From IMG/VR virus record IMGVR_UViG_3300009370_000001: a stretch of DNA of 64,000 bases. One strand, 5' to 3'. The position numbers and the translations under genes were made by a program. Numbering within the stretch: position 1 is the first letter of the stretch; each line of letters begins with the position of its first letter. This DNA comes from a virus (Duplodnaviria; Caudoviricetes). This document shows, one piece after another, positions 1-64,000 of the stretch. The notes under the pieces are model-generated. The model worked only from the letters and a program-made list of their open reading frames with translations. It had not been told where the DNA came from and ran no database searches.

Positions 1-3000
1 AACTTTAATGCTCCTCGCGCAACTTATTATCGTGAAGAATTAGCTAAAAGACCAGTTAACATTCGCAACATTCAAATGACCACTGGGTCCACTATTATTG
101 GAAATTACCAAAACAACTATGAAGTTGTTAGCACGGTTGGAGCTTTCGCTAATCCGCGAGATTTCATCGAAAATCAGCCCACGCTGCCTTCTGTGATTAC
201 TACTAAAACCAACTTGAATCGCGGCGGAGCCAATCGTTTTACGGGAAGAACTGGGCAAGCAGTATTAAACTATTTAACGCTTGATCGAGCATCTGGTAGT
301 CATTACGATTTTGAGCTTGATTATGGCATAACTGATAACAGTGGCTCTTATGCCAATAAGTCGGTTATCATCACGCGCTTCGGAGCCCCCGGCTCTCGCG
401 AGACCATGGCAAGAGGATACCAAGACTTCAAGTCTTCCGAATTCTCAGCATACAATGCCACCCCTTATAGAAACTTAAGCGTTTTAAATGCAGGACAATC
501 AAATGAAATAGACGCCCAAACTAAAGTGGGGGGTTTTGGCTATATTGTAAACGATCTTCATAACAGGCCTTTTGGTTTAAACCAACACTTAACACGCCAC
601 ACCGCACGCTTTGGACGTGACGATATGGCAGTAACAGGCACAACTTTCGCTACAGACGGTCCAGGCGCCTCCTACAATCAATTGCCCGGATTTCACAAGG
701 TACATCGAAACGTCAAGAGAAGACTTGAAACCATAGGAGACGGTTCACAGGTAACGGCTAGTGTATACGATAACTGGTATGTTAGACATCAAATCCCACG
801 ATCAGATATGCAATATACATGGATTACCGCATCTTTGGTAAGCAACAATGATCATTTTGGTTACTTGCCTGCCAGTTACGAAGTAAGCACTTCGGCAGGA
901 TACACGGAACCTTATAATTTTGTGAGCGCCAGCGATTTTGGAATCTACCAATACACCGGTTTCGGTGGTGGACTCTGGCGATTAGGCGCCACTAAGAAGA
1001 TGGTTCAAAATTACTATACCATCGGTGTTGATGCTGATTTTTTACCCTTAGACTTTGCTGGGATGAATACTATTATATATGACCACTTTTCTGCAAGTTC
1101 TAATGTGCTCGGGTTGCGCTCACCGGAGAGTGTTTACGACTATAATCTCTATGACCCACCCCAGACTAGGTTTTATTTCAACACTACTGTGATCACAAAC
1201 GCGGGATTGATTAATCCAGGCATCCCGGGCTGGCTATGGGGCGCTCCGATTCCCAAGGGCGCATTCGACGCGCGCGCATTTAACCTGTTGAACCTTCACC
1301 GTAATGGCCCTTACGGATGGCCAATCTTTAAGCAGATTGATTATAACAATCCTCTCACTCGTTATGAACGCCGCAATAATCAGATTTCAATCTTAATGGC
1401 CGATTCTGGCGCTTATGGTACCGATTTCAAAACTTTCGACTTAAGTCCAGTTTCAATGCGCGCACACCCTGGCAAGATCAACTTTGATAATAATTCTCAA
1501 GATATGACTATTGTGGCTAGTCATAACAACGCGAGAATCTTTTTTAAGGAAGCTGAACTTAACGATCTTGTGAATATTAACTATTCTGATATTGTAACTC
1601 CCTTTGAGCAAATGCTTGACGTCACGACTATGGGAGACAGGTATAGCACCAATTGGATTATGTATAGTCAACAGTTATACCCATCAGAGAGAAATGAGTT
1701 TGAAAGCTATATCACTAAGAGAACTGGATATAACAATAAATTCTGGCGTTCAACACAAGCGCAGCGTATCGATCAAGCTCAAGGTGACGGTGTTCCTCCG
1801 TTGCGAGGCGGAACCCTTATCCCTAATTCGTGGGGATGCCCGTGGCTCGCTCCCCTTCCGGATCAGCGCGCCGCAGCAGGCATGTATGGTGGCAACTATA
1901 TTCAACTTACACAATCATCATGGCCATTAGATCCTGTTAAGGATTTTCTCACGCGTCCTCAAGCTACTCGGCACCCACGCTTAGGTGCCGGCTCGCCGGC
2001 TTCCTACAGAGAGGGCGGTATTAAGTTTAGAAACTCAGGCTCCGGCGAGCTTCAGAATCAATATATTATGCCGGCATTTCGGCCCTCTTATTTAGCATAT
2101 GTGGTTGGTGTTGGAGACTTTGGCTCGCCCGGTGCGCTATATTCTCGTAAACAAACACTAGGCTCTTACAAATCCGTTGTAAGTCCCTATGGCATTGTGC
2201 TGCCTAGCACGGGCGCCCTATCTTCTGCACTAGATCCTCGCGAACAAATTGAGACTTTTGCAGGAGAGGCAGTTTGGGATTGTCCCACTTATGCCGGCAT
2301 TAACATTCAAACTGGAAGCACCTTTACTTTCCAATCTCAAAGTTCCGATCCTTGGTTTAGCGATTACGAGACATTCCAGTACGATTTGAAACTAGCAGCG
2401 AAAGACTATTCTATTGTACCGGAATTCCGCATTAGCGAGCATATTGCGGATTTTAAGAAATATGGATTATTCGGTGCACATAATAGTGATATTTTCGAAA
2501 TTCCCGGTACCGGCATTAATAGTGCAAAGAGCAGCAGCTTCTACCGCGATTATTCTAATTCTGAATTTATGAAGGGCTTTTTAAATATTAAAGAAGATTC
2601 CGGTATTTTACCACGCGAGATAGAAATCGAATGTGAAGCAGCCATTAGATTTAATCCTTATAAAGGATTTTACCCCGTTCAGCGCTCATTAGATCTTGTA
2701 TCCCAATGGTCTAGTTCCTATGCAGACGGGATCACTGTAACCGTTGATGGAGATGGCACAACCTCGATGGGCCCAACAATTGGTTCCAGTAGTTTCGGAC
2801 AGAAGTTGCTTACCGATATGGGGCTCTATATTAGACCTATGATCGCGCCTCTCTTTGCGCCCGGTATTCTCTACAATTCTATTAAGTCTGGAATGGCGGT
2901 AGATTATCCTGTTGTCACAGACGATACAAAGATATTGCGCTGGCCGTTTTTCTCTGCGTCTATCGACACCTCCGGGGTCGCCGACACGATTAAGGGACCA

Positions 3001-5475
3001 GAGAAGCGAGATACTTGGGCTTTGACAATCAACCCAAATACCTTAAAAGTTAGCGCTAACGATACTAACGGATATGATGGAAAGTCTTTCTTTGATAAGA
3101 GACTTCCATTTGAAACCATGATCAAGCCTGAAGGTCAGATAGATGGGATGCAATTCATTGATATGGAATCAAATATTTCTTGTTCAGCTTTGACAACTGC
3201 TTCATTTGCTAGTCCTGCTGTCGATGATAATTATACTTTAATGGCTAGCAATTATTTTGCCGAGATTGGGAACTTTTTCCTTAAAGATTCTCACTATACT
3301 AAATTAGAATCAGATATTATTGCTGATAAGCTTAAATTTGAGAGCGGGAGCGTGTATGCAGCGCGCATTAAACTTAAGAGATCCTATATCGGCGCACGTA
3401 CATATGAAAATGAAATCGATTCCGGCGGGTTTACCTTTGCTGCTAATGGAACCCAAGGCCGATGGCGCCTCTTTGGCGGCGCCGGCCAAGAGATTGATGA
3501 TCTACCATATCCTTCCGGTGCTTATTTTCCTGTGCCTCAAGATCCAACTCGACAAGACGGCTTTAGAGAGAGTTTCACCCTTTACAGTCGACCAACTGCC
3601 TTTGGCCCGCCAATAGCCGCTTTGCGCAAGACAGGATCAAATGCGCATGTTCCCAATGATACCACGGTTGCGCAACTCGAAACCGCGATTAGCGAACAAA
3701 CGGGTAATTACCCTCACGATTCTATTAATGGGTTTAACTGGGCGTTTACTCCCCCTTACTATGATGGAGAATCATGGGCAGATGTTATTTTCCGACCTGA
3801 TTCCACTAAAGAATATAGTGTCCAAGATATCTTAGCCGATTCTAAAGTACGCTACTGGCGCCATGACGCCGGAGGTCCCCATGGCGCGGATTCGTTAGGC
3901 TTCGTGGGAAACCTTTCCGGAGCTTATATTGGTTTGTCCCGCGGTATTTATGATGGAGAAAATATTAACCGTAATGCGATGCAAATATCTGCTAGTATTA
4001 ATTTGTTTGGATTTGAACAAGTGCCATTTACCGAAAGAGATGCTTTCGGGAACGTGGCAACTACCCGTGACACCACGACAGGAACTCGATGGGTTCTCCA
4101 ACCTAAATTTGAAACCCCGCACTTAAACTTTAATGATGCTTATAACCAAGCACAAGTACCTATTTATGGTTCCGCTTCTGTGCCAATTGGGATTTGGCAC
4201 CAATTTGGCAAAATCCCCACAAATCCAGAGGTAGGAATTTTCTTAGAGATTGACGATATACCAGAACAATGGCAAAAATATCACTATGATATGTTTTATT
4301 ATGACAGCATCTATAATGATAATAATGCGGCCTCTTTTGTGGCGGGCAAAACACCATTTAGATCATTGACTGATGTTTTTGGATTCAAGTCCAATAGTAA
4401 ATCTAAACGTCTAGGAGAATTGGCCGATTCGCAAACACTTAGAGAGGCTATTGTGGCTATCCCATATTATACGGAACAAACCCCTGGTGATTATAGTTTG
4501 ACTACCGAGAAGACCGCCCGAACCCAGTATACTAAAAAATTCATTAGTATTCCCAAGGAAAGAATACAAGCCGCAGCCGAAGAGCAAGTGGGTTCTCTAG
4601 AAGGAGATTCTTTGGACACTGCGGGGTCTTCGATTAGAAAGCTTTTACAGAAGATGGATCGCTACGTCCTTCCTCCGCAATTTGATTTTAAATCTAATAA
4701 AAACATTGATCCTATTGCTATGTATATTATAGAATTTGAATATAAACTAGACAAAGACGATTTGTCCTATATTTGGCAAAATATGGCACCGAGAGATTAT
4801 AAGAAGCTTTCATTCCAGAAATCATCTGTAGCCCACGAATTGATGGACACAGAATTATTATCGGGGCATAATATTCTTGAGAGCGAAAATTTACGCTGGA
4901 TGGTGTTTAAGGTTAAACAAAAATCGCAAGCCTTTTATGATGATTCTGTGGTCGCACAAATCGGACAGACAACTAGAGACGCCTTTATTCAGCAACGCCG
5001 AAGAACCGAGCAAGGCTATAATCTAAATTACAACTGGCCTTATGACTATGTATCTTTTGTTGAGATGGTTAAAGTAAACGCCAAGGTGCTTTATGGCGGC
5101 CGCAGCACCGGTGTTCAAGGAGAACGAGTGCCTGCTGGTCAAAACGAACGTGTTCCTGTCTTAGAAACGCCAGCGCGCGAAGGGTCGCGAACTCTTCCGA
5201 GAGCGGCAGCAATAAATGAACAAGTAGCGGAAAGAGTACGAGCCCTCCCCCGGAGAGCACGACGCCGCGCCGCCCGCGGAGCCAGAGGCCGCCAAGCGAC
5301 TCTTCCGCTTGCCGATCAACAAACACGAGCAACTGCTCGTCGCCAGGGGCGCCGGCGTAACAACACTAATACCACACGCCGCGCAACTAATCCGACTCGC
5401 ACGCGAAGAACTCGCCGCGGCAGAGGCGGTGGCGGTAATCGCGGCGGAGGTGGCCGCGGCGGCGGAGGTTATTAA
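1..5475 (+). CDS. Very large virion structural protein, probably baseplate/tail-associated; 5'-truncated; Arg/Gly-rich C-terminal tail
   Basis: Frame 1 is open from base 1 (NFNAPRATYYREELAKRPVNIRNIQM...), so the true start lies upstream of the window. More than 1800 aa, rich in G/S/T/N/Y/P, and heads a run of tightly coupled structural-type genes. Function inferred from context. Confidence 0.6.
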   Translation, partial: NFNAPRATYYREELAKRPVNIRNIQMTTGSTIIGNYQNNYEVVSTVGAFANPRDFIENQPTLPSVITTKTNLNRGGANRFTGRTGQAVLNYLTLDRASGSHYDFELDYGITDNSGSYANKSVIITRFGAPGSRETMARGYQDFKSSEFSAYNATPYRNLSVLNAGQSNEIDAQTKVGGFGYIVNDLHNRPFGLNQHLTRHTARFGRDDMAVTGTTFATDGPGASYNQLPGFHKVHRNVKRRLETIGDGSQVTASVYDNWYVRHQIPRSDMQYTWITASLVSNNDHFGYLPASYEVSTSAGYTEPYNFVSASDFGIYQYTGFGGGLWRLGATKKMVQNYYTIGVDADFLPLDFAGMNTIIYDHFSASSNVLGLRSPESVYDYNLYDPPQTRFYFNTTVITNAGLINPGIPGWLWGAPIPKGAFDARAFNLLNLHRNGPYGWPIFKQIDYNNPLTRYERRNNQISILMADSGAYGTDFKTFDLSPVSMRAHPGKINFDNNSQDMTIVASHNNARIFFKEAELNDLVNINYSDIVTPFEQMLDVTTMGDRYSTNWIMYSQQLYPSERNEFESYITKRTGYNNKFWRSTQAQRIDQAQGDGVPPLRGGTLIPNSWGCPWLAPLPDQRAAAGMYGGNYIQLTQSSWPLDPVKDFLTRPQATRHPRLGAGSPASYREGGIKFRNSGSGELQNQYIMPAFRPSYLAYVVGVGDFGSPGALYSRKQTLGSYKSVVSPYGIVLPSTGALSSALDPREQIETFAGEAVWDCPTYAGINIQTGSTFTFQSQSSDPWFSDYETFQYDLKLAAKDYSIVPEFRISEHIADFKKYGLFGAHNSDIFEIPGTGINSAKSSSFYRDYSNSEFMKGFLNIKEDSGILPREIEIECEAAIRFNPYKGFYPVQRSLDLVSQWSSSYADGITVTVDGDGTTSMGPTIGSSSFGQKLLTDMGLYIRPMIAPLFAPGILYNSIKSGMAVDYPVVTDDTKILRWPFFSASIDTSGVADTIKGPEKRDTWALTINPNTLKVSANDTNGYDGKSFFDKRLPFETMIKPEGQIDGMQFIDMESNISCSALTTASFASPAVDDNYTLMASNYFAEIGNFFLKDSHYTKLESDIIADKLKFESGSVYAARIKLKRSYIGARTYENEIDSGGFTFAANGTQGRWRLFGGAGQEIDDLPYPSGAYFPVPQDPTRQDGFRESFTLYSRPTAFGPPIAALRKTGSNAHVPNDTTVAQLETAISEQTGNYPHDSINGFNWAFTPPYYDGESWADVIFRPDSTKEYSVQDILADSKVRYWRHDAGGPHGADSLGFVGNLSGAYIGLSRGIYDGENINRNAMQISASINLFGFEQVPFTERDAFGNVATTRDTTTGTRWVLQPKFETPHLNFNDAYNQAQVPIYGSASVPIGIWHQFGKIPTNPEVGIFLEIDDIPEQWQKYHYDMFYYDSIYNDNNAASFVAGKTPFRSLTDVFGFKSNSKSKRLGELADSQTLREAIVAIPYYTEQTPGDYSLTTEKTARTQYTKKFISIPKERIQAAAEEQVGSLEGDSLDTAGSSIRKLLQKMDRYVLPPQFDFKSNKNIDPIAMYIIEFEYKLDKDDLSYIWQNMAPRDYKKLSFQKSSVAHELMDTELLSGHNILESENLRWMVFKVKQKSQAFYDDSVVAQIGQTTRDAFIQQRRRTEQGYNLNYNWPYDYVSFVEMVKVNAKVLYGGRSTGVQGERVPAGQNERVPVLETPAREGSRTLPRAAAINEQVAERVRALPRRARRRAARGARGRQATLPLADQQTRATARRQGRRRNNTNTTRRATNPTRTRRTRRGRGGGGNRGGGGRGGGGY

Positions 5476-5477
5476 TT

Positions 5478-6599
5478 ATGGCTAAATTTTTAAATAAAAA
5501 AGAACAAGTTATCGATTTTAAGCTGACTAATTATGGTCATTATTTATTATCGATTGGCAAAATGAAGCCTGTCTATTATGCGTTCTTCGATGATAATGTT
5601 TTATATGACGGAGAATATGCTGGAATTACCGGTAGCCAAAACAGCATCCATGAAAGAATTAAAGATAACACTCCGTATTTGGAAGGACTTACTCATTTCA
5701 CAAATATTGACGCTGAAATTCTGAAAGTATCCGAAGGCACTACAGACGGCACCGGCGTGCCCGTTCTTGAGGACGATCAAGGGCGCCAGTCCAAGTTTTA
5801 TTTTGCATCGGATCTTACCGCTATAATGCGCGAGCCAAAAGTAGAAAACTTAAAAGCTTCTTCAATGATTGGAGATGCTGCTTTGGATGGGGATAAACAA
5901 AAAGCCGCCGCTTGGAAGGTAGTCTCATTGCAGGGGCAAATTTCTGCTTCCTCTCAAGTGGATGCTAAAAATGATATTCGTATCCCTCAATTAGATATTC
6001 AATTAAATTATGTTAAAAAAATCATTAGTTCGGAAATCGATGCCAACCCCACAGATATTCGCGATTTGATGGATAATGTTGGAGGCTTTGTTGATAACAA
6101 GGCAATTACATTAGAAATGGACAATTTGATGATTTATGCCGAAGAGGTTAATACTGAGCTATTTACTGAAAATTTTGATATTGAAGTGTTTAAAGTTGAG
6201 GCCGGCGATTATGGCTGCAGTGGTTCTCTTCATCCCGCCACCGGAAAGTGTGTACCGAATTCATCAGGCGAGGGAGGAGTATATACAGGTTCATATGCCG
6301 ACTCTTTCGATAGAAAATATTTTGAGAAAAAAGCCTCACAAATAGTTAATAATATGATGATCTCCCCCACACCTATAGAAAATATAGGACAAGTATTAAC
6401 TACGGGAAGTGTAGAATATTATTTTGATGTTAAAAGAGATAGTGAAATAGACGCAACAACTGCATGCAAGAGCGCAGAAATATTTAATAGATCATCTTAT
6501 TATATCGATCTTGACTTTGATTGTGATATGGAAGATGAAGATTTCAGTATATTAGATATTTATGGTAGAGTAACGGAGTCCGAGATATGCCCGACTTAA
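5478..6599 (+). CDS. Putative baseplate structural protein; distant paralog of 14986 and 16124
   Basis: N-terminal IDFKLTNYGHYLLSIGKMKPVYYAFFDDNVLY matches the D..LT..G...L..G......F...DD...Y pattern of 14986 and 16124. Confidence 0.55.
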   Translation: MAKFLNKKEQVIDFKLTNYGHYLLSIGKMKPVYYAFFDDNVLYDGEYAGITGSQNSIHERIKDNTPYLEGLTHFTNIDAEILKVSEGTTDGTGVPVLEDDQGRQSKFYFASDLTAIMREPKVENLKASSMIGDAALDGDKQKAAAWKVVSLQGQISASSQVDAKNDIRIPQLDIQLNYVKKIISSEIDANPTDIRDLMDNVGGFVDNKAITLEMDNLMIYAEEVNTELFTENFDIEVFKVEAGDYGCSGSLHPATGKCVPNSSGEGGVYTGSYADSFDRKYFEKKASQIVNNMMISPTPIENIGQVLTTGSVEYYFDVKRDSEIDATTACKSAEIFNRSSYYIDLDFDCDMEDEDFSILDIYGRVTESEICPT

Positions 6600-9500
6600 A
6601 CATTAAAGGAAGCACACTAGATAATTTTGGTGAGCATTTGCCCACCCCTATTATTGAATATGTGGGCATTCGCGCCGACAAACTTGAAGTCCAAGTTTCT
6701 TTGTATTTTGATTTCACGGATCTTGAAAAAGATACAGTTACATTTTTAGAATATTTCACCGAGATAACAAAAGCTCCGCTGTATGTAACTGTTGCTTATG
6801 TGATTGGTGATACCTACGCACAAGCCGTCATCGACAAGACCCAACCGGATATTTTTAAAGAACTATATATGACGCCCGGATCCGTTTGTGCTGGCGCACA
6901 ATTTGATTTCAAGGATGGTTCTCGGGGGTGTGCTACATATTCGAATTATAATACCGTTTTTTTCGATGACGCTAGCGGAGCGGGAGACTGGATCGTTTCG
7001 GATCAAAACTTTTATACTGATGATGATAAAAAAATAGTACAATATACCACGACCCTTACCTTAGATTTTGAAGTCGGAAACAAAAATTTTGATATTAATA
7101 ATTTAGACAACAATATCTTTATAGCTCCTGCGACAGGCACTGATAATAGTCTAGCTGATGAGTTTGGCGGTGCCATCACAGTTTTTGCTTTTTCTTCGTG
7201 GTACGATCTCGCTTCACCGGAATTCTCGGGCTGGAACCCGGCCACAAGTCAACAACCTTTTCCTGTTAAAGAAATTGAAATAGACGATGGCTATAGGAAG
7301 CTGCCGACCTTTTATATGGATTTAATGCCCCCGCTTGCTCGTCAGCAAGTATCTGATATTTCTTATCAACAAGTTTTTAAAGACGGAAACGCATACACAG
7401 ATCCCGAAGTTCTCTTTGCAGATGCGGCCGGCATCGTTTATAATCATACTCCTATTTTATCTATTAATGGAAAATACTATAAACAAGACGGCTACACACT
7501 GGAACAAATAGTAGAAGATTTTAGTAGTCTTATATCAGCCTCTGCTATCTTAGACGAGCCTACCACCCAATTAGAATCGATTTTAAATGATTTAGCCTCG
7601 ACGCTCGAAATCTACGGAGAATCTAGCGAGCTTTTAATTCGTCTTAACTTGATCCGTATCGCCTTTCCAGAAAAATCGACTGCCACCGAAGTAGGAAGAT
7701 TTTATGAATTGGTTAAAACTCGATTCTTTAATGCTGAACAGGGAGTAGCAAGCGGTACTCAAGTCTTCGAACAACTAGTTCATACATCTAAAGTTCGTGA
7801 TTTGCGTACTGTGCTACATGGCACATATACTCCTACTGACCAATCAGAGGTGCCTGTTATTTACGGTCAGAATAGAGGATTTAACGAAGGATTGGTGACT
7901 TCTTTAAAAATCTGGGAGTATGGAGCAGACGAGCAATCCGATAGCTCGGTTTTTCTTAGAAATGGTTTTTGGTTTTTTGATATGGAGTCCGCAACGGAGA
8001 ATTATAGCAATCTAGGCCGCGTGTTCTCTATGTCCGGACTCAAAGCTAAATACGGCCCAGAAATAATTGCGGCCTCTTTTAAGGTCAAAGAAGCACGCGT
8101 CAAAAAATGGATTTTTAGCGGAGATCCCCAGCGGCCGCAGGTACCTCGGAATTTAGAGGGGTATGTAGAACAATATCCCTCGGTAACCGAAATCCATGAA
8201 AGCTATCTAGATTGGGTATCGACTATCACGAGTGAAATTGATTACGTGGGGTACACCAATGCACCAATCTCACATAAATACATTCCGCAGACGTCCAAAA
8301 TAAAGATGGAAACTAATAGCGCGTTCCCTGATCAAATGACAGAGACCGGCATCTATTTTTCAACTGTCGCCCCAACGATAAACCCACAAACTGGCAAGCC
8401 AGCGTCCGTCGATCCGTGGGAGGGCGTCTCTCATTATCTATCGTATCTTTTATTAAGAGGAGTAGATGCTTTGGCTGACAGCCAGCTAGACAATTCATAT
8501 GGACTAATGACTTTCCAATTTCAAGATATAGAAAAAAGCTTTGAGTCCCAGGCCGGTTCGAAAGCCCATAAGGATAAGGATATAGTTTATTCATTCGAAG
8601 TTGATGTGGAAGACACCGGCAAGGTAATCATTCAAGCGTTAACTGCTTCATATATAGACTTGTTTGAAAACGAACTAAAACCTTATTATAACTTTGCGAG
8701 CGAAAATTGCAGCTATAATAATGTCGATGGAAAATTCAATTCTTTTTTCACGGAAGGAGTAATGAATTATTACAGCAATGTAGACAAAGATCGCACTCCG
8801 TGGGTTTTGGCCGCGGCCCAATTCATCACTTTTCGCGATATGACCACCAATGCCTATGGAGGAGATATCGAAACGATGACCGAGGCAGCCCGTTCTATTG
8901 TCGGAAAAATAAACCCGGTTAATGGAAATCTGGAAGACTTAACTGTATTTTATAACAACTATAAAGAATTTGCCGACTTGTATTTAGAAGAAGGAGATGT
9001 TTATAAAATAGTAGAGGCGATGGAGGATGTCACCACTTACCAATTTGGCCAAAAGAATGTGTCCCATGGCGATAATACCGTAGTACAATACTTCCCTCTC
9101 CCGGATCCCGTGCCAATTACTACAGACGCGCTAACGGCACCTACGGGATGCCAAATTGCATCATGTCCATCCGGTCAAGAACTTCGGCTTCCTACTGAAG
9201 AAGGATGTTACTGTGATGACTCGAATATCACGACCGTGATAGAGCGCACTATCACGGCCTGGGACAACTCAAACACCCAGTACGAATACGGCTCAACCGC
9301 CTATAGACAGTCCGAGACCTTGCCTGACTTTGTCGACCGCATGCATGGATATTTCAAAGATATACTCCGAGGCTGTGTTGATTGCAGCCAGCGCGAGATC
9401 TCACATACGACCCATATCAGTCTGTCAGAAGAGTCCAAACACCGCCACGGACTTGAATGGGATCAGGTTTATGTCGCGGCCTCAACCGAGTGGTTGGAGA

Positions 9501-9733
9501 AGTCTTGGCGAGAATACTATGATGAGATCGAGAGCGTGCTCTTGTGGTCCTCCGAGAGAGAAGAGCATAAAGATGCTTTGATTCTTTGGTGTCAATGGGC
9601 TTGGAATAACTGTCACTTAACCAGCCATGGCCGCACTGCCACAGGCGTAAACTGGGAGCAGTACATAGATGGTAGCTCATCTACCACCTTGGAAGCCGGC
9701 CCTGGCTGGGGCTATGGCTTGAAAAGTTCGTAA
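6587..9733 (+). CDS. Large putative virion structural protein with a Cys-containing C-terminal extension
   Basis: 1048-aa ORF overlapping the previous stop; acidic and aromatic-rich; lies within the baseplate cluster. Confidence 0.55.
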   Translation: MPDLNIKGSTLDNFGEHLPTPIIEYVGIRADKLEVQVSLYFDFTDLEKDTVTFLEYFTEITKAPLYVTVAYVIGDTYAQAVIDKTQPDIFKELYMTPGSVCAGAQFDFKDGSRGCATYSNYNTVFFDDASGAGDWIVSDQNFYTDDDKKIVQYTTTLTLDFEVGNKNFDINNLDNNIFIAPATGTDNSLADEFGGAITVFAFSSWYDLASPEFSGWNPATSQQPFPVKEIEIDDGYRKLPTFYMDLMPPLARQQVSDISYQQVFKDGNAYTDPEVLFADAAGIVYNHTPILSINGKYYKQDGYTLEQIVEDFSSLISASAILDEPTTQLESILNDLASTLEIYGESSELLIRLNLIRIAFPEKSTATEVGRFYELVKTRFFNAEQGVASGTQVFEQLVHTSKVRDLRTVLHGTYTPTDQSEVPVIYGQNRGFNEGLVTSLKIWEYGADEQSDSSVFLRNGFWFFDMESATENYSNLGRVFSMSGLKAKYGPEIIAASFKVKEARVKKWIFSGDPQRPQVPRNLEGYVEQYPSVTEIHESYLDWVSTITSEIDYVGYTNAPISHKYIPQTSKIKMETNSAFPDQMTETGIYFSTVAPTINPQTGKPASVDPWEGVSHYLSYLLLRGVDALADSQLDNSYGLMTFQFQDIEKSFESQAGSKAHKDKDIVYSFEVDVEDTGKVIIQALTASYIDLFENELKPYYNFASENCSYNNVDGKFNSFFTEGVMNYYSNVDKDRTPWVLAAAQFITFRDMTTNAYGGDIETMTEAARSIVGKINPVNGNLEDLTVFYNNYKEFADLYLEEGDVYKIVEAMEDVTTYQFGQKNVSHGDNTVVQYFPLPDPVPITTDALTAPTGCQIASCPSGQELRLPTEEGCYCDDSNITTVIERTITAWDNSNTQYEYGSTAYRQSETLPDFVDRMHGYFKDILRGCVDCSQREISHTTHISLSEESKHRHGLEWDQVYVAASTEWLEKSWREYYDEIESVLLWSSEREEHKDALILWCQWAWNNCHLTSHGRTATGVNWEQYIDGSSSTTLEAGPGWGYGLKSS

Positions 9734-9748
9734 AAGGAGAAAATTTAA

Positions 9749-10276
9749 ATGCCTAAAATGATACAAATTAGTTCTTTGATGCGAAACAAGATAGTTATCA
9801 AAGGTCGACCCCTGAGAAAGAGTAGCGCGATATCGAACACTAAAATTGAAATGGCAAATGATATTTTTGTCAATACTGGTGCCCTGGTCCCAGGAGCAGC
9901 AGAGAATGCGAACGTAGCGAAGATGTCTCAAAATGTTTTAGCAGTTATCGGATGTAGTATTGATTCCACCACCGACAGAGATTTTTCTCTGTTAACTCAA
10001 CAAACTGATACCGAAGTCATTCAAAACCCTAATATTATTGATGAGACCAAATGGGCCGAATTAAAAAATGAAAAGATCACGGCGCTAGATAAGTTTCCAA
10101 GTGTAGATGATAACTTCTTTAAACCTGATTATCCTATTTCTATAACTGCCAAAGACCAATGGCTGTCTCCGCCTCAAGCGAAAGAAGTAATAAAAAATTC
10201 TAGTGAGGTTGTTAAAGACATTTTAAGGATCAACTTGAAGACTCCTTATAAAAGAACATTACCCCAATTTAAGTAA
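9749..10276 (+). CDS. Hypothetical protein
   Basis: 175 aa, AAGGAG Shine-Dalgarno upstream of the ATG, fills the gap between neighbours. Confidence 0.6.
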   Translation: MPKMIQISSLMRNKIVIKGRPLRKSSAISNTKIEMANDIFVNTGALVPGAAENANVAKMSQNVLAVIGCSIDSTTDRDFSLLTQQTDTEVIQNPNIIDETKWAELKNEKITALDKFPSVDDNFFKPDYPISITAKDQWLSPPQAKEVIKNSSEVVKDILRINLKTPYKRTLPQFK

Positions 10277-10291
10277 AAAGGATGGTGTATA

Positions 10292-10921
10292 TTGCCAGCA
10301 AAATTTGAGTATATAAAAGGCGGCGCCATAGCTGAAATACCGTGGTTTCCCGCTGATCCTTTGCTGCTAAATAATTGGAAAGCAGAGGCTATTGATTTAA
10401 TTGAAAACAGTTCGTATGATTTTTGGGTCTGCGGCGGCGCCCTGGAGAAGTGGTTTTCTTGGGATGTTGATGTGGTGTTAACGGGGGAACTGCAAGATTT
10501 AGCCGAACTCAAAGATCTTTTAGATAATATAACACAATTAGGCTTTAATCATCGGCAATTGGTGGATCTATATTGGTGTGATGATTATAGAAAGCCTTTC
10601 GAGTCTGGACCATGCAAACACCTACAGCTTGCATGTGATGCGTATGCCGAAACTGGAAGGTGTACTCTTGAAGAATGTCTAATACAAAAAAGTATAGAAG
10701 TTATCCTCCCTACTGCAGCTATTATAAAAAATGGACGGCAAGTGTGGAGCGCCCCCGCCAATTCCATCGATGTAGGGCATTCATTGTGCAAATATCAAGC
10801 GCGCTCTCCGTCTGTCAAACAGATAAAAAGAATTGAAAGTGGAACTATTTATAAAGGCACCCCCCGTCGTATTACGCGAGATTTAGATTTTAGAGATATA
10901 ATCTACTGGTCACACCAGTAA
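10292..10921 (+). CDS. Putative nucleotidyltransferase-fold (Pol beta superfamily) protein
   Basis: FWVCGGALEKWFSWDVDVVL fits the hG[GS]x9-13Dh[DE]h signature; a candidate third acid lies in LVDLYW. TTG start is uncertain. Confidence 0.5.
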   Translation: MPAKFEYIKGGAIAEIPWFPADPLLLNNWKAEAIDLIENSSYDFWVCGGALEKWFSWDVDVVLTGELQDLAELKDLLDNITQLGFNHRQLVDLYWCDDYRKPFESGPCKHLQLACDAYAETGRCTLEECLIQKSIEVILPTAAIIKNGRQVWSAPANSIDVGHSLCKYQARSPSVKQIKRIESGTIYKGTPRRITRDLDFRDIIYWSHQ

Positions 10922-10942
10922 GCAAGGAAACCCCCCCCCAAC

Positions 10943-12157
10943 ATGACAAAACAATGGTACCAGCAGCCTGCTAATAATAACGGGTGTACTTCTCCAAAAG
11001 TGCCGTGCACAACTTCGGGGTGCAGCGGGTGCTGCTTTCCCCAACAGAACACCAATGGAAAGTGTAGTGATGGCTCTACTCCTCTCCAGCACGGTACCAA
11101 TGGTAATAGTGGCAAAACCGCGATGTCTGGCTGGTGCAATTCGCAGGGTTTAGTTGATTGCAATACTCAGGGATGTACCACTAAATGCTGTACTAACTTA
11201 CAGAATACCCAAGGTAAATGTGGTGATGGTTCCTATCCTCCACAAGCAAGCGCTGCCACCGAGCCTAGTCCGGAACGAGATTTGTATGGCGGATATCCCG
11301 ACATCGATCTTTATAACCAGACTCCCACTGCATATGGCACTCTTTATTTGCTAAAAGATTTCGGAGGAAATTTGGGGGCCGGCAGCTTTGATATTGATTG
11401 GATGACAACAGATTTATACAGTTATACTACTGTGAAAGCTCCCCTTGAACAAGGCGCCCCTTCCGCAAGCCCAAGCGCAGTTCCCTCGGTTTTTGCCTCT
11501 TTGGCAGGAGTGGGAGAGTTTCGCGGCGCCGAAGTGGCCACAAGCCAAGTGTTGAATGATTATCTGGAGGCGGATCCGCATATACATCCTGGTTTAATAA
11601 TAGGCGCGAGCTTGGCATACACCCCGGGCGCGTCAAATGCAGGGTGGGAAGATAACGGGTTAGATGAGACTGGCGTCCTGTATGGGATAATTTTTCTTGG
11701 CGACAACGCGAGCCCCGCCGGAAATCTGGAAGAATGGCCTGAGCCTTTCGATTGGGATGAGTATAACGCTTATATAAATGCGCGCGGATACAGCCCATGG
11801 GCGGTGTATGTGACGTCCGGCGGCCAATATGAGTACCTGGAGGCTCCTTATTTATTCTATGATAGGACACTAGAGCTACCCTACTTATCCTATAAATTTG
11901 GCTATGGCGATCCACAGGATCCACAAAATACCTATGACACGTCAGGCATGGCCTCATATATCAAGGCCTTGACAGACTGGACAATCGAAACGCTTGCTGG
12001 ACAAATTGTAGCAGATGAAATTCCCAATCAAATTATCAATAATGTTATTGATTATGGCTCCATCAAAGCAAGTCAGTTGAGTAGCTTCGAGACTACCGAG
12101 GCTCTGCAAAGCGGCATTGAATCAACCACTTACACACAGGATTCTGAGGGCACCTAA
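10943..12157 (+). CDS. Hypothetical protein with two tandem six-cysteine modules at the N-terminus
   Basis: AAGGA RBS; two modules of C-x6/7-C-x4-C-x2/3-CC-x9-C-x-DGS-x-P; acidic Tyr/Pro-rich remainder; stop overlaps the next start. Confidence 0.6.
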   Translation: MTKQWYQQPANNNGCTSPKVPCTTSGCSGCCFPQQNTNGKCSDGSTPLQHGTNGNSGKTAMSGWCNSQGLVDCNTQGCTTKCCTNLQNTQGKCGDGSYPPQASAATEPSPERDLYGGYPDIDLYNQTPTAYGTLYLLKDFGGNLGAGSFDIDWMTTDLYSYTTVKAPLEQGAPSASPSAVPSVFASLAGVGEFRGAEVATSQVLNDYLEADPHIHPGLIIGASLAYTPGASNAGWEDNGLDETGVLYGIIFLGDNASPAGNLEEWPEPFDWDEYNAYINARGYSPWAVYVTSGGQYEYLEAPYLFYDRTLELPYLSYKFGYGDPQDPQNTYDTSGMASYIKALTDWTIETLAGQIVADEIPNQIINNVIDYGSIKASQLSSFETTEALQSGIESTTYTQDSEGT

Positions 12158-14967
12158 TGCCTATTTTTACAAAAGAAATCGAGCTTATTGATGCTAATGC
12201 CTTCTCGGGTTCTATGGAATCCCTCCGCAATGAATTAGGAATTTATTGGGAAACGGAGACAACTCCAAACGGCACCGTTGTTACTACTTTTAAAAGGGGA
12301 CTAGAGGGTTCTATTGACTATACGCTAGACCAGAATAGTCAGATTTCATATAAGATCCTGGCTCTCGGGGGGATCACCTCACACTCAGAACGATTGCGCT
12401 ATGTAGAATTACAACCCGCATTTCAGGTAACAGCTTCCACTGACAAAATTGTTCCTAATTTTAAAATTCCTGGTCGATTCTATGGCAATGAAGCTAAAAT
12501 TCGAAGCGATAGTGAGTGGAAGGCTTATCTTTTAGGTGGCACTTATGGAGAAAAAACTTATCCTGGAATATATTCTACGGAGGTGTTTGACGATTATGGC
12601 ACCTCTTATGGGCTGCCTTATGGCTTGGCCGAATTTAATTCCTTATATGGGCTAACTGGTGGCGGCTATCGGTCATCTTCCATTGTTTATCATTATAATC
12701 AACATTTGCCCAAATTTGAGTCATGGGCTGCAACTACCAGCACAATCTTGCTACCTAATATAGCCCAAATGGGGCTGTTGAGCGAAACAAGCGCCAGTAT
12801 TTTTCCTATAAGCGAAGTTGTTACGCGCGATGGAGAATATCCGGAGAGCTTAGAGACAATCTTACAAACGTCACTGACCGGTGTGCTACCGCACACTTAT
12901 TATACTGTTGATCTGTCCGAGCCTAACAAGTATGTCGATGTGACGAAAAACTTGCGAGACTATTTGGAGGCACTTCCCTTATATCCTTTGAGTGATAAAA
13001 CTGTCAGTACTATAAGTATTGGAAGCAACAACCTGCTTTATAACAAAGATTCAAGCAATCTGATTTTTGATGATATAGCCGGCGGAGACGCAAGGACTAT
13101 TTTAGGGAATTACCCTATGTATACCTCTATAGATTTTTATAGACCTGATGATGAAGGCACCTCTTTTCGAGATATCTTTAATGAAACCGATTTTTCTTCC
13201 GAATTATTAAGCCTGTTAGCTGCTGTGTTTGAGAGAAACAGTACTGAAAAAACTTATGTAACGAAAGTCAAGCAAGACACCATATCGAACAAAGAGCTTA
13301 ATGAAACAGAAACGGTGAGTTCGACCGGCATCCGGGTTTTGGATGCAGTGGATGCTTTGACTAGCGGCTATACTTTAATGGGGGATCTTGCACCACTAAA
13401 TGTCAGAAGCCTTCTTGTACCAGGGTTGGCTGCTGCAGAAGCCGGCGGAGACCAATTTGCCGAGGGCGCCCTTAGTTTGGATCCCTTATCAAATAGTACG
13501 CGTTTTTTAAATTCTTACACCACCCTTACCACACTGACGCGGTTATTGTCATTGCTCGATAGTGACTATGCAACTGGAGACATCGCTGCAGATTTAAACC
13601 ATTTCGAGAGTAACATACCAGGCAAAAATGGAATGTACACACTTCTACAAAAAGCCGGTACCCCCAATTATAAAGAGACAATAGCCTATAGACTTGAAAA
13701 GACAGATGCTCTCGGCAATGTTCAAAATGTGTGGTTCTACAATGAGTCCCCCAATAGCTCCCGTGACACCGGAGAGGGATTGTTCCAATATTGGGACTCA
13801 CAAGTAAAGTATGGAGAGACTTATACATATAATATTTATGCGTATGTGATGATCACAGGAATGAAATACCGAATGGCAGACTTGCGAATTGGAAAGAACA
13901 TCGGCACCGGTAGCATAGTAAACAGCTCTGCGGATAAGTTTTGCGTCCAATTTCAAGACCCCACCACAGGAGAGATAGCAGAACAGCTTTTTGCTAGCAG
14001 TGATAGCAAATGGAGTGACTATAGTGGTGTACAATACCATGGCGTGTATAATGAACTGGCTACCGATAATACTTTCTCTACTAATGCTGAAGCCTTGTCG
14101 ACATATCCTTATTTGGCCGACTTTAATCTTTATTATGAGCCTACACTTCAAATCTTACAAATCCCCGTCACCTCTAATACTGTGACGATTTTAGACAACC
14201 CAGCGCCGGGTTTGGATGTTGTGCCTTTCCAGGTGATCGACAATTCACAAAAGATCGGATTCTATATTCAAGCCGAAGTTTATCAGCCTGCGGACACTTT
14301 TCCTACTATTATTCAAACATCAGATGAGACATACAAGACTAACTATTTGGCATCTACTGGGTTGTCGGAGAGCGATGAAATTGGAAGGCCTCCAGTTTCA
14401 GATCAGGCTTTTATTCAAATATTTCGAAGAGATACAAAACCAGCTACTTATAAAGATTTCAACAACCATCTTTATAAGACAATCTCTTTAAAAATTCGCG
14501 GTGACGTTTCTACCGACATGTCGTATTACCAACCCAGTAAAGCATTTCACGATACAATAGAGACTAATAAAAAATATTATTATGTGATGCGGTTATTGAA
14601 CGCGCATCAAGAGCCCGGATCTCCTTCGGCTATAATTGAGGCTGAATTGGTGGATGATGGTGGCTATAAATATGCGCTCTTTAAAGAGTTGTTTGAAGAA
14701 GATCTTGCAGACGAAGTTTTTGTCAATCCTTCGATTAAATTTAAAAAGCTTTTTCAAATTATTCCAAATTTTCAACAACTCGCTTTGGATACCAGTAATG
14801 TAGATTTCACTCAGACTGCGGAAAGTCAAATCAGCGCACTATCCGTAGGGGCCCCGGGGATGGAAGAATCAATTTTCGATCAGAAATTTAAAATTAGATT
14901 GACTTCTAAAAAAACAGGCAAGAAAATTGATTTAAATTTAACCTTTAATTTAACGGAAGAAGTATAA
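12157..14967 (+). CDS. Large putative virion structural protein with predicted beta-sandwich/FN3-like segments
   Basis: 936 aa; segments such as YWDSQVKYGETYTYNIYAY and IETNKKYYYVMR resemble FN3-type strand endings; baseplate cluster context. Confidence 0.55.
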   Translation: MPIFTKEIELIDANAFSGSMESLRNELGIYWETETTPNGTVVTTFKRGLEGSIDYTLDQNSQISYKILALGGITSHSERLRYVELQPAFQVTASTDKIVPNFKIPGRFYGNEAKIRSDSEWKAYLLGGTYGEKTYPGIYSTEVFDDYGTSYGLPYGLAEFNSLYGLTGGGYRSSSIVYHYNQHLPKFESWAATTSTILLPNIAQMGLLSETSASIFPISEVVTRDGEYPESLETILQTSLTGVLPHTYYTVDLSEPNKYVDVTKNLRDYLEALPLYPLSDKTVSTISIGSNNLLYNKDSSNLIFDDIAGGDARTILGNYPMYTSIDFYRPDDEGTSFRDIFNETDFSSELLSLLAAVFERNSTEKTYVTKVKQDTISNKELNETETVSSTGIRVLDAVDALTSGYTLMGDLAPLNVRSLLVPGLAAAEAGGDQFAEGALSLDPLSNSTRFLNSYTTLTTLTRLLSLLDSDYATGDIAADLNHFESNIPGKNGMYTLLQKAGTPNYKETIAYRLEKTDALGNVQNVWFYNESPNSSRDTGEGLFQYWDSQVKYGETYTYNIYAYVMITGMKYRMADLRIGKNIGTGSIVNSSADKFCVQFQDPTTGEIAEQLFASSDSKWSDYSGVQYHGVYNELATDNTFSTNAEALSTYPYLADFNLYYEPTLQILQIPVTSNTVTILDNPAPGLDVVPFQVIDNSQKIGFYIQAEVYQPADTFPTIIQTSDETYKTNYLASTGLSESDEIGRPPVSDQAFIQIFRRDTKPATYKDFNNHLYKTISLKIRGDVSTDMSYYQPSKAFHDTIETNKKYYYVMRLLNAHQEPGSPSAIIEAELVDDGGYKYALFKELFEEDLADEVFVNPSIKFKKLFQIIPNFQQLALDTSNVDFTQTAESQISALSVGAPGMEESIFDQKFKIRLTSKKTGKKIDLNLTFNLTEEV

Positions 14968-14985
14968 TTACTCACGAGAACCAAT

Positions 14986-16059
14986 ATGTCATTCTTAGAT
15001 AATGCCGGCACTATCATACTCGACGCAATCCTTACAGATGTGGGTCGCCAACGATTGGCTCAAGGAAACTTCCAAGTCACCAAGTTCTCATTAGGTGATG
15101 ATGAGATTGATTATAAGCTATACATAGCGCCTATTGCTAATAATGATCCTCCGGCTTGGACCTCCTTTAGCGATCCGGCTGGATATCTTATTCTTTCGCA
15201 ATCTTGTTTTGAAGCGCTTAATAACACAAGCGCCACTATAAACTACGGACTTACTTCCTTTGAAAGAAATGATCTTCTTTATTTGCCTGAATTAAAAATT
15301 AATTATTCTGGCTCTGCTAGTACAAAGGGTAACACAGGACAGCCTCATGAACACCCGGGTATAGCGCGCCCAGTTAGTGGATCGGTTTTTTATTTGGCAG
15401 TTAATGGTGAAACTAGCAAAAAATTGAAATCTGCGCTTGGAAGTACTAATTATATATTAGAGAGCTTAGGATATAATAAAACAAAAATCGTAATTGAATC
15501 CGGAATCACCACTGACCAACTGGCCGGCAATTTAGAAAATTCGCGAGCATTCATTGTACAGCCGGCTGTGTTAGACACTTATTACTATGTTCATGTAGAC
15601 AGTCGTTTTTTTGTCAACATTATAGGCTCCGGCGCCGATGCAGTTTTTAAGAACAGAACCAATGGTGAATTAGAGATGAATTTTAAAACTTTTAAGCCAC
15701 ATACGAGAATATCGATAACTAGCCCGCTCGATAAATTTGATTCTTATATGGTAGCAGCGGGACCAAATAGAGTTTATAGTACCAACAATACGGGACCATT
15801 GACGGATCGTTCTATTTCTGCTATTGCTGGACCTCGCGGAACTGTTATGGCTTTGGGGCTCACTATCGTAAATGAGATAGGCGGTAGTTCCGGAACCACA
15901 CGAAATCAAAAATATACTATTTTTGGAAAAAATGATCAAATATTATTTGGTGGAAGTGATAAATACGATTATATAGATACGACTATTTATGTTAAAGGCG
16001 CAACAACCGGCGCCCAAGTTCAAATTCCTTTGAGAATAATACGCTATGCTGGCACATAA
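14986..16059 (+). CDS. Putative baseplate structural protein, paralog A
   Basis: N-terminus MSFLDNAGTIILDAILTDVGRQRLAQGNFQVTKFSLGDDEIDY and C-terminus QIPLRIIRYAG are clearly homologous to 16124. Confidence 0.65.
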   Translation: MSFLDNAGTIILDAILTDVGRQRLAQGNFQVTKFSLGDDEIDYKLYIAPIANNDPPAWTSFSDPAGYLILSQSCFEALNNTSATINYGLTSFERNDLLYLPELKINYSGSASTKGNTGQPHEHPGIARPVSGSVFYLAVNGETSKKLKSALGSTNYILESLGYNKTKIVIESGITTDQLAGNLENSRAFIVQPAVLDTYYYVHVDSRFFVNIIGSGADAVFKNRTNGELEMNFKTFKPHTRISITSPLDKFDSYMVAAGPNRVYSTNNTGPLTDRSISAIAGPRGTVMALGLTIVNEIGGSSGTTRNQKYTIFGKNDQILFGGSDKYDYIDTTIYVKGATTGAQVQIPLRIIRYAGT

Positions 16060-16066
16060 CAAACTA

Positions 16067-16105
16067 ACTATTTATGGTAAAACAAATAAAATACACACTA
16101 TTTAT
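16067..16105 (+). promoter_or_regulatory. Two tandem ACTATTTAT putative late-promoter motifs (16067-16075 and 16097-16105)
   Basis: Same motif recurs in intergenic DNA upstream of many structural genes in this window. Confidence 0.6.
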
Positions 16106-16123
16106 ACAAGAGAGGAAAAATAA

Positions 16124-17131
16124 ATGGCTTTTTTAGACAATTCTGGCGACATAATCCTTGACGCAGTATTAACCGACACCGGCCGCCGCAGGCTATCCGA
16201 AGGGAACTTTCAAATTCGAAAGTTTGCGCTTGGAGACGACGAGATACAATACAACCTTTTTGACAAAAACAACCCGTCAGGCTCAGCATACTACGATTTA
16301 GAGATCTTACAGACACCCGTAGAAGTCGCCCACACTAAAGCTTCTGAAATTCAATATGGACTTCTCACTTTAACTAACAACAATTTGTTATACATGCCCT
16401 CTTTGGCCTTAAACGAGCTAACAACCCAGTCCGTATTAAAATACCAAAAAGTCCTATATGTTGCAGTAAATGTTGAAACAAGAAACAAAATAGTAAACTC
16501 CTCTAATGTCGATGAAAAATATGTATTAATGTCCAACATCCGGAATCCTACTCGCGCTGTAGTGGTTGAATCCGGAATCAACACAACAGACCTTAAAGGC
16601 ACCCCTGCTAACCGCACGGCCTACTTGCAGAGTACGAACCTCATAGACTCAAGTTTTACGGTATCGGTAGATTCTCGATTTATTAATGGAGTGTGGGGGA
16701 CCGGGCCAGCTTCCACTTTTTCTAATAATACCGATGGCGCCCCTAATGTGGCGTTTGGACCTCTTGTGAACGCGCGCGGTCCAGGCACCTCTAGAGGACT
16801 CGTCAACTTTCAAACTTATGCCGCTAATACAGTAGATGATTTGGTGTCTTACTATGCTTCTCAAGGAGCGAACTTGGACACCCTTATTTCGGCTATCTCG
16901 GGTCCACGAGGAACCGCAGCCAAATTAAACTTTAATGTACCTGATGATTTGCGAGAATTAGCAGGGGGAACTAGAGCTACCGAGTGGACTAAATACGGAC
17001 AAGTGGCGCAAAATGTATTTAGTACTGGTCAGCTATATGATATTATTGACACTTTCACCCTAATAGCCGGCTCAAATACAAATGCTTCAATCCAAGTACC
17101 CTTAAGACTTATCCGGTACGTAAGTGGCTAA
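16124..17131 (+). CDS. Putative baseplate structural protein, paralog B
   Basis: MAFLDNSGDIILDAVLTDTGRRRLSEGNFQIRKFALGDDEIQY ... QVPLRLIRYVSG; AGAGG RBS. Confidence 0.65.
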   Translation: MAFLDNSGDIILDAVLTDTGRRRLSEGNFQIRKFALGDDEIQYNLFDKNNPSGSAYYDLEILQTPVEVAHTKASEIQYGLLTLTNNNLLYMPSLALNELTTQSVLKYQKVLYVAVNVETRNKIVNSSNVDEKYVLMSNIRNPTRAVVVESGINTTDLKGTPANRTAYLQSTNLIDSSFTVSVDSRFINGVWGTGPASTFSNNTDGAPNVAFGPLVNARGPGTSRGLVNFQTYAANTVDDLVSYYASQGANLDTLISAISGPRGTAAKLNFNVPDDLRELAGGTRATEWTKYGQVAQNVFSTGQLYDIIDTFTLIAGSNTNASIQVPLRLIRYVSG

Positions 17132-17147
17132 ATCACGGAGATATTAA

Positions 17148-18230
17148 ATGCCCCAAAATTATCAATTATTAAACCCCAACACAGATCGCACGACTACCAA
17201 GACGTTGTTGCATGAGGCGATCCCCGTCACAGGCGCTATTTTAAGTGCCACCTACGGAACTTATCCAAACGAGGGTAATATCAAGAACTATACTCATGGA
17301 ATGTTTCAATCGGTATATGATTATCCTTATTTAAGTTCTTCAGCAAATCACATCTTTGATATTACAATGGGATACGACGAAAGCTCTGTCTTATCGCAGT
17401 CTTCACACACGGCGGTGATGATGCAAAAGAAGAAAATTAACATTTATAATCAGATGTCGCAGGTATTGTTGGGATATACCGGCTCAAATAACGAAGTTGA
17501 AATTTTTGAAAGTGATTTAGACTATGGTGACAATGATCGCCAGATGAGAGAATGCTTTTTCGTTAATTTCTCTCGGCTTCTTAGTAAAGATCAAATTAAA
17601 CCGGGCACCTTCTCTATCACCCTTGGTTCTGGCTCATGGGCTGCTCCATATAGTGTCGGCGGCGGTGGGCGCCTCACCTTGACTGATAGATCGGCTTCCC
17701 TGACACAAGGAACCAAGAATACTCCCGGTGGAACTTATGGAGTTCTTTATTCGGGTAGTAATGCTGATTCGCGCTGCGGATTAGTGTTTTATGAAGCAGC
17801 AATTGTAGTCCTCTCGGCTTCGTGTTGGATGTCCGGCGCTACAGAGACCTCGCGCGCAGACTTTTACAATCTGGACTACACCGAGCGTTCTACTACAGGC
17901 TCCATGATCTCTTCATCGATTTCCGGAAACTGTGATGCCCTCCGACATAGAATTTATGACCTCTCTTATAACAACACAACCGAGATCAATTCTACCATTT
18001 ATTTCTGTAGGGCTCCTCATAATAGTTTCAACTATAGTTCGAACCCGACCTACACGACAAGCGGCAAGATTAATGTGAAAAACGTCGCCTCTGATCCGCC
18101 GGTGTCTTATATTACTACTGTTGGGCTTTATAATGCACAGAATGAACTCCTCGCTGTGGCCAAGTTATCGGAACCGCTCAAGAAGGATCCTTCAAACGAG
18201 ATTACGCTGCGAGTAAGATTGGACTACTAA
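17148..18230 (+). CDS. Putative baseplate wedge / tail-collar-type protein
   Basis: C-terminal YITTVGLYNAQNELLAVAKLSEPLKK resembles the tail-collar/DUF3751-like I.EVGL......L.AVA pattern; shares QIKPGT and NYSSNPTY-like motifs with 18232. Confidence 0.55.
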   Translation: MPQNYQLLNPNTDRTTTKTLLHEAIPVTGAILSATYGTYPNEGNIKNYTHGMFQSVYDYPYLSSSANHIFDITMGYDESSVLSQSSHTAVMMQKKKINIYNQMSQVLLGYTGSNNEVEIFESDLDYGDNDRQMRECFFVNFSRLLSKDQIKPGTFSITLGSGSWAAPYSVGGGGRLTLTDRSASLTQGTKNTPGGTYGVLYSGSNADSRCGLVFYEAAIVVLSASCWMSGATETSRADFYNLDYTERSTTGSMISSSISGNCDALRHRIYDLSYNNTTEINSTIYFCRAPHNSFNYSSNPTYTTSGKINVKNVASDPPVSYITTVGLYNAQNELLAVAKLSEPLKKDPSNEITLRVRLDY

Positions 18231-18231
18231 A

Positions 18232-19659
18232 ATGTCCTTCAAGAAGTTTGGACAAAATGATATCCTTATAAATACAATGATGGCAGAGCCTCATTGTGAA
18301 TTCTTCATTTATGATGGGGATATCTTTTATAACAATACACCGAGCAAAGCCGGCACTTCTACTGCAGGCGGCGGCGGTTCTGCTGTGTCTGAAGTTCGTA
18401 TGGTATCCCCCGGCAGTATTAGCTTGTATGAGTACAATATTGATCGACCAGATACAAGCGGGGATGATAAGATTATCGGTGAGGCCGGCCCTCACTCTAG
18501 AGGAGGCGGCTCTTATACCCAGGCTGTCGCCGATCTTGGACCAGAACCCCAGACATTTGTTCAATATACTGGACGCATCTATCCTTGGATTTCCAAAGAC
18601 AGCGCCGGCGCAAGCTGGAAAACAGTTAATGCTACCGGTTATGCTACCGAATATATGTATGGTGATGTTCTAACCGGAACCTATCCTCTCTCCGCCTCAA
18701 TAGTGCGCAAATATATAGTCGGCGGTTCTACAGGTCCCACTTTTGGCGCGGTGGGGGAGACGTCTGGCTCCGGCGCCGACGAGGTATCCATCGAGGGCAA
18801 GTTAACAGCATTAGGAGATGGTCCTTCTGGTTCTCTCGATAGGCACTTCTATAGTTTAAAAGGTCGTTTAAATTTTTATGGCATTCGAAGTGCGCACTAT
18901 AAAGTTTCTGCTTCTCTAGGATCGGACTCGTGGAACAAAAATGAACAGACCTTAAATTTAATCGCCATTCCATCAATAGCCTTTGGCTCTCAAATCAAGC
19001 CCGGAACGGTCTCTTTAAAATGGTATTATGACGGCGGCCTGATTGGAGAACTTCAAGACCGTCGACAAAACGGAGAATTAATTCAAGTTTCCGCTTCCAC
19101 AGGGTATACAGCTAATAATAATAAAGTTGCAGGAGTTATTATGTACGATGAGGGATACATTGTCTTAACTGGCTCGTGGGCTTTAAATGCGGCTGCTATC
19201 CCATTACAGACGGCCGTGAATTCCTCTCCCACATGGCTTTATTTTGGTGTCGGTGCGAATGATGGACTTAATCAAAGTAACACTGGGACTAATTTTGCAA
19301 AAGCTTCTTTTAGCTTATCTTTCAAGGGGCAGACGAAAACACAAGTAATGACACTGTTTACGCATGCTAAGCGTGGAGAAGCCAATTTCTCTAATAACCC
19401 CACATATTTAAAGTATGGACAAGACAAACTACAATATACCTCTTCACAAGTTTATGAAGAAAATCCTGATCAATTCCTTGCCAACACCGTCAGTTCGAGT
19501 TATAATGATTATGAGGCTCCGTTTAAACGGAGTGTGTATATTTCCAAAGTGGCAGTCTATGATGAGAATAAGAATATGATCGGCGTTGCAACGTTAGCAA
19601 ATCCAGTTCTCAAAGAAGAAGATCGAGACTACTCCTTTAAATTAAAATTGGATATTTAA
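18232..19659 (+). CDS. Putative baseplate wedge / tail-collar-type protein, paralog of 17148
   Basis: QIKPGTVSL, GVIMYDEGYIVL, NFSNNPTY and YISKVAVYDENKNMIGVATLANPVLK align with 17148. Confidence 0.55.
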   Translation: MSFKKFGQNDILINTMMAEPHCEFFIYDGDIFYNNTPSKAGTSTAGGGGSAVSEVRMVSPGSISLYEYNIDRPDTSGDDKIIGEAGPHSRGGGSYTQAVADLGPEPQTFVQYTGRIYPWISKDSAGASWKTVNATGYATEYMYGDVLTGTYPLSASIVRKYIVGGSTGPTFGAVGETSGSGADEVSIEGKLTALGDGPSGSLDRHFYSLKGRLNFYGIRSAHYKVSASLGSDSWNKNEQTLNLIAIPSIAFGSQIKPGTVSLKWYYDGGLIGELQDRRQNGELIQVSASTGYTANNNKVAGVIMYDEGYIVLTGSWALNAAAIPLQTAVNSSPTWLYFGVGANDGLNQSNTGTNFAKASFSLSFKGQTKTQVMTLFTHAKRGEANFSNNPTYLKYGQDKLQYTSSQVYEENPDQFLANTVSSSYNDYEAPFKRSVYISKVAVYDENKNMIGVATLANPVLKEEDRDYSFKLKLDI

Positions 19660-20234
19660 TGATACTTGGTGTGGATATTTCCACCAGCATCACAGGTTTT
19701 GCGATTGTTACCGATAACGTGCTGGTATATTATGACTCTATTGATTTGCGAAAATACAAAGGCTTTTTCGCTAAGACAATCGCTATAAAAGAAAAGATAC
19801 TGGACATTTTCGAAATGTACCAGCTTAATAACGATGACAAGATGACTGGAGATTCTGAGTTTCCTATTCAGCACATCTATATTGAGCAATCTCTCCATAT
19901 GTTTATGGGAGGCCGCTCATCAGCTAAAACACTTTCAACACTCACGCGCTTTAATGGCGTCGTAGCGTGGCTTCTCTTCGAACTATTTGAAATCGAACCA
20001 CAATTTATCGGCGCTTCGTCTGCTCGCAAGCAAGTCGGCATTAGAGTTCCGAGAGGTGAGAAAGCAAAACAAGTTGTTTTGAAATATTTACTTGACAACG
20101 AACCCACTTTTAAGATACAATATACAAGTAAGGGCAATCCCAAACCTGAATCTTATGATCGGGCGGATGCAATTATAATCGCGAGAGCGGGAGATATAAT
20201 TGAGCGAGAAAAAGAAACACAAGATTCTGTGTGA
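19659..20234 (+). CDS. ruvC: RuvC-like Holliday junction resolvase
   Basis: MILGVDISTSITGFA (first catalytic Asp), IYIEQ (Glu) and YDRADAII (D..D) give the RNase H-fold RuvC acidic tetrad; 191 aa. Confidence 0.75.
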   Translation: MILGVDISTSITGFAIVTDNVLVYYDSIDLRKYKGFFAKTIAIKEKILDIFEMYQLNNDDKMTGDSEFPIQHIYIEQSLHMFMGGRSSAKTLSTLTRFNGVVAWLLFELFEIEPQFIGASSARKQVGIRVPRGEKAKQVVLKYLLDNEPTFKIQYTSKGNPKPESYDRADAIIIARAGDIIEREKETQDSV

Positions 20235-21135
20235 TGTATTAGGATATTCACATACAAATGGTTCCGAAACACTTTTCAAATGCCCTGCGTGCGATCACCA
20301 CAAGCTTAAACTCTCTGTTAACATCCGCAAGAATGTTTTTAAGTGTTGGGTATGTGATTATCGTGGTCGTAATATTCGCCGGCTGGTTCGTCGTTTTGGA
20401 ACGTTTGTTCAACTACAGCGATGGGAAGAACTCACGGGTCGCCACGATCTCGATAGATTTGCTGAGCTATTTGATGATAGCGTTCGTGTGGACCCTCAGC
20501 CCACTTTGGATCTTCCAGAAGAATTTGTAAGTCTCGCCAGCAATGTGCCGGCAACTGGTGTATACGCTTATAAATACTTGTACTCACGCGGTATAACAAA
20601 GGCCGAGATTCTTAAGTGGAAGATAGGTTATTGTTTCAGCGGCGAGTATCGCAACCGCATTATCATCCCGTCCTTTAACGATGACGGCAATGTCAGTTAT
20701 TTCATCGCGAGATCCTATAACGGAGATTCATACAAGTATAAGAATCCCAGAGCATCTAAAGACATTGTGTTCAATGAGCTATATATTGATTGGAACGATG
20801 ACTTGACAATCGTGGAAGGGGTGTTTGATGCCATTACTGCCGGAAACAGCGTACCTATTTTGGGGTCCACTCTGCGATCTGACTCCGATCTCATCCGCAA
20901 AATCGTGTACAACGATACACCAGTCTTCGTTGCACTCGACCCCGATGCGCGAGAAAAAGAGAACAGGATTATTGAGACGCTTCTTAAATACGATGTCGAA
21001 CTTTACAAGATTGACGTGAGTGGTTACGAGGACGTGGGCTCCATGCCGAAAGAGGTTTTCCGAGAGCGAAAACAAAAAGCAGAATTCATAGATAGAGACG
21101 ACTATTTACTCATGAATTTACTCTCGGCAGTATAA
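20200..21135 (+). CDS. DNA primase (DnaG-type, Zn-finger plus TOPRIM)
   Basis: CPAC...H...CWVC zinc finger, NRIIIP, YFIAR, YKNP, IVEGVFDA, and LDPDA (DxD). Confidence 0.85.
   Translation: MSEKKKHKILCDVLGYSHTNGSETLFKCPACDHHKLKLSVNIRKNVFKCWVCDYRGRNIRRLVRRFGTFVQLQRWEELTGRHDLDRFAELFDDSVRVDPQPTLDLPEEFVSLASNVPATGVYAYKYLYSRGITKAEILKWKIGYCFSGEYRNRIIIPSFNDDGNVSYFIARSYNGDSYKYKNPRASKDIVFNELYIDWNDDLTIVEGVFDAITAGNSVPILGSTLRSDSDLIRKIVYNDTPVFVALDPDAREKENRIIETLLKYDVELYKIDVSGYEDVGSMPKEVFRERKQKAEFIDRDDYLLMNLLSAV
21085..21135 (+). repeat. Direct repeat copy 1: last 17 codons of primase (FIDRDDYLLMNLLSAV*)
   Basis: 44 of 51 nt identical to 22514-22564. Confidence 0.85.
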
Positions 21136-21140
21136 ACCGC

Positions 21141-21169
21141 TTGACATTTACAGATAGATCGCTTATAAT
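21141..21169 (+). promoter_or_regulatory. Consensus sigma70 promoter TTGACA-N17-TATAAT
   Basis: TTGACA at 21141-21146 and TATAAT at 21164-21169; the ATG at 21176 sits at the expected +1. Confidence 0.85.
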
Positions 21170-21175
21170 AAGAAT

Positions 21176-21445
21176 ATGAAAGTAACAGCACTAAGGTGTA
21201 ACAATTGCAACACCCTAATTTATTCTCGTACTCGTCACGATATGAGAGGCTGCCGGTGTTGGAAGAACGATTACGATAACATCGGAATTGCAATTGACGG
21301 CGGGTTCGACTATTGCAAGGTTCACGCCAGTCCAAAATCAGACTATGATTTTATTGCCGAGTATGATCTTGGAGAGGTTGACAGGAAAACGCTTTATCAA
21401 GATTGGAACACTCGAACCGATAATTATGGGATGATTACAGAATGA
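21176..21445 (+). CDS. Small Zn-ribbon-type phage protein
   Basis: CNNC...SRTRHDMRGCRC...IAIDGGFDY pattern (CxxC...H...CxC...DGG.DY) seen in small phage proteins; no Shine-Dalgarno, probably leaderless. Confidence 0.7.
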   Translation: MKVTALRCNNCNTLIYSRTRHDMRGCRCWKNDYDNIGIAIDGGFDYCKVHASPKSDYDFIAEYDLGEVDRKTLYQDWNTRTDNYGMITE

Positions 21446-22020
21446 ACGAAGAAAACGACTTTAGACTTGTGAGAGCTTTCCCGCTCCTTTATGCAGATAG
21501 GGGCGGCTCTAAGCAATCAACGCTCATGTGTTGGGGCTTCTCGTGCGGCGATGGCTGGTTTGATCTTATCTGGGATCTCTCAGAGAAGCTTGAGCCGATC
21601 ATCAAGAAGTTTGTTGATGAAAATCCAAACCTTGAATGTTCGAATTGCGGCTGCAAGAAAGACAGACACTATGCTTGCAAGACCCGCAATCCCGGCAGGT
21701 GCCTATCGGTTCACGTCGATCCGGATTCAGATGAGGAGCCCCCTGGCAACTATTATGCTTGCTTCTGTGATAGTTATGTGTCAAGTCATCCAAGGGCTGT
21801 TCAGGTGAAAGAGAAGTTCGGATCGCTTAGGTTCTATATGACATCAGAAAACGACGAGATCCGCAGCCTAATCGGCGAAGCCGAAGCAAAATCGTGTGAA
21901 ACCTGCGAGGAATGCGGAGATCCCGGCAAAGAAAGAGACACAAGTTGGATCCGAACGCTCTGCGACGGATGCTATGAGAATTGGGAGCAGATCCGAGCAG
22001 CGAGATGGAGCAAAGAATGA
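21442..22020 (+). CDS. Conserved-type hypothetical protein with an inserted Cys/His module
   Basis: CGDGWFDLI...QVKEKFGSLRFY...TCEECG...W..TLC pattern; ATGA overlap with the previous gene. Confidence 0.7.
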   Translation: MNEENDFRLVRAFPLLYADRGGSKQSTLMCWGFSCGDGWFDLIWDLSEKLEPIIKKFVDENPNLECSNCGCKKDRHYACKTRNPGRCLSVHVDPDSDEEPPGNYYACFCDSYVSSHPRAVQVKEKFGSLRFYMTSENDEIRSLIGEAEAKSCETCEECGDPGKERDTSWIRTLCDGCYENWEQIRAARWSKE

Positions 22021-22262
22021 AACCAACACTTGAGTCTGGTGATATCATAATCCGTCGCGCAAGTAATGGTTGGATTGTATTTGTAGAATCAGAGCACGAG
22101 CCAGATCACTTTATCACTCTCCTTTATGAAATCCCCGACACTGAATTCGGGGAACAAGAGTGCTTTATGAACCTTTTAGGAGCAGAGTTCCCAGAGCAAT
22201 TTCAGTCAAAACATCGTGGCGGTATTCAAATGGAGTTGCGAACCAAGGGACGAGAGCATTAA
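22017..22262 (+). CDS. Hypothetical protein (81 aa)
   Basis: ATGA overlap with the previous stop (MKPTLESGDIIIRRASNGWIV...); preferred over the ORF-track start at 21981. Confidence 0.6.
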   Translation: MKPTLESGDIIIRRASNGWIVFVESEHEPDHFITLLYEIPDTEFGEQECFMNLLGAEFPEQFQSKHRGGIQMELRTKGREH

Positions 22263-22289
22263 GAAAAATATTGAAGTGATTGAAGAATA

Positions 22290-22511
22290 ATGAGCGAGAA
22301 CACCAAAAAAGAAGATTGGCAGAGACTAGAAATCACAGATGTGATCGACAATCCTGACGGAACTTCAACATTAGTTTTTGAACTCGAAGACGAGTTCAGA
22401 GAGTGGTTCAAGAAATCATTCGGATTAAAAAGGTGGAGCGACAAAAGGTTCGAGAAGGTGTTTCTTGAAGCAATTAGAGGCTATATAGAGAGGGAGACCG
22501 GAAAAGATTAA
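22290..22511 (+). CDS. Hypothetical protein (73 aa)
   Basis: Ends two bases before the second primase-end repeat; last gene of the inserted cassette. Confidence 0.55.
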   Translation: MSENTKKEDWQRLEITDVIDNPDGTSTLVFELEDEFREWFKKSFGLKRWSDKRFEKVFLEAIRGYIERETGKD

Positions 22512-22513
22512 TC

Positions 22514-22564
22514 TTTATCGATAGAGAAGACTATTTATTGATGAATTTACTCTCGGCAGTGTAG
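22514..22564 (+). repeat. Direct repeat copy 2: orphan primase 3' end (FIDREDYLLMNLLSAV*) containing an ACTATTTAT motif at 22530-22538
   Basis: Seven mismatches against copy 1: six synonymous (including TAA/TAG) and one D to E. Confidence 0.85.
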
Positions 22565-22574
22565 GAGAGCCCCG

Positions 22575-23633
22575 ATGAAAGTAACCAAATCAAAACTAAA
22601 GCAGATTATTAATGAAGAACTGGGACAAGAACTCCAAGAACTTTATATCCCTTTTATTGGCGGGAAACTTCCCGAGAAAGAATATGCAATCCGTAGGAAG
22701 CAGTTGGACGCCATTGGCGATATGGCAAATGACCTAAGCGCGGAAGAGGAAGAACAATTCTTAAGGTACGCGAGCCGGTTGGTAGCACCCAAGGAGGAAG
22801 GGGAAGGCTTTGTCCTGCTGAGCGACAGGATAGAAGCTGGTCTTCTAGGACAATTGTTTCAACAACTGAGGCGCCTTCTGTATGACCGTCACCCTAAACA
22901 TAAAGCACAGAGTCTTATGAACCGTTTTGATCAAAACGCAGATCGGTTGTCCAAAGAGTTGGGCGGACTAGCCCAAGAAATAGCCGATCAGAAAGCTGAT
23001 GCTGCGGCAAGAGAAAAGGCCGCCCGGGAAGAAAGGTATGAGAGGGAACAACGAGAAGAAGAAGAAGAAAAAGCAAGAGCGCGAAATAGGAGAGACGCAG
23101 AAGAAGCCCGTTCGGCGCAGGAGTACCTGAGTATGTCCGATGCAGAACGTACTCGACTGCGCAAGCGGTCAGGATCGTCGTCCCACCGCGTTAACCCCGG
23201 CTTTGCAGGCTCAGGAAACATGGGCTATGGAGAATCACTCGATAGGAGAATCCCAATGAAAGTAACCAAAGCACAACTTCAAGAGATCATCCTTGAAGAG
23301 CTTACAATCGCTTTAGACGAGCTTGGCGCTGGCAAAGGCGCCGGCATGAGCCTGCGCGCTGCCCAACTCGGTGGAACCGGACACGGCAAGCGCGATGAAG
23401 ACGAAGAATACGTCGATCCCGAAGTCGATCCTTATGAGAAAGCGCTGGAAGCTCCGTTGGCCGAAGAAGAGGATGACGAGTGGATTCAAGACGCAGAGAA
23501 AGATATTAAAAAGCGCGGCACCGAGGGTGTCTGCACTGGGGATAAATTTGGTGGTCCCACATGCAAGCCTGGAACGAAACGATACAACTTAGCAAAGACG
23601 TTCCGGAAGATGGCGAAAGACCGCAAAAAATAA
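22575..23633 (+). CDS. Putative internal head/cargo protein with two MKVTK..L..II.EEL leaders
   Basis: AGGAG RBS; leader MKVTKSKLKQIINEEL, a charged coiled coil, then a second leader MKVTKAQLQEIILEEL at residue 228. Confidence 0.7.
   Translation: MKVTKSKLKQIINEELGQELQELYIPFIGGKLPEKEYAIRRKQLDAIGDMANDLSAEEEEQFLRYASRLVAPKEEGEGFVLLSDRIEAGLLGQLFQQLRRLLYDRHPKHKAQSLMNRFDQNADRLSKELGGLAQEIADQKADAAAREKAAREERYEREQREEEEEKARARNRRDAEEARSAQEYLSMSDAERTRLRKRSGSSSHRVNPGFAGSGNMGYGESLDRRIPMKVTKAQLQEIILEELTIALDELGAGKGAGMSLRAAQLGGTGHGKRDEDEEYVDPEVDPYEKALEAPLAEEEDDEWIQDAEKDIKKRGTEGVCTGDKFGGPTCKPGTKRYNLAKTFRKMAKDRKK
23256..23633 (+). CDS. Probable nested in-frame product (125 aa) from an internal start
   Basis: Own AGGAG RBS at 23244-23248; 23243-23270 matches the upstream start region 22562-22589 at 25 of 28 nt. 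Confidence 0.55.
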   Translation: MKVTKAQLQEIILEELTIALDELGAGKGAGMSLRAAQLGGTGHGKRDEDEEYVDPEVDPYEKALEAPLAEEEDDEWIQDAEKDIKKRGTEGVCTGDKFGGPTCKPGTKRYNLAKTFRKMAKDRKK

Positions 23634-23637
23634 AAGC

Positions 23638-23666
23638 TTGACTCTTGCTTGACAATGAGTTATACT
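23638..23666 (+). promoter_or_regulatory. Sigma70-type promoter TTGACT-N17-TATACT
   Basis: -35 at 23638-23643 and -10 at 23661-23666; GGAGG RBS before the GTG at 23692. Confidence 0.75.
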
Positions 23667-23691
23667 ATAAGAGTATCTATGCGGAGGGTAC

Positions 23692-26600
23692 GTGAAGTTT
23701 GCACATATAAGTGATACTCATATCAAAAATCTGAAGTATCATTATGAATATCGAGTCATTTTTGAGCAGTTGTATGAAACGCTGCGGGAACAAAAAGTCG
23801 ATTACATTATACACTGTGGGGATATAGCCCACACCAAGACCCAGATCTCACCAGAGTTTGTTGAGATGTGTTCTGATTTTTTTCGCAGTCTCGCTGAGAT
23901 TGCACCAACCTATATCATTCTAGGAAACCATGACGGCAACCTAAAGAACAGCAGTCGTCAAGACGCACTGACACCGATTGTCGACGCGCTCAATCTGCCG
24001 ACACTGCACTTGCTTAAAGATTCAGGCGAGACTCATTTGAACGACGATTTCTGTTTGAATGTCTTGTCTGTTTTTGATCGAGACAACTGGATGAAGCCCA
24101 CCAATACTGACAAGATCAATATTGCACTTTATCATGGCTCAATCTCTAATTGTAAAACTGATACCAATTGGACGATGAGTTTTGGTGAAGATGATATATC
24201 TATCTTTGACGATTTTGATTTTTCTATGCTTGGTGATATTCACCGTCGCCAATTCCTAGATCACGATGGACGCGTTTGGTATGCTGGCTCAACTGTTCAG
24301 CAGAACCATGGCGAGACCAACGACAAAGGTATTCTCATTTGGGATATCAAATCTAAAGACGAATGGGACATTGAGCCGATTGTGTTTAAAAACCCTAAGC
24401 CGTTCTTTACAATCCCGCTCACACTCAAGGGGCGGATGCCTCGCAATCTCCAAGTACCCACTGGCGCACGCCTGCGATTGGTTAGTAACAATAACCTTCC
24501 GCTTAACACGATGCGCCGAGCAATGGACATTGCGAAGCATCGCTTTAAGCCCGAGAGCATCTCGTTTCTCAACAGAGCAGCAGGCGAGCGCGGTAATGTA
24601 GAAGATCTAACTGACGGTATTAAGACAGAAAACCTGCGAGACATTAAAGTCCAAGAAGAACTGATTGACGAGTTCCTTTCAGATTACCAGACCGATGCCA
24701 CAACCCTAGAGCGCGTGTTTGAGCTTAACAGCAAGTACAACAAGATTATCGAGGACCGAGAAGAGATCTCTAGAAACGTAAACTGGAGAATCAAGTCGTT
24801 TAAATGGGACAATCTGTTTAATTACGGAAAGGATAACTCCATCGACTTTGAAAACCTTAACGGCATCATTGGCGTTTTTGGAAAGAACTTCAGCGGCAAA
24901 TCTAGCATCATTGATGCGGCCCTGTATACATTGTTCAACACCACCTCAAAGAACGAGCGCAAAAACCTCAACGTTATTAATCAACATCAAGAATCTTGCG
25001 AAGGCGTTTTAGAGATCGAGATCGGACACAAAGTCTACAACATTAAGCGCACCTCTGAAAAATATACGAAACGCTTGAAAGGTGTTGAGACCTTAGAAGC
25101 CAAAACAGATTTGAACTTCGAAGTCTATGACCCTGTCACAGACGAGACAACATCCTTAAACGGCACCACACGCAATCAGACGGACGCAAATATTCGAAAG
25201 CACTTCGGGTCCATGGATGATTTTATGGTGTCTTCTCTGGCAAGCCAGCACGGTGCATTGGGATTCATTGATGAGGGTTCGACACGTCGAAAGGAAATCA
25301 TCGCCAAGTTCCTCGATTTGGAGCTGTTTGACCAAAAGTTTAAGATGGCCAAAGACGACTCTGTTGAGGCCAAGGCTCTCCTGCGCAAGTATGAGGATCG
25401 GGATTACAACACTGAGGTGCAGGCATTAGAAACCAGCTTGGAAGACTTGACTGTACAAGCGGAAACTAATCGCACAACTTGCGAGGATTATCGTAAAGAA
25501 CTTAAACTTCTGAACGAAGGAGCGAGACGCTTAGACGAGAAGATCAATTCTATTCCTGGCAAGCTTATTGACATCACAAAAGTCATGACAGAGCAAAAAG
25601 ATAAGCAAGTGTTGTCGAAGTTGTTGGAGGAGAAGATAACAAGCCAAACAGCACTGGCACTTGTCAAGCAGCAGAAAGTGGCAATATCAGAGAGCTTATT
25701 AGAGCTTATCGATCATGCCACCCTCACAGCCGACAAAGCAGAAATTGATACTTTAGATCATAGTATTATGAATCTTCGAGAAGAGATTGAAAAGATTGGC
25801 AAAAAGGAAAAGCTTTTGAAGAGTATCCCCTGCGGCGATTCTTATCCTTCGTGTCGATTTATCAAAGATGCCTATATTGACGTAGCTAACAAGCCAGGAA
25901 TTGAAGCAGACCTTCACGCGGCCGCTATGCGTTTAGAAACGTTGTCTCCTGACGACACAGCCGAAAAGCTTGAAGAGTATCGTTTAACGCAAGAACTGAT
26001 TGTAGAACTAAAGGCGGAAGTTGCCGCGCTGCAATTAGAATGCGAACGTAATAAGAACACAAAGGCCACAACTGATCAAGAATTGATCACTCTCACCACC
26101 AAGGTCGCTGAATATAAGCAAAACAAAAAGGTTATTGATGGACTTGAAAAAGTCATCAAAGAACGACAAGGTTACCAAACTAAGATCGAGACTAAAAAAG
26201 AAAAGATTGAAATCTGTGATAACGAGACATTAGAGATTGTACGACAGGTGGGTTCCTATGAAGAGAAGATTGAATCTCTCAAGGCTCAAAGTAAGGAGTA
26301 TCAAGACCTTCAGAATAGTTATGCGGCATACGATTTGCTTATGCAATGCATGCACCCTAACGGAATCGCTTACGATATTATCAAGAAAAAGATTCCAGTC
26401 ATTAACCAGGAGATTGCAAAAGTTCTCGCCAACATTGTTGAGTTCGAAGTGTTTTTTGAGACCAGCGGAAACAAGCTTGACATCTTTATTAAGCATCCTA
26501 AGCACGACGAACGGCCCATTGAAATGGCGTCAGGTGCAGAAAAGACAATGGCCGCGATGGCAATTCGTTTGGCTCTTTTAAGTGTTTCTTCACTTCCAAA

Positions 26601-26799
26601 GTCGGACTTGTTTATCCTCGATGAGCCGGGCACCGCATTGGACGAAGAAAATATGGAGGGTTTTATTAGGATCTTGGAACTAATTAAGGTATATTTTAAG
26701 AACGTTCTCTTGATCTCGCATTTAGACTCTCTCAAAGATTGCGTCGACATGCAGATTGTAATAGAAAAGAAAAAAGGCTACGCAAAGGTAAACCAATAA
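23692..26799 (+). CDS. Fused SbcD/Mre11 nuclease and SbcC/Rad50 ABC ATPase (T4 gp47+gp46-like)
   Basis: Metallophosphoesterase motifs HISDTH, HCGDIAH, ILGNHD, LGDIH, YAGS; then Walker A GKNFSGKSS, coiled coil, hook-like PCGDSYPSC, signature ASGAE, Walker B LFILDE, and LISH. Confidence 0.9.
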   Translation: MKFAHISDTHIKNLKYHYEYRVIFEQLYETLREQKVDYIIHCGDIAHTKTQISPEFVEMCSDFFRSLAEIAPTYIILGNHDGNLKNSSRQDALTPIVDALNLPTLHLLKDSGETHLNDDFCLNVLSVFDRDNWMKPTNTDKINIALYHGSISNCKTDTNWTMSFGEDDISIFDDFDFSMLGDIHRRQFLDHDGRVWYAGSTVQQNHGETNDKGILIWDIKSKDEWDIEPIVFKNPKPFFTIPLTLKGRMPRNLQVPTGARLRLVSNNNLPLNTMRRAMDIAKHRFKPESISFLNRAAGERGNVEDLTDGIKTENLRDIKVQEELIDEFLSDYQTDATTLERVFELNSKYNKIIEDREEISRNVNWRIKSFKWDNLFNYGKDNSIDFENLNGIIGVFGKNFSGKSSIIDAALYTLFNTTSKNERKNLNVINQHQESCEGVLEIEIGHKVYNIKRTSEKYTKRLKGVETLEAKTDLNFEVYDPVTDETTSLNGTTRNQTDANIRKHFGSMDDFMVSSLASQHGALGFIDEGSTRRKEIIAKFLDLELFDQKFKMAKDDSVEAKALLRKYEDRDYNTEVQALETSLEDLTVQAETNRTTCEDYRKELKLLNEGARRLDEKINSIPGKLIDITKVMTEQKDKQVLSKLLEEKITSQTALALVKQQKVAISESLLELIDHATLTADKAEIDTLDHSIMNLREEIEKIGKKEKLLKSIPCGDSYPSCRFIKDAYIDVANKPGIEADLHAAAMRLETLSPDDTAEKLEEYRLTQELIVELKAEVAALQLECERNKNTKATTDQELITLTTKVAEYKQNKKVIDGLEKVIKERQGYQTKIETKKEKIEICDNETLEIVRQVGSYEEKIESLKAQSKEYQDLQNSYAAYDLLMQCMHPNGIAYDIIKKKIPVINQEIAKVLANIVEFEVFFETSGNKLDIFIKHPKHDERPIEMASGAEKTMAAMAIRLALLSVSSLPKSDLFILDEPGTALDEENMEGFIRILELIKVYFKNVLLISHLDSLKDCVDMQIVIEKKKGYAKVNQ

Positions 26800-27707
26800 T
26801 GAAATTATTAATGGAAAATTGGCGAAAATTTGTCAATGAAACTGAAGAAAATCTTCACGAACTGGATAAGGGCGCGCTTTATGCGTTAAATAATCCAGGC
26901 ACTCCCTTGGCAACTTACGTCGCGGTACTTAAGAAATATGCGAATGATCCAGAATTTGATAAGATCGCCGGCGCAGGCCAAGCCGATGGCCAGCCGGCCG
27001 ATGAGGTGGCTAAGGTGCAGCCGGGCGCTATAGCTGCACAAGATCTCACAGCGACCCAAGCAGAAATTGGATTTGGAAATAGTCTGGCTGATCAGGTAGC
27101 TAATAAATACGACGCCACTAAAACTGCTCTTGGACTAAACGGATCTCCAATTGTTATGGCTTCGAAGTCAGGTCCAGTTCCAATTTTAGTATACAATGGA
27201 AAATATATTTTAGACGGGCATCACCGGTGGTCACAAATTATGATGGTCAATCCAGGTGGTACTGTTAAGGTCGACAATTTAACTGGACCCGCTATCGACA
27301 ATGAAGAAGAGGCTCTTAAGGTTATGCAATTCGCCATCGCTGCGACTGCTGACAAAGTAGTGACAAAGCCATTTGAGGGTGAAAATTTAATGCAAGCAAA
27401 CGAGCAACAAGTAGCGAACTTTGTTCTTAAAAATGTTACTGATGAAGTCTTGCAGCTTTTAGTTCAGGCTGAGAAGATTGAAAAACCAGATAAACGCCTC
27501 GCTGCCCAATATATTGCTGGTAATCTGCCGGTCATTAAGAAGTCTGCCGGCCGGTTCTCTCGCGAGAAAAGTATGCCTCAAGCCGGCGACTCTGGCGTTT
27601 CACAGGATGCGGTTAATCAAGCGCTTGGCACAGGCAAGGTTAACTTTGATAGCCCCAAGCCGGCCGACGCATATGGGAACCGCCCAGAGAAAAAAGCCGC
27701 AGAATAA
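26799..27707 (+). CDS. ParB/Srx-fold protein with an MKLLMENWRKFVNE leader
   Basis: LTATQAEI and PILVYNGKYILDGHHRW motifs; start at the TAATG overlap with the previous stop. Confidence 0.7.
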   Translation: MKLLMENWRKFVNETEENLHELDKGALYALNNPGTPLATYVAVLKKYANDPEFDKIAGAGQADGQPADEVAKVQPGAIAAQDLTATQAEIGFGNSLADQVANKYDATKTALGLNGSPIVMASKSGPVPILVYNGKYILDGHHRWSQIMMVNPGGTVKVDNLTGPAIDNEEEALKVMQFAIAATADKVVTKPFEGENLMQANEQQVANFVLKNVTDEVLQLLVQAEKIEKPDKRLAAQYIAGNLPVIKKSAGRFSREKSMPQAGDSGVSQDAVNQALGTGKVNFDSPKPADAYGNRPEKKAAE

Positions 27708-27722
27708 TAAACGGAGATTATA

Positions 27723-28850
27723 ATGAACAACCCTGACGATTTTGATTTTGCCGAGACAGCAACGGAAACCAATCCGCCTGCTCTCGAAACCCCTAAAACT
27801 AGTGAGTTCGACGACTTTGATTTCGTCGATCACTATGGAGACGATGAAGAAGTAACCCACGAGAATTTGCTTCCGGAGAACACTGTTCCCGCATCACTGA
27901 ACTGTGCCATTGTTGGCGTAGGTGGAGGTGGGGGCAAGATGGCCAAAGCCTTTCTCGATCTTGGCTACAACAGGACTCTGCTTGTTAATACCACTGCTAA
28001 AGATATCCCTGACGCTGTGGGTGATGAGCATGTGGTTTTGATTCCCGATGCCGATGGCATTGGAAAAGATGTGAATTTAGGAAAAGCTGTGTTTGATGCA
28101 AACAGTACAGTCGTAGAAGATGCCCTCCGCACAAAATTAGGCAAAGTTGACTGGCTGTTCGTTTGCGCTGGAGGTGGCGGTGGAACTGGTTCTGCCGTCG
28201 CTTCTCTACACAGCGTCTTTGAGCGCTACCTTAAGTCGGTACAAGCCGAAGGCGAGGTAGTATACATTACGTCGTGGCCGACCGCACAAGAATGCTTGAA
28301 TCCAACAATTAGCAAGAATGCGTTAGCTTTACTTAATGATGTTTCCCAGCACACTCACATCGTTTTGGACAACGAACGCCAAGTTAAATTGTTGCGCGGA
28401 AAGGTGGGGATGCTGAATCTGTTTCCTTCTGCCAACACGGCGTTTGCAAAGTTAATGACTCAAATTCTCAAACTCTCCAGCGATAAATCGCCGATTCAAT
28501 CGTTTGATACCAAAGATCTAGAAAGATGTTTGCGAACCCCACAAAGAATGTTTATTGGATCGACAATGGTAAAAGATCCCGCTACGCCAAACCTAGGCGC
28601 TACGATTCTTCAGAATTGTATGAAGCGTTCTCCGTGTCCCGCCCCCAAAGGTAAGCCCCAAACCGGCGCATTATTATTGATTGCGTCGTCTGAGATGGCA
28701 AACGATCCAGAGATTAGCAAACACATGGATGCAGCGATTGGATATGTTGGCGGCAGAACAGACACACTTTTTTCAGGTGTTTATATTAATGATAATGTAC
28801 CTGGGCTCGTTGCCATACTATGTATGAATGGGCTACCCAAAGGAAAATAA
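27723..28850 (+). CDS. Tubulin/FtsZ-family GTPase (PhuZ/TubZ-like) with an acidic N-terminal extension
   Basis: IVGVGGGGGKMA (T1), GIGKD, GGGGGTGS (tubulin signature), LDNE, NTAFA, and SFDTKDL at the T7-loop position. Confidence 0.85.
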   Translation: MNNPDDFDFAETATETNPPALETPKTSEFDDFDFVDHYGDDEEVTHENLLPENTVPASLNCAIVGVGGGGGKMAKAFLDLGYNRTLLVNTTAKDIPDAVGDEHVVLIPDADGIGKDVNLGKAVFDANSTVVEDALRTKLGKVDWLFVCAGGGGGTGSAVASLHSVFERYLKSVQAEGEVVYITSWPTAQECLNPTISKNALALLNDVSQHTHIVLDNERQVKLLRGKVGMLNLFPSANTAFAKLMTQILKLSSDKSPIQSFDTKDLERCLRTPQRMFIGSTMVKDPATPNLGATILQNCMKRSPCPAPKGKPQTGALLLIASSEMANDPEISKHMDAAIGYVGGRTDTLFSGVYINDNVPGLVAILCMNGLPKGK

Positions 28851-28853
28851 TAA

Positions 28854-29015
28854 ATGAGTACACCACGAGATTTAGCGCGAGATACATGGGCAAGAACGAA
28901 GCAGCTTGTTTTGCTTAACGGCGCATTAGAAGATTATGTCCTGCTCGCCGTTACGAAAGTAACGTGTTTGGCTATCGGACTTGCCGCTGGCTGGCACATG
29001 TGGGGAGGAGTATAA
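28854..29015 (+). CDS. Small membrane protein (53 aa), absent from the ORF track
   Basis: MSTPRDLARDTWARTKQLVLLNGALEDYVLLAVTKVTCLAIGLAAGWHMWGGV; fills the gap exactly. Confidence 0.6.
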   Translation: MSTPRDLARDTWARTKQLVLLNGALEDYVLLAVTKVTCLAIGLAAGWHMWGGV

Positions 29016-29360
29016 ATGAAAATCACCAAATCCCAATTGATGCAGATTATTAAAGAAGAAACATCTAGCTTAAACGAAATGCCGTATCGGCAAGGGGGTC
29101 GCCACGCCGGCTACGACGCCAATTGGCGCCGCACGTTTGGTGAGCCAGATCCCTCTCAAAAAGATACGGAAGCACAAGCCATTGCAGACATGGATGTGGG
29201 AATTGCGCGAGAGTTTGCGCAAGACGTTGTAGAATTTGTACGCCAGAATGTAGCTTCTGAGCAGGCACCAGCCCTGGCAGAAATGTCGATGGGGGACTTT
29301 TTGAGACTAGCTGCTGATTTAGCAGGCGATGAGCCGCTGGTAACACAAGTCGGAGAATAA
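29016..29360 (+). CDS. Putative head cargo protein with an MKITKSQLMQIIKEE leader
   Basis: GGAGG RBS; leader shared with 22575, 29362 and 33033. Confidence 0.7.
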   Translation: MKITKSQLMQIIKEETSSLNEMPYRQGGRHAGYDANWRRTFGEPDPSQKDTEAQAIADMDVGIAREFAQDVVEFVRQNVASEQAPALAEMSMGDFLRLAADLAGDEPLVTQVGE

Positions 29361-29361
29361 G

Positions 29362-29598
29362 ATGAAAGTAACCAAGTCCCAATTGATGCAGATCATCAAA
29401 GAGGAGATTACGAATATGAATCGTGGACTTCGAGAGTTTGCAGAATGGGTGATGGAAGTAAATGGACATATTGAAAGCTTGTCTGACGAATATGTATCGG
29501 CAGACGAATTGGCCACCGACGTTAATCTGTATGATTTATGGTACCAGGGAATCCCGGCTGCCGCGGCTGCGCAAGATCTTATAAGCGGTGACTATTGA
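29362..29598 (+). CDS. Putative head cargo protein with an MKVTKSQLMQIIKEE leader
   Basis: Leader nearly identical to 29016 at DNA level; acidic body. Confidence 0.7.
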   Translation: MKVTKSQLMQIIKEEITNMNRGLREFAEWVMEVNGHIESLSDEYVSADELATDVNLYDLWYQGIPAAAAAQDLISGDY

Positions 29599-29732
29599 TG
29601 AAGCTTTGGAATAAACTAAATCACTGGCTCGACTGGCGCGGCATTAAGTGGACCGACATTATCGGCTCGGGTGTAGCGTTTGGAACAATCATCGGACTAG
29701 TTATAGTATTAACCTGGGCAGGATTGCAATGA
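29598..29732 (+). CDS. Small membrane protein (44 aa), absent from the ORF track
   Basis: MKLWNKLNHWLDWRGIKWTDIIGSGVAFGTIIGLVIVLTWAGLQ; TGATG and ATGA overlaps at its ends. Confidence 0.6.
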   Translation: MKLWNKLNHWLDWRGIKWTDIIGSGVAFGTIIGLVIVLTWAGLQ

Positions 29733-29926
29733 GAGAAAGGCTTCGAAGGTTATGGAGTGTAGACGTGCTGGCTGTAGGGCTGGCATTACTTGCTTTGGCA
29801 TACGCGTGCTGTGTGCACCATCGAGCCCAAGAAAGATTGAATGAAATTGAAGGCGTGGTTAACGAAGGAATTCATATTCCGACACAGCCAACTCCACCAG
29901 TGAGGTTCGAACCAGAATGTCAATAA
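29729..29926 (+). CDS. Small single-TM protein (65 aa)
   Basis: MRERLRRLWSVDVLAVGLALLALAYACC...; start chosen by ATGA overlap. Confidence 0.55.
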   Translation: MRERLRRLWSVDVLAVGLALLALAYACCVHHRAQERLNEIEGVVNEGIHIPTQPTPPVRFEPECQ

Positions 29927-30921
29927 AGATTACAAAAAAGAAACTGATGGAAACTGTGGAGAAGGAAATGAAAAATGTCCTTCTAGAGACATATTTGCGC
30001 ATCCACCTTTCACAAGTTTTAACAGAGCGAACTGAGGGAATGTCGACTGCTAAAATTGAGGCGCTGCTCTCATCTGTGATTGACAATTTGGAGGGTATCG
30101 ATATGAGTATCGATTACCTCACTTCAGCGATAACTGGTCATGATCCATATTCTTTGGGGATCGCACAGAAGGTGGCCGGCCGCGGCGGCGGACGCTTCTC
30201 TCCTGTTCCATCCCCTCCGGAACAAGTCTCTGAAGCGGAAGAATTGTCGGAACTAAACCCTAATAAAACATTGGACCAACAAGAGCCCGAGGACTTTGAA
30301 GAGCCCGAGGAAGATCCTGACGCTTTAAGGTCCGATACAGTTTTAGGGGCCACCGGAAAATGGCCTGAAGAGCCTTCTGAGCCAGCGCAACAACGGCCTC
30401 CTCGTGAATATCGAAGTAAGGCCATTGAACTTTTGGCTTCGTTTCATGTAAATGTTGATCAGCAAGCTATAGATGCAGTGGCGTGGCAACTATACCACAA
30501 TGCCATGGGCGCCCCCACGCAGGCGATGGAAGAACCCCCGAAGAAACGAAAAAGATTTAAGTTTTTTGAAAACGTAGGAAAACGCCCTAATGCTGAGCTA
30601 CTAGCTTTATTGCGAACAATGTTGAAAACTGCCGAAGATCCTTATGCAGATGAACAACGACTCCTATCTTTAGGAGGTGAATTAGAAGACATGCTCGGCC
30701 AATTGGCGCCGGCAGCCGAGTGGGCCCAAGAGCAGGGCTATGACCGGCCTACATATAGTGAAAACCTACAGCAGTATATTAGAGAAGAACTCGAAGCTTA
30801 TTTGGAAGAAGAGGAAAAGAATAATCCTTGGGCCATATGCACTAGTTCTGTCGGCAGAGAAGATAAAGAAAAATATGAGAAATGCGTAAAAAGCATAAAA
30901 GCACAAAATAGAGGAAAATAA
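29917..30921 (+). CDS. Putative head-associated protein with a leader-like N-terminus
   Basis: MSIKITKKKLMETVEKEM leader, acidic/Pro linker, LQQYIREEL motif, and C-terminal NPWAIC...C module. Confidence 0.65.
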   Translation: MSIKITKKKLMETVEKEMKNVLLETYLRIHLSQVLTERTEGMSTAKIEALLSSVIDNLEGIDMSIDYLTSAITGHDPYSLGIAQKVAGRGGGRFSPVPSPPEQVSEAEELSELNPNKTLDQQEPEDFEEPEEDPDALRSDTVLGATGKWPEEPSEPAQQRPPREYRSKAIELLASFHVNVDQQAIDAVAWQLYHNAMGAPTQAMEEPPKKRKRFKFFENVGKRPNAELLALLRTMLKTAEDPYADEQRLLSLGGELEDMLGQLAPAAEWAQEQGYDRPTYSENLQQYIREELEAYLEEEEKNNPWAICTSSVGREDKEKYEKCVKSIKAQNRGK

Positions 30922-30922
30922 A

Positions 30923-31114
30923 ATGAGTGTATTAAGTAACTTATGGAATAGCACCGTCACAGCCGCAGGTCACGTATGGAGCGTTGCCCTGGATTTAGGA
31001 TGGTCAGTATGGCACGAAGTCAAAGATGGCATTAGTCGTTTAAGCTGGTGGTTATTGGTCGGATTGGTCTGGCTCGATGGACTAGCAGTAGGCTGGTGGC
31101 TGTGGAGTAGCTAG
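30923..31114 (+). CDS. Small Trp-rich membrane protein
   Basis: 63 aa with hydrophobic C-terminus WWLLVGLVWLDGLAVGWWLW. Confidence 0.6.
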   Translation: MSVLSNLWNSTVTAAGHVWSVALDLGWSVWHEVKDGISRLSWWLLVGLVWLDGLAVGWWLWSS

Positions 31115-31308
31115 TGGCTGAGCATAAAGGATTTTTAGATACGTGGTTGTTAAAGCTTACTTCTCGTAAGTTATTGGTATGGATAACTGCGTCTGCATTA
31201 GCCTTTACCGGGTATTTGACGAGCGGTGATTGGGTAGTTATTAGTACCGTCTTCATTGGCACCCAAGGTGCCGTCGACATTGTTGAGAGATTCAAGGGAC
31301 GCAAGTGA
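31114..31308 (+). CDS. Putative holin (two TM segments)
   Basis: 64 aa, SRKLLVWITASALAF and WVVISTVFIG helices, basic C-terminus, upstream of spanin-like genes. Confidence 0.5.
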   Translation: MAEHKGFLDTWLLKLTSRKLLVWITASALAFTGYLTSGDWVVISTVFIGTQGAVDIVERFKGRK

Positions 31309-31691
31309 CACCACAACAACTGATCATCCAGTTCTTAGTAAAGAATTGGAAAGGAGTATTGATCGTTCTTTTGTCTGGCGTAGTGATGGGCAAAATGCGC
31401 TATGACTATAAGCAGATGCAAGCGGCATACGAGGCTTCAGAACAATCTCTGCAAGCTCAGATTGCTGGACTGCAAGAGATCCACAAGAAGCAAATGGCGG
31501 ATATGGAAGAATCACTACAGGTCTACAAAGATACCTTAGATCAAGTAGAACAAGATTACCAAGAGAGCCAAGAAGAATTGCTCGAAGAGATCGAGAACCG
31601 TAGAGAAGAATACGGAAGACAATTCTCTCAAGACCCAGAAGAACTAGCGGAGACTATAATGTTAATGTACGGATTTAATTATGTTCCTTAG
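31305..31691 (+). CDS. Putative inner-membrane spanin (Rz-like)
   Basis: N-terminal TM (GVLIVLLSGVVMG) followed by a long coiled coil; overlaps both neighbours. Confidence 0.5.
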   Translation: MTPQQLIIQFLVKNWKGVLIVLLSGVVMGKMRYDYKQMQAAYEASEQSLQAQIAGLQEIHKKQMADMEESLQVYKDTLDQVEQDYQESQEELLEEIENRREEYGRQFSQDPEELAETIMLMYGFNYVP

Positions 31692-32100
31692 TCTATTATT
31701 AATGTTAACAGGCCCGGCCCAGGCCGAGGACGCAGGACAATTTACCTTTCTAGGGCACCAGCAGTGTGCCCCGTTTGAGGGTGTGCTTTTTGATGTGCCA
31801 GCGTTGTCTGAAATCATGGCGCGCCAGTCCACCGCCAATCTCGCATGCCAAGCACGAATTGACTATGAACTTTCAGTTGAAATTGCAAGCTACGAGCTAG
31901 AACTTCGCAATTGGGAGATTCAGTATAACGCCCTACATGAAGAAAGCAGTCTTCTGATCTTCCAGAAGGATGAAGAGATTGACCACCTTCAAAGAACTCT
32001 CTTGAAGCAATCCCCCCGCAATAATTGGATGTGGGCCGCCGGCGGTGTTGGAGTAGGAATCTTAAGCACCTATGCAGCCTATAGGCTGTTTAATGAGTGA
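31681..32100 (+). CDS. Secreted or membrane coiled-coil protein, possible spanin partner
   Basis: Sec signal ending PAQA with no lipobox Cys, coiled coil, and a C-terminal hydrophobic segment. Confidence 0.45.
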   Translation: MFLSLLLMLTGPAQAEDAGQFTFLGHQQCAPFEGVLFDVPALSEIMARQSTANLACQARIDYELSVEIASYELELRNWEIQYNALHEESSLLIFQKDEEIDHLQRTLLKQSPRNNWMWAAGGVGVGILSTYAAYRLFNE

Positions 32101-32482
32101 TAAAGATTTCGATAAATTAGCTGCGATAGAGCAGGCTATTTCCCAAAAATATGGCAAAGAAGCAATTCAAAACCCACGCGCAAATTGGGACGAGACCAAA
32201 GAGAAAGAATATCTTGTACAAATGCGAGAGTTATATAAAAAAACAGATAAGAATGAAACCTTCCAAGAGAAAATAGATGTAAATGGCATAAAGGTTTCAA
32301 AGAAACTATTTAATAGAGATTCTTTACAACATTGTTCTGTGTGTTCTGCGCTAGCGCGAAAGGTACTGGATGATGTTTGTTTTCTAAAATTTGATTGCTG
32401 CCATAAATGCTATGTTAAATATGTAGAAGATAGAGAAGAAAGATGGGAACAAGGTTGGAGACCACAAAAAGGAAATAAATAA
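32093..32482 (+). CDS. Hypothetical protein with a CxxC...CxxC zinc site
   Basis: MSDKDFDKLAAIEQAI...HCSVC...CCHKCY...EERW; start at 32093 overlaps the previous gene's end. Confidence 0.65.
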   Translation: MSDKDFDKLAAIEQAISQKYGKEAIQNPRANWDETKEKEYLVQMRELYKKTDKNETFQEKIDVNGIKVSKKLFNRDSLQHCSVCSALARKVLDDVCFLKFDCCHKCYVKYVEDREERWEQGWRPQKGNK

Positions 32483-33036
32483 TGGCAACAGTTTACGAAA
32501 TCGTACAAGGCTTAGCACAAGCCGCCGCTAATGCATATGATGGCGCGTTAGGAGAAGACTACGAGCCTGATAAGCCCGGTATTCTTCGCCGAGAAGAGGG
32601 TAATGCCCTCATCGATCAACGAGTGATGGATGGCTTCAATGTGAAGTTTTATGGGAATATGATGTGCCTTAGCTATCAATCAGAAATCCAACTTAAAGAA
32701 GTTATCGCCGGCGGCTTTGAGGAAGATATCGATCAGCGCCTCACTGACATTTCAGGATGGCTTAAGAAAGAATACAAAAAGATTACTGGCGATTCGGTCA
32801 GCCTGACGGCCGAGGGTGAAGTAGATATCCGCGTGGAAAATTCTTCTCGGGTACGAACCTGGGTAGTGGCGAAGAAGCACTATCGTGTGGGTGGCTTGGA
32901 CGAATCTATGAATGATGATAATCGAGGTTCCACCAATCCTGTGGAAGCCAAATGGAAGACCTTTTTAGATCAAGGCGGCTGGAATGGTAAAGGCGGCACG
33001 CGCCCCGATAACGATACGAGGAAGAAAGAATCATGA
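32482..33036 (+). CDS. Hypothetical protein
   Basis: 184 aa, AAGGA RBS, coupled to its neighbours. Confidence 0.65.
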   Translation: MATVYEIVQGLAQAAANAYDGALGEDYEPDKPGILRREEGNALIDQRVMDGFNVKFYGNMMCLSYQSEIQLKEVIAGGFEEDIDQRLTDISGWLKKEYKKITGDSVSLTAEGEVDIRVENSSRVRTWVVAKKHYRVGGLDESMNDDNRGSTNPVEAKWKTFLDQGGWNGKGGTRPDNDTRKKES

Positions 33037-33377
33037 AAATTTCGATTGCACGACTCAAAGAGATTATTATGGAAGAAGTTGCGGGAGCAACCACTGAAGG
33101 TCACGATAAAGATTGGGGTATGGGCAAGGACGAAAAGTCTCGCACCCGACCCGGAGAAGAAGATTATACCGGGCACAAGGGAGACGAGTCTCATACGCAC
33201 CCCGGAGAACTGGATTATGAACATGATGGAGAAGATCTCGAAGGAAAAGCCAACCGCGTTCTCGCAGACTTACATGATGTAATGACGGCCGCAGGCCTTA
33301 ATGTTGATCTAACTGCGGATGTAAGCGATGATGATATCGAAGCCGAAGAAGAAATAGAAATCGTAGATGATGAATGA
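33033..33377 (+). CDS. Acidic putative head cargo protein with an MKISIARLKEIIMEE leader
   Basis: Leader variant; internal near-repeat RPGEEDY / HPGELDY. Confidence 0.65.
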   Translation: MKISIARLKEIIMEEVAGATTEGHDKDWGMGKDEKSRTRPGEEDYTGHKGDESHTHPGELDYEHDGEDLEGKANRVLADLHDVMTAAGLNVDLTADVSDDDIEAEEEIEIVDDE

Positions 33378-34960
33378 GTTTTCAATTAGACAAGAAACAG
33401 CAAGTCAACGAGATTCTGAAATGCGGTAAAGACCCAGCTTACTTTCTCACAAACTATGCTCGTATCTCTCACCCAATGCATGGGTTGATTTTATTTGATA
33501 CATATGATTTTCAAGATGCGCTCCTAAATGACTTTAATGATTATCGCTTTAATGTCATCCTTAAAGCACGTCAGCTTGGCATCTCTACAATCACAGCCGG
33601 CTATATCGTATGGATGATGCTATTTCATCGCGATAAGGCCATTTTAGTTATGGCAACCAAGTTCGCCACCGCCGGCAACCTCGTCAAAAAGGTTAAAGGT
33701 ATCATGCGCAATGTACCAGACTGGCTAAAGATTGCAACAATCAGCGTTGACAACCGCACATCTTTCGAGTTGTCCAATGGTTCCTCTATTAAAGCCGCGT
33801 CCACTTCGGGCGATGCCGGTCGTTCCGAAGCACTGTCTCTTTTGGTTCTCGACGAGGCCGCCCACATCGAAGGCTTAGAAGAATTATGGACTGGTCTATA
33901 TCCGACGTTGTCCACAGGTGGGCGTTGTATTGCGTTGTCTACCCCAAATGGTGTGGGAAACTGGTTTCACAAGACCTGTACCGAAGCAGATTCTGGAGTA
34001 AACAATTTTAATTTAACGACGTTACCGTGGGATGTCCACCCAGATCGAGATGAACAATGGTACACTAAAGAAACAAGAAACATGTCCAAGCGCCAGATTG
34101 CACAAGAATTACAATGTAATTTCAACACGTCTGGTGAAACAGTGATTGATCCCGAATGTATGGAATGGCTGCTATCGAATGTTAAAGAGCCCAAACATCG
34201 CACGGGATTTGACCGTAATTTTTGGATTTGGGAAGAATTTGATCCTACCTGTAATTATTTGATGGTGGTGGATGTATCTCGTGGCGATGGCGCCGATTTT
34301 TCTACATTTCATATTGTCAAATTAGAAACCTTAGAAGTCATCGGAGAATATCAAGGAAAACTAACTCCTGATTTATTTGCTAACATGCTTAATCAAGTCG
34401 GCCGAGAGTTTGGAAATGCGATGATGGTAGTAGAAAATAATAATATTGGCTATACAGTACTTGACAAACTTGTAGAATACGGTTATCCTAATATATATTA
34501 TTCTATAAAGTCAACGCATGAATATATTGAGCAACATCAAGCTGAATATAAAACTAACACGATTGCCGGCTTCTCTACTACACAGAAGACCCGACCTTTA
34601 ATAGTTGCAAAATTAGAAGAGTTTATAAGAAATAAACTAATTAAAGTGTATTCATCCCGCACGGTTAATGAAATGAAAACTTTTATTTGGAAAAATGGAA
34701 AGCCTCAAGCTATGAAGAGTTATAATGATGATTTGATTATGGCTTTAGCAATTGCATGTTGGGTGCGTGACACTGCTATTCAAACTAATGCACGTGATTT
34801 AAACTATCAGAAGGCGTTCGTAGATGCAATTATTACGACACGCACTACGATGAACACGACTATTTCGGGCCAACAGGGGTACAAACAAGAGAATGCCCTA
34901 GATAAAAAAACGACAGAGGCGGCAAAACTTTATGAACAATATAAATGGATTATTAAGTGA
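33374..34960 (+). CDS. terL: Terminase large subunit
   Basis: LKARQLGIST (Walker A), LLVLDEAA (Walker B), STPNG (C-motif), VDVSRGDGADFS and DDLIMALA nuclease acids. Confidence 0.95.
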   Translation: MSFQLDKKQQVNEILKCGKDPAYFLTNYARISHPMHGLILFDTYDFQDALLNDFNDYRFNVILKARQLGISTITAGYIVWMMLFHRDKAILVMATKFATAGNLVKKVKGIMRNVPDWLKIATISVDNRTSFELSNGSSIKAASTSGDAGRSEALSLLVLDEAAHIEGLEELWTGLYPTLSTGGRCIALSTPNGVGNWFHKTCTEADSGVNNFNLTTLPWDVHPDRDEQWYTKETRNMSKRQIAQELQCNFNTSGETVIDPECMEWLLSNVKEPKHRTGFDRNFWIWEEFDPTCNYLMVVDVSRGDGADFSTFHIVKLETLEVIGEYQGKLTPDLFANMLNQVGREFGNAMMVVENNNIGYTVLDKLVEYGYPNIYYSIKSTHEYIEQHQAEYKTNTIAGFSTTQKTRPLIVAKLEEFIRNKLIKVYSSRTVNEMKTFIWKNGKPQAMKSYNDDLIMALAIACWVRDTAIQTNARDLNYQKAFVDAIITTRTTMNTTISGQQGYKQENALDKKTTEAAKLYEQYKWIIK

Positions 34961-34968
34961 GATTATAA

Positions 34969-36939
34969 ATGGCAATTCAAGATAAAAACCCAGCAAACTC
35001 TGAAACGAGCTTATTCAAAGCGTTAACGCGTCTCTTCTCGGGTCCCATTGTTAACTATCGTTCTCAATCGGGACGTCGCATTCGGCGTCAACATTTAGAT
35101 AAATTTTCCTCTCGCTTTAAATCGGCATCGGGGCAACAGTTTAAAAAGACACTTTATAATCCTTTAGATGTTATTGCTACAAATGCGATTCAAAACCAAC
35201 GACGTTCAGAGCGTTATGTAGATTTTGATCAGATGGAATATATGCCTGAAATCGCATCTACGATGGACATCTATGCAGATGAGATGACAACATATTCTGA
35301 ACTGCGCCCGATGCTTAATGTCCGATGTCCTAATGAAGAAATTAGTGCGGTACTGGATGTCTTATTTGATAGCATCCTTAACTTAAAATACAATCTTTTT
35401 GGTTGGGCCCGCACGATGTGTAAATATGGTGATTTTTTCCTGTATGTTGATATCGATGACAAATATGGAGTGACATCTGTTCTACCGCTCCCGGCCCAAG
35501 AAGTTGAAAGACTAGAAGGTAAAGATGCCACCAACCCGAATTATGTGCAGTTTCAGTGGAACTCTGCTGGGATGACCTTTGAAAACTGGCAAGTTGCCCA
35601 TTTCCGCATCTTAGGAAATGATAAGTACATTCCGTATGGAACATCAATTTTGGAGCCAGCACGACGCATTTGGCGCCAGCTAGTGTTGATGGAAGATGCT
35701 ATGATGGCATATCGTGTTATCCGTTCTTCTGAGCGCCGAGTGTTTAAGATTGATGTCGGTTCTATTCCTCCCAATGAAGTCGAACAGTATATGGAAAAAA
35801 TTGTGACCAACCTTAAGCGTCATCAAGTTATTGATCCTGAAAACGGACGTGTGGATTTGCGATACAACCCAATGTCTATCGAAGAAGATTATTTCATCCC
35901 AGTTCGCGCTGGCTCGGTCACAGAGATCAAGAACCTCGCCGGCGGCACCAACACTACCGATATTGATGATATCAAGTATTTGCGTGATAAGCTTTTTTCC
36001 GCACTCAAGATACCTCAATCTTATCTAACGATGGGAGAAGGTGCCGAAGAAGACAAGACTACTCTTGCGCAGAAAGACATTCGTTTTGCAAGAACCATTC
36101 AGAGACTCCAAAGAGTTATTATCGCAGAGCTTACAAAGATTGGTATCATCCATCTGTACACATTAGGCTTCAGAGGCGACGACTTATTAAGCTTCAGCTT
36201 AACTCTCAATAACCCGTCCAAGATTGCAGAACTTCAAGAAATTGAGACCTGGAAGCAGAAGTTCGACATTGCCGCTGCAGCCACAGAAGGTTATTTCTCA
36301 CGGCGCTGGGTGTCCGAACATATCTTTGGTATGAATCATGAAGACTTTGGTCGCAATCAACGCGAAATGTATTATGATCGTAAGCACGACGCCGCTCTTC
36401 AGGCAGTCGCTGAAGCTGCTGCAGCCGAAGGCGCCGGCGGCGGAATGGGAGGCGATCTGGGGGGAGACCTTGGAGGCGATCTCGGAGGCGATCTCGGAGG
36501 AGATCTTGGTGGTGATCTTGGCGGAGGCGAGGAAATGCCCGCAGGTGAAGCCGGCGGTGATGAGGGAGGTGGCGATGATTCAGCGCTCCTAGCCGTCCCA
36601 CCCGGCTCTCGTAACGAGCCTCGTCTGACCCCTGGAGCAAAGGGAAAAGTATATTATCCTAAGAAGGTTGATGGCCGACCAGCAGGAGCCCGGACGCGCT
36701 CTATGGGCGCGAAGTACAATCGAGAAAAAGCTAGCTCGGCTATTCGGAATGTTGTCCCAGGCGCTGAGATCGGTTCCCTCGCAAAGATGGGCAGCTTGGG
36801 AAATGGTATTTATGAAGGACAAGCACCTATTTATAACGCAAGTGAGCTTTCTGAAGAAGAAAAGCTTTTTCACGTAAGCGATTCGATACGGGCGCTCCTT
36901 AAAGGATTAGAAGGATTGGAGAATAATAATGAAGGGTAG
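34969..36939 (+). CDS. gp20: Portal protein (T4 gp20-like)
   Basis: Follows terL; YGTSILEPARRIWRQLVLMEDAMMAYRVIR, RVFKIDVG, EEDYFIP, DIKYLRDKLFSALKIP, and QKDIRFARTIQRLQ. Confidence 0.93.
   Translation: MAIQDKNPANSETSLFKALTRLFSGPIVNYRSQSGRRIRRQHLDKFSSRFKSASGQQFKKTLYNPLDVIATNAIQNQRRSERYVDFDQMEYMPEIASTMDIYADEMTTYSELRPMLNVRCPNEEISAVLDVLFDSILNLKYNLFGWARTMCKYGDFFLYVDIDDKYGVTSVLPLPAQEVERLEGKDATNPNYVQFQWNSAGMTFENWQVAHFRILGNDKYIPYGTSILEPARRIWRQLVLMEDAMMAYRVIRSSERRVFKIDVGSIPPNEVEQYMEKIVTNLKRHQVIDPENGRVDLRYNPMSIEEDYFIPVRAGSVTEIKNLAGGTNTTDIDDIKYLRDKLFSALKIPQSYLTMGEGAEEDKTTLAQKDIRFARTIQRLQRVIIAELTKIGIIHLYTLGFRGDDLLSFSLTLNNPSKIAELQEIETWKQKFDIAAAATEGYFSRRWVSEHIFGMNHEDFGRNQREMYYDRKHDAALQAVAEAAAAEGAGGGMGGDLGGDLGGDLGGDLGGDLGGDLGGGEEMPAGEAGGDEGGGDDSALLAVPPGSRNEPRLTPGAKGKVYYPKKVDGRPAGARTRSMGAKYNREKASSAIRNVVPGAEIGSLAKMGSLGNGIYEGQAPIYNASELSEEEKLFHVSDSIRALLKGLEGLENNNEG
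36448..36519 (+). repeat. Degenerate 12-bp tandem repeat x6 encoding (GGDL)6
   Basis: Directly visible in the portal C-terminal low-complexity tail. Confidence 0.85.
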
Positions 36940-37762
36940 ACATAACAAAAAAAGAAATACCGCATTTGTTTATGAGGCGTTGATTCGCGAAGCAACCGCG
37001 GCCATCTTAAAGAAAGACACGATACAGTGTAATAAGATCGTGGACCTTATTAAGAAGCACTTCAAACCAGGAAGTCTTTTGCGACAAGATTTAGAATGCC
37101 ATCGATCTCTTTATGAAAGTTGTGGCTTCGATAAAGAAACGTCAGAAAAGATTCTACGGGAAGCAAAATTAGCTAGCCGTCTTTTGGATTTCACTGGATT
37201 GTTTAAAGAGCAAAGCGCTCTTATAGATGACATAAATAAAGAATTAGACTCGTCTGTTTTCAATGCCTTTGTGCCCAACTATAAAACTTTGGCATCGATA
37301 TCTCAGATTTTTTCGACCAAGACATCGCCTCGCGATCAAGTACTCTTGGAGCAGGAGATTGTTACTAGTATGTGTAGAGAAGGTACGGTCGAGACAGAAG
37401 AAAACGATATTGATAATTTGGTTATTAAAACATTTGTAGAAAAGTTTAATGATAAATACGGCGACGACCTCTTGCAAGAACAAAAAGAACTCTTGACACA
37501 CTATATTTCATCTTTTGCTGACAACGCGCTCGAACTGAAGATTTTTCTTAATGAGGAAATTGGGCGACTTAAAGAATGTTTAAACAAGGCTAAAGACGTT
37601 GACGAAATTAAAAGCGATCCTGAAATGTCTACCAAAACTCATCGAGTGATCGAGCGCTTAGATAAGTTTGCAACAGTCGCTGTTAACGAGGAATTGCTTT
37701 TAACGGTGCTAAAAACTCAAAGCTTAGTAAAGGAAATCTATTCAGATGGCAATAACAGTTAG
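36929..37762 (+). CDS. Head-module hypothetical protein
   Basis: 277 aa, helical, HNKKRNTAFVYEALIRE N-terminus, overlaps the portal stop. Confidence 0.65.
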   Translation: MKGRHNKKRNTAFVYEALIREATAAILKKDTIQCNKIVDLIKKHFKPGSLLRQDLECHRSLYESCGFDKETSEKILREAKLASRLLDFTGLFKEQSALIDDINKELDSSVFNAFVPNYKTLASISQIFSTKTSPRDQVLLEQEIVTSMCREGTVETEENDIDNLVIKTFVEKFNDKYGDDLLQEQKELLTHYISSFADNALELKIFLNEEIGRLKECLNKAKDVDEIKSDPEMSTKTHRVIERLDKFATVAVNEELLLTVLKTQSLVKEIYSDGNNS

Positions 37763-38285
37763 AATTGGACAGGCGGCAGACGACGCAGTAGTGCGCCTTG
37801 AATTAGATGTGCGTAAGAGTATGAATGGAGATCTGATGATTTTTGATCACGGCGATATCGATATCGTACTTTCTACACGCACCAACAAGATCACTACCTT
37901 CCCCAAAGAAACCTTGAATGATTTAGTTTACGGAGCCCAAAATCGCTTGTTTGCCGAATTACGAAAGAAAGGCCTTGTCGTAGCAGATTCTATTCAAGCC
38001 GGAGGCTTTTATGGATCGGTTGAAGCACTAATGGAAGAAGCATCGTCAGAAAGCTTAAGCACTCCGAAGCTGGCTCTCATTAATATTTCTAACTTTATTG
38101 AAGAAGAGCGCCCCTACTTTGAAACAACAGAAGCAATTATTGGGATGGCTGACGACGAGCTTATCCATCCGGATAAACAAGACTCTACTGAACTTGGAGA
38201 AGTTCCCCAGCACAGTGACCAGGGCTCTATTCGTCCAGGCTTTATTCGCGATCCATACTCGTTGAGCTACCTATATACAATTTAA
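37746..38285 (+). CDS. Head-module hypothetical protein
   Basis: 179 aa, acidic, coupled to its neighbours. Confidence 0.6.
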   Translation: MAITVRIGQAADDAVVRLELDVRKSMNGDLMIFDHGDIDIVLSTRTNKITTFPKETLNDLVYGAQNRLFAELRKKGLVVADSIQAGGFYGSVEALMEEASSESLSTPKLALINISNFIEEERPYFETTEAIIGMADDELIHPDKQDSTELGEVPQHSDQGSIRPGFIRDPYSLSYLYTI

Positions 38286-38834
38286 ATGAAACTCTTATTA
38301 GAACATTGGAATCGGTATCTCCAAGAAGAGGAAGAGGCGCGCCCTCTCTATGGCGACGAAAAAGAAGATGCCCCTGACTCCGAAGAGTCGACCGAAGAAT
38401 TTCAAAAATATGTAGAAGCAGAAAGGAAAAAAACTATGGCGGCATGCGCCGACGTTAGAGAATTTGAGCCCGAGCAACGCTCCAGCCCAGAATTTGCAAC
38501 CGCTTTAGAGAAGTGTAAAAAAGCTAATGAAGAACTAGAAAACAATATTCGAGAAAAATCTCCTTTTAATATTGGTGATAATCCCGACAATGCTCCCGCA
38601 GACCCTACACCCGAAGAGCCTCAACAAAACAAGGGGCGAGACGTACAAAACGTAATGCGGTCAAATCAAGTTAAATTAACCAACGTTGAGAAAGAAGTTG
38701 GTTCGATAGAACAGGATTTGGAAACTATTATACAGAGAGTTCAAGCCTTATTAGGTCGCGTCCGACAGGAACTTACAGAAAGCGATATTCGAGAGATCAT
38801 CAAAGAAGAATACAAGCTTTATCAGGAGCAGTAG
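38286..38834 (+). CDS. Putative head cargo protein with an MKLLLEHWNRYLQEE leader
   Basis: Leader matches 26799; C-terminal IREIIKEEY resembles the other leader family. Confidence 0.65.
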   Translation: MKLLLEHWNRYLQEEEEARPLYGDEKEDAPDSEESTEEFQKYVEAERKKTMAACADVREFEPEQRSSPEFATALEKCKKANEELENNIREKSPFNIGDNPDNAPADPTPEEPQQNKGRDVQNVMRSNQVKLTNVEKEVGSIEQDLETIIQRVQALLGRVRQELTESDIREIIKEEYKLYQEQ

Positions 38835-39139
38835 TGGAATTATTATACTTTATATTGGCATCTTATGGTCTTACCCAGATCTTAGTCTACGGAAAAGTCT
38901 TTGATGCTCTTCGTCCTACGAGAGGATGGCTTGGACAACTGTTCAGGTGCCCCATGTGCATTGGTTTTCATGTAGGGTGGATTTTAATGCTACTTTCTCC
39001 TTACACAGAACTATTTAATTTTGATGTAACACCGGTAAATTATCTTATTTTAGGGTGTCTTTCTTCGGGGACATCTTATATTCTTAATATGATTATCGGA
39101 GATGAAGGAATAAAACATGAACACAAACGCATGGAATAA
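38834..39139 (+). CDS. DUF1360-like membrane protein
   Basis: Hydrophobic helices around WLGQLFRCPMCIGFHVGW (CPxC motif); GTG start. Confidence 0.6.
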   Translation: MELLYFILASYGLTQILVYGKVFDALRPTRGWLGQLFRCPMCIGFHVGWILMLLSPYTELFNFDVTPVNYLILGCLSSGTSYILNMIIGDEGIKHEHKRME

Positions 39140-39185
39140 TAAGTGGATGCTGCAGCCGGTCAGACGGTGCTGCAAAGGTTCTTAG
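39117..39185 (+). CDS. Candidate 22-aa micro-ORF MNTNAWNNKWMLQPVRRCCKGS
   Basis: AAGGA RBS upstream; stop two bases before the protease ATG. Confidence 0.4.
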   Translation: MNTNAWNNKWMLQPVRRCCKGS

Positions 39186-39187
39186 CT

Positions 39188-39796
39188 ATGGGAAAGAAAT
39201 TACTAAGAGAATATTACGCGCTTTGCGAAGGCGGCGTATGCCAAGATCTGTTAACGGAAGATGAGAAGCGCTTCGTTGCTAGCGGAGGAATGATGCTTTC
39301 GGGCAAACTCCAAGAAGCAGATGTGCAAAACGGCAACGGTCGTATTTACCCTTACCGTGTATTAATGCGAGAAATTGAAACTTACAAAAAACTCGTAAAA
39401 GAAAATCGTGCTCTCGGAGAGCTTGATCATCCAGATGATTCTGTCATCAATTTAAAGAATGCATCGCATATGGTGACTGATGTATGGATGGAAAATAAAA
39501 ATGTGATGGGCAAAGTAAAAGTACTGGACACCCCATCGGGCAATATCTTGCGCGGCCTTGTAAATAGCGGCGCACAGCTTGGTATCTCTTCACGAGGAAT
39601 GGGATCGGTGAGTGAGGCTCAAGGACAAACAATCGTCGAAGACGATTTCCAACTTATCTGTTTTGATTTTGTATCGGAACCCTCAACACCGGGAGCATAT
39701 ATGATGAAAGAGGCCAAAGACTTAAGCACTCCCAATGTCTTTACCAAAGCTGATCGTATCAATCGCTTATTGAACGAGGTATTGACGGATGAGTGA
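39188..39796 (+). CDS. gp21: Prohead protease (T4 gp21-like)
   Basis: NGNGRIYP, ALGELDHP, LGISSRGMGS, and FDFVSEPSTPGA; ATG 39188 preferred over GTG 39143. Confidence 0.9.
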   Translation: MGKKLLREYYALCEGGVCQDLLTEDEKRFVASGGMMLSGKLQEADVQNGNGRIYPYRVLMREIETYKKLVKENRALGELDHPDDSVINLKNASHMVTDVWMENKNVMGKVKVLDTPSGNILRGLVNSGAQLGISSRGMGSVSEAQGQTIVEDDFQLICFDFVSEPSTPGAYMMKEAKDLSTPNVFTKADRINRLLNEVLTDE

Positions 39797-40859
39797 GCAA
39801 TGGTCTAGTTATAGTGACCAGCAACAACGCGTTGCAACCTGGAGAACCTTTTTAAACGAAGGTTCTTTTCTGCAACGCTTGCGAAAAAAAAGCGCTCCCG
39901 GCCTGGAAGACATGTCGGATGCCGAACTTCGTGGAGTATTTGCGACCGACCCGGATCCAGCAAACCAGCGTCAAGCAGCATACCTCTATATTAGACGTGC
40001 AAGCAACACTGAAGAGCAACAAAGCCGCACAGAAGAATTAATGGACATTGCCAAGTCTAAAGATCCTACACCCACATCGCGTACTGGGACGACTGCCTTG
40101 GGTGAACCGGTCCCCCCCATCCCAGATGAGCCCTCACGACTTAGCACACGCATGCCCACCACTACTCCGGCACCAGTCGAAGACGAAGAGATGGTCGTTT
40201 GGGCAAAAAAAAGCGCACCTCCACTAAAAAAGGCTCTTGAAAGTGGGGGTTCCAAAGATGTAGCAGAGGCGCGCACTTGGATCGCACGCCGGACGGAGGA
40301 AGAAAAAAACGCTCTGATAAACGCTCTGGCAGATATCGGACACACTTTTGTAGAAGACGATTCCGCAGATGAGAGCCCTGGTTCAGAAGAGACAGATATA
40401 CCGGAACCTCTTCTTAATAGCGACGACCACACTTTAACTGTGATTCATTTTCTTGGATTGGATGACGCACCTTTGGATTCTATTCATTACCCAACAGACG
40501 AAGCCTGGATGAATGCATCGGAGAGGCAGAAGCGAATCTGGTATCGTTATTACGCGGATGTTATACAGGATCGCGGCCAGGATTCGGACGGTGAAGATCC
40601 TTTATATAGATCATTTCACAGCTTTTTCTTGAAGCCCGAGACGGATCTCTTTCTCCCAGAAGCGTTTCGCCAGTGGCTCGCTTGGGAAATTGAGAATCCT
40701 GAAAAAACACCTGAAGTAAAAGCTTGGTGCGGCGAAAAAGAATGCACCCCGGCCGACATTGAGAGCAAACGCGAGTCACTTAAAGAGCTTTATATATTGG
40801 AAGAATCTCAAATGAGACGGTGGCACCAATTAGCAGGAATTAACCCGAGAGTATTATGA
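39789..40859 (+). CDS. Putative internal head protein with a C-terminal scaffold-like LAGI motif
   Basis: N-terminal WRTFLNE resembles the 26799/38286 leader; ends ESQMRRWHQLAGINPRVL. Confidence 0.6.
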   Translation: MSEQWSSYSDQQQRVATWRTFLNEGSFLQRLRKKSAPGLEDMSDAELRGVFATDPDPANQRQAAYLYIRRASNTEEQQSRTEELMDIAKSKDPTPTSRTGTTALGEPVPPIPDEPSRLSTRMPTTTPAPVEDEEMVVWAKKSAPPLKKALESGGSKDVAEARTWIARRTEEEKNALINALADIGHTFVEDDSADESPGSEETDIPEPLLNSDDHTLTVIHFLGLDDAPLDSIHYPTDEAWMNASERQKRIWYRYYADVIQDRGQDSDGEDPLYRSFHSFFLKPETDLFLPEAFRQWLAWEIENPEKTPEVKAWCGEKECTPADIESKRESLKELYILEESQMRRWHQLAGINPRVL

Positions 40860-41275
40860 AAAAATCAGACCTTAAACAATTAATCAAGCCACTTGTCAAA
40901 GAGTGTATTCATGAAGTCCTCCTTGAAGAAGGGCTTTTATCCAATGTGGTTTCCGAAGTGGCGAAAGGGCTCCAGACGACCCCGCTTGTGGAAGTGCAGC
41001 AGTCTTCGAATCAGGGACCAACACCATCAGTCGGCATTCAGACGACCGAACAAGACGTGGCGTCACGGGCTCAGTTAAAAGAATATAGAAAAAAGATGAT
41101 GGAAGTTGTAGGAAAAGATGCGTATCAGGGAGTGGACTTATTTGAGAATACAGCCCCACTCTCAAATCACATTCCAGAACAAGGAAGCGCAGACTTAGGA
41201 GATCCCAGTGACGCTGGAGTGGACATTAGCTCTTTAGTAGGAAATTCCTCTAAAATTTGGCAGGCATTAAAGTAG
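40856..41275 (+). CDS. Putative head-associated protein
   Basis: MKKSDLKQLIKPLVKECIHEVLLEE leader-like N-terminus. Confidence 0.6.
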   Translation: MKKSDLKQLIKPLVKECIHEVLLEEGLLSNVVSEVAKGLQTTPLVEVQQSSNQGPTPSVGIQTTEQDVASRAQLKEYRKKMMEVVGKDAYQGVDLFENTAPLSNHIPEQGSADLGDPSDAGVDISSLVGNSSKIWQALK

Positions 41276-41279
41276 ACTT

Positions 41280-41522
41280 ATGGCCCGAGCAACCCACATT
41301 AAAGTAACTGCACGCGAGTGTCACGGAAACACCGAGCGCATGATCCGACGTTTTATTAAGAAAGTAAAAAAAGAACGTATTATTGAGAGCGTTAAGGACA
41401 AAAGACACTACAAAAAACCTTCTGTTGCAAAGAAGGAAAAACGCATTCGTGCGGCTCGGCAAAGGATCCGAGACGAACAAAAACGAAAGAGAGCGCAACA
41501 AAGGCGCGCTAGAAATATTTAG
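41280..41522 (+). CDS. rpsU: Ribosomal protein bS21 homolog
   Basis: 80 aa, very basic; ERMIRRFIKKVKKERIIESVKDKRHYKKPS aligns with the bS21 core (..ALRRFKR..EK.G...E.R.R..YEKP). Confidence 0.8.
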   Translation: MARATHIKVTARECHGNTERMIRRFIKKVKKERIIESVKDKRHYKKPSVAKKEKRIRAARQRIRDEQKRKRAQQRRARNI

Positions 41523-41524
41523 GC

Positions 41525-41533
41525 ACTATTTAT
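41525..41533 (+). promoter_or_regulatory. Putative late promoter ACTATTTAT
   Basis: Intergenic, upstream of the AGGAG RBS of 41564. Confidence 0.65.
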
Positions 41534-41563
41534 AGTGTATATTAAAAATTTAGGAGATTTATA

Positions 41564-41995
41564 ATGGCAAATTGGAATCCATCATGGAAAACAGAAGTAG
41601 GTTTAAACCATGTTGGGGCATATCAAGTTAGTGGGCAACCATACGCTTCTGGCAATCTTGACTGTGGAAATGCAAAACAAGTTGAGTTCCCCTATGTAAC
41701 TCGATGGTTTCAGGTTATTAATCGAGAAGCCTTCCCCGTGCGTGTTGGGTTTTCTCAATTGGGAGTTTCTGGGAGTAATTATTTTACTTGCCCGCCCTCT
41801 GCATCGGCTGCCCCAAGTAGTACGGGAGTGCTGGAGGCAAAGGTTTCTGAAGTGTGGCTATATAGCCCGGGCAACCCTACTGCCAAGGCCGATGTTGTGG
41901 CTGGCTTAACTAGTGTTCCGCGCGGAAGAACGACAGTTTCATCTTCCACCGATGGGCTTCTCCCATCATGGAGCGGTTCAGTAGGAGTAGGCTAG
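41564..41995 (+). CDS. Putative virion structural/decoration protein
   Basis: 143 aa, beta-rich, GLNHVGAYQVSGQP; first gene after a late motif. Confidence 0.55.
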   Translation: MANWNPSWKTEVGLNHVGAYQVSGQPYASGNLDCGNAKQVEFPYVTRWFQVINREAFPVRVGFSQLGVSGSNYFTCPPSASAAPSSTGVLEAKVSEVWLYSPGNPTAKADVVAGLTSVPRGRTTVSSSTDGLLPSWSGSVGVG

Positions 41996-41996
41996 A

Positions 41997-42767
41997 ATGG
42001 CCACTTTTGGATGGGCATATATAAACTGCGAAGACTCTGGTTCTGCTAGCACTGGAGGACAAGCTGATGGTCCCACCGGATCAATACAGTTTGTAACCGG
42101 CTCTAACGCGACCAGTGGTTCGGCTAACTTGTTGTGGTATACCGCATCGTATGGCGGCTATAATGCCAATACACTTGTATTAACAGGCGCATTGGTCGTC
42201 ACCGGTGCGATTAGTGCTAGTCACTTTCACATTGAAAACATAGCAGTTATCGATGCCACCGGCTCTACTTATTTTGGTAATAGCTCCGACGATTCGCACG
42301 TTAGAACGGGAAGTCTTTATATTTCGCAGAACACTATTCTTGGAAGCGATTATACAGCCGACCATAAAATCAGTGGCAGTCTTCAAATTTATGGCAGTAG
42401 TTCTGTCTCTGGTCCTGCTCTCGCTATCGAATATTCACAGTCGGCCGGAATTCTCACGGTCCCCGGCTTACGGGTTCAATATACACAAATTACAGAGACT
42501 GCCGGCACTACGGGTTCGCAAGGCGACTATATTATTGGAATCCGCGCCGGCGATGCAAACACTAACTATCGGCTCCCCAGTGCCTCCTTAGCTGGAACGG
42601 GATCCTTGCGTGTCATTAAGGATGAGGTGGCATCGCGCTCAGGAACAAAAATTTATGTTTCCTCTTCGTCGCCCGATACCATTGATGGGCAAGCTAGCTA
42701 TATATTGACTGGCACAATGCCAGCTATTAATTTGTATTCTGACGGACACGATTGGTATATATTCTAG
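41997..42767 (+). CDS. Fibre-like virion protein 1
   Basis: G/S/T-rich; GSIQF and TGS modules; shared C-terminal domain LP.A...G....IKD...TIDG...SDG..W.IF. Confidence 0.6.
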   Translation: MATFGWAYINCEDSGSASTGGQADGPTGSIQFVTGSNATSGSANLLWYTASYGGYNANTLVLTGALVVTGAISASHFHIENIAVIDATGSTYFGNSSDDSHVRTGSLYISQNTILGSDYTADHKISGSLQIYGSSSVSGPALAIEYSQSAGILTVPGLRVQYTQITETAGTTGSQGDYIIGIRAGDANTNYRLPSASLAGTGSLRVIKDEVASRSGTKIYVSSSSPDTIDGQASYILTGTMPAINLYSDGHDWYIF

Positions 42768-42783
42768 GAGGTAAAAGTATCGT

Positions 42784-43581
42784 ATGGGCTACAATACTTT
42801 ATCAGGTACCGTCCTTGCTCCACTAGAATTTATTCCTGGCGACTTAGTAGTTGGGAATATCCTATCTGGTAATTTAAGCACTTCGGATGGATCCTCTGTT
42901 ATTAATGTTCCGCGGGTAACCAATCCTACCGATAATGCTATTCTCACCAACATAGGAGGAGACGCCAATAGTCTTACGTGTGAAACTAATCTCACTTTTG
43001 ATGGCAGTGAATTAGTAATCACGGGGTATGTGACGGCCAGCATTGGATTGTCTGCCTCTTATTTGGAGGGAGACGGAAGCCGTCTTAGCGGTATTACAGG
43101 CGGCGGCGGCGGTGATGGCATCTTCACGATTATAGATGGCTCTCACGCATATGTCACCAGTAGTCTTAATGTTGGTGGACAGACATCACCCACTCATCAA
43201 CTGGTGGTTAGCGGCACTGTTTCCTCTAGTGTTAATGTGTCTGCTTCAGCATTTTATGGATCGGCAATGATTTTAGCCGGCGGCTTATCCTTGAATCGAG
43301 TATCGGTGAGTGGTCATGTAACAGCTTCTAAAAACGATTATTATCTAGGCGTGGATTCTACCAATACAGCCATAGAAATTCGCCTCTTAAATGCTGCTCT
43401 ATTGGACAGCGGCCAAACTTATGTGGTAAAGGACGAGAGTGGCAACGCTGATAACAACAATATAACGATTAGGACCAGCGGATCCCAGACTATTGATGGA
43501 CAAAATGCAGTAGTTTTGATGTCCCCTCACGCATCAATCTCGATTTATTGTAATGGGTCCGATAAATACTTTATTTATTGA
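42784..43581 (+). CDS. Fibre-like virion protein 2
   Basis: ETNLTFDGS and SASAFYG modules; shared C-terminal domain (YVVKDESG...TIDG). Confidence 0.6.
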   Translation: MGYNTLSGTVLAPLEFIPGDLVVGNILSGNLSTSDGSSVINVPRVTNPTDNAILTNIGGDANSLTCETNLTFDGSELVITGYVTASIGLSASYLEGDGSRLSGITGGGGGDGIFTIIDGSHAYVTSSLNVGGQTSPTHQLVVSGTVSSSVNVSASAFYGSAMILAGGLSLNRVSVSGHVTASKNDYYLGVDSTNTAIEIRLLNAALLDSGQTYVVKDESGNADNNNITIRTSGSQTIDGQNAVVLMSPHASISIYCNGSDKYFIY

Positions 43582-43601
43582 GTTTTTATATACTGGCGCC
43601 A

Positions 43602-43667
43602 ACTAATTAATAGCGAGCCCACATGCAAATGTGGTGCTTGGGGTGCTTGCTGTATAACAAGCATCCT
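43602..43667 (+). promoter_or_regulatory. Late-motif variant ACTAATTAA followed by a two-hairpin 5' leader
   Basis: CCACAT-GCAA-ATGTGG (43619-43634) and GGGGTGCTTG-CTGTATAA-CAAGCATCCT (43640-43667). Confidence 0.55.
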
Positions 43668-43703
43668 GCCTAAAAAAAACTATAATATGGAGGGTTTTTA
43701 AAA

Positions 43704-45287
43704 ATGGCTTATTTATTTCAATCGGGTAGTATGGAGGCACAGCTTTCGGGCGGTATGGACTTCAACTATTCTAATGTTGAAACTGACAAAATGATGGCGA
43801 TCAATTCTGATGCGACATCTCGCGCCGCAGCAGCAGGTGTATTCGGACTTGGTGCCGATGGATCGGCTGATGGTGCGTTATACTGGAATGGTTCAGAACT
43901 CGTGGTTGCGGCCGCGACGACGGATATTTTTGCGGTAGGCGCCAACGGCGTTAATCTTTCGCAAAGCGGAGATTACTACAGTATTCAAGGTACCAGCGTT
44001 CTTAACGCAACTACTCTTGGTAGCGCAGTCGTCGCTTCGTCTCTGACGAGTCTTGGCACTCAAGGTGAAGCTCTGGATATGGGCGACAACAACATCTCTA
44101 ATGTTGGGGATATCGACTGTGATAGCATCAGTGTTGCTGATGCAGCAAATGGTCTTGATGTTATTTTCGGTGGTGACAGTGGCACTAATAAAATGTCACT
44201 TACTGACAATCTGGCAATTGCGCTTGATGTTACACAAGGTGCGAATTCTTACCTCAAGTTTGTTACAACGGACGGGTCTGAACAAATTACTTTTGGAAAG
44301 AACAGTACATTTAATGGCACAACTATTGCTGATCTCGGTACTGTCACGACTGCCGACATTAACGGTGGTTCTCTCGACGGCGTCACTATCGGTGCCGCTT
44401 CTGCAGGTGCTGGTACTTTTGCCGCTCTTATCGGAACGAGCTTAAGCGTTAGTGATGGCGACATCACAAACGTTGGAGTTCTGGAGGCCGACACTATTCA
44501 ATCCGATGCAGATGCATCGGGTTTGAATATTAACTTTGATGGTAATACTGGCACCAACAAGATTACGATCAATGATGGTTTAGCTACCGGTCTGCTTGTT
44601 GAAGACTCCGGTGGCAATGATTTCATGATCTTTTCTACTGATGGCGATGATAACATTAAATTTAAAAAGGGTACTACATTTAATGGCACGACCATTGCTG
44701 ATCTCGGTACTGTCACGACTGCCACGTCTATTACGTCGACCGACTTAATTGGTACTAACATTGATGGTATTATCGGCGCCGACACTGCTCGCGCTGGTAC
44801 TTTCACCAGTCTTGATTGTACCGATGGCGCATTCGCTGTCGCCAATCTTGACATCGACGGTGCAACTGACATTGGCGCTGCTCTGGTAGACGCTGACTTG
44901 TTCATTGTTGATGATGGTGCTGGTGGAACAAACCGTAAGAGTACTTTGTCTCGACTTAAGACTTACATCGGTGCTGGTAACGAGGCTGTGGAAGTTCACG
45001 GCGTACACGGCAATCAACTTCTGAGTGGTGGCATGAATGTTGCTACAGGAAGTTTCGCTGCAAATCGCACCTGGACTCTGCCGCGTTGCAGTAGCATTTC
45101 CGAAGGTGAGATCTATCGCGTCAAAGTAACGGGCTTGGACGGCAACACGCTGACCGTGGCTGTTAACGCTAATGATTCAATCGATGACTTGGCTGTAGAT
45201 GTTGATCTCGAACTTAACTCAGACAATGGTTCTATCTCGCTTATGTGCGTCGATACTGACTCTGCTGGTAAGTGGAAGATCTTTTAA
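43704..45287 (+). CDS. Fibre-like virion protein 3 with an internal duplication
   Basis: 527 aa, acidic G/D/T-rich; two roughly 93-aa modules ending FNGTTIADLGTVTTA; shared C-terminal domain; own promoter motif and terminator. Confidence 0.65.
   Translation: MAYLFQSGSMEAQLSGGMDFNYSNVETDKMMAINSDATSRAAAAGVFGLGADGSADGALYWNGSELVVAAATTDIFAVGANGVNLSQSGDYYSIQGTSVLNATTLGSAVVASSLTSLGTQGEALDMGDNNISNVGDIDCDSISVADAANGLDVIFGGDSGTNKMSLTDNLAIALDVTQGANSYLKFVTTDGSEQITFGKNSTFNGTTIADLGTVTTADINGGSLDGVTIGAASAGAGTFAALIGTSLSVSDGDITNVGVLEADTIQSDADASGLNINFDGNTGTNKITINDGLATGLLVEDSGGNDFMIFSTDGDDNIKFKKGTTFNGTTIADLGTVTTATSITSTDLIGTNIDGIIGADTARAGTFTSLDCTDGAFAVANLDIDGATDIGAALVDADLFIVDDGAGGTNRKSTLSRLKTYIGAGNEAVEVHGVHGNQLLSGGMNVATGSFAANRTWTLPRCSSISEGEIYRVKVTGLDGNTLTVAVNANDSIDDLAVDVDLELNSDNGSISLMCVDTDSAGKWKIF
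44307..44354 (+). repeat. 48-bp direct repeat, copy 1
   Basis: 46 of 48 nt identical to 44676-44723; period 369 bp. Confidence 0.85.
44676..44723 (+). repeat. 48-bp direct repeat, copy 2
   Basis: Matches 44307-44354. Confidence 0.85.
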
Positions 45288-45331
45288 TCTCGAACTTGTT
45301 TCAGATGAAGAATTTCATTCTTTAAAATATT

Positions 45332-45366
45332 GGGCGCCCCTCCTTGTGGGGGGCGTCCTCTTTTTT
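45332..45366 (+). terminator. Rho-independent terminator
   Basis: 11-bp GC stem GGGCGCCCCTC/GGGGGGCGTCC followed by a T-tract. Confidence 0.8.
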
Positions 45367-45370
45367 ATAA

Positions 45371-45409
45371 ACTATTTATAGCAGATAAATAAAATAATAT
45401 TCTATTTAC
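45371..45409 (+). promoter_or_regulatory. Putative late promoter ACTATTTAT plus second copy TCTATTTAC 30 bp downstream
   Basis: Lies between the terminator and the 45424 start. Confidence 0.6.
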
Positions 45410-45423
45410 AATGGACCCTTCTT

Positions 45424-46488
45424 ATGGCTTATAATATTACTGCTACTAACGTAAAAGAAACTCAAGATTCTTTATCTCAAAATATGCTCGACAAAGAGTC
45501 GGATCAGGAGATTAGCGGCACCAAAACATTTTTAAATAACATTAGCGCTAAACAGTTTAAACTACTTGATGGAACACCATTAAGACCTACGGCCCTTGAG
45601 ACTATTTCTAACAATACGCCCGGCGCCATTTTAATTTGTAACGGAAATACTACCGCAACTGGCGCGCCCAATCTTACATATAAGAATAGCACTCTCTCAG
45701 GGCAAGAGGCCGCCTTCGAGGTGTTCAATGGGTCTGCTAAGAAATTAACTGAGATCCCCGCCGCGGCCCTTGAAGGAACAGTTCCTGCCGCCACATTACC
45801 CCTCGGTAGTCGAGGAGGACTGTCAGTGCACAATAATCAACTCATCATTGACCCAACGACCCCCTTGTCTATTCGCACCCAAGGTCAAACATTGGCAGAT
45901 CCAGATTTATTATTGATATATGATGTCTCTAAAAATGAACTGCGCAAGACCACATTGCAAGTATTGCATGATGATTACTTACATTCTAAACTCAAGCACC
46001 CTGGGGGCCAAGTTAATAGCTTACAATTTAAGAAGGGGACTGGTTTTGGCGGAAGCGCTGGATTGACTTTTAACCCTACAAAGCAAATCCTAAATGTCGA
46101 TGGTCATTGTGATATGATTTCATTGACGACGACCAATAGCTTAACAGTAGGTGGGTCGCTTCATCAGGACGGCGCGCTACATCAAGCGATAAAAACTATT
46201 AGTGGCGACTATACTGTACAGCAAGACGATTACACGCTGTTAGCGGATGTTTCAAACACTAGTGCGTGTATCACACTACCCGATGCTACTCAAAATGAGG
46301 GAAGAATGATCAACATTAAGGGCATTAACTCGACAAAGTATACCCTTCGGTCTCATAGTTTAATGATTAAAAGCGCCGGCGGCTCAATTGACAGGTTTGA
46401 TAACGTCACTCTTAAAATGAATGGCGCCTCACGCACGCTTCAATCAGATGGAATAAATTGGTGGATTATTGGATCTAGAGGAACTTGA
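45424..46488 (+). CDS. Fibre-like virion protein 4
   Basis: ISGTKTF, NSLQF and GLTFN modules; shared C-terminal domain (TLPDA..NEGR..NIK...LQSDGINWWII). Confidence 0.6.
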   Translation: MAYNITATNVKETQDSLSQNMLDKESDQEISGTKTFLNNISAKQFKLLDGTPLRPTALETISNNTPGAILICNGNTTATGAPNLTYKNSTLSGQEAAFEVFNGSAKKLTEIPAAALEGTVPAATLPLGSRGGLSVHNNQLIIDPTTPLSIRTQGQTLADPDLLLIYDVSKNELRKTTLQVLHDDYLHSKLKHPGGQVNSLQFKKGTGFGGSAGLTFNPTKQILNVDGHCDMISLTTTNSLTVGGSLHQDGALHQAIKTISGDYTVQQDDYTLLADVSNTSACITLPDATQNEGRMINIKGINSTKYTLRSHSLMIKSAGGSIDRFDNVTLKMNGASRTLQSDGINWWIIGSRGT

Positions 46489-46520
46489 TTTCTAGTTAGT
46501 AAAAATGGAGAACCTAATTA

Positions 46521-48704
46521 ATGGCTTATAACACCTCAAAGGGCCCCCGTGGACTAGGCGATATTCTCAACGAAGAGGATACCGATACTCAAATTGATTT
46601 CGGTAGCGATGAGATTACCTTTAAAACTAATAACATAGGGCGCCTGACGATTGCTAATGCGCATGTATCTTGCTCTGTAAATGTCTCAGGCTCCGCTTTT
46701 TATGGCGATGGCTCCAATCTTACGGGACTGACTCCCGCTGCAATCACGACCTACAATAGCGCCGCAGACAATCGTGTTATCACTTCGGTAAATAGTACTA
46801 CTGTTCAAGGCGAAAGTGGTTTAACATACGACGGCGCCGATTTGGTTATAGTAGGGAATGCGTCTGCCTCTCTTGGTGTCACTGGCTCTGCTCTTTATAC
46901 TGCCACAACCACTATTGATAGCGCACATGTGTCAAGTTCTCTTAATGTCTCCGGAGCCGCTTTTTATGGCGATGGTTCTAATTTGAGTAATTTGCCACCA
47001 TCAGGAATCGTATGGGATGGCTCTACTGCTAATGGTGTTGCGACATATAAAAACGGTGGCGAGGCAACTGTAGAGTCAAATCTAACTTTTGATGGAACAG
47101 ACTTAGGTGTCTCTGACAAGATCGTTCATATAGGCGATACAGATACATTTATTAACTTTACAGAGGATGACATAAACTTTCAAGCCGGCGGCGTCAATTT
47201 TCTAGATCTCACCGAGGACACTCAAAACGAAGCAACTTTTAACGAAGGTGGTGTTGATGTTGACTTTAGGGTTGAGTCGGTTAACGACACACATATGATT
47301 TTTGTTGACGCTGCAAATGATGCTGTTAGTATTGGTGTTTCCACCGATACGCCGGCCGCTGTGTTAGAGATTGCAGGTGACGCTGCTCAGGCGAAACCCA
47401 CACTTACTATTGATCACGCAGAAGATACCAACAATGCTGTTAATATCAACGCAGATTCCATAACAACAGCCAAAGCTTTGCGCATATCTGCTGACGCCTT
47501 AACGACGGGTAACGCTCTTTATATTGACGACGCTTCATCAAACACGGGAACAAGAAAAACCGCGCTCATAATTCAGAATAATGCTGCAGCAATTAACGCC
47601 CAAGCACTAGCAGTTCAGTCAGACGGTGGCACAACAGGAATAAAACTAGACAAGAATTACTCGGATCTCACTGAAGCCTCAATAACCGGCTTGCACATAG
47701 ACTGGGATAAGACCGGCGCTTCCACGTCAGACAACACCATGTATGGTATCCAACTTGACATGGATAACACGACAGCCACCAACGGCAACAACTACATGTA
47801 TGGCTTACACGTCACCCCGACGCTTTCGCACGCTGCTGACGCCGGCGGAGCCTTTCTATACGGTGTGTTTATTAACGCGCAAGGCGGAACAAACGGCAGC
47901 AGCCTTGTCCAAGGGGCAAGAATCGAAGCTGGGGGCGGAGACGTCAACTACGGAATCCAACTTGATGTTGAGGACGGTGGTGTCGATCTTAGAATTGAAA
48001 GTTCAGCCGATAGTGGCGATTACTTCCAGATTCAAACCACTACCCATGGCGCAACCACGATCTCAACAGTTGATGACAATGCTACTGCAGCCCATCTGGT
48101 ATTTGATGTGGATGGAGATATTACTTTAGACCCCGCCGCTGGCACTGTTGATGTCGCCGGCACTCTCACAGCTTCGGTAAACATTTCAGCATCCGCATTC
48201 TATGGTGACGGTGCGAACTTGACAAATGTAGCCACCGACGCTACGGGGTCCGGAGGCGCCGGCGATATTCAATTTTTGAGAAGCACCGATGGAAGCTTTA
48301 TGTCAGATGGAGCTTTATCTTTTAGCACTGGTTCTTCGGGCGCCACGGGAACTGCATTAAGTTGTTCCAACTTGGTAGTAGGATATGGGCTGAAGCTCCC
48401 CTACGCAGTAAAAACTTCAAATTATAGTGTGGCGATTTCTGATAATATCATTTACATGAGCGGTTCACTGACTAACATTACCGCTTCGCTACCAGCTGCA
48501 TCTACGGTCGATGGGAGTGTGTTTTATATTAAAAATATTAGCGCTCACCGTGAAGCAGAAGTGCGTCCCAACGGGAGCGAACTGATTGATAATGCTGCTT
48601 TACAATCTCTCGAAGCCACCGAAGGAATACGAATTCAGGCTCTAGCTGCGGGGGGAGGAGCTTATACTTGGGCCATTATTGGCGTGTCAATGCCGCTTCC
48701 ATAG
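46521..48704 (+). CDS. Fibre-like virion protein 5 (long)
   Basis: Three (V/I)S(G/A)xAFYGDGxNL repeats, ESNLTFDGT modules, and the shared C-terminal domain. Confidence 0.6.
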   Translation: MAYNTSKGPRGLGDILNEEDTDTQIDFGSDEITFKTNNIGRLTIANAHVSCSVNVSGSAFYGDGSNLTGLTPAAITTYNSAADNRVITSVNSTTVQGESGLTYDGADLVIVGNASASLGVTGSALYTATTTIDSAHVSSSLNVSGAAFYGDGSNLSNLPPSGIVWDGSTANGVATYKNGGEATVESNLTFDGTDLGVSDKIVHIGDTDTFINFTEDDINFQAGGVNFLDLTEDTQNEATFNEGGVDVDFRVESVNDTHMIFVDAANDAVSIGVSTDTPAAVLEIAGDAAQAKPTLTIDHAEDTNNAVNINADSITTAKALRISADALTTGNALYIDDASSNTGTRKTALIIQNNAAAINAQALAVQSDGGTTGIKLDKNYSDLTEASITGLHIDWDKTGASTSDNTMYGIQLDMDNTTATNGNNYMYGLHVTPTLSHAADAGGAFLYGVFINAQGGTNGSSLVQGARIEAGGGDVNYGIQLDVEDGGVDLRIESSADSGDYFQIQTTTHGATTISTVDDNATAAHLVFDVDGDITLDPAAGTVDVAGTLTASVNISASAFYGDGANLTNVATDATGSGGAGDIQFLRSTDGSFMSDGALSFSTGSSGATGTALSCSNLVVGYGLKLPYAVKTSNYSVAISDNIIYMSGSLTNITASLPAASTVDGSVFYIKNISAHREAEVRPNGSELIDNAALQSLEATEGIRIQALAAGGGAYTWAIIGVSMPLP

Positions 48705-48764
48705 TATATCTAAGTGTTAACAGTGCCTCTCCTATATAAAAAGAGGTGTTTTACGATATAAAAT

Positions 48765-48773
48765 ACTATTTAT
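48765..48773 (+). promoter_or_regulatory. Putative late promoter ACTATTTAT
   Basis: Upstream of the scaffold/MCP operon. Confidence 0.65.
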
Positions 48774-48804
48774 TTTGAATTAGTATCATTTTAGGAGTAT
48801 ATTA

Positions 48805-49983
48805 ATGTCCACTCTTTTGAAAGACGCCATCGTCGACGCTCAAAGCTTGCGTGAAGCAGCTTTAAAAAGCGCGGAAACTACCGTGATTGACAAATACGCA
48901 ACAGAAGTTCGCGAAACCCTGACTAAGTTATTAGAACAGGATGAGATGGAAGATCCACTAGGCGCAGAATTAGAAGCGCCCCCCGCAATGGACCTAGGGG
49001 CCCCCGAAGGTGGTATGGATCCGATGGGCGCCGAAACTGACGCGGGCACTGGAGAACAAGTAGCCGCAAATATTCCCCTTGCCGCGACGGACAACCTTTC
49101 AGAGAACGAAGGCGAAAATTTAGAACGTCTTCCGCGTAGTGGAGAAGACGTCGAGATAGAGATTAACCTTGATGCTCTGCAAGAAGCAGTTCGAACTCTC
49201 CACGATGAACAAGAGATCAACCTCAATGAACAAACACTGGTAGAACTCCTGTCAGAAGACGAAGAGGATCTTGAGGAAGTGCAATCACCCGGTGTCTCGG
49301 CAGCAGCCGAAGCCGAAGCAGACGATGATCAAATGAATAGTCTCCTGAACCCCGGCTCGAAGAAAGAAGATGATGAAAACGTCGATGCCGCAGAGATGTC
49401 AGCCGAAGGCTTAGAAATCACTGATGAATTAATTGAGGATATCGTCGAAAGATTGACGGTAGACATGGGCGCCACCTTAAAAGGTTGGGCCGGCCGCTCC
49501 TCAGAAGATATGAAATATGAATTGGAGAGAGCGCTAGCACATCGTCGCAGCACTGATTTCCAAGATGAATTAGATACTTTAAAGAAGGCTCAAGAAGAGT
49601 TAGTTTTCGAAAATAAACAACTTAACGAGTCCCTTGAACAATATAAGCAAGTAACTGGAGAATTACGACAAGGATTGAATGATGTCAACCTTTCTAATGC
49701 TCGCTTGCTTTACACGAACCGTGTGCTCAGAAATACCTCCTTAAATGAGCGGCAAAAAACAAAGATTGCCGACGCTATTTCGAAAGCTGGTTCAGTAACA
49801 GAAGCCAAGACGATATATCATACGCTTGAAAACGCAACGCCGGCCGCACCACAGCGCGGCCCACAATCGTTGAGTGAAGCCATTACTCGCCGCAGCACTT
49901 CTGTTATTCGTGCTTCTCGTCAAGAGAGCACTCCATCCGATCCCATTGCGGAAAGGATGAAAAGACTAGCAGGCATCAAATGA
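48805..49983 (+). CDS. Prohead core/scaffolding protein (T4 gp22-like)
   Basis: Very acidic coiled coil directly upstream of MCP; LNDVNLSNARLLYTN; C-terminal ERMKRLAGIK. Confidence 0.8.
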   Translation: MSTLLKDAIVDAQSLREAALKSAETTVIDKYATEVRETLTKLLEQDEMEDPLGAELEAPPAMDLGAPEGGMDPMGAETDAGTGEQVAANIPLAATDNLSENEGENLERLPRSGEDVEIEINLDALQEAVRTLHDEQEINLNEQTLVELLSEDEEDLEEVQSPGVSAAAEAEADDDQMNSLLNPGSKKEDDENVDAAEMSAEGLEITDELIEDIVERLTVDMGATLKGWAGRSSEDMKYELERALAHRRSTDFQDELDTLKKAQEELVFENKQLNESLEQYKQVTGELRQGLNDVNLSNARLLYTNRVLRNTSLNERQKTKIADAISKAGSVTEAKTIYHTLENATPAAPQRGPQSLSEAITRRSTSVIRASRQESTPSDPIAERMKRLAGIK

Positions 49984-50021
49984 GATGCCAAAATACAATT
50001 ATATAAGGAGATATTTTAAAA

Positions 50022-51812
50022 ATGGCTGGTATTATTGATAGGTTGACCGAAGGTGTTGTCAACCGTGATATGCGCGCAGAAGGTCACGCTTTGTTATCAA
50101 AGTGGGAGCGCACAGGACTTTTAGAGGGTCTTGATAATGACCGTAAGAAGCAGTCTATGGCTAGGTTACTTGAGAACCAAGCTAAAGAGCTTCTTCGTGA
50201 AAACTCTACGATGTCTGGTGGTGATGTTGAAGGCTTTGCAGCCGTCGCGTTCCCCATCGTCCGTCGTGTTTTTGCAGGACTGATTGCTAACGATCTTGTT
50301 AGTGTTCAGCCGATGAGCTTACCCTCGGGTCTCATCTTCTTCCTGGACTTCGTGTTCTCGCCCAATTTGGGAGACAGTACGGGTCCACAAACCGACCGGT
50401 TTGGTAACCTTGCTGACAAGTCCATTTATGGTACGAATCAGGTTGGTTCACAAATCACTGGCGGTGTCGACTTGGTCAGCACTGATGGTAGTGGCTTCGG
50501 TGGTCCTCGGACCTCTGCCGCGCGCGGTTATGCATATGCATCCCCGAGTGGCTCCGTAACCAACACCACGGCTCAGTACGCAGTACGCGCTCAGTTCAAC
50601 CTTAATGGTAGTGAAACGGACGCAAACAAGAAGTATATCGAGTATGATCCCGATCTTCTTGCGTTGTCTGGAAGTGGCTACAAGGTTAGTGTTTGGGACC
50701 TTACAAAGCAGCTGTTTATCAACCAAGACGCTGATTTCGACAACGTCGCAGCTTTCGAGGTAACAAGCACTGCATTGAACACTGCACTTTCGGGTGTTGT
50801 TGGTGACAGCTACGCGCTGGTACGTCGATTGACACGCGTTGTCACGGCTGCTGATTCCGCTCAATCTGTGGAGAGTGTACGCTTTACTGTCGTTTCTCTC
50901 TCTGCCTCGGTTGGACACATTGCCGAGTCCGGCAACTGGGTAACCCAGGTTCCGATCCGTGACAACTTCAATGCTGCAACCGCTATGGGTGCTGTCGTTG
51001 GTGCTGCGGTTTGGGGACTCGAAGGTAACCCTGAGATCCCCGAGATCGACATCAAGGTGGACAGTACGGCTGTTACCGCGATGACCAAGAAGCTCAAGGC
51101 CAAGTGGACCCCGGAGTTAGGACAAGATCTTAACGCCTACCACAACCTTGATGCTGAGGTTGAGTTGACCAGCATTCTCTCTGAGCAAGTTGCTCTTGAG
51201 ATTGACCGCGAGATCCTTGGTGACCTCGTTGGTGGTGCAACTGCCGGTACTTATTACTGGTCACGTTCACCCGGTTTGTTTGTCGATAAGACGAGTGGCG
51301 TGGAAATTGGAGCAGCTACTAAGGCTCCCGACTTCACCGGTACTGTGAGTGAGTGGTATGAGACCCTCATTGAAACTATCAATGATGTCTCCGCACAGAT
51401 CCATCGCAAGACATTGCGTGGTGGTGCTAACTTCATCGTCTGCGGACCTGAAGTTGCCAACATTCTCGAATTCACGGCTGGTTTCCGTGCCTCTGTTACG
51501 GCAGATGATGAAACCGGTACCGTGGGTGCTGTCAAGACTGGATCTCTTTCCAAGAAGTTTGACGTCATTGTTGACCCATACTTCCTGCGGAACGTGGTTC
51601 TGGTCGGACGTCGTGGTTCCTCTTTCCTTGAAAGCGGATATGTATACGCACCTTATGTGCCGTTACAGACCACACCCACTATCTTTGGCCCTGAAGACTT
51701 CGTGCCCCGCAAGGGCGTGATGACTCGGTACGCCAAGAAGATGGTGCGTCCCGATATGTACGGTCTTGTTATCGTGCGCGGTCTCTTAGGTGAGTCCGGA
51801 TCTGCTACCTAA
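50022..51812 (+). CDS. gp23: Major capsid protein (T4 gp23-like)
   Basis: SVQPMSLPSGLIFFLDF, KLKAKWTPELGQDLNAYHNLDAEVELTSILSEQVALEIDREI, GYVYAPYVPL, and KGVMTRY. Confidence 0.95.
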   Translation: MAGIIDRLTEGVVNRDMRAEGHALLSKWERTGLLEGLDNDRKKQSMARLLENQAKELLRENSTMSGGDVEGFAAVAFPIVRRVFAGLIANDLVSVQPMSLPSGLIFFLDFVFSPNLGDSTGPQTDRFGNLADKSIYGTNQVGSQITGGVDLVSTDGSGFGGPRTSAARGYAYASPSGSVTNTTAQYAVRAQFNLNGSETDANKKYIEYDPDLLALSGSGYKVSVWDLTKQLFINQDADFDNVAAFEVTSTALNTALSGVVGDSYALVRRLTRVVTAADSAQSVESVRFTVVSLSASVGHIAESGNWVTQVPIRDNFNAATAMGAVVGAAVWGLEGNPEIPEIDIKVDSTAVTAMTKKLKAKWTPELGQDLNAYHNLDAEVELTSILSEQVALEIDREILGDLVGGATAGTYYWSRSPGLFVDKTSGVEIGAATKAPDFTGTVSEWYETLIETINDVSAQIHRKTLRGGANFIVCGPEVANILEFTAGFRASVTADDETGTVGAVKTGSLSKKFDVIVDPYFLRNVVLVGRRGSSFLESGYVYAPYVPLQTTPTIFGPEDFVPRKGVMTRYAKKMVRPDMYGLVIVRGLLGESGSAT

Positions 51813-51834
51813 AATTAGCGGATAAATAAAACTT

Positions 51835-51869
51835 AGCCCCTTGGTCGAAAGACCGGGGGGTTTTGTTTT
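51835..51869 (+). terminator. Rho-independent terminator after MCP
   Basis: CCCCTTGGTC-GAAA-GACCGGGGGG stem followed by TTTTGTTTT. Confidence 0.85.
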
Positions 51870-51875
51870 GCCTAG

Positions 51876-51884
51876 ACTATTTAG
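51876..51884 (+). promoter_or_regulatory. Putative late promoter ACTATTTAG
   Basis: Immediately after the terminator and ahead of a roughly 110-nt leader. Confidence 0.6.
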
Positions 51885-51994
51885 TGTAGGCGTTGTAGGA
51901 GGCGTCTATAGTCTGTGCACAGCGCAGCTATTAGCTAGCAGGTTTATAACTTGCGCAGCACTACATAATTCAATATATAAGGAGGAATTTTGAA

Positions 51995-52441
51995 ATGGCT
52001 GTTTCACAAAATATTGCAAGATTGCGTGCCCTCATGCAGGGACTTGCGGTGACCAATGTTAAAAGCATGGGTTTTCAATTAATGCAACTCGAATCCAAAG
52101 AATCGGTGGATGGAGGACTCGACGATGGGGCTAATACCTCACCACAGGCTCTTTCTTTGACTACTTTACTTTCTCTTGTCACTACGGCAGCAGGCTCCGG
52201 AAGCGTTTCGCTTGCGGCTGGCAACACTACTGGACAAGTTAAGTATGTGGTATTAAAAGAGGTTGGAGGTTCCAAGAGTCTCACCCTTAGCTGTTCGGCA
52301 GGTGTTGGAGGTACGGCATTGACTGCGTCGATAAATCAGGCTCGACAAGCGCTTGGTTTAATTTATGATGGGCAGAACTGGCAAATTTTGCACACTGCGA
52401 CAAGCGGTAGTGGAATCCAGGGCGGAGCCGGCGGAGTTTAG
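51995..52441 (+). CDS. Putative capsid decoration protein
   Basis: Strong AAGGAGG RBS, directly after MCP; SLAAGNTTGQVKYVV...LIYDGQNWQIL resembles the fibre C-terminal domain. Confidence 0.6.
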   Translation: MAVSQNIARLRALMQGLAVTNVKSMGFQLMQLESKESVDGGLDDGANTSPQALSLTTLLSLVTTAAGSGSVSLAAGNTTGQVKYVVLKEVGGSKSLTLSCSAGVGGTALTASINQARQALGLIYDGQNWQILHTATSGSGIQGGAGGV

Positions 52442-52477
52442 TTTAAACTTTTATAAGAAACTATCTGTGTCTTTATT

Positions 52478-52510
52478 AAAGCCCCTCAATTTCGGTTGGG
52501 GGGCTTTTCT
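52478..52510 (+). terminator. Rho-independent terminator (UUCG loop)
   Basis: AAAGCCCCTCAAT-TTCG-GTTGGGGGGCTTT-TCT. Confidence 0.8.
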
Positions 52511-52594
52511 ATCGAGACCAATAATCAAAAATGTCGATTTCCCAAATTTTTTCCCCGGTAAATTTTTGAGATTTTCGTTTTTATGTTTTAAAAA

Positions 52595-52603
52595 ACTAAT
52601 TAG
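52595..52603 (+). promoter_or_regulatory. Late-motif variant ACTAATTAG
   Basis: Upstream of the neck gene RBS. Confidence 0.5.
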
Positions 52604-52622
52604 AACAGCGGGAGTTTAATAT

Positions 52623-53894
52623 ATGCCAACCAACCTACAACCACGATCTGAAACAAGTGCTATAGTTTTGACGTCTACAGGAAGTGTAGACCTAGTATCT
52701 GGTTCTTTACCCTTTGGAATCTACACAGGTTCTGCCGATTTCTTAAGTGGTGCAGCCCTTCAGGTAGCTTATACCTATAAGAAGCTCGGCGGAGATGTAA
52801 TAGACATCGAACTGACGCCTTCAAACGTCTATGCGGCGTATGAAGAAGCGGTCTTAGAATATTCGTATATTATTAACCTTCACCAATCTAAAAATGCTCT
52901 ATCCACCTTCCTAGGAAATGCAACAGGCACCTTCGATCACAAGGGAGATCGGAAAAGTGGTCCCTCTAATATCAATTTAAGATATCCAAGATTTACAACT
53001 GGATATTCTCGTCGCGTAGGTGACGGGGCGGCAGCAGCAGGCGGATTTGGGGGCACTGTGCCCGAATATTCGGCCTCCTTCCAACCTCAAACCAAAGTGC
53101 AGGACTATGACCTTCAATCAATCATCCAGAGTGCTTCCGTATCAGGAGTGGATGATGCCGGCACTGGGATTGATTTCCAAAATAAAGTTGATAATAAACG
53201 TGTAATCATCACAAAGGTGTTTTATAAGTCTCCCCGCGCAATGTGGCGTTTTTATGGCTACTACGGTGGGTTTGGCGTTGTTGGCAACATGTCAACTTAT
53301 GGTCAGTTTGCCGATGATTCCACTTTTGAAATTATTCCCACATGGCAGAACAAAATGCAAGCCATTATGTATGAAGATTCGATCTACACTAGAACTTCGC
53401 ATTATTCATACGAAATTATTAATGATCGCTTACGAATTTACCCAGAGCCCACTACGTGGAGCGATTCCCAGCTAGATCGTATTTGGGTAAGGTTCTATGT
53501 TGATATTGTGCCATGGCAGGAGGATGGAGATACTAAAACGGGGATTGAAGGCATTAATAATATGAATACGGTTCCTTTTGACAATATTCCCTATGCCAAT
53601 ATTAATGCTATTGGAAAACAATGGATTAGAAAATATGCATTAGCCCTCTCTAAAGAGATGTTGGGGCAAATTCGTGGAAAATTTACCACTGTGCCCATTC
53701 CGGGAGAAAGCGTGACATTAAACTTTGCGGATTTGTTGTCGCAGGCCAAAGAAGAACAAACAGCACTTAAGGATAAACTTATGGAGATGTTGAAGGAGAT
53801 GGAGTATCCCGCACTGGCTAAGTCGGATCAAGAACTGACTGACGCCGCAACTGAGGTATTAAAGATCACACCTCTTCCAATTTTTGTAGGATAA
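52623..53894 (+). CDS. Neck protein (T4 gp13-like)
   Basis: YKKLGGDVIDIEL and WIRKYALALSKEMLGQIRGKF; position after the capsid genes. Confidence 0.75.
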   Translation: MPTNLQPRSETSAIVLTSTGSVDLVSGSLPFGIYTGSADFLSGAALQVAYTYKKLGGDVIDIELTPSNVYAAYEEAVLEYSYIINLHQSKNALSTFLGNATGTFDHKGDRKSGPSNINLRYPRFTTGYSRRVGDGAAAAGGFGGTVPEYSASFQPQTKVQDYDLQSIIQSASVSGVDDAGTGIDFQNKVDNKRVIITKVFYKSPRAMWRFYGYYGGFGVVGNMSTYGQFADDSTFEIIPTWQNKMQAIMYEDSIYTRTSHYSYEIINDRLRIYPEPTTWSDSQLDRIWVRFYVDIVPWQEDGDTKTGIEGINNMNTVPFDNIPYANINAIGKQWIRKYALALSKEMLGQIRGKFTTVPIPGESVTLNFADLLSQAKEEQTALKDKLMEMLKEMEYPALAKSDQELTDAATEVLKITPLPIFVG

Positions 53895-53901
53895 TTAAAT
53901 A

Positions 53902-54393
53902 ATGGCAGATAATGAATGGGAAAGACCTAAAAATCCTCCTCCTCCTCTTTTCTTGGGGAAGAAAGAGCGCAATTTAGTCAAACAAGTTAATGACGAATTA
54001 ATTGAAAAAGTCATTGGCCAACAGATCTTATATTATCCTATCGATTTAGAGACTACCAACTTTCACGAGCTTTACGGCGAGGCTATCAAAAAGACTTACT
54101 TACCTCCCCTCCGAGTTTATGCATTGGTAGAATTCTCCACCGAAGCTACTGAATATATGAAGAATTTCGGAGTAGACAAGACTTGGGAAATTGCAGTATA
54201 TTTCCATAGACGCCGCTTGACCGAAGATCAAGACTTATATGTGCGGGAAGGCGATTTTGTTCTATATGGCTCCAATTATTATGAAATTTTAAAAATTGAA
54301 GAGGAGCGGAAACTCTTTGGACAGGTTGATCACACCTTCCAGATAAAAGCAACGTGTAAGCGCGCGCGCAAGGGACTATTCGATGCTACCTGA
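53902..54393 (+). CDS. Neck/head-completion protein (T4 gp14-like)
   Basis: IGQQILYY, LYGEA, and EGDFVLY pattern; gene order. Confidence 0.65.
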   Translation: MADNEWERPKNPPPPLFLGKKERNLVKQVNDELIEKVIGQQILYYPIDLETTNFHELYGEAIKKTYLPPLRVYALVEFSTEATEYMKNFGVDKTWEIAVYFHRRRLTEDQDLYVREGDFVLYGSNYYEILKIEEERKLFGQVDHTFQIKATCKRARKGLFDAT

Positions 54394-55273
54394 TAATTTT
54401 GATTTTGCAATGCTGCCTACAGGAAGCGTGGGCAATACCACCTTTACCTTAGAAGAGATAGGGATGCTGGCCTCCACTATTGAGAATATAGATTATTCTC
54501 TGGTATCGTGGGTAAAAGAAGACTTGAAACTCAGCACTGTTACCAATGAAGGCTTTAAAGAAGTCCCTGTATTGTGGCAAGTTCCTGAAAGGGCGTATCA
54601 GGTTAAAAATGAAAAATCCTTGCGCGATGACAACGATGCGCTGAAATTACCTCTTATTAGCGTAGAAAGAACAGGGATTGTGAAAAACCCTCAAAATCGG
54701 GGATCGTTTCAAGCTCATTTGTATTCTAATAAGCACAACCAGCGCTCCGGCCGATTTGTTATTGCAAAGCGCATTGTTGAAGACAAGACCCGTAATTATG
54801 CCACCGCGGTCGGCACACGAACCAATGCCGGCGGCACCCTCCAGCGTAATTATCCCCGCATTAATAAGCAAGTAGTAGTACAGTTTTTATCAGTGCCTAT
54901 CCCGGTATATGTGGATCTGGAATATAAGATTATAATTAAAACAGAATATCAGCAACAGATGAACCAATTGGTATCCCCCTTCATTGGGCGAACAGGTCAA
55001 ACCAATGTTTTTGTCATGAGGCGTAATGGACATCTTTACGAAGGCTTTATAGACCAAAACTTTACTCACAATAACACAGTAGCTGATTTAGCTGAAGATG
55101 CTCGCCTCTTTGAAACCGAAATCACTATTAAAGTCTTAGGGTATCTCATTGGGGAAGGCGAAAGCGATGATCGCCCCATTGTGACGATGGAAGAAAACAT
55201 TGTAGAAGTTACATTTCCTAGCGAAGGACCGGTCCCAACCGGCAATCTTAATATCTTTGGTAAGACTTCCTGA
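54383..55273 (+). CDS. Tail terminator/sheath stabilizer (T4 gp15-like)
   Basis: LKLPLISVER and PVYVDLEYKIII; lies between neck and sheath. Confidence 0.6.
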   Translation: MLPDNFDFAMLPTGSVGNTTFTLEEIGMLASTIENIDYSLVSWVKEDLKLSTVTNEGFKEVPVLWQVPERAYQVKNEKSLRDDNDALKLPLISVERTGIVKNPQNRGSFQAHLYSNKHNQRSGRFVIAKRIVEDKTRNYATAVGTRTNAGGTLQRNYPRINKQVVVQFLSVPIPVYVDLEYKIIIKTEYQQQMNQLVSPFIGRTGQTNVFVMRRNGHLYEGFIDQNFTHNNTVADLAEDARLFETEITIKVLGYLIGEGESDDRPIVTMEENIVEVTFPSEGPVPTGNLNIFGKTS

Positions 55274-55324
55274 AGTAAACCCCCATTTTTCTTTGCAGTT
55301 CAGGAGCTTTTTGAGATCCCAAAT

Positions 55325-55333
55325 ACTATTTAA
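55325..55333 (+). promoter_or_regulatory. Putative late promoter ACTATTTAA
   Basis: Upstream of the sheath gene. Confidence 0.65.
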
Positions 55334-55387
55334 TTAATGATTACAGTGGCGTAATTTTAGCCCATTGTCTTAAAAGGAATCACAAAT

Positions 55388-58318
55388 ATGTCAGTAAAAA
55401 ACTTTAAGTTTGTCTCTCCTGGTGTTTTTATCAATGAGATCGACAACTCTTTCATTCCCAAGTCAGCAGAAGAAATTGGACCTGTTGTTATTGGTCGTGC
55501 CTCTAGGGGCCCCGCTATGCAACCTGTTAAGGTCCGCTCTTACTCTGAATTTGTAGAAGTGTTCGGAGATACAGTACCCGGAGGTACCGGCGGCGATGTT
55601 TATCGCGATGGCAACTACCAATCCGCAATGTACGGTACTTATGCCGCTAAAGCTTTTTTGCGTGCCAATGTGGCGCCCCTGACATATGTGCGCCTCTTAG
55701 GTGAGCAACACGCTAATAACACAGGCGCCTCTACCGCGCTCGCTGGTTGGAAAACAACTGAGAGCCCCGGGGCCACTTATGCTGCTAACGGAGGCGCCTA
55801 CGGACTCTGGATCTGGCCGTCTGGCTCTGGTACCATAGTAGGTGGGACAGCCGGACTACAAGGCGTCCTGGCTGCTATTTGGTACGTAGATGATAATGCT
55901 TCAATTGCTTTAAGTGGGACGCTAATGCGCTCCACAGCTACGACTGCTTCTATTGGGCAGGTCATAGCTAACGATACTGCCACCGCCAATTCTTTTACGG
56001 TGGAGATTCGAAACAACGACTTAGCCAGCGAAAAAATTCGCTTTAATCTTGATGATAGTTCCGATCTCTTCATTCGCAAGCGTTTTAACACCAATCCTCA
56101 ACTAGTGGCGGCTGCAGGAACATTTGCACCGGCCTCGTCGAAGAAAAACTATTGGCTTGGTGAGAGTTTCGAACAAGAAATTCGCGATGGTATCCATTCA
56201 AATCCCGCTCTCTTTACAGTGACGAGCGGAAGTTCTCTTACCTCTGCTGCTCTCCATGGATGTATCCTTCCTATAGCATTGAATAGCGCTAACACAACAG
56301 GGCCTCACAATGTTCAGGGGGTTAGTGCAGACTCGGCCCTTGGTAAAGCCGGTTGGTTCATTGGTCAAGACCTTGGAACTCCCGCTTCCTTCCGTCCGGA
56401 TCAGATGCAACAGCTTTTCCGTCTTAAAGACCGCGGACACGGCGAGTGGCTCCAAAAGAACGTTAAGGTTTCTATTGAGAACATTCGTAAGTCCACCTCT
56501 ACGGTAAGTGACTACGGAACATTCAGCGTGGTTCTTCGCGCTCTGTCAGATACCGATAGTAATGTTCAAGTGATGGAACGGTTTGATAACTGTACGCTCG
56601 ATCCCACTTCCCCCAATTTCCTTTCTCGCAAGATTGGAGATCAGTATACATCTTGGGATACCACTAGTCGTCGATTGAAGACTTATGGAGAATATGCAAA
56701 CCAATCTAAGTTCGTGTATGTGGAAATGAATGCGACTGTAGAAGCCGGCGGCACTGACGCCGAATTGCTTCCCTTCGGATATTATGGGCCGCCCCGGTTT
56801 ACGAGCGGAATCTCTGTTAGTTCTTCAGTCGACTTGACTGACCAGAATTTGATGATCTTTAATACCCCAACACTTCTGAGTGGTTCAACACTCTTGTCCA
56901 GCGTTGGTCTCGCCGGACAAGCGCTGGCCCTGACTGCGAGTCTCGGATTCCCCGTTGCACAGACTCGCTTGTCGGCATCTGATGGCGGCTTAGCAGATAA
57001 TACTGATGCCTACTTTGGATTCCAAAGCACGCGTTCGTCGACTAGCACCCGCTGGGATCCGAGCGTGGCCTCAATGCATCGTTTCTGGACTGCAACATCT
57101 GTTGACGATCCAGTAAACAGCACCGCGGTTGCCGGTATTGAATCTTATGCGTATATTTTCACTCTTGATAATGTGCTCTCTTGCAGTTCCGGCGGATACT
57201 ATTATGAATCCGGATCTCGCGCCTCCTCTAAGTCTGTAACGAGTGCCTCCTACGGCGATATCTTAGACCTCGGATACAGCCAATTCACCGCTCCTATTTG
57301 GGGTGGCTTCGATGGCTGGGATATCACAAAGCCCGATCCTCTATATAACACTGGAATGACAGACATTAGCAGTGTAGATGATCGCAATAGCTATGCTTAT
57401 AACACGATTAAGCGCGCTGTTGATACAGTAGCCGACCCTGAGTCTCTTAATATGAATCTCTTGGCCGCACCCGGCGTAACGGTTCCGGGCCTGACTACAC
57501 ATATGGTAAACGTTTGTGAAGAGCGCGCAGATGCGATGTCTCTCATTGACCTGCCTAATGTATACCTCCCTGCTTCTGAAGGATCTTATTCTTCTCGCAG
57601 CACAAAGGCTTCCCGTATCGCCACAACCCCCCAGCAAGCAGCCACAACCCTTCGGAATCGTCGAATTGACTCCAGTTATGGCGCAACTTTCTATCCGTGG
57701 GTCCAGACAGTAGACGACCGAACAGGCCGCATGCTGTGGATTCCGCCTTCCGTCGCAATGATGGGAGTGCTGGCATCTTCACAAGCTTCGTCTGAATTGT
57801 GGTTCGCTCCTGCGGGCTTCAATCGCGGCGGTCTTAGTGATGGCGCAGCAGGTATTCCAGTTACTTCTGTGACTGAGAGACTGACATCTAAAGAGCGCGA
57901 CACTCTTTACGATGCGCGCATTAATCCGATTGCCTCGTTCCCCTCTAGCGGAATTGTGGTGTTTGGGCAGAAGACGCTTCAAGAGCGCCAAAGTGCCTTG
58001 GACCGTATTAATGTACGCCGACTCGTTATCTACTTGAAGAAGCAGATTTCTATTCTCTCCACTCAAATTCTGTTTGAGCAAAACGTACAAGCGACGTGGG
58101 CGAGATTTAAGGGACTTGTCGAGCCCTTCCTGCAGAACGCAGTCGTGAGATTGGGACTTACCGAATATAGACTGGTCCTGGACGAATCTACTACAACCCC
58201 AGATTTGATTGACCAGAATATTATGTATGCCAAGATTATGGTTAAACCTGCACGCTCTATTGAGTTCATTGCGATTGATTTTGTGATTGCCTCGACGGGA
58301 GCATCTTTTGATGACTAA
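55388..58318 (+). CDS. gp18: Contractile tail sheath protein (T4 gp18-like)
   Basis: SPGVFINEID N-terminus; WIPPS, WFAPAGFNRG, INPI, FGQKTLQ, and ALDRINVRRL. Confidence 0.93.
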   Translation: MSVKNFKFVSPGVFINEIDNSFIPKSAEEIGPVVIGRASRGPAMQPVKVRSYSEFVEVFGDTVPGGTGGDVYRDGNYQSAMYGTYAAKAFLRANVAPLTYVRLLGEQHANNTGASTALAGWKTTESPGATYAANGGAYGLWIWPSGSGTIVGGTAGLQGVLAAIWYVDDNASIALSGTLMRSTATTASIGQVIANDTATANSFTVEIRNNDLASEKIRFNLDDSSDLFIRKRFNTNPQLVAAAGTFAPASSKKNYWLGESFEQEIRDGIHSNPALFTVTSGSSLTSAALHGCILPIALNSANTTGPHNVQGVSADSALGKAGWFIGQDLGTPASFRPDQMQQLFRLKDRGHGEWLQKNVKVSIENIRKSTSTVSDYGTFSVVLRALSDTDSNVQVMERFDNCTLDPTSPNFLSRKIGDQYTSWDTTSRRLKTYGEYANQSKFVYVEMNATVEAGGTDAELLPFGYYGPPRFTSGISVSSSVDLTDQNLMIFNTPTLLSGSTLLSSVGLAGQALALTASLGFPVAQTRLSASDGGLADNTDAYFGFQSTRSSTSTRWDPSVASMHRFWTATSVDDPVNSTAVAGIESYAYIFTLDNVLSCSSGGYYYESGSRASSKSVTSASYGDILDLGYSQFTAPIWGGFDGWDITKPDPLYNTGMTDISSVDDRNSYAYNTIKRAVDTVADPESLNMNLLAAPGVTVPGLTTHMVNVCEERADAMSLIDLPNVYLPASEGSYSSRSTKASRIATTPQQAATTLRNRRIDSSYGATFYPWVQTVDDRTGRMLWIPPSVAMMGVLASSQASSELWFAPAGFNRGGLSDGAAGIPVTSVTERLTSKERDTLYDARINPIASFPSSGIVVFGQKTLQERQSALDRINVRRLVIYLKKQISILSTQILFEQNVQATWARFKGLVEPFLQNAVVRLGLTEYRLVLDESTTTPDLIDQNIMYAKIMVKPARSIEFIAIDFVIASTGASFDD

Positions 58319-58344
58319 AGATACGGGAGTTTTTCCTTCCGTTG

Positions 58345-58353
58345 ACTATTTAA
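58345..58353 (+). promoter_or_regulatory. Putative late promoter ACTATTTAA
   Basis: Upstream of the tube gene. Confidence 0.65.
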
Positions 58354-58382
58354 TTTTGAAACCTTATAGGAGTACCTAAATC

Positions 58383-58979
58383 ATGCCATTCTGGTCAACC
58401 AATCATTCTAACAACCCCGCGCTAAACGATCCCAAAAGGTCATTTAGATTTGTAGTGCGCTTTAACGGACTTAGCGATAACACGCTTTGGTACGCAAAAA
58501 CCGCTACAAAGCCTTCTTTTCAAATCGCTTCGACAGAGCACAAGTATTTGAATCACACCTTTTATTATCCTGGCGCTGTTACGTGGCAGGATGTATCGGT
58601 AACATTGGTCGACCCAGTCGATCCTGACATGGCAGCATCCTTGACAGACATCGTTCAAGCCGGCGGATATAAAATTCCTACCCCGGGCGACAACAGCACG
58701 ATGACAAAGGCTAGCGCTTCGACGGCGCTGGGTGTTGTGACGGTCGAGCAGATCGATTCTAACGGAGTCGCCCTCGAAACCTGGACGCTTAACAATGCTT
58801 TCATTACTGAAATTAAGTACGGTGACTTAGAATACGGAAAAGATGATTTAACGGTATTGACGGTTACGATGAAGTACGATTGGGCAACTCTGGAAGCCCG
58901 AGGAAAGAGCATTCGCGATAAGACGACAGCCACTGGCGAGAAGAATAAGTTCTGGTCTGTCGGCGGCGGCAACAGCTAA
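58383..58979 (+). CDS. gp19: Tail tube protein (T4 gp19-like)
   Basis: PKRSFRF, WQDVSVTLVDP, and ETWTLNNAFITEIKYGDLEY; follows the sheath. Confidence 0.88.
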   Translation: MPFWSTNHSNNPALNDPKRSFRFVVRFNGLSDNTLWYAKTATKPSFQIASTEHKYLNHTFYYPGAVTWQDVSVTLVDPVDPDMAASLTDIVQAGGYKIPTPGDNSTMTKASASTALGVVTVEQIDSNGVALETWTLNNAFITEIKYGDLEYGKDDLTVLTVTMKYDWATLEARGKSIRDKTTATGEKNKFWSVGGGNS

Positions 58980-59008
58980 GAATTTTAACAAAGAACAAGA
59001 GGTGAATA

Positions 59009-59869
59009 TTGTCACGCAATAAAGATCGCTTGGGCATGGGTGACACCACCCCAGATAACAGTGGACCCCCACCCCAAGCGTTACAACAAGAAACATCGGG
59101 ATTCTCATTTGTGATCCCAACTGAATATGTAGAACTCCCCTCCCAGGGGCGATTCTATCCTGAAGACCACCCATTGCATGGGCAGGAAAGTATTGAGATT
59201 AAACAAATGACCGCCAAAGAGGAAGATATTTTAACTTCCCGGACACTCCTTAAAAAGGGGGTAGCTCTAGATCGAGTCATTCAGAACTTAATAATGGATA
59301 ATCGGATCAACGCCGATAATGTATTAGTAGGCGACAGAAATGCGATTCTTATTGCTATCCGTTCATCTGCGTATGGAAATATTTATACGACGAAAGTGAC
59401 GTGTCCTGCATGCGAAGCTTCGCAAGATTATTCTTTTGATCTAAACGAGGCGAATGTCTTTGATGGCACCACGGGGGAAACCGATCTGGATATTGTTAAC
59501 CACGGCGATGGGACGTTTGAAACGATCCTTCCCAGTACTCAAGTTACTGCTACTTTTCGACTTTTAATTGGCCGAGATGAAAAGGCCATTTTGAAAGGCG
59601 CCCGCAACAAGCAAAAGAGTTCTTACGAGAAAGCAGTTACAACTCAACTCCGCAATATGATTGTGGCTGTTAATGGTGATGATTCGACCCAGGCCTGTAA
59701 CTATTTGGTGGAAAACATTCCGTCTATAGATGCTCGCCATTTGCGACTCGCTTATAAGATGGTAGCTCCCAATATCGATTTAAACCAAGAGTTTAGCTGT
59801 GGCGAATGTGGCCATGATCAGGAAATGGAGGTTCCGCTGACCGCGGACTTTTTTTGGCCTGACCGATGA
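59009..59869 (+). CDS. Tail assembly chaperone / hub-assembly protein (gp26-like N-terminus, two CxxC pairs)
   Basis: GAGGTG RBS and TTG start; VELPSQGRFYP and MTAKEEDIL; CPAC and CGEC; between tube and tape measure. Confidence 0.7.
   Translation: MSRNKDRLGMGDTTPDNSGPPPQALQQETSGFSFVIPTEYVELPSQGRFYPEDHPLHGQESIEIKQMTAKEEDILTSRTLLKKGVALDRVIQNLIMDNRINADNVLVGDRNAILIAIRSSAYGNIYTTKVTCPACEASQDYSFDLNEANVFDGTTGETDLDIVNHGDGTFETILPSTQVTATFRLLIGRDEKAILKGARNKQKSSYEKAVTTQLRNMIVAVNGDDSTQACNYLVENIPSIDARHLRLAYKMVAPNIDLNQEFSCGECGHDQEMEVPLTADFFWPDR
59846..59857 (+). other. Candidate programmed frameshift site GAC TTT TTT TGG (T7 run at 59849-59855)
   Basis: A shift into the +1 (equivalently -2) frame gives F-F-G-L-T-D-E-Y continuing into the 59874 ORF. 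Confidence 0.6.
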
Positions 59870-59873
59870 ATAT

Positions 59874-60101
59874 GTGGAGAACGTGTATGAGCAGTTCTTC
59901 TTCTTAAAATATTCAGGCGGTTGGTCATTTACGGAAGCTTATAATCTTCCCGTAGGTCTTAGGACGTGGTTCGTAGAACGTCTCGTAAGACAGCTTGAGG
60001 CAGAATCGGACGCAATCGAAAAAGCTTCTCAGGGCGGCAAAGGCTCCAATATCCAGACTTTAACGCCTTTTAACCAGCCCACTGCACCTACGAAGTATTA
60101 A
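59874..60101 (+). CDS. Downstream chaperone segment (gpT-like), probably expressed as a frameshift fusion
   Basis: GTG start without a Shine-Dalgarno; frame open from 59841; YEQFFFLKYSGGWSFTEAYNLP. Confidence 0.6.
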   Translation: MENVYEQFFFLKYSGGWSFTEAYNLPVGLRTWFVERLVRQLEAESDAIEKASQGGKGSNIQTLTPFNQPTAPTKY

Positions 60102-60102
60102 G

Positions 60103-60128
60103 AGACAGGCATGCCCTGTCTTTTTTTT
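60103..60128 (+). terminator. Rho-independent terminator
   Basis: AGACAGG-CATGC-CCTGTCT followed by a T-tract. Confidence 0.75.
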
Positions 60129-60134
60129 ATGCAA

Positions 60135-60143
60135 ACTATTTAC
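60135..60143 (+). promoter_or_regulatory. Putative late promoter ACTATTTAC
   Basis: Between the terminator and the tape measure start. Confidence 0.6.
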
Positions 60144-60173
60144 TGAAGACGCTAGATCCCGGGAACTTAATAT

Positions 60174-62912
60174 ATGGCCGCGCCCACCAAGGAAGAACTA
60201 CGAAGACAACAGGAGGCTGTTGAACTTGCCAGAGAAGAACTTGAGCTTCTTAAAGCAAAGAAAGCCGCCGGCGATGATGTTGAAAGACAACTCCGGGACG
60301 CTCAAGGGGTCCTGACACAGAACCTCGATAAGGTGCGCGCAACTCAAGAGGCGCGCCGAAAGGAATCAACCGCCATCGAGGAACAAATTGATCTCCTTAA
60401 GCAACAGGAAGACCAGATCAGGACCTTGGGGCGAAGCCTTGAAAACAATCAGATGCTGCATGAGAATCAAATCGAACAGCAGCAGAAAATAATCGAGAAA
60501 GCACGCGAACAAATTTCTCTTCAAGACAAAAACACAGAGGCCGGCAAGAAGGCGATTCGCGTCCAGGAGTCGGCCATCAAAAACGCCCAGGAAAGACTAG
60601 AGCTAGCGCAAGAGCAAAACGCGGCCGCCGGTCGAGCCAATGATCTTATCAAGTCGCAACTGGGAGGAACAACCCAGCTAACCAACGCTATGGAGGAATA
60701 TGCGGAAGCCAGCAAAGCTGGACAAGGAAGCATGTATTTGCTGGCGAAAGCTACCGAGAAATCTGCAGGTGCATTTAACTTTATGCTTAGTTCTATTAAG
60801 AGCATGGTAATGGGCGCCCACATTGCCGAAAAGCAATTTGAAAAAACTTTCCAACTTCCTGCAGAATATACCACACGTTTGCATGAGAATTATAAAGCTT
60901 TAAATGAGTATGGCGTATCTGCTGAAGAAGCAGCAACAGCAACCGGAGATCTTGTAACGAATGTGACCGAATTCACAATGGCCAGCGGAACCCAGCAAGA
61001 CTCACTCGTAAAGACCACCGCACTTCTCGCCGAAACCGGCATTGCATCCGCCGATGTGGCAAAGGGTGTTCAAACGTCTATGAAGATGTTTGGACAGTCG
61101 ATTAAAGGCGCAGAAACCACAGCCTTAGAATTAGCTGCTGTTGCACGCGAACTTCAAGTGGTGCCCGGAGAAATGGCTGCGCAGTATGCCGCTATGGGAC
61201 CACAACTGGCCAAATTCGGCCAGGAGGGTATTTCTACATTCAAAGAACTCTCCCGTATCCAAAAGCTGACAGGCATGGAAATGGGCAAAGTCCTGCAAAT
61301 CGCCAACAAATTCGATACGTTCGAAGATGCTGCTACAGCGACTGGAAAGCTCAATGCTGCATTAGGTGGTAACTTTGTTAACGCGATGGATATGATGATG
61401 GACACCGATCCGGCCTCTCGTTTCGAGACCATTCGCGGCGCCATCGAGCAAGCAGGACTTTCGTTTGATACGATGTCTTATTATCAAAAGCAATTTTATA
61501 CTGACGCGTTGGGCTTGTCGGATGTAGGCGATTTAGCTTTAATGTTGAGCGGCCGCACCGATTTAATGACCGACGCCACAAACGCATCTGCCGAGTCCTA
61601 TGAGCAACAAGCGGAAAGGGCGAAATCAGTTCAAAATATCCAAGAACAGCTTCAAAACATTTTGGCAGACAATGCGGATGAATTTTTGAAACTGGCCACT
61701 ATGGCCGCCAAGTTCTTACACTTCCTTAGTGATAATATGTGGATAGTAAAAACGTTTACAGCGGTGTTAGGGGCCCTGAAAGTAATGCAAGTTGCATCTG
61801 CTATAACCACTGGCGCATTGTCAGTAGCCAACTTTCTGATGAAGGAATCTATGAGCAAGTCCAAAAAGGAGGCAATTCAATCAGGAGTTGCCCTAGGTGT
61901 TTTTGCCTTGGCTCTCGGTCTCATCGCCGCCGCAATGTTCATGAAGTCACCCTCTCTTCTGGTTATAGAACTCGTTGCTCTTGCAGGAGCCCTTTGGTTA
62001 ACCTCTAAAATCTTGAGTAAAGCAACCCCCGCAATGACGGCCGCCGGCGCCGGCATGGCCGCTTTTGGAGTTGGTTTGTGGGCGGTTATACCGCCTATCG
62101 CAATTCTTATTGTGTCTGTGGCAATATTGGCCGCTGGAATTGGCTATATGGCCTCCAGTTTTGGCGAAATGTTTAATGCGCTGAGCCCGGAAAAAATGGC
62201 ACTCGTAACCACATTTCTTTTATCATTTGGGTTAGGAGCTATAGGAATGGTAGCTGCAGGCGTCGGACTTATAGCATTTGCGATAGGAATGGGCGCCCTC
62301 GCATTTGCTCTAAAATTTATTGCCACAGATGATTTGACAGCTATTGCCACAATCATGGAATCTATCGGAGAAATTCCTACTGGAGGGATGGGTGATTCCG
62401 CTAGCGGTATTCGCGGTATTGCTACGGCTATTGATGAGATTTCTATAGATAGTTTGAGCGCCCTTGAAAAAACGGCGGCAGCTTTTAGCAGCTTAGGAAG
62501 CGCTGTTAGAGGCGCCCTGGTCCCCCTGCAAAGCTTAATGACTAGCATGTCCGCCCTACAAACAGACAACATTGCCGGCTTATCCACAGCACTACAAGGG
62601 ACTGCAGACGCGATCAGTGATATCCCCGTAATGAAAACAATGGTTTTGACGCTAGGCTTTGGAGCGATGGCTTTAGCTGCCACATCTCTGAAACCGATTG
62701 CCCTAGCCTTTGCTGCGGGAGGAGGCGGCGCCGCCGCTGGTCGCGCTTCGACCGCAGCCGCTCGCCCTGCTACCGGTGCACCCGGCGCAGGCGGAGGAAC
62801 TTCCGCACAAAATATTACAGTTCGTCTTGAATTAGACGGCAAACTTTTGGAAGAGAAAGTAGTTAAGATAATGGGCGATCAGTACAAGCCTATTTTTGCA
62901 GGACAAGGATAA
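60174..62912 (+). CDS. Tape measure protein
   Basis: 912 aa; N-terminal coiled coil, Ala/Gly-rich helical body with hydrophobic segments; follows the chaperone genes. Confidence 0.85.
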   Translation: MAAPTKEELRRQQEAVELAREELELLKAKKAAGDDVERQLRDAQGVLTQNLDKVRATQEARRKESTAIEEQIDLLKQQEDQIRTLGRSLENNQMLHENQIEQQQKIIEKAREQISLQDKNTEAGKKAIRVQESAIKNAQERLELAQEQNAAAGRANDLIKSQLGGTTQLTNAMEEYAEASKAGQGSMYLLAKATEKSAGAFNFMLSSIKSMVMGAHIAEKQFEKTFQLPAEYTTRLHENYKALNEYGVSAEEAATATGDLVTNVTEFTMASGTQQDSLVKTTALLAETGIASADVAKGVQTSMKMFGQSIKGAETTALELAAVARELQVVPGEMAAQYAAMGPQLAKFGQEGISTFKELSRIQKLTGMEMGKVLQIANKFDTFEDAATATGKLNAALGGNFVNAMDMMMDTDPASRFETIRGAIEQAGLSFDTMSYYQKQFYTDALGLSDVGDLALMLSGRTDLMTDATNASAESYEQQAERAKSVQNIQEQLQNILADNADEFLKLATMAAKFLHFLSDNMWIVKTFTAVLGALKVMQVASAITTGALSVANFLMKESMSKSKKEAIQSGVALGVFALALGLIAAAMFMKSPSLLVIELVALAGALWLTSKILSKATPAMTAAGAGMAAFGVGLWAVIPPIAILIVSVAILAAGIGYMASSFGEMFNALSPEKMALVTTFLLSFGLGAIGMVAAGVGLIAFAIGMGALAFALKFIATDDLTAIATIMESIGEIPTGGMGDSASGIRGIATAIDEISIDSLSALEKTAAAFSSLGSAVRGALVPLQSLMTSMSALQTDNIAGLSTALQGTADAISDIPVMKTMVLTLGFGAMALAATSLKPIALAFAAGGGGAAAGRASTAAARPATGAPGAGGGTSAQNITVRLELDGKLLEEKVVKIMGDQYKPIFAGQG

Positions 62913-62918
62913 TAATTA

Positions 62919-64000
62919 ATGTCTAGTGGCAACAACGATAACAACAACGATAAGCCTATTGGCTCCCACTGGTTTAGCAGTACTAAATTAAAGAGGAATG
63001 GTGGTGGAGTTGATCGCACATTCCCTCCGGACGAACTATATCAAAACAGGAGTGTTTATGGACCCGATGGCTCCGATATGCTCGCCAACAAAGGGTTTGT
63101 CATTGATATTAAACATGTTCCCAGCGGCCGCAGCTTGTTTTTTAAAGCTTTTATTGAAAATTACGTCGAAACTTATTCTCCGGACTGGAACTCAGAAACG
63201 GTTTATGGGCGCATGGATCCCATTTATCAGTTTAAGAACACGACACGTACTATTTCTCTGGCGTTAAAGATCCCTGCTGCCACCCAGAGCGAAGCTTACG
63301 AAAATCTCGCCAAGGTACAAGCGTTGGCACAATTTTTATATCCCACATATTTGGAACGAGGATCTGCTACCACTATCGCCCAATCGCCTCTTTTGAGATT
63401 GGGGGTGATGAACTTGGCCAGAGCCCAGGCCCCAGGCGCCGGCCCAGAAACTTATTCTAACCCTCAAGCATATCATACTTCTAAAGATGGGTTATTGGGG
63501 ATCTTAAAATCGCTTACCATTAATCATAATTTGTCCGGCGAAGCCGGTGTTATCGAGAGAGGTCCCACTGGAGGCAATCTTTTGCCAAAACTTATCGAGA
63601 TTAATTTTGACTTTGATGTGATCCACGAGCACTCATTAGGGTGGGATAGGGAAAACAATTTCCACCAACCTGCATTCCCATATGGGCTTGACTTTGAGGG
63701 CTCTTCCCCTATAAGTAAGGACGCTAACGACGAGCGCACCCTAAACATGACGGTCATGGTCGCGAATTTGGAGGCAGAAGACGACTTAAAGTCCGACTAT
63801 TACATGTCCCCCGATCAACTTACAGCGAACGCCGAAGCACGCTATGCGGCGTTGGTGCCTAGACCCACTATTACACGCATTGAGGGCTCCAATATAGATG
63901 CTGAAGGAGCCCCCAAAATGTACGAATACGAGAGCGACGTGGGAAGAGCAGCGACAGAATTGGCACTGCACACAGGCGAATATGATAAATCTGGATTCGA
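62919..64000 (+). CDS. Tube-fold baseplate/tube-initiator protein (gp48/gp54-like), 3'-truncated; absent from the ORF track
   Basis: Hand translation is open to the window end; DWNSETVYGRMDPIYQFKNTTRTISL motif; follows the tape measure gene. Confidence 0.65.
   Translation, partial: MSSGNNDNNNDKPIGSHWFSSTKLKRNGGGVDRTFPPDELYQNRSVYGPDGSDMLANKGFVIDIKHVPSGRSLFFKAFIENYVETYSPDWNSETVYGRMDPIYQFKNTTRTISLALKIPAATQSEAYENLAKVQALAQFLYPTYLERGSATTIAQSPLLRLGVMNLARAQAPGAGPETYSNPQAYHTSKDGLLGILKSLTINHNLSGEAGVIERGPTGGNLLPKLIEINFDFDVIHEHSLGWDRENNFHQPAFPYGLDFEGSSPISKDANDERTLNMTVMVANLEAEDDLKSDYYMSPDQLTANAEARYAALVPRPTITRIEGSNIDAEGAPKMYEYESDVGRAATELALHTGEYDKSGF

Follow-up and report, generated by a model that had tools for sequence, protein, structure and literature searches.

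A duplicated primase gene end around four small genes in a marine myovirus genome, a probable recombination scar shaped by a promoter within coding sequence

Results

The end of the primase gene is present twice

The four small, putatively early genes that lie behind the primase gene of this phage are probably joined to it by a recombination scar, the form of which would have been set by a promoter located within coding sequence. In the window, the whole 64,000-nucleotide stretch of DNA that we analyzed, the final 17 codons of the primase gene occur twice, together with a stop codon, at 21085–21135 and at 22514–22564. The two copies match at 44 of 51 nucleotides with a spacing of 1429 nt, as the original prediction had stated and as alignment and self-BLAST of the 203,204-bp genome confirm (E = 1.7e-9; two copies, none further). 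The seven differences (copy 1/copy 2: TTC/TTT, ATA/ATC, GAC/GAA, CTC/TTG at two bases, GTA/GTG, and TAA/TAG) change a single residue in the primase frame, D to E at GAC/GAA, and the direct repeats share a perfect core of 20 nt. The primase-tail pair is the sole gene-end repeat found in the 203,204-bp genome.

20200–21135, + strand: primase gene, DnaG/gp61-type, 311 aa (phrog_47 DNA primase, 1.1e-43; Pfam DNAG_N)
21085–21135, + strand: tail copy 1, the 17 last primase codons with TAA; coding, closes the primase frame
22514–22564, + strand: tail copy 2, a primase end that has been displaced and is non-coding (not in frame with c4); putative promoter and 5′ leader of gene 22575

A search of viral contigs returned 107 relatives of the primase, the nearest cultured ones being those of Flavobacterium phage immuto (38%) and a Microcystis phage (33%), not T4; at the DNA level, the region has no match among 50,697 phage records. 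Repeats can collapse or join in short-read metagenome assemblies, and contig L109 ends 19 nt past the primase stop codon, but an assembly artefact or chimeric contig, for which the original prediction had itself allowed, is extremely improbable. The two junctions recur with 100% identity in a 203,698-bp ENA scaffold, in Logan contigs (SRR8062352 and others), and in JGI contigs; these separate assemblies cover at least seven samples and three pipelines. The repeat is thus not an artefact of one assembly, and it is moreover short (51 nt) and carries 7 mismatches.

Gene content of the intervening cassette

Between the two tails we find the perfect σ70 promoter and the four small genes that had been predicted.

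21141–21169, + strand: predicted σ70-type early promoter of the cassette, TTGACA-17-TATAAT, 12 of 12 consensus positions matched
21176–21445, + strand: c1, 89 aa, zinc-ribbon protein of family DUF7695 (Pfam PF24749, 2.5e-10)
21442–22020, + strand: c2, 192 aa, Cys-rich, no function assigned; open reading frame with metagenome homologues
22017–22262, + strand: c3, 81 aa, no function assigned; homologues sit in other accessory regions
22290–22511, + strand: c4, 73 aa, no function assigned; its stop lies 2 nt ahead of copy 2

Consensus σ70-type sites are strongly strand-biased across the genome: the + strand has 28 and the − strand 1. The unit has a predicted promoter of its own and no terminator: a search of the + strand from 21135 to 22575 gave no terminator-like site (fold z-scores of −0.3 and −0.7), and RNA structure and Rfam searches at the junctions and within the cassette likewise returned nothing. 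A third fragment of the tail start, noted in the promoter spacer (21146–21158), proved to be at chance level when tested with the sequence of relatives.

DUF7695 for c1 is the sole family match among the four proteins. The AlphaFold2 model of c2 (pLDDT 92.7) has no match among solved structures in the PDB by Foldseek and VIA-align (best Z 4.0), and c2 has at least 1728 metagenome homologues in many contexts. The cassette genes are found elsewhere in other gene orders and other contexts, and the exact c4 protein occurs in 32 blocks of the contig collection (23 contigs read, 10 places shown). Pfam, PHROGs, and PADLOC detect no integrase, tyrosine or serine recombinase, or nuclease in c1–c4.

These searches bear on whether a free-standing homing endonuclease, encoded in the cassette, cuts cassette-free tails and is copied in during repair. 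The insertion does adjoin a conserved gene with a local substitution tract beside it, and c1 and c2 are Cys-rich, zinc-binding-like proteins. Against this, no GIY-YIG, HNH, LAGLIDADG, or other nuclease family is recognized in c1–c4 by these searches, the homologues of c2 number in the thousands and occupy many contexts, and the duplicated tail would be left unexplained, which makes the explanation very unlikely. Under such a model, the clustered silent changes of copy 1 would correspond to self-immunity and a co-conversion tract.

The closest relatives carry an empty site

The claim that the cassette is an insertion is borne out by comparison with relatives. The genes c1–c4 are absent from the five closest ones (L003–L006 and L047; 87–94% primase identity) and from all 80 primase loci of relatives inspected. 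In L003, L006, and L047, a ribosome-binding site and an MKVTK-type gene come immediately after the primase tail; in L004 and L005, 71 nt separate the tail from the Mre11/Rad50 fusion gene (sbcCD), the conserved right anchor of the locus.

22575–23633, + strand: leader-tagged gene (MKVTK..L..II.EE), 352 aa; relatives have homologous leader-tagged genes behind the primase tail
23638–23666, + strand: predicted σ70-type promoter of the Mre11/Rad50 fusion gene, conserved in L003–L006 and L047
23692–26799, + strand: Mre11/Rad50 (SbcCD-like) fusion gene (Pfam Metallophos, SMC_N)

Copy 2 differs from the authentic primase tail of L006 at 1 nt and runs into the same ribosome-binding site and leader-tagged gene, in agreement with the proposal that it descends from a functional primase. 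The fusion gene starts −5 to 5005 nt after the primase stop codon in relatives, and the interval is hypervariable; the variation among them lies in leader-tagged late genes downstream of an undivided tail. We also considered L003 as a product of repeat-mediated deletion and rejected this, because its tail keeps the authentic upstream Arg codon and is no hybrid of copies 1 and 2.

A conserved box within the primase tail

Each tail copy contains an 8-nt motif that recurs throughout the genome.

21101–21108, + strand: ACTATTTA within copy 1, in the D-Y-L codons (motif match)
22530–22537, + strand: ACTATTTA, late-promoter-like box; the ATG at 22575 lies 37 nt downstream

The motif occurs 17 times in the window where 2.4 occurrences are expected, 16 of them on the + strand; the counts are 28 against 2 across the genome and 152 against 3 in 852 kb of relatives' loci, in which open reading frame starts peak 17–20 nt downstream. 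The motif also stands ahead of the tail sheath (55388) and tube (58383) genes. ACTATTTA is thus a short, conserved, strand-specific box upstream of virion genes that has no −35 element, and its position, strand bias, and conservation suggest that it acts as a late promoter.

Codon choice in the tail points to constraint on the motif itself. Among 48 distinct primase alleles, the codons at this place are AAC in 34 of 34, GAC in 13 of 14, TAT in 48 of 48, and TTA in 44 of 48 cases, compared with genome usages of 39%, 34%, 77%, and 26%, respectively, whereas the remaining Leu codons of the 48 tails vary freely. Judged from these synonymous sites of D/N-Y-L, ACTATTTA in the tail is constrained at the nucleotide level. 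A leader-tagged gene comes next in 39 of 48 loci with the motif in the tail and in 0 of 22 loci without it, counts that are uncorrected for phylogeny. Counting against this association, L004 and L005 retain the motif and have no leader-tagged gene next, which would fit a recent loss of that gene.

Taken together, the strand bias, the placement before the sheath and tube genes, and the synonymous fixation lend good support to the proposal that the displaced tail persists as the promoter and 5′ leader of gene 22575. From the same sequence features we infer that the box is active as a promoter and that 22575 is expressed late.

Copy 1 is locally diverged and the cassette is mosaic

The original prediction further held that copy 1 was imported as a replacement gene end. 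The part of this claim that stands is that copy 1 looks locally foreign. Its substitutions relative to L003 cluster at 21081–21111, with 8 of 25 differences falling within 40 of 536 nt (a test window picked post hoc), and its codons TTC and CTC are unique among the 48 distinct tail alleles. The codon just 5′ of copy 1 is Glu (GAA) in place of the Arg or Lys (AGG, AGA, or AAA) of the five closest relatives, a change of two or three bases in a primase that is otherwise ~3% diverged from L003. The part that does not stand is the source: exact-pattern scans of viral and metagenome contigs found no donor of the copy 1 allele. Import of a replacement end is consistent with the substitution cluster.

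The cassette itself is shared with one other lineage, the L083 type, and the two backbones that carry it have sbcCD genes ~22% apart at the nucleotide level. The window and L083 are 72–90% identical over 21164–21663, ~94% over 21664–21763, and 98–100% over 21764–22562 except for one 89% block at 22064–22163; the c1 proteins are 94% identical. L098 is a recombinant with its crossover inside c2. The junction of c4 with copy 2 is found outside the window's lineage only in the L083 type (by exact-pattern scan, only in the L083 contig), and the scan for the left joint returned nothing. To the left, L083-type contigs carry a 67-aa gene and a 300-nt spacer and end before any primase. Traced through the 67-aa gene and the TK gene, this flank belongs to an accessory region (HSP70, FKBP, TK, and a 645-aa gene), and no primase was present in it in the contigs traced. 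In the window's lineage, the cassette goes with the window's primase allele wherever contigs with the exact protein pass the stop codon (14 contigs read, 8 places shown).

An in-place duplication of the resident 51-nt tail, with later divergence of copy 1 at silent sites and no imported end, would account for several of these observations: copy 1 matches L003 at each of its final 24 nt, its changes are largely synonymous, and, as TTC and CTC occur in none of the 48 natural alleles, no known donor allele fits. It does not sit well with the upstream change from Arg/Lys to Glu, nor with the contrast inside the cassette, where promoter, c1, and the first (5′) half of c2 differ from L083 by 10–28% and the 3′ half of the cassette is ~99% identical, a pattern that fits a tract imported from the primase end into c2. 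We regard in-place duplication as unlikely, although it is the least unlikely of the alternatives. Were it correct, the silent divergence of copy 1 might have been selected to break homology with copy 2, stabilizing the insert.

No support for a recurrent landing pad

A replacement end that restores the reading frame, with the displaced end on the far side, is the arrangement known from att sites, and the primase end had been proposed as an att-like landing pad for early modules. The comparisons speak against this. A second or partial primase tail was seen in 0 of 80 relatives, repeated use of the site by different elements was not observed, no integrase or nuclease is detectable, and the gene-end repeat is the only one in the genome. 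All carriers have an identical c4/copy-2 joint, an indication of a single origin.

A related explanation is that the tails serve as portable homology and that the cassette is mobile through the repeat, being excised as a 1429-bp circle with one tail. Such a circle would integrate Campbell-style at the primase tails of related phages, making the site a recurrent entry point for early modules. The 20-nt perfect core, the hypervariable interval between primase and sbcCD, and the presence of the cassette on two diverged backbones are in keeping with this, as are the circles described for ORFans flanked by promoter/stem-loop composites in T4-type phages (PMC2839356). The absence of second tails in relatives and the single origin of the right joint count against it, and the exact-pattern scans found no hybrid-tail deletion product in viral or metagenome contigs. 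Among the contigs read, every one with the window's primase allele that extends past the primase stop retains the cassette, the crossovers seen lie in c2 and at the tail end and do not represent clean gain or loss, and the relatives vary in late leader-tagged genes behind an undivided tail. We consider a mobile cassette of this kind improbable.

Discussion

The reading that we prefer, a scar left by recombination, would have the following history, the order of events being reconstructed. Myoviruses of this marine clade, with genomes of ~200 kb, normally have small, putatively late genes with a common N-terminal leader starting within ~10 nt of the primase gene, and the sole late-promoter-like box of these genes, ACTATTTA, is located in the D/N-Y-L codons of the primase (−11 to −9). 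The lineage of the window would have gained, between the two, an early transcription unit of 1.37 kb that comprises a consensus σ70 promoter and four small accessory genes with homologues in other accessory regions of related phages. Any viable recombinant would have had to retain an intact primase C terminus and, for the late genes, their promoter, 5′ leader, and ribosome-binding site, which would explain why the 17 last codons are in duplicate: copy 1 closes the primase frame, and the non-coding copy 2 would drive 22575. The right joint, at which 2 nt separate the c4 stop from primase codon −17, would stem from one illegitimate joining event. Ordinary homologous exchange would have set the left side, or reset it at a later time, importing a diverged end of the primase gene along with the promoter, c1, and the 5′ half of c2. 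A site-specific recombinase would have had no part in this.

On this reading, the locus is neither a new mobility mechanism nor a new kind of mobile element. It would be a clean natural case in which a promoter that overlaps the coding sequence of the preceding gene limits genome mosaicism, since an insertion at such an overlap needs a duplicated gene end to survive. The footprint of the duplicated end indicates the direction of the event, gain and not loss, and which nucleotides are regulatory. The comparison also supports a late-box role for ACTATTTA in a widespread uncultured clade of marine myoviruses and links it to leader-tagged genes whose products are probably loaded into the capsid.

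A broader idea, to which we give little credence, is that the tail, late box, and leader start form a portable homology block across this abundant marine phage clade, acting for late genes as promoter/stem-loop composites do elsewhere. If so, recombination there would repeatedly swap upstream early cassettes and downstream capsid-cargo genes, the 1429-bp unit could be excised as a circle, and a single stretch of 50 nt would serve as coding sequence, promoter, and recombination joint.

Morons are accessory transcription units inserted between conserved phage genes, as described by Hendrix. The cassette resembles them in being a short unit with its own predicted promoter that is absent at the exact place in close relatives and has no recombinase; it differs in having four genes and no terminator, and in having split the primase from a promoter in the primase's own 3′ end, leaving a duplicated gene tail. 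The elements e14 and phage 21 in icd, and those that use att sites in tRNA genes, insert at 3′ ends and supply a replacement end. As in icd, a diverged, mostly synonymous incoming end keeps the gene intact and the displaced original lies on the far side. Here, however, there is no integrase, evidence of site-specific recombination, or recurrent use of the site, and the displaced end is apparently retained for function, as promoter and 5′ leader, and is not a dead relic.

In T4-type phages, ORFan cassettes are bracketed by composites of early promoter and stem-loop, termed PeSLs, which mediate modular shuffling (Arbiol et al. 2010, PMC2839356; Comeau et al. 2014, PMC4122927). The locus described here shares with that system the gain or loss of an ORFan cassette without an integrase in a hyperplastic region, an included σ70-type early promoter, and short repeated regulatory sequences on both sides. 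Its bracketing repeats, in contrast, are a coding gene end with a late-type box, it has one early promoter, on the left only, and no stem-loops, so that composites do not stand on both sides, and there is a single repeat pair in the whole genome.

For gene 22575 and its relatives, the T4 internal-protein locus offers a parallel, with hypervariable small late genes that share an N-terminal leader and the late promoter TATAAATA. Both loci are arrays of small late genes in which the leader alone is shared and a single −10-like box stands without a −35 element, but the box in the marine phages is ACTATTTA and not TATAAATA. Gene 22575 also holds a second in-frame ribosome-binding site and start at 23256.

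Duplication of the primase gene end

The window corresponds to positions 84192–148191 of the 203,204-bp virus record, which has direct terminal repeats (119 bp by self-BLAST). All long ORFs are on the + strand. The tail sheath and tail tube encoded in the window identify the phage as a myovirus. The closest cultured relatives of its primase belong to Flavobacterium phage immuto (38%), a Microcystis phage (33%), and SPO1-like phages (27%), and its DNA matches no deposited phage, so we refer to it as a large uncultured marine myovirus in preference to a strictly T4-like phage.

Features at the primase 3′ end (window positions)
20200–21135, primase gene (phrog_47, 1e-43)
21085–21135, tail copy 1, the last 17 primase codons and stop
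21141–21169, + strand, sigma70 consensus promoter (12/12 matches)
21176–21445, c1, DUF7695 zinc ribbon
21442–22020, c2, 192 aa, Cys-rich
22017–22262, c3, ORF
22290–22511, c4, ORF
22514–22564, tail copy 2

As originally noticed, the primase tail is present twice, flanking a promoter and four small genes; the copies are identical at 44 of 51 positions and are the only two in the genome. Read in the primase frame, they differ by four synonymous codon changes (5 bases), one D to E substitution, and TAA to TAG. Copy 2 begins 2 nt past the c4 stop in a different frame from c4 and is thus non-coding; gene 22575 starts 11 nt beyond it. Both junctions are reproduced with 100% identity by an independent ENA scaffold (203,698 bp), by Logan contigs, and by JGI contigs from several samples, which makes an assembly artefact very unlikely. 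A further ENA contig, L109 (scaffold_1104, 52,765 bp), stops 19 nt beyond the primase stop, suggesting an assembly-graph branch at this variable junction in that sample.

The empty site in related phages

Searching with the primase protein gave 107 related loci, 80 of which were fetched; among relatives, the interval from the primase to the Mre11-Rad50 fusion gene (sbcCD; 23692 in the window) ranges from −5 to 5005 nt. The closest relatives carry the site without c1–c4, in agreement with the proposed insertion at the primase 3′ end. A gene starting MKVTK..L..II.EE, the leader shared by a set of presumed late genes, begins 10–11 nt after the tail in L003 (94% primase identity), L006, and L047; in L004 and L005 the tail is followed by 71 nt with an early promoter and then directly by sbcCD. 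The claim that both tails are authentic primase ends holds. Copy 2 is a single base away from the authentic L006 tail, with the ribosome-binding site and start of the next gene in register. Copy 2 and its downstream sequence thus form the canonical tail/leader-gene junction of the relatives. By this comparison of sequences, copy 2 is an authentic primase end that was displaced, and the cassette was gained, the ancestral order being primase and then leader-tagged genes.

In four distant relatives (L052, L054, L068, and L079; 49–55% primase identity), the Mre11-Rad50 gene adjoins the primase or overlaps it (−5 to 12 nt), and ACTATTTA is missing from the tail, probably the oldest arrangement. The resolvase–primase interval is also variable: the RuvC-like resolvase gene and primase overlap in the window, whereas an FKBP-type gene lies between them in many relatives (L010, L013, L015–L019, L028, L033, L035–L040, and others).

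A probable promoter within the primase tail

The motif ACTATTTA, which spans the D/N-Y-L codons of the tail, occurs 17 times in the window versus 2.4 expected, with 16 of the 17 on the + strand; the counts are 28 on the + strand versus 2 on the − strand in the whole genome, and 152 versus 3 in 852 kb of relatives' loci, where ORF starts peak 17–20 nt downstream. Most genomic occurrences lie 20–60 nt ahead of a start codon, those of the sheath and tube genes included. Across 48 distinct primase tails sharing Y-L-L in register, the box codons are AAC (34/34) or GAC (13/14), TAT (48/48), and TTA (44/48), against genome-wide usages of 39%, 34%, 77%, and 26% for AAC, GAC, TAT, and TTA; leucines elsewhere in the tail are spelled with up to six different codons. 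In raw locus counts that ignore kinship, a leader-tagged gene comes next in 39 of 48 distinct loci with the box versus 0 of 22 without it. Among the exceptions, L003 at least is a regex miss, and in most of the others inspected the next gene has a GTG or TTG start.

Together, the strand bias, fixed codons, and leader-gene association make a strong comparative case that the D/N-Y-L codons also serve as a late-type promoter of the next gene, and the displaced tail very probably holds the late promoter for 22575, as had been proposed. The main point of the case is this overlap of coding sequence and promoter, which would have forced the tail duplication.

A second promoter embedded in a preceding gene is that of the primase itself (sigma70-type, 11/12; 20092–20121), within the 3′ end of the RuvC-like resolvase gene (19659–20234). 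The ribosome-binding site, start, and leader of 22575 (22562–22621) recur in frame at 23243–23302 of the same 352-aa ORF (77% over 60 nt). Either this ORF is a fusion of two leader-tagged genes, or a further start lies within it at 23256; in relatives, two to three separate genes stand in its place. At least six genes open with a second leader type (MKLLLENWR..F..E) that is repeated at the DNA level (genome positions 17810, 18253, 18980, 20050, and 21530, outside the window, and window position 26798).

Origin of the two copies

A second lineage, comprising L083 and several other contigs, likewise carries the cassette and copy 2. This lineage is 98–100% identical to the window over 21764–22562 (the 3′ half of c2, c3, c4, and copy 2), except for an 89% block at 22064–22163, and 72–90% identical over the promoter, c1, and the 5′ half of c2. 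To the left of its cassette lie a 67-aa gene and a 300-nt spacer, with no primase tail; this flank matches, at 99.9% identity, an accessory region that follows a 645-aa gene in another contig and has no primase within 9.5 kb of it, and all L083-type contigs stop near this point. L098 is a recombinant of the window and L083 types with its crossover in c2, and the downstream leader-tagged array differs among cassette carriers from the tail end onward. On the simplest reading, a single illegitimate joint would have made the c4/codon −17 junction, and ordinary homologous recombination would since have reshuffled both sides of it.

Of 25 differences between the window primase and L003 over the last 536 nt, 8 fall in 21081–21111, an interval picked after the data were seen. 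They include the change of an Arg or Lys codon to Glu (2–3 bases) immediately before the repeat, as well as TTC and CTC codons, absent from all 48 natural tails. On the same simplest reading, copy 1, the promoter, c1, and the 5′ half of c2 would be a tract that came in from a relative not yet sampled; less probably, copy 1 diverged in place. Among the contigs listed with the exact primase protein, every one reaching past its stop has c1 next.

The L083 spacer (L083:316–600), which separates the 67-aa gene from the c1 promoter, contains no + strand ORF of at least 60 aa and no Rfam match. A 112-nt piece (98% identical) is a 3′ ORF end in L104:375–486 and non-coding in L083:5–116 and L102:4894–5005, just upstream of the 67-aa gene; in these related phages, too, a gene-end remnant may thus mark a cassette joint. 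The cassette promoter spacer (21146–21158, ATTTACAGATAGA) resembles ATTTATAGATAGA of L003/L006 and was considered as a tail-start fragment, but the match is not above chance with relatives' sequence.

Relation to known cassette insertions

The suggestion that the gene end serves as a recurrent att-like landing pad is unsupported: no second or partial tail was found in the 80 relatives, the remaining short repeats in the genome are leader tags and early-promoter modules with no other gene-end repeat, and no integrase or nuclease is detectable in the cassette. Excision between the direct repeats, which have a 20-nt perfect core in common, could in principle occur but seems unlikely; viral and metagenome contig collections yielded no hybrid-tail deletion products or alternative joints. 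Since no terminator, stem-loop, or known RNA was found at the junctions, the element differs from the PeSL of T4-type phages in the sense of Arbiol et al. (PMC2839356). The case is a variant of a known process, the insertion of cassettes into hyperplastic phage regions without an integrase.

Expression and content of the cassette

The cassette promoter is one of the genome's sigma70-type consensus sites (28 on the + strand versus 1 on the − strand), which predicts early expression by host RNA polymerase; as no terminator was found, early transcription probably continues across copy 2 and into 22575. The c2 family has at least 1728 uncharacterised metagenomic homologues, mostly marine viral. 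Its AlphaFold2 model is confident (pLDDT 92.7) and has no solved structural neighbour in the PDB by Foldseek and VIA-align (best Z 4.0), so c2 may adopt an uncharacterised fold common among marine phages. Homologues of c2, c3, and c4 are arranged in other orders in other phages.

What the first reader, a model, noticed from the sequence alone, without database searches (positions are those of the whole stretch)
22575..41275. Modular leader-tag system that may load diverse cargo proteins into the capsid
Unrelated protein bodies share short N-terminal tags. Type 1, MK[IV][TS]K..L..II.EE, occurs at 22575, 23256, 29016, 29362 and 33033, with variants at 29917 and 40856. Type 2, MKLL.E.W..[FY]..E, occurs at 26799 and 38286, with WRTFLNE at 39789. 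The 29016 and 29362 tags are near-identical in DNA while their bodies differ, as expected if tags are swapped onto new payloads. By analogy with the T4 capsid-targeting sequence, which is cleaved after Glu by gp21, these may be packaging signals for ejected or internal proteins. That would be a potentially programmable delivery system.
Basis: partly seen in the sequence, partly recalled or inferred. Interest (0 to 1): 0.75.

Follow-up and report, generated by a model that had tools for sequence, protein, structure and literature searches.

The report
Capsid-loading leader tags, marine T4-like phage
An uncultured 203-kb marine T4-like phage and its relatives put one of two 14-residue leader peptides, built like phage T4's "load into the head, then cut off" signal, on thousands of unrelated proteins; this most likely marks proteins for packing into the virus head, but no experiment has shown it.

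Summary
Two leader families sit on unrelated proteins far more often than chance allows.

- **Shared layout:** both types are MK, five residues, then hydrophobic-x-x-hydrophobic-[I/L]-x-Glu14. This is the layout of the T4 IPII/IPIII capsid targeting sequence (MKTYQEFIAE). It is also the layout of the predicted cleavage site of this lineage's own major capsid protein (LLRE, in register with T4 FLTE|A).
- **Protease:** the phage encodes a T4 gp21-type (S77) prohead protease.
- **Spread of Type 1:** it matches 11,405 protein clusters in public data. Its synonymous codons vary freely, so selection acts on the peptide.
- **Interchangeable leaders:** one body family (ParB/Srx-like, 26799) carries Type 2, long Type 2 or Type 1-like leaders in different phages.
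- **Position:** leader-bearing genes sit inside the head-gene module. Gene 22575 has the same promoter-like motif as the scaffold, sheath and tube genes.
- **New point:** Type 1 also recurs inside proteins, including copies without Met. This suggests polyproteins that are cut apart.

It is a new variant of a known kind. This scan has flagged the same phenomenon before, for Type 2 in this genome and for similar tags in several other T4-like phages.

The parts
22575..22640 (+). Type 1 leader (MKVTKSKLKQIINEEL...) at the start of a 352-aa ORF (22575-23633)
   Evidence: HMM E 6e-10. Orthologues keep the leader.
22531..22538 (+). CTATTTAT promoter-like motif 44 nt upstream of the Type 1 gene 22575
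   Evidence: The same motif lies 37-62 nt upstream of the scaffold (48805), 41564, tail sheath (55388) and tail tube (58383) genes. It occurs 35 times on + and 3 times on - in the genome. Neighbouring genes have TTGACA/TATAAT-type promoters.
23256..23321 (+). Second, internal Type 1 copy (MKVTKAQLQEIILEEL) in frame in the same ORF, with its own AGGAG site. It precedes a conserved basic two-Cys C-terminal domain.
   Evidence: The internal copy is kept in P0168 and is degenerate in the L068 homologue.
26799..26840 (+). Type 2 leader (MKLLMENWRKFVNE) on a 302-aa ParB/Srx-like protein (26799-27707)
   Evidence: HMM E 1e-9. The model gives helix 2-16 at pLDDT about 50, set apart from a body at pLDDT above 90. 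The best fold matches, all weak, are ParB-N domains.
29016..29081 (+). Type 1 leader on a 114-aa acidic protein (29016-29360)
29362..29427 (+). Type 1 leader on a 78-aa acidic protein (29362-29598)
   Evidence: In the family alignment the leader joins the body directly or through an insert of up to about 45 aa (3 aa in one member).
29917..29997 (+). Degenerate Type 1 leader (MSIKITKKKLMETVEKE...) on a 334-aa protein (29917-30921)
   Evidence: Orthologues of the N-terminal domain carry the canonical leader. In L034 and L061 the two halves are separate genes, each with its own leader.
30766..30816 (+). Internal Type 1-like motif (LQQYIREELEAYLEEE) just before the conserved C-terminal NPWAICT...KCVKS peptide of the 29917 protein
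   Evidence: Profile hit E 0.52, read together
33033..33098 (+). Divergent Type 1 leader (MKISIARLKEIIMEEV) on a 114-aa very acidic protein directly upstream of the large terminase gene
38286..38327 (+). Type 2 leader (MKLLLEHWNRYLQE) on a 182-aa head-module protein between portal and protease
   Evidence: At this spot relatives carry other small genes with a leader: Type 1 in L129, a Type 1/2 hybrid in L130.
38787..38831 (+). Type 1-like motif (IREIIKEEY...) at the C-terminus of the 38286 protein
   Evidence: Weak HMM hit, E 2.7. A lead only.
39143..39796 (+). Prohead protease, T4 gp21 type (Peptidase_S77). The true start is probably the MGKKLL Met at about 39188.
   Evidence: Pfam E 3e-30, PHROG 207 E 5e-54.
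39789..39860 (+). Long-form Type 2 leader (MSEQWSSYS...WRTFLNE) on a 356-aa acidic head-module protein. Its C-terminus (RRWHQLAGI) copies the scaffold C-terminal motif.
   Evidence: long forms; scaffold C-termini
40856..40933 (+). Conserved head-module gene directly after the protease. Its N-terminus MKKSDLKQLIKPLVKE resembles Type 1.
   Evidence: Present in all five relatives examined. No HMM hit to Type 1.
48805..49983 (+). Scaffold (gp22-like by position), acidic, with conserved N-terminal helix and C-terminal R[WMF]xxLAG[IL]
50022..51812 (+). Major capsid protein (Gp23 family). The predicted maturation site LLRE60|N is in register with T4 FLTE65|A.
   Evidence: Pfam E 1e-71; alignment
34969..36939 (+). 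Portal protein (gp20 type)
   Evidence: tblastn to T4-like portals

Best explanation
Type 1 (MKITKSQLKQIIKEE) and Type 2 (MKLLLENWRKFLNE) are lineage-specific versions of the T4 capsid targeting sequence.

The proposed mechanism has three steps, all inferred:
1. Each leader forms a short amphipathic helix that docks the attached protein onto the assembling prohead core.
2. After the shell closes, the gp21-type S77 protease cuts after Glu14, or after a back-up L-x-E a few residues later. This frees the cargo inside the head.
3. The cargo stays with the DNA or is ejected into the next host.

Where several leaders lie in one ORF (22575, 29917 and many database proteins), the same cuts would split a polyprotein into separate cargo pieces.

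Shown here: the motif architecture, its scale, peptide-level selection, interchange of leaders and bodies, the protease, the matching capsid-protein cleavage site, and the head-module position.

Inferred only: docking, cleavage, encapsidation and ejection.
For: 1. **Architecture.** Both leaders are MK + 5 aa + hydrophobic8-x-x-hydrophobic11-[I/L]12-x-E14. T4 IPII/IPIII read MKTYQEFIAE. In T4, residues 4 and 7 carry targeting and residues 8 and 10 carry processing, and gp21 cuts after L/I-x-E (PMC9026906).
2. **Protease.** An S77 protease lies in the window. It is also in 31 of 44 tag-bearing contigs of at least 28 kb, and in all 3 that are at least 90% complete.
3. **Capsid protein site.** The MCP alignment places LLRE, LLKE, IVSE or LISE of this lineage in register with the T4 gp23 cut FLTE|A. 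The leaders therefore end like the phage's own maturation site.
4. **Portability.**
   - 170 Type 1 copies on 119 viral contigs yield 154 complete bodies of 30 aa or more, which fall into 116 BLAST clusters.
   - 11,405 clusters at 50% identity match the Type 1 profile at E<=0.001.
   - The 26799 body family carries Type 2, long Type 2 or Type 1-like leaders in different phages.
   - The 29362 family has the leader joined directly or through an insert of up to about 45 aa.
5. **Peptide-level selection.** There are 155 different 45-mers among the 170 copies. Synonymous codons are mixed, and only a Shine-Dalgarno site is conserved upstream.
6. **Head-module position.** 38286, 39789 and 40856 lie between portal and MCP. 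Relatives carry other small genes with a leader at the same spot. This is where T4 has its core genes 67 and 68.
7. **Promoter.** The motif that precedes the scaffold, sheath and tube genes also precedes 22575. It lies 26-59 nt upstream of 8 of 159 Type 1 genes in relatives, against about 0.8 expected.
8. **Structure.** The leader is a separate low-confidence helix ahead of a confident body.
9. **Internal copies.** About half of the internal copies lack Met, yet they keep the rest of the motif.
Against: - There are no proteomic, cleavage or packaging data for any member. All support is by analogy and co-occurrence.
- The link with the S77 protease may reflect only that the tags are confined to one T4-like lineage.
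- A 10-14 residue resemblance to the T4 CTS cannot establish homology.
- Gp21-type cleavage needs only L/I-x-E. The 16-residue conservation therefore implies another partner, which is unidentified.
- Some cargoes look like ordinary cytoplasmic enzymes. The 194-aa Type 2 protein outside the window contains a DMDGVL motif, which I read as HAD-nucleotidase-like; it has no Pfam match.
- Most Type 1 bodies are acidic, with median pI 5.1. The T4 internal proteins are DNA-binding and rich in lysine (PMC3012670).
- Five adjacent Type 2 copies share an identical 26-nt start. DNA-level recombination therefore also shapes the leaders.
Confidence: 0.58

Rival explanations
1. The leaders are docking helices for some other common partner, unrelated to the capsid. 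Candidates are a hub protein, the phage tubulin (27723-28850), a membrane or lysis complex, or a chaperone. In that case they set localisation or oligomerisation in the infected cell.
For: The leaders are amphipathic helices conserved well beyond what a protease site needs. Type 1 genes in the window lie next to the tubulin gene and among small membrane-protein genes.
Against: This does not explain the invariant Glu at the leader's end, the match to the MCP maturation site, the head-module position of tagged genes, or the late-type promoter motif. No partner is indicated.
Confidence: 0.15
2. The motif is mainly a processing site. It marks where the S77 protease, or another protease, cuts polyproteins or activates proproteins. 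Targeting is provided by something else or is not needed.
For: The 150 best-scoring database hits, a list biased toward multi-copy proteins, hold 152 internal and 125 N-terminal motif copies. About half of the internal copies lack Met. In 22575 and 29917 an internal copy sits directly before a conserved C-terminal peptide.
Against: In T4 the gp21 protease acts inside the prohead on core and shell proteins (PMC9026906), so processing implies prior encapsidation. Positions 3-12 are conserved far beyond the L/I-x-E that gp21-type enzymes need.
Confidence: 0.12
3. The shared starts are a by-product of DNA-level cassette shuffling or of an optimised translation-initiation region. The peptide itself would have no function.
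For: Five adjacent Type 2 genes, including a stub that codes for MKLLLENWRGL and then a stop, share an identical 26-nt start. Fusions and splits occur exactly at leaders.
Against: Across 170 Type 1 copies the synonymous sites vary freely while the peptide is near-invariant. The two Type 2 copies in the window differ at synonymous sites. Internal copies without a start codon keep the peptide.
Confidence: 0.05
4. The leaders are recognition sequences for a modifying enzyme, RiPP-like. An earlier report of this scan proposed this for a shared tag in phage RB43 that travels with a radical-SAM enzyme.
For: An earlier scan note (e1-127136) shows that a shared N-terminal tag need not be a capsid signal.
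Against: No radical-SAM domain is found in this complete 203-kb genome, although the search detects one in all 14 control genomes.
Confidence: 0.03

Closest known systems
Capsid targeting sequence (CTS) of phage T4 internal proteins IPII/IPIII (MKTYQEFIAE) and IPI, with the polymorphic internal-protein genes of T-even phages
   Same: - N-terminal leader beginning MK and shared by unrelated bodies.
- Hydrophobic or aromatic residues at -6 and -3, I/L at -2, and Glu at the cut.
- A gp21-type protease is encoded.
- The cargo genes are variable.
   Different: - The leader is 14 residues rather than 10, with extra conserved positions (T4-K5-Q7 in Type 1; E6-N7 in Type 2).
- At least two or three interchangeable leader types occur in one genome.
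- The scale is thousands of cargo clusters, against three to a handful in T-even phages.
- Copies also occur inside proteins.
- Most cargoes are acidic.
- Function is untested.
Propeptides of T4 head proteins cut by gp21 (gp23 FLTE|A, gp24 MAKINELLRE, gp67, gp68, gp22, Alt)
   Same: The ends of the leaders match the predicted MCP maturation site of this lineage (LLRE). Tagged genes lie where T4 has core genes 67 and 68. Multi-site cleavage of core proteins is a precedent for the multi-leader ORFs.
   Different: No sequence similarity of the bodies to gp67 or gp68 was detected. The T4 propeptides are not portable tags.
Propeptide-bearing inner-body and ejection proteins of giant phages phiKZ, 201phi2-1 and SPN3US
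   Same: Many head-internal proteins are processed after Glu by a diverged gp21 homologue. Redundant cleavage sites occur in their propeptides (PMC9026906).
   Different: Those propeptides are long and not a single conserved portable peptide. Their cleavage motif is S/A-x-E.

Membership tests
T4-type capsid targeting sequence / gp21-cleaved propeptide | Short N-terminal leader (10-19 aa) shared by otherwise unrelated proteins | tested here: met
T4-type capsid targeting sequence / gp21-cleaved propeptide | Leader ends in the gp21 cleavage motif L/I-x-E | tested here: met
   IKE14 in Type 1 and LNE14 in Type 2. 123 of 156 Type 1 copies have a further [LIVM]xE within residues 16-30.
T4-type capsid targeting sequence / gp21-cleaved propeptide | The phage encodes a gp21-type (S77) prohead protease and a T4-type head module | tested here: met
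T4-type capsid targeting sequence / gp21-cleaved propeptide | Sequence relatedness to the T4 CTS (residues 4, 7, 8 and 10) | tested here: inconclusive
   The spacing pattern is the same. However, 10 residues cannot show homology.
T4-type capsid targeting sequence / gp21-cleaved propeptide | Leader is necessary and sufficient for encapsidation | not testable with these tools
   Needs reporter fusions in a cultured member
T4-type capsid targeting sequence / gp21-cleaved propeptide | Leader is removed in the mature virion, and cargo is present in heads | not testable with these tools
   Needs virion mass spectrometry
RiPP-like leader served by a radical-SAM enzyme | Co-encoded radical-SAM/SPASM enzyme | tested here: not met
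   No PF04055 match in the complete genome; all controls positive
Recombination cassette of PeSL type (DNA-level element) | Conservation lies in the nucleotide sequence rather than in the peptide | tested here: not met
   Type 1 shows free synonymous variation. Only the local cluster of five Type 2 copies shares an identical 26 nt.
Sec/Tat signal peptide | Hydrophobic core of 10 or more uncharged residues after a basic N-region | tested here: not met
   The sequences show charged amphipathic leaders (K, Q and E at every second or third position).

The most novel reading that the evidence does not exclude
Type 1 is a reusable 'dock and cut' module. An abundant marine T4-like lineage uses it to load a very large, fast-changing set of proteins into the head. 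These include multi-leader polyproteins that are packed as one unit and then cut into several cargoes. If so, the injected proteome of uncultured phages could be read directly from sequence.
Probability: 0.35. Interest if true: 0.75.

Novelty: new variant of a known kind. Interest (0 to 1): 0.55.

Why it matters
If the leaders work as in T4, they give a sequence rule for listing the proteins that an abundant group of uncultured ocean phages delivers with its DNA. Such proteins are likely to include first-strike anti-defence and host-takeover factors. The rule would cover 11,405 protein clusters that currently have no annotation. It would also extend T4's three-protein curiosity into a general loading system with several interchangeable leaders and polyprotein cargo. 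The leader itself could be tested as a packaging tag in phages of marine bacteria.

Tried and rejected
- **Complex prediction.** Folding the 29362 family with the scaffold family returned no verdict. It counts neither for nor against binding.
- **Searches of cultured phages.** A DNA search of the terminase-portal region found nothing. A 22-aa tag query by tblastn also found nothing. That query is too short to be informative.
- **Literature.** A search for the tag strings found no paper that describes them. No paper links the CTS to marine T4-like phages.
- **T4 late promoter.** TATAAATA is not used upstream of structural genes here. CTATTTA[TA] takes that position.
- **Family libraries.** Pfam and PHROGs give nothing for the Type 1 bodies or for the multi-leader proteins, apart from one spurious S_100 hit on the motif.
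- **Fold search.** The 26799 body gave only weak ParB-N matches in the PDB (best E 0.012).
- **Paralogy of 29016 and 29362.** The multiple alignment hinted that they are diverged paralogues, but BLASTP of the bodies finds nothing.
- **Radical-SAM leader idea.** Rejected for this genome.
Full report
**Setting.** The window is bases 84192-148191 of a complete 203,204-bp viral record with direct terminal repeats. It carries a T4-type morphogenesis module:

| Gene | Coordinates | Evidence |
|---|---|---|
| Large terminase | 33374-34960 | |
| gp20-type portal | 34969-36939 | |
| gp21-type S77 prohead protease | 39143-39796 | Pfam 3e-30, PHROG 5e-54 |
| Acidic scaffold | 48805-49983 | |
| Gp23-family major capsid protein (MCP) | 50022-51812 | |
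| Tail sheath, tail tube, baseplate hub | downstream | |

The nearest cultured phages are Microcystis phage Mel-JY01 and Flavobacterium phage immuto. Their portals are only 38-40% identical to this one.

- Small HMMs find Type 1 at 22575, 23256, 29016, 29362 and 33033.
- They find Type 2 at 26799 and 38286, plus seven further gene starts elsewhere in the genome. All copies are on the + strand.
- A single regex covering both types gives 8 hits in the gene calls. The expectation is 0.135 (maximum 2) in 200 shuffled proteomes.
  - 23256 is an in-frame internal copy with its own ribosome site.
  - 29917 is a degenerate copy whose orthologues have the canonical leader.
  - 40856 only resembles Type 1 and gives no HMM hit.
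  - The 39789 N-terminus is the long form of Type 2 (MSxWSSFK...ENFRKFVNE) seen on other proteins.
  - The 29016 and 29362 leaders are 84% identical in DNA, and most differences are synonymous. Their bodies show no BLASTP similarity.

**One architecture for both types.**
- Type 1 (MKITKSQLKQIIKE) and Type 2 (MKLLLENWRKFLNE) are both 14 residues up to a Glu.
- Both place hydrophobic or aromatic residues at positions 8 and 11 and I/L at position 12.
- T4 IPII and IPIII begin MKTYQEFIAE (read from the T4 record). That is the same pattern, four residues shorter.
- In T4, residues 4 and 7 carry targeting and residues 8 and 10 carry processing. gp21 cuts after L/I-x-E (PMC9026906).
- An alignment of MCP N-termini puts LLRE60 of this phage in register with the T4 gp23 cut FLTE|A. 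Relatives have LLRE, LLKE, IVSE or LISE at that position.
- The leaders therefore end like the phage's own predicted maturation site.

**Scale and portability.**
Each copy lies at the start of an ORF of 46-375 aa.
- The 154 complete bodies of 30 aa or more fall into 116 BLAST clusters.
- A profile of 80 leaders matches 11,405 of 1.84 billion cluster representatives at E<=0.001.
- No Pfam model covers the motif.
- No paper in the searched library mentions the strings.
- The 29362 family shows the leader joined to the body directly or through an insert of up to about 45 aa.
- Of 120 homologues of the 26799 body, 56 carry Type 2 by a strict regex. Most of the rest carry close variants (ENFRKF), long forms, or Type 1-like leaders such as MKITKDYLKQIIEEE. 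The leader types are therefore interchangeable on one body.
- That body folds confidently (pLDDT 90). The leader is a detached helix at low confidence. The best fold matches, all weak, are ParB-N/Srx domains.

**Peptide or DNA?**
- Among the 170 Type 1 copies there are 155 different 45-mers.
- Synonymous codons are mixed, for example Glu15 as GAA 86 times and GAG 84 times.
- Only a Shine-Dalgarno site is conserved upstream. Selection therefore acts on the peptide.
- DNA-level exchange also happens. Five adjacent Type 2 starts outside the window share an identical 26 nt, and one of them is a stub followed by a stop.
- This fits recombination at the leader as the way payloads are swapped. It does not explain the peptide conservation.

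**Link to the head.**
- All tag-bearing contigs of at least 28 kb look like fragments of genomes of roughly 180 kb. Of these, 31 of 44 carry an S77 protease, as do all 3 that are at least 90% complete.
- Three genes with leaders lie between portal and MCP in the window: 38286 (Type 2), 39789 (long Type 2) and 40856 (Type 1-like).
- In five relatives the 40856 family always follows the protease.
- The slot before the protease holds different small leader-bearing genes: Type 1 in L129, and MKLTEENLKKFILEQ in L130. This is where T4 has its core genes 67 and 68.
- A motif CTATTTA[TA] occurs 35 times on the + strand and 3 times on the - strand. It lies 37-62 nt upstream of the scaffold, 41564, sheath and tube genes, and 44 nt upstream of the Type 1 gene 22575. 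The neighbours of 22575 have sigma-70-type promoters.
- In relatives the motif lies 26-59 nt upstream of 8 of 159 Type 1 genes, against about 0.8 expected. I read it as a late promoter. That reading is inferred from position only.

**Internal copies.**
- The best-scoring database proteins have two to four Type 1 copies. In the top 150, a list biased toward multi-copy proteins, there are 125 N-terminal and 152 internal copies.
- About half of the internal copies lack Met (N, T, G, V and others) yet keep the rest of the motif.
- Many internal copies are preceded by E-x-K, which is what an in-frame ribosome site would encode. This fits fusion of neighbouring tagged genes through loss of a stop codon.
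- Examples in the window:
  - 22575 has two copies. The second precedes an invariant basic two-Cys C-terminal domain.
  - 29917 combines domains that are separate genes, each with its own leader, in L034 and L061. It has an internal Type 1-like stretch before its conserved C-terminal peptide.
- Such fusions would be harmless if the leader is a cleavage point. I take this as the most interesting new point, but it is an inference.

**Rivals.**
- A leader for a radical-SAM enzyme was proposed elsewhere in this scan for RB43. It is excluded here, because the genome has no such enzyme.
- A signal peptide is excluded by the charged, amphipathic sequence.
- A purely DNA-level cassette is excluded for Type 1.
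- A docking helix for another partner, and a pure processing signal, remain possible but explain less.

**Verdict.**
- The finding is real. It is best explained as a lineage-specific, greatly expanded version of the T4 capsid-targeting/propeptide system. My confidence is about 0.6.
- Packaging, cleavage and the receptor are untested.
- The same phenomenon has been noted repeatedly in this scan, for Type 2 in this genome (e1-5378495) and for other T4-like phages.
- The concept is anticipated in the T4 literature (PMC3012670, PMC9026906).
- I therefore class it as a new variant of a known kind, of moderate interest.

Noticed in passing
window 22531, 41526, 45372, 48766, 55326, 58346 and others: CTATTTA[TA] is strongly strand-biased (35 on +, 3 on - in this genome; 148 against 16 in related contigs). 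It lies 25-62 nt upstream of structural genes. It is probably this lineage's late promoter in place of T4's TATAAATA.
   Followed up: partly
window 49954-49980 and 40818-40856; L123:52-516: Scaffold proteins of this lineage end in R[WMF]xxLAG[IL]. The 39789 protein ends the same way (RRWHQLAGI). A protein of Flavobacterium phage immuto carries the motif near its N-terminus (FRRMQKLAGI). This may be a second, shell-binding address motif.
   Followed up: no
window 41280-41522: A ribosomal protein S21 gene (Pfam 2e-9) sits inside the head-gene module. It is also present in the relatives and in Microcystis phage Mel-JY01.
   Followed up: no
window 27723-28850: A tubulin/FtsZ-family GTPase (Pfam 2e-8, weak PhuZ PHROG) lies between a Type 2 and a Type 1 gene in a T4-like phage.
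   Followed up: no
window 23469-23633 and 30817-30921: There are two short, highly conserved, basic, two-Cys C-terminal peptides (GVCTGDKFGGPTCKPGTKRYNLAK... and NPWAICTSSVGREDKEKYEKCVKS...). Each lies downstream of an internal Type 1-like motif. Their function is unknown.
   Followed up: partly
window 39188-39260; L132:4782-5024: The protease's likely N-terminus (MGKKLLREYY, conserved in relatives) resembles the first half of Type 2. T4 gp67 contains LIKEE, like the Type 1 core. Both are leads only.
   Followed up: no
genome 20050-20085 (outside the window): An orphan Type 2 stub codes for MKLLLENWRGL and then a stop. It shares the identical 26-nt start with four neighbouring Type 2 genes, which looks like a footprint of recombination at the leader.
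   Followed up: partly
   Followed up: no

What the first reader, a model, noticed from the sequence alone, without database searches (positions are those of the whole stretch)
27723..28850. Phage tubulin/FtsZ with an acidic N-terminal DDFDF-repeat arm and no C-terminal tail
GTP-binding motifs are intact and the T7 loop reads SFDTKDL, keeping the catalytic Asp position. The C-terminal tail that PhuZ, TubZ and FtsZ use for polymer or partner contacts is missing. Instead about 55 N-terminal residues carry DDFDF twice, reminiscent of acidic-aromatic docking peptides. The gene lies between a DNA-repair gene and a membrane/lysis cluster, so it could position capsids, organise lysis sites or poison host FtsZ.
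Basis: partly seen in the sequence, partly recalled or inferred. Interest (0 to 1): 0.65.

Follow-up and report, generated by a model that had tools for sequence, protein, structure and literature searches.

The report
Tail-less phage tubulin with N-terminal docking arm
A 203-kb uncultured marine T4-like phage carries an intact but very divergent relative of tubulin/FtsZ, from a large virus-only family whose short conserved docking peptide sits on a floppy acidic arm at the front of the protein instead of the back, so phages with no "phage nucleus" probably also build their own filaments.

Summary
ORF 27723-28850 (+, 375 aa) is a complete two-domain tubulin/FtsZ-fold GTPase. The AF2 core has pLDDT >96; the best structural matches are CetZ2 (Z 32.4), TubZ/RepX (32.1) and FtsZ (~28). 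The T1 and T4 loops are intact. The T7 Asp262 is invariant in 95/95 relatives and Asp265 is acidic in 94/95. The protein ends four residues after the last strand, and residues 1-45 are predicted disordered (arm net charge -16).

Only the second DDFDF is family-wide. It is the local form of a motif D-[FLI]-[P/D]-x-[VIL] that aligns across the wider family, under purifying selection. The first DDFDF occurs only in the closest clade.

It is not PhuZ: hhalign probability is 0.3%, and the complete genome has no chimallin. It is not a TubZRC module: there is no fixed neighbour and no iterons. It is not an FtsZ equivalog: 37 bits against a cut-off of 295.

The gene is an accessory single-gene cassette. 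It sits at three different junctions of the virion-morphogenesis block, and complete related phages lack it.

Best reading: a GTP-driven self-assembling filament whose partner-docking peptide is N-terminal. Function is untested.

This scan has already noted the same family several times on other DNA. I found no paper describing it.

The parts
27723..28850 (+). Tubulin/FtsZ-superfamily GTPase gene (375 aa, P0001)
   Evidence: ORF. Pfam PF00091 35.1 bits against cut-off 33. AF2 pLDDT 92, pTM 0.86. VIA Z 32.4 CetZ2, 32.1 RepX/TubZ, ~28 FtsZ.
27713..27716 (+). Shine-Dalgarno GGAG, 6 nt before the ATG
   Evidence: Sequence. Homologues in other contexts have GGAG/AGGA at the same distance.
27723..27896 (+). 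Disordered acidic N-terminal arm (aa 1-58; net charge -16 over the 57 residues scored)
   Evidence: pLDDT 53-61 with no secondary structure. Charge computed. Length upstream of the motif varies from 1 to 58 aa among homologues.
27735..27749 (+). First DDFDF (aa 5-9), clade-specific second copy of the motif
   Evidence: Present only in L001-L013 and P0002-P0013.
27810..27836 (+). Conserved docking-type motif DDFDFVDHY (aa 30-38), the local form of the family motif D-[FLI]-[P/D]-x-[VIL]
   Evidence: D31, F32, F34 and H37 invariant in 26 homologues. Synonymous codon variation. The column aligns across the 95-sequence family. Arms of distant members are enriched for hydrophobic-[D/E]-hydrophobic-[PDEG]: 35/66 against 13.9 expected from shuffles.
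27915..27938 (+). T1 loop GVGGGGGK (aa 65-72)
   Evidence: G65 94/95; G67 and G70 95/95.
28170..28193 (+). T4 tubulin signature GGGGGTGS (aa 150-157)
   Evidence: G152-G154 90-94/95; G156 95/95.
28476..28517 (+). T7 loop and start of H8 (aa 252-265) with Asp262 and Asp265
   Evidence: Loop between H7 (230-251) and H8 (263-271) in the model. D262 95/95; D265 D85/E9 of 95.
26799..27707 (+). Upstream neighbour: leader-tagged (MKLLMENW...) ParB-like protein; not a fixed partner
   Evidence: Pfam ParBc_2 only E 0.069. Of 19 loci with a full-length homologue, 9 have a tubulin nearby and 10 do not. Absent from most tubulin loci.
23692..26799 (+). Fused SbcD-SbcC nuclease (context anchor)
   Evidence: phrog_77 5e-56, phrog_100 8e-30, Metallophos and SMC_N.
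28854..31308 (+). Variable block of small genes downstream: four membrane-type ORFs (28854, 29595, 30923, 31114) and three leader-tagged ORFs (29016, 29362, 29917)
   Evidence: Translations. The 53-aa ORF starting 3 nt after the tubulin stop is conserved only in the near clade.
31305..31691 (+). Rz-like spanin candidate
   Evidence: phrog_1152 4e-6.
33374..36939 (+). Large terminase and T4-type portal (gp20), showing that the gene lies in the morphogenesis block
   Evidence: phrog_2 1e-52. PF07230 Portal_T4 2e-76.
22531..22538 (+). Nearest upstream copy of the candidate late-type promoter motif CTATTTAY
   Evidence: 16 matches in the window against 5.45 expected; no shuffle reaches 16; 14 on the + strand, several about 30 nt before genes of the virion block. 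The same motif lies directly upstream of the tubulin gene in 12/72 other contexts, against 6.3% of other gene starts.

Best explanation
The gene encodes a GTP-dependent, self-polymerising filament protein of the tubulin/FtsZ superfamily. It belongs to a large, virus-only and so far unnamed family. The gene is carried as an optional single-gene cassette inside the late (virion morphogenesis) block of uncultured marine T4-like phages.

Shown: a complete two-domain tubulin fold; an intact nucleotide pocket; family-wide invariance of the T7 acidic residues, which in this superfamily act only on the GTP of the neighbouring subunit in a polymer; no C-terminal tail; and a disordered acidic N-terminal arm carrying a short conserved motif.

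Inferred: the protein forms filaments. The N-terminal motif (DFDFV here, D-hydrophobic-P-x-hydrophobic in the wider family) does the job that C-terminal tails do in FtsZ, TubZ and PhuZ. That job is either to dock the filament to a partner or surface, or to clamp the next subunit. The near-neutral core (pI about 8, against 4.5 for the E. coli FtsZ core) beside an arm of net charge -16 is compatible with arm-to-core contacts in trans.

Because the N-terminus lies on the opposite face from the C-terminus in FtsZ, a filament tethered by its N-terminus would face its cargo with the other side. Gene position, and a late-type promoter motif in front of the gene in other phages, suggest that it acts late. 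A plausible role is organising where capsids, DNA packaging or lysis machinery sit in the cell. No phage nucleus is involved.
For: Fold and family placement:
- AF2 pLDDT is 92 and the core is >96.
- Foldseek E-values are 1e-20 to 1e-18 to FtsZ, CetZ and TubZ.
- VIA Z is 32.4 (CetZ2 4b45), 32.1 (RepX 4ei7), 31.9 (TubZ 2xka) and about 28 (FtsZ).
- The family profile hits RepX at 4e-41, CetZ-like 3zid at 6e-35 and M. jannaschii FtsZ at 3e-33.

Catalytic residues: G67, G70, D94, G156, N238 and D262 are 95/95; D265 is acidic in 94/95.

Arm:
- It is predicted disordered.
- The motif is invariant with synonymous codon changes.
- It aligns across the wide family and is enriched against shuffles.
- Charge contrast between arm and core.

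Virus-only distribution:
- Only 3 hits on 2.7-4.7 kb MAG contigs among 185,579 species genomes.
- Atlas look-alike clusters are 87-100% viral.
- More than 1000 90%-clusters and 611 50%-clusters.

Accessory and mobile:
- Three placements.
- 41/73 relatives have it in the SbcCD slot.
- Complete relatives of 191 and 183 kb have none.

T4-like phage without a nucleus:
- gp23-type capsid protein and T4 portal.
- No chimallin, with a positive control on phiKZ.

Other:
- Late-type promoter motif.
- Opposite-face geometry of an N-terminal tether: Osawa and Erickson 2011, as summarised in PMC5797765.
Against: - No polymerisation, GTPase or localisation data exist for any member.
- AF2 of the monomer does not dock the motif anywhere, so no binding site is identified.
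- No conserved neighbouring gene marks a partner.
- Placement in the late block may only reflect permissive insertion sites.
- The 'late' nature of the CTATTTAY motif is inferred from gene positions alone. In this window the nearest copy is 5 kb upstream, and a sigma-70-like site (23638-23666) also lies upstream.
- Many distant family members do have short C-terminal extensions. The swap of tail from back to front is therefore clean only in this subfamily.
Confidence: 0.6

Rival explanations
1. Divisome hijack or interference. The N-terminal peptide imitates the C-terminal anchor peptide of host FtsZ and binds host FtsA/ZipA/SepF/MinC-type partners. The phage filament would then either displace FtsZ and block division, or use the host's membrane anchors.
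For: The wide-family motif D-[ILF]-P-[DE]-[LIV] matches the first five residues of the E. coli FtsZ tail peptide D-I-P-A-F, read from L083. Phages commonly block host division with other, small proteins (for example P1 Icd, PMC11897509, listed). The gene is accessory, as host-manipulation genes often are.
Against: The match covers five residues of low information. In this subfamily the Pro is replaced (DFDFV), and the basic residues that follow in FtsZ are acidic here. The host is unknown. Identity to FtsZ is only 16-20%, so co-polymerisation is unlikely. A pure inhibitor would not need T7 acids that are invariant across the family.
Confidence: 0.13
2. The arm is not a docking peptide. It is instead an autoinhibitory or solubilising acidic 'bristle' that folds back on the near-neutral core and controls when filaments form, or it is a propeptide removed by the prohead protease.
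For: Strong charge contrast between arm (-16) and core (+2, pI about 8). The arm is disordered. In one gene arrangement the tubulin gene lies directly upstream of the head maturation protease.
Against: A pure bristle would not keep an invariant nine-residue motif under purifying selection. The arm lacks the MK..-type leader tags carried by the neighbouring genes.
Confidence: 0.12
3. A type III (TubZRC-like) partition system that segregates the phage genome as a plasmid-like prophage, with the upstream ParB-like protein acting as the DNA adaptor.
For: The best profile match is the pXO1 partition GTPase RepX. TubZ has Z 32. A ParB-like gene sits directly upstream here and in some relatives.
Against: The ParB-like gene is absent from most tubulin loci, and in 10 of 19 loci it occurs without a tubulin nearby. 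There are no iteron or centromere-like repeats. The protein has no C-terminal tail, which TubZ uses to bind TubR. The phage is T4-like with direct terminal repeats.
Confidence: 0.05
4. An ordinary PhuZ spindle that centres a phage nucleus.
For: It is a phage tubulin in a genome just over 200 kb. There is a weak partial hit to phrog_4733 (E 5e-3).
Against: hhalign against phiKZ PhuZ gives probability 0.3%. PF22334 is not hit, whereas phiKZ PhuZ hits it at 2e-37. PhuZ is not among the listed hits (best 60) of the PDB profile search or the top 50 structural matches. No chimallin was found with phrog_4795 or PF25677 in the complete genome, with a valid positive control. The virion genes are T4-type.
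Confidence: 0.02

Closest known systems
TubZ / RepX (type III partition GTPases of Bacillus plasmids pXO1 and pBtoxis, and Clostridium phage c-st; PDB 4ei7, 2xka, 4xcq)
   Same: Same two-domain fold: Z 32.1 and 31.9, rmsd 2.4 A over 306-312 residues. Best family-profile match, 4e-41. Encoded on a mobile element or virus. Some wider-family look-alike clusters carry the TubZ-like C-terminal Pfam domain.
   Different: 17-19% identity. No long C-terminal helix or tail. No TubR adaptor gene and no centromere repeats. The conserved peptide is N-terminal. Carried by lytic-type T4-like phages.
CetZ (archaeal cell-shape tubulin/FtsZ proteins; PDB 4b45, 4b46, 3zid)
   Same: Top structural match (Z 32.4 for CetZ2) and best single-sequence match over the full length (3zid, 1.3e-8).
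   Different: 19-22% identity. Virus-only distribution. No C-terminal tail. N-terminal acidic arm.
FtsZ
   Same: T1, T4 and T7 chemistry, including the D-x-x-D of T7/H8. The only NCBIfam model hit is TIGR00065, matched by 55 of 57 family members. Z about 28.
   Different: 37 bits against the 295-bit equivalog cut-off. No linker plus C-terminal anchor peptide. Core pI about 8 against 4.5. Not a cellular gene.
PhuZ (phiKZ-like nucleus-forming phages)
   Same: A phage-encoded tubulin-superfamily protein that relies on a terminal acidic-hydrophobic peptide. The phiKZ PhuZ tail was read.
   Different: No detectable profile similarity. Its C-terminal domain family is not hit. The peptide is at the other end of the protein. 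No chimallin and no phiKZ-type genes in the genome.
FtsZ/tubulin-like GTPase of Bacillus phage G (ps43; PMC12484599)
   Same: The only relative of the wider family in 50,697 deposited phage genomes: 24.6% identity to P0166, E 2e-11. Also uncharacterised.
   Different: Not detectably similar to this subfamily by tblastn. Different phage lineage and host.

Membership tests
Tubulin/FtsZ superfamily (PF00091) | N-terminal nucleotide-binding domain with a Gly-rich T1 loop and the GGGTG[ST]G T4 signature | tested here: met
   GVGGGGGK and GGGGGTGS are present. PF00091 scores 35.1 bits against cut-off 33. The columns are conserved in 95 relatives.
Tubulin/FtsZ superfamily (PF00091) | Second (activation) domain joined by core helix H7, with acidic T7-loop residues | tested here: met
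   The AF2 model has H7 at 230-251, T7 at 252-262 and H8 at 263-271. Z is 28-32 over about 290-312 residues to FtsZ, CetZ and TubZ. D262 is 95/95 and D265 is acidic in 94/95.
Tubulin/FtsZ superfamily (PF00091) | GTP-dependent head-to-tail polymerisation | not testable with these tools
   Inferred only from conserved pocket and T7 residues. Needs biochemistry or EM.
PhuZ | Sequence membership (phrog_4733; Pfam PF22334 phage tubulin C-terminal domain) | tested here: not met
   phrog_4733 gives E 5e-3 over aa 62-161 only, against 5e-118 for phiKZ PhuZ. PF22334 is not hit. hhalign probability is 0.3%.
PhuZ | C-terminal acidic tail that clamps the next subunit | tested here: not met
   The protein ends 4 residues after the last strand.
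PhuZ | Carried by chimallin-encoding (nucleus-forming) phages | tested here: not met
   No hit to phrog_4795 or PF25677 in the complete 203-kb genome. The same search finds phiKZ gp054 at 2e-232.
TubZ (TubZRC type III partition) | Adjacent TubR-type DNA-binding adaptor gene | tested here: not met
   No gene cluster is a constant neighbour in 83 loci. The ParB-like gene is optional.
TubZ (TubZRC type III partition) | Centromere of tandem iterons next to the operon | tested here: not met
   No repeat arrays in 21000-33500.
TubZ (TubZRC type III partition) | Long C-terminal helix/tail needed for filament formation and TubR binding | tested here: not met
   Absent. The Pfam TubZ C-terminal domains are not hit.
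FtsZ | Scores above the TIGR00065 equivalog cut-off | tested here: not met
   37.1 bits against 295.2.
FtsZ | Disordered C-terminal linker ending in the conserved anchor peptide | tested here: not met
   There is no C-terminal extension.
CetZ | Member of the archaeal CetZ clade | tested here: inconclusive
   It is the top structural and single-sequence match, but at 19-22% identity. The family is virus-only. No named CetZ sequences were available for a tree.

The most novel reading that the evidence does not exclude
The N-terminal peptide (D-hydrophobic-P-x-hydrophobic in the wide family, DFDFV here) is a viral copy of the FtsZ C-terminal anchor peptide, moved to the opposite face of the subunit. 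Late in infection the phage filament would plug into the host's own FtsZ anchors (FtsA, ZipA or SepF type) or another surface 'inside-out'. It would then bend the other way round its cargo than FtsZ does, and take over or replace the division ring to shape the cell or arrange virion assembly and lysis sites.
Probability: 0.1. Interest if true: 0.85.

Novelty: new variant of a known kind. Interest (0 to 1): 0.6.

Why it matters
Phage cytoskeletons are known mainly from nucleus-forming phiKZ-like phages (PhuZ) and from plasmid-like prophages (TubZ). Here a third, large and apparently undescribed viral tubulin family appears in abundant ocean T4-like phages that build no nucleus, and its interaction peptide is at the opposite end of the protein.

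If these proteins form filaments, spatial organisation of infection by a virus-made cytoskeleton is much more widespread than is now thought. The natural N-terminal tether would also be a ready-made test of how tether position sets filament polarity and bending relative to a cargo. Until now this has been probed only with engineered FtsZ.

Tried and rejected
- **PhuZ / phage-nucleus reading.** Rejected.
- **TubZRC partition module.** No constant neighbour and no iterons.
- **ParB-like gene as partner.** Rejected as obligate: it is absent from most tubulin loci, and in 10 of 19 loci it occurs without a tubulin nearby.
- **Downstream start codon removing the arm.** Rejected.
- **Arm peptide as a T4-style sliding-clamp or SSB-tip-like peptide shared with replication proteins.**
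  - No other protein of the genome has a terminal DFDF-like motif.
  - No family-B polymerase was detected at all.
  - I dropped the idea as unsupported.
- **T4 late promoter TATAAATA.** Not enriched on the coding strand: 9 matches against 3.65 expected, mostly the reverse complement of the CTATTTAT motif.
- **tblastn of the protein against 50,697 deposited phages.** No hit.
- **Superfamily tree with named CetZ and TubZ references.** Not possible with the sequences I could obtain. The tree I built has only E. coli FtsZ and phiKZ PhuZ as outsiders, and the PhuZ branch (length 9.95) is too long to place.
- **The search for related loci with the diverse alignment A2** failed for lack of a conserved stretch.
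- **Fused or longer forms** (over 657 aa) were not searched.
- **Literature searches** found no description of this family. The FtsZ/tubulin survey PMC9871819 does not mention phages. Weinheimer and Aylward 2022 report tubulin only in phiKZ-like marine phages.
Full report
**1. The observation**

The ORF at 27723-28850 (+) encodes 375 residues. A GGAG lies 6 nt before the ATG.
- DDFDF occurs at residues 5-9 and 30-34.
- The T1 loop reads GVGGGGGK (65-72) and the T4 signature reads GGGGGTGS (150-157).
- Pfam Tubulin (PF00091) is just above its cut-off, 35.1 against 33 bits.
- PHROGs gives only an unnamed family (phrog_17961, 6e-5) and a weak partial PhuZ hit (5e-3).

An AlphaFold2 model built on a 95-sequence alignment has mean pLDDT 92 and pTM 0.86.
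- Residues from about 48 to 372 are above 96.
- Residues 1-45 score 53-61 with no secondary structure.
- The core helix (H7) is 230-251, the following loop is 252-262 and H8 is 263-271.
- The last strand is 362-371 and the chain ends at 375, so there is no C-terminal tail.

Across 95 relatives at 22-95% identity, Asp262 is invariant and Asp265 is D or E in 94. The nucleotide-pocket residues G67, G70, D94, G156 and N238 are also invariant.

**2. The arm**

In 26 close homologues (62-95% identity), D31, F32, F34 and H37 are invariant. Every protein ends two to seven residues after the last strand.

In 51 loci the motif reads [D/S/E/N]-D-F-[D/G]-F-[V/I]-x-H-[Y/F].
- Synonymous codon variation is free (GAT/GAC, TTT/TTC, CAC/CAT).
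- The distance from the motif to the C-terminus is constant at 343-348 residues.
- The segment upstream of the motif varies from 1 to 58 residues.
- Many proteins simply begin M-S-D-F-D-F.

The conserved element is therefore the second DDFDF with its V-D-H-Y extension. The first DDFDF is found only in the closest clade (L001-L013). Other clades have different extra acidic-aromatic bits upstream.

Shine-Dalgarno sequences sit before the same start in several gene contexts, and the next Met is inside the T1 loop/helix H1. A downstream start that removes the arm is excluded.

In the wider family (22-36% identity) the aligned columns read D (60/95), F/L/I (73/95), P or D (73/95), F/D/E (62/95) and V/I/L (66/95). 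The arms of distant members are enriched for hydrophobic-[D/E]-hydrophobic-[P/D/E/G]: 35 of 66, against 13.9 in shuffles with a maximum of 22. Typical forms are FDIP, LDIP, IDLP and FEVP. The peptide is thus an old, family-wide short linear motif on an acidic disordered arm.

Many distant members also keep a 10-30 residue C-terminal extension. The DFDF clade has lost it. That clade is strongly supported (SH-aLRT 100) and sits on a long stem of 2.06 changes per column.

The 57 arm residues scored have net charge -16. The core has +2 (pI about 8), against -19 (pI 4.5) for the E. coli FtsZ core and -12 for phiKZ PhuZ.

**3. What family it is**

*Single-sequence and family searches*
- Best solved relative: the CetZ-like protein 3zid (1.3e-8, full length). 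FtsZs follow at about 1e-6.
- With the 95-sequence profile: pXO1 RepX/TubZ (4e-41), 3zid (6e-35), M. jannaschii FtsZ (3e-33), CetZ2 (3e-32) and phage c-st TubZ (4e-31). PhuZ is not among the best 60.
- The only NCBIfam hit is FtsZ TIGR00065, at 37 bits against a cut-off of 295.

*Structure comparison*
- Foldseek gives FtsZ, CetZ and TubZ at 1e-20 to 1e-18.
- VIA-align gives CetZ2 Z 32.4, RepX 32.1, TubZ 31.9, CetZ1 30.6, 3zid 30.2 and FtsZ about 28, at 16-22% identity.

*Against PhuZ*
- hhalign of the close family against phiKZ PhuZ gives probability 0.3%.
- PhuZ's own C-terminal domain family, PF22334, is not hit.

The protein is therefore a distinct lineage roughly equidistant from TubZ, CetZ and FtsZ. 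It is not PhuZ.

**4. Distribution**

- The 90%-cluster search returned more than 1000 relatives, mostly from marine metagenomes (Tara, JGI, ENA). JGI calls some of them 'cell division GTPase FtsZ'.
- The exhaustive search found 611 50%-clusters at E up to 1e-3 and 218 at 1e-10.
- Among one genome for each of 185,579 prokaryote species, only three hits appeared. All are on 2.7-4.7 kb contigs of metagenome bins, so they are probably phage DNA that was binned with the genome.
- ESM Atlas look-alike clusters are 87-100% viral.
- No deposited phage genome contains this subfamily.
- The wider family has one relative, the uncharacterised FtsZ/tubulin-like gene of Bacillus phage G (PMC12484599).

**5. 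The phage and the gene's surroundings**

The window is part of a complete 203,204-bp virus record with direct terminal repeats. The phage has:
- a gp23-type capsid protein (window 50022-51812);
- a T4-type portal (34969-36939);
- a large terminase;
- a tail sheath.

The closest cultured terminases are from Flavobacterium and Microcystis myophages, at 43-46% identity. Neither chimallin profile finds anything in the genome, while the same search recovers phiKZ gp054. There is only one tubulin-type gene.

Locally the order is:
1. fused SbcD-SbcC;
2. a leader-tagged ParB-like gene (Pfam ParBc_2 only at E 0.069);
3. the tubulin gene;
4. small membrane and leader-tagged ORFs;
5. an Rz-like spanin;
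6. terminase and portal.

Across 80 related loci the tubulin gene occupies three different junctions:
- after SbcCD, as here;
- between a portal-proximal gene and the head maturation protease;
- directly upstream of the head-tail adaptor.

No gene cluster is a constant neighbour.

Of 73 relatives anchored on SbcCD, 41 carry the tubulin in that slot and 32 do not. Two complete relatives (191 and 183 kb) have none anywhere.

The ParB-like gene is next to a tubulin in 9 of 19 loci and is without one in 10. It is an independent cassette. No iteron arrays lie nearby.

A motif CTATTTAY is over-represented in the window: 16 matches against 5.45 expected, 14 of them on the coding strand. It lies about 30 nt before several genes of the virion block. 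In other phages the same motif sits directly before the tubulin gene, often after a terminator-like hairpin: 12 of 72 contexts, against 6.3% of other gene starts. This suggests late expression but does not prove it.

**6. Mechanism**

*Shown:* an intact tubulin fold and nucleotide pocket; invariant T7 acids; no C-terminal tail; a disordered acidic N-terminal arm carrying a selected short motif; a virus-only, accessory, mobile gene in the late block of a T4-like phage with no nucleus shell.

*Inferred from established knowledge of the superfamily:* T7 acids act on the GTP of the adjoining subunit. Their invariance therefore argues for GTP-driven homopolymer filaments.

In FtsZ, TubZ and PhuZ a terminal peptide on a flexible tail binds anchors (FtsA/ZipA), adaptors (TubR) or the next subunit. 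Here the only candidate for that role is the N-terminal motif.

In FtsZ the two termini lie on opposite faces. Moving an artificial membrane tether to the N-terminal side makes rings assemble on the outside of liposomes instead of the inside (Osawa and Erickson 2011, as summarised in PMC5797765). A filament held by its N-terminus would therefore face its cargo with the other side. What the cargo is remains unknown.

I put about 0.6 on 'self-assembling filament with an N-terminal docking peptide'. I put much less on any particular cellular role.

**7. Relation to earlier notes of this scan**

The scan has already flagged this family on other genomes, and the follow-up agents reached similar conclusions. 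I re-derived the main points independently:
- tail-first architecture;
- virus-only distribution;
- accessory and mobile status;
- the ParB-like gene not being a partner.

I add the following:
- family-wide alignment of the motif;
- loss of the C-terminal extension specifically in the DFDF clade;
- the charge contrast between arm and core;
- the three morphogenesis-block junctions;
- the late-type motif.

**Limits**

No experiment exists for any member. Named CetZ and TubZ sequences for a proper superfamily tree were not available.

Noticed in passing
window 26799-26840, 29016-29059, 29362-29405, 29917-29990: The genes flanking the tubulin carry short shared N-terminal leaders on unrelated bodies: MKLLMENWRKF... 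on one, MK[IV]TKSQLMQIIKEE... on others. The leaders at 29016 and 29362 are 86% identical in DNA over 44 nt. The tubulin itself has no such leader.
   Followed up: partly
window 16098, 22531, 41526, 45372/45402, 48766, 60136 (+ strand): Motif CTATTTAY is enriched in the window: 16 matches against 5.45 expected, with no shuffle reaching 16. It lies about 15-45 nt upstream of several genes in the virion block. It is a candidate late promoter that differs from T4's TATAAATA.
   Followed up: partly
window 21099-21135 and 22528-22564: A roughly 32-nt element, GACTATTTAYTSATGAATTTACTCTCGGCAGT, occurs twice 1.4 kb apart. One copy lies just before a perfect sigma-70 consensus promoter (21141-21169) and the other before the gene at 22575.
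   Followed up: no
G000 whole genome (203,204 bp): No family-B DNA polymerase (PF00136) was detected in this complete genome, although its capsid and portal are T4-type. The replication module therefore seems not to be T4-like.
   Followed up: no
window 23692-26799: SbcD and SbcC are fused into one 1035-aa polypeptide. The fusion is conserved in at least 78 related viral contigs.
   Followed up: partly
L160 (G003:C1:139877-140149) and L161 (G005:C1:23231-23494): Related phages that lack this tubulin have a 299-aa ORF with a weak match (E 5e-7 and 2e-6) to the middle of the family profile. This may be a second, stripped-down tubulin-like lineage.
   Followed up: no
L034-L038, L042, L053, L058 (about 30-60 nt upstream of the tubulin start); L018, L026: In other phages the tubulin gene is preceded by a GC-rich hairpin plus a T-run (terminator-like). 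The gene then follows with its own motif or ribosome-binding site, as expected for a self-contained cassette.
   Followed up: partly
L168 and L170: In two loci the same SbcCD-to-terminase slot holds a distant member of the wider tubulin family (26-27% identity) together with a ParB-like gene. The slot has therefore been filled more than once by different tubulin lineages.
   Followed up: no
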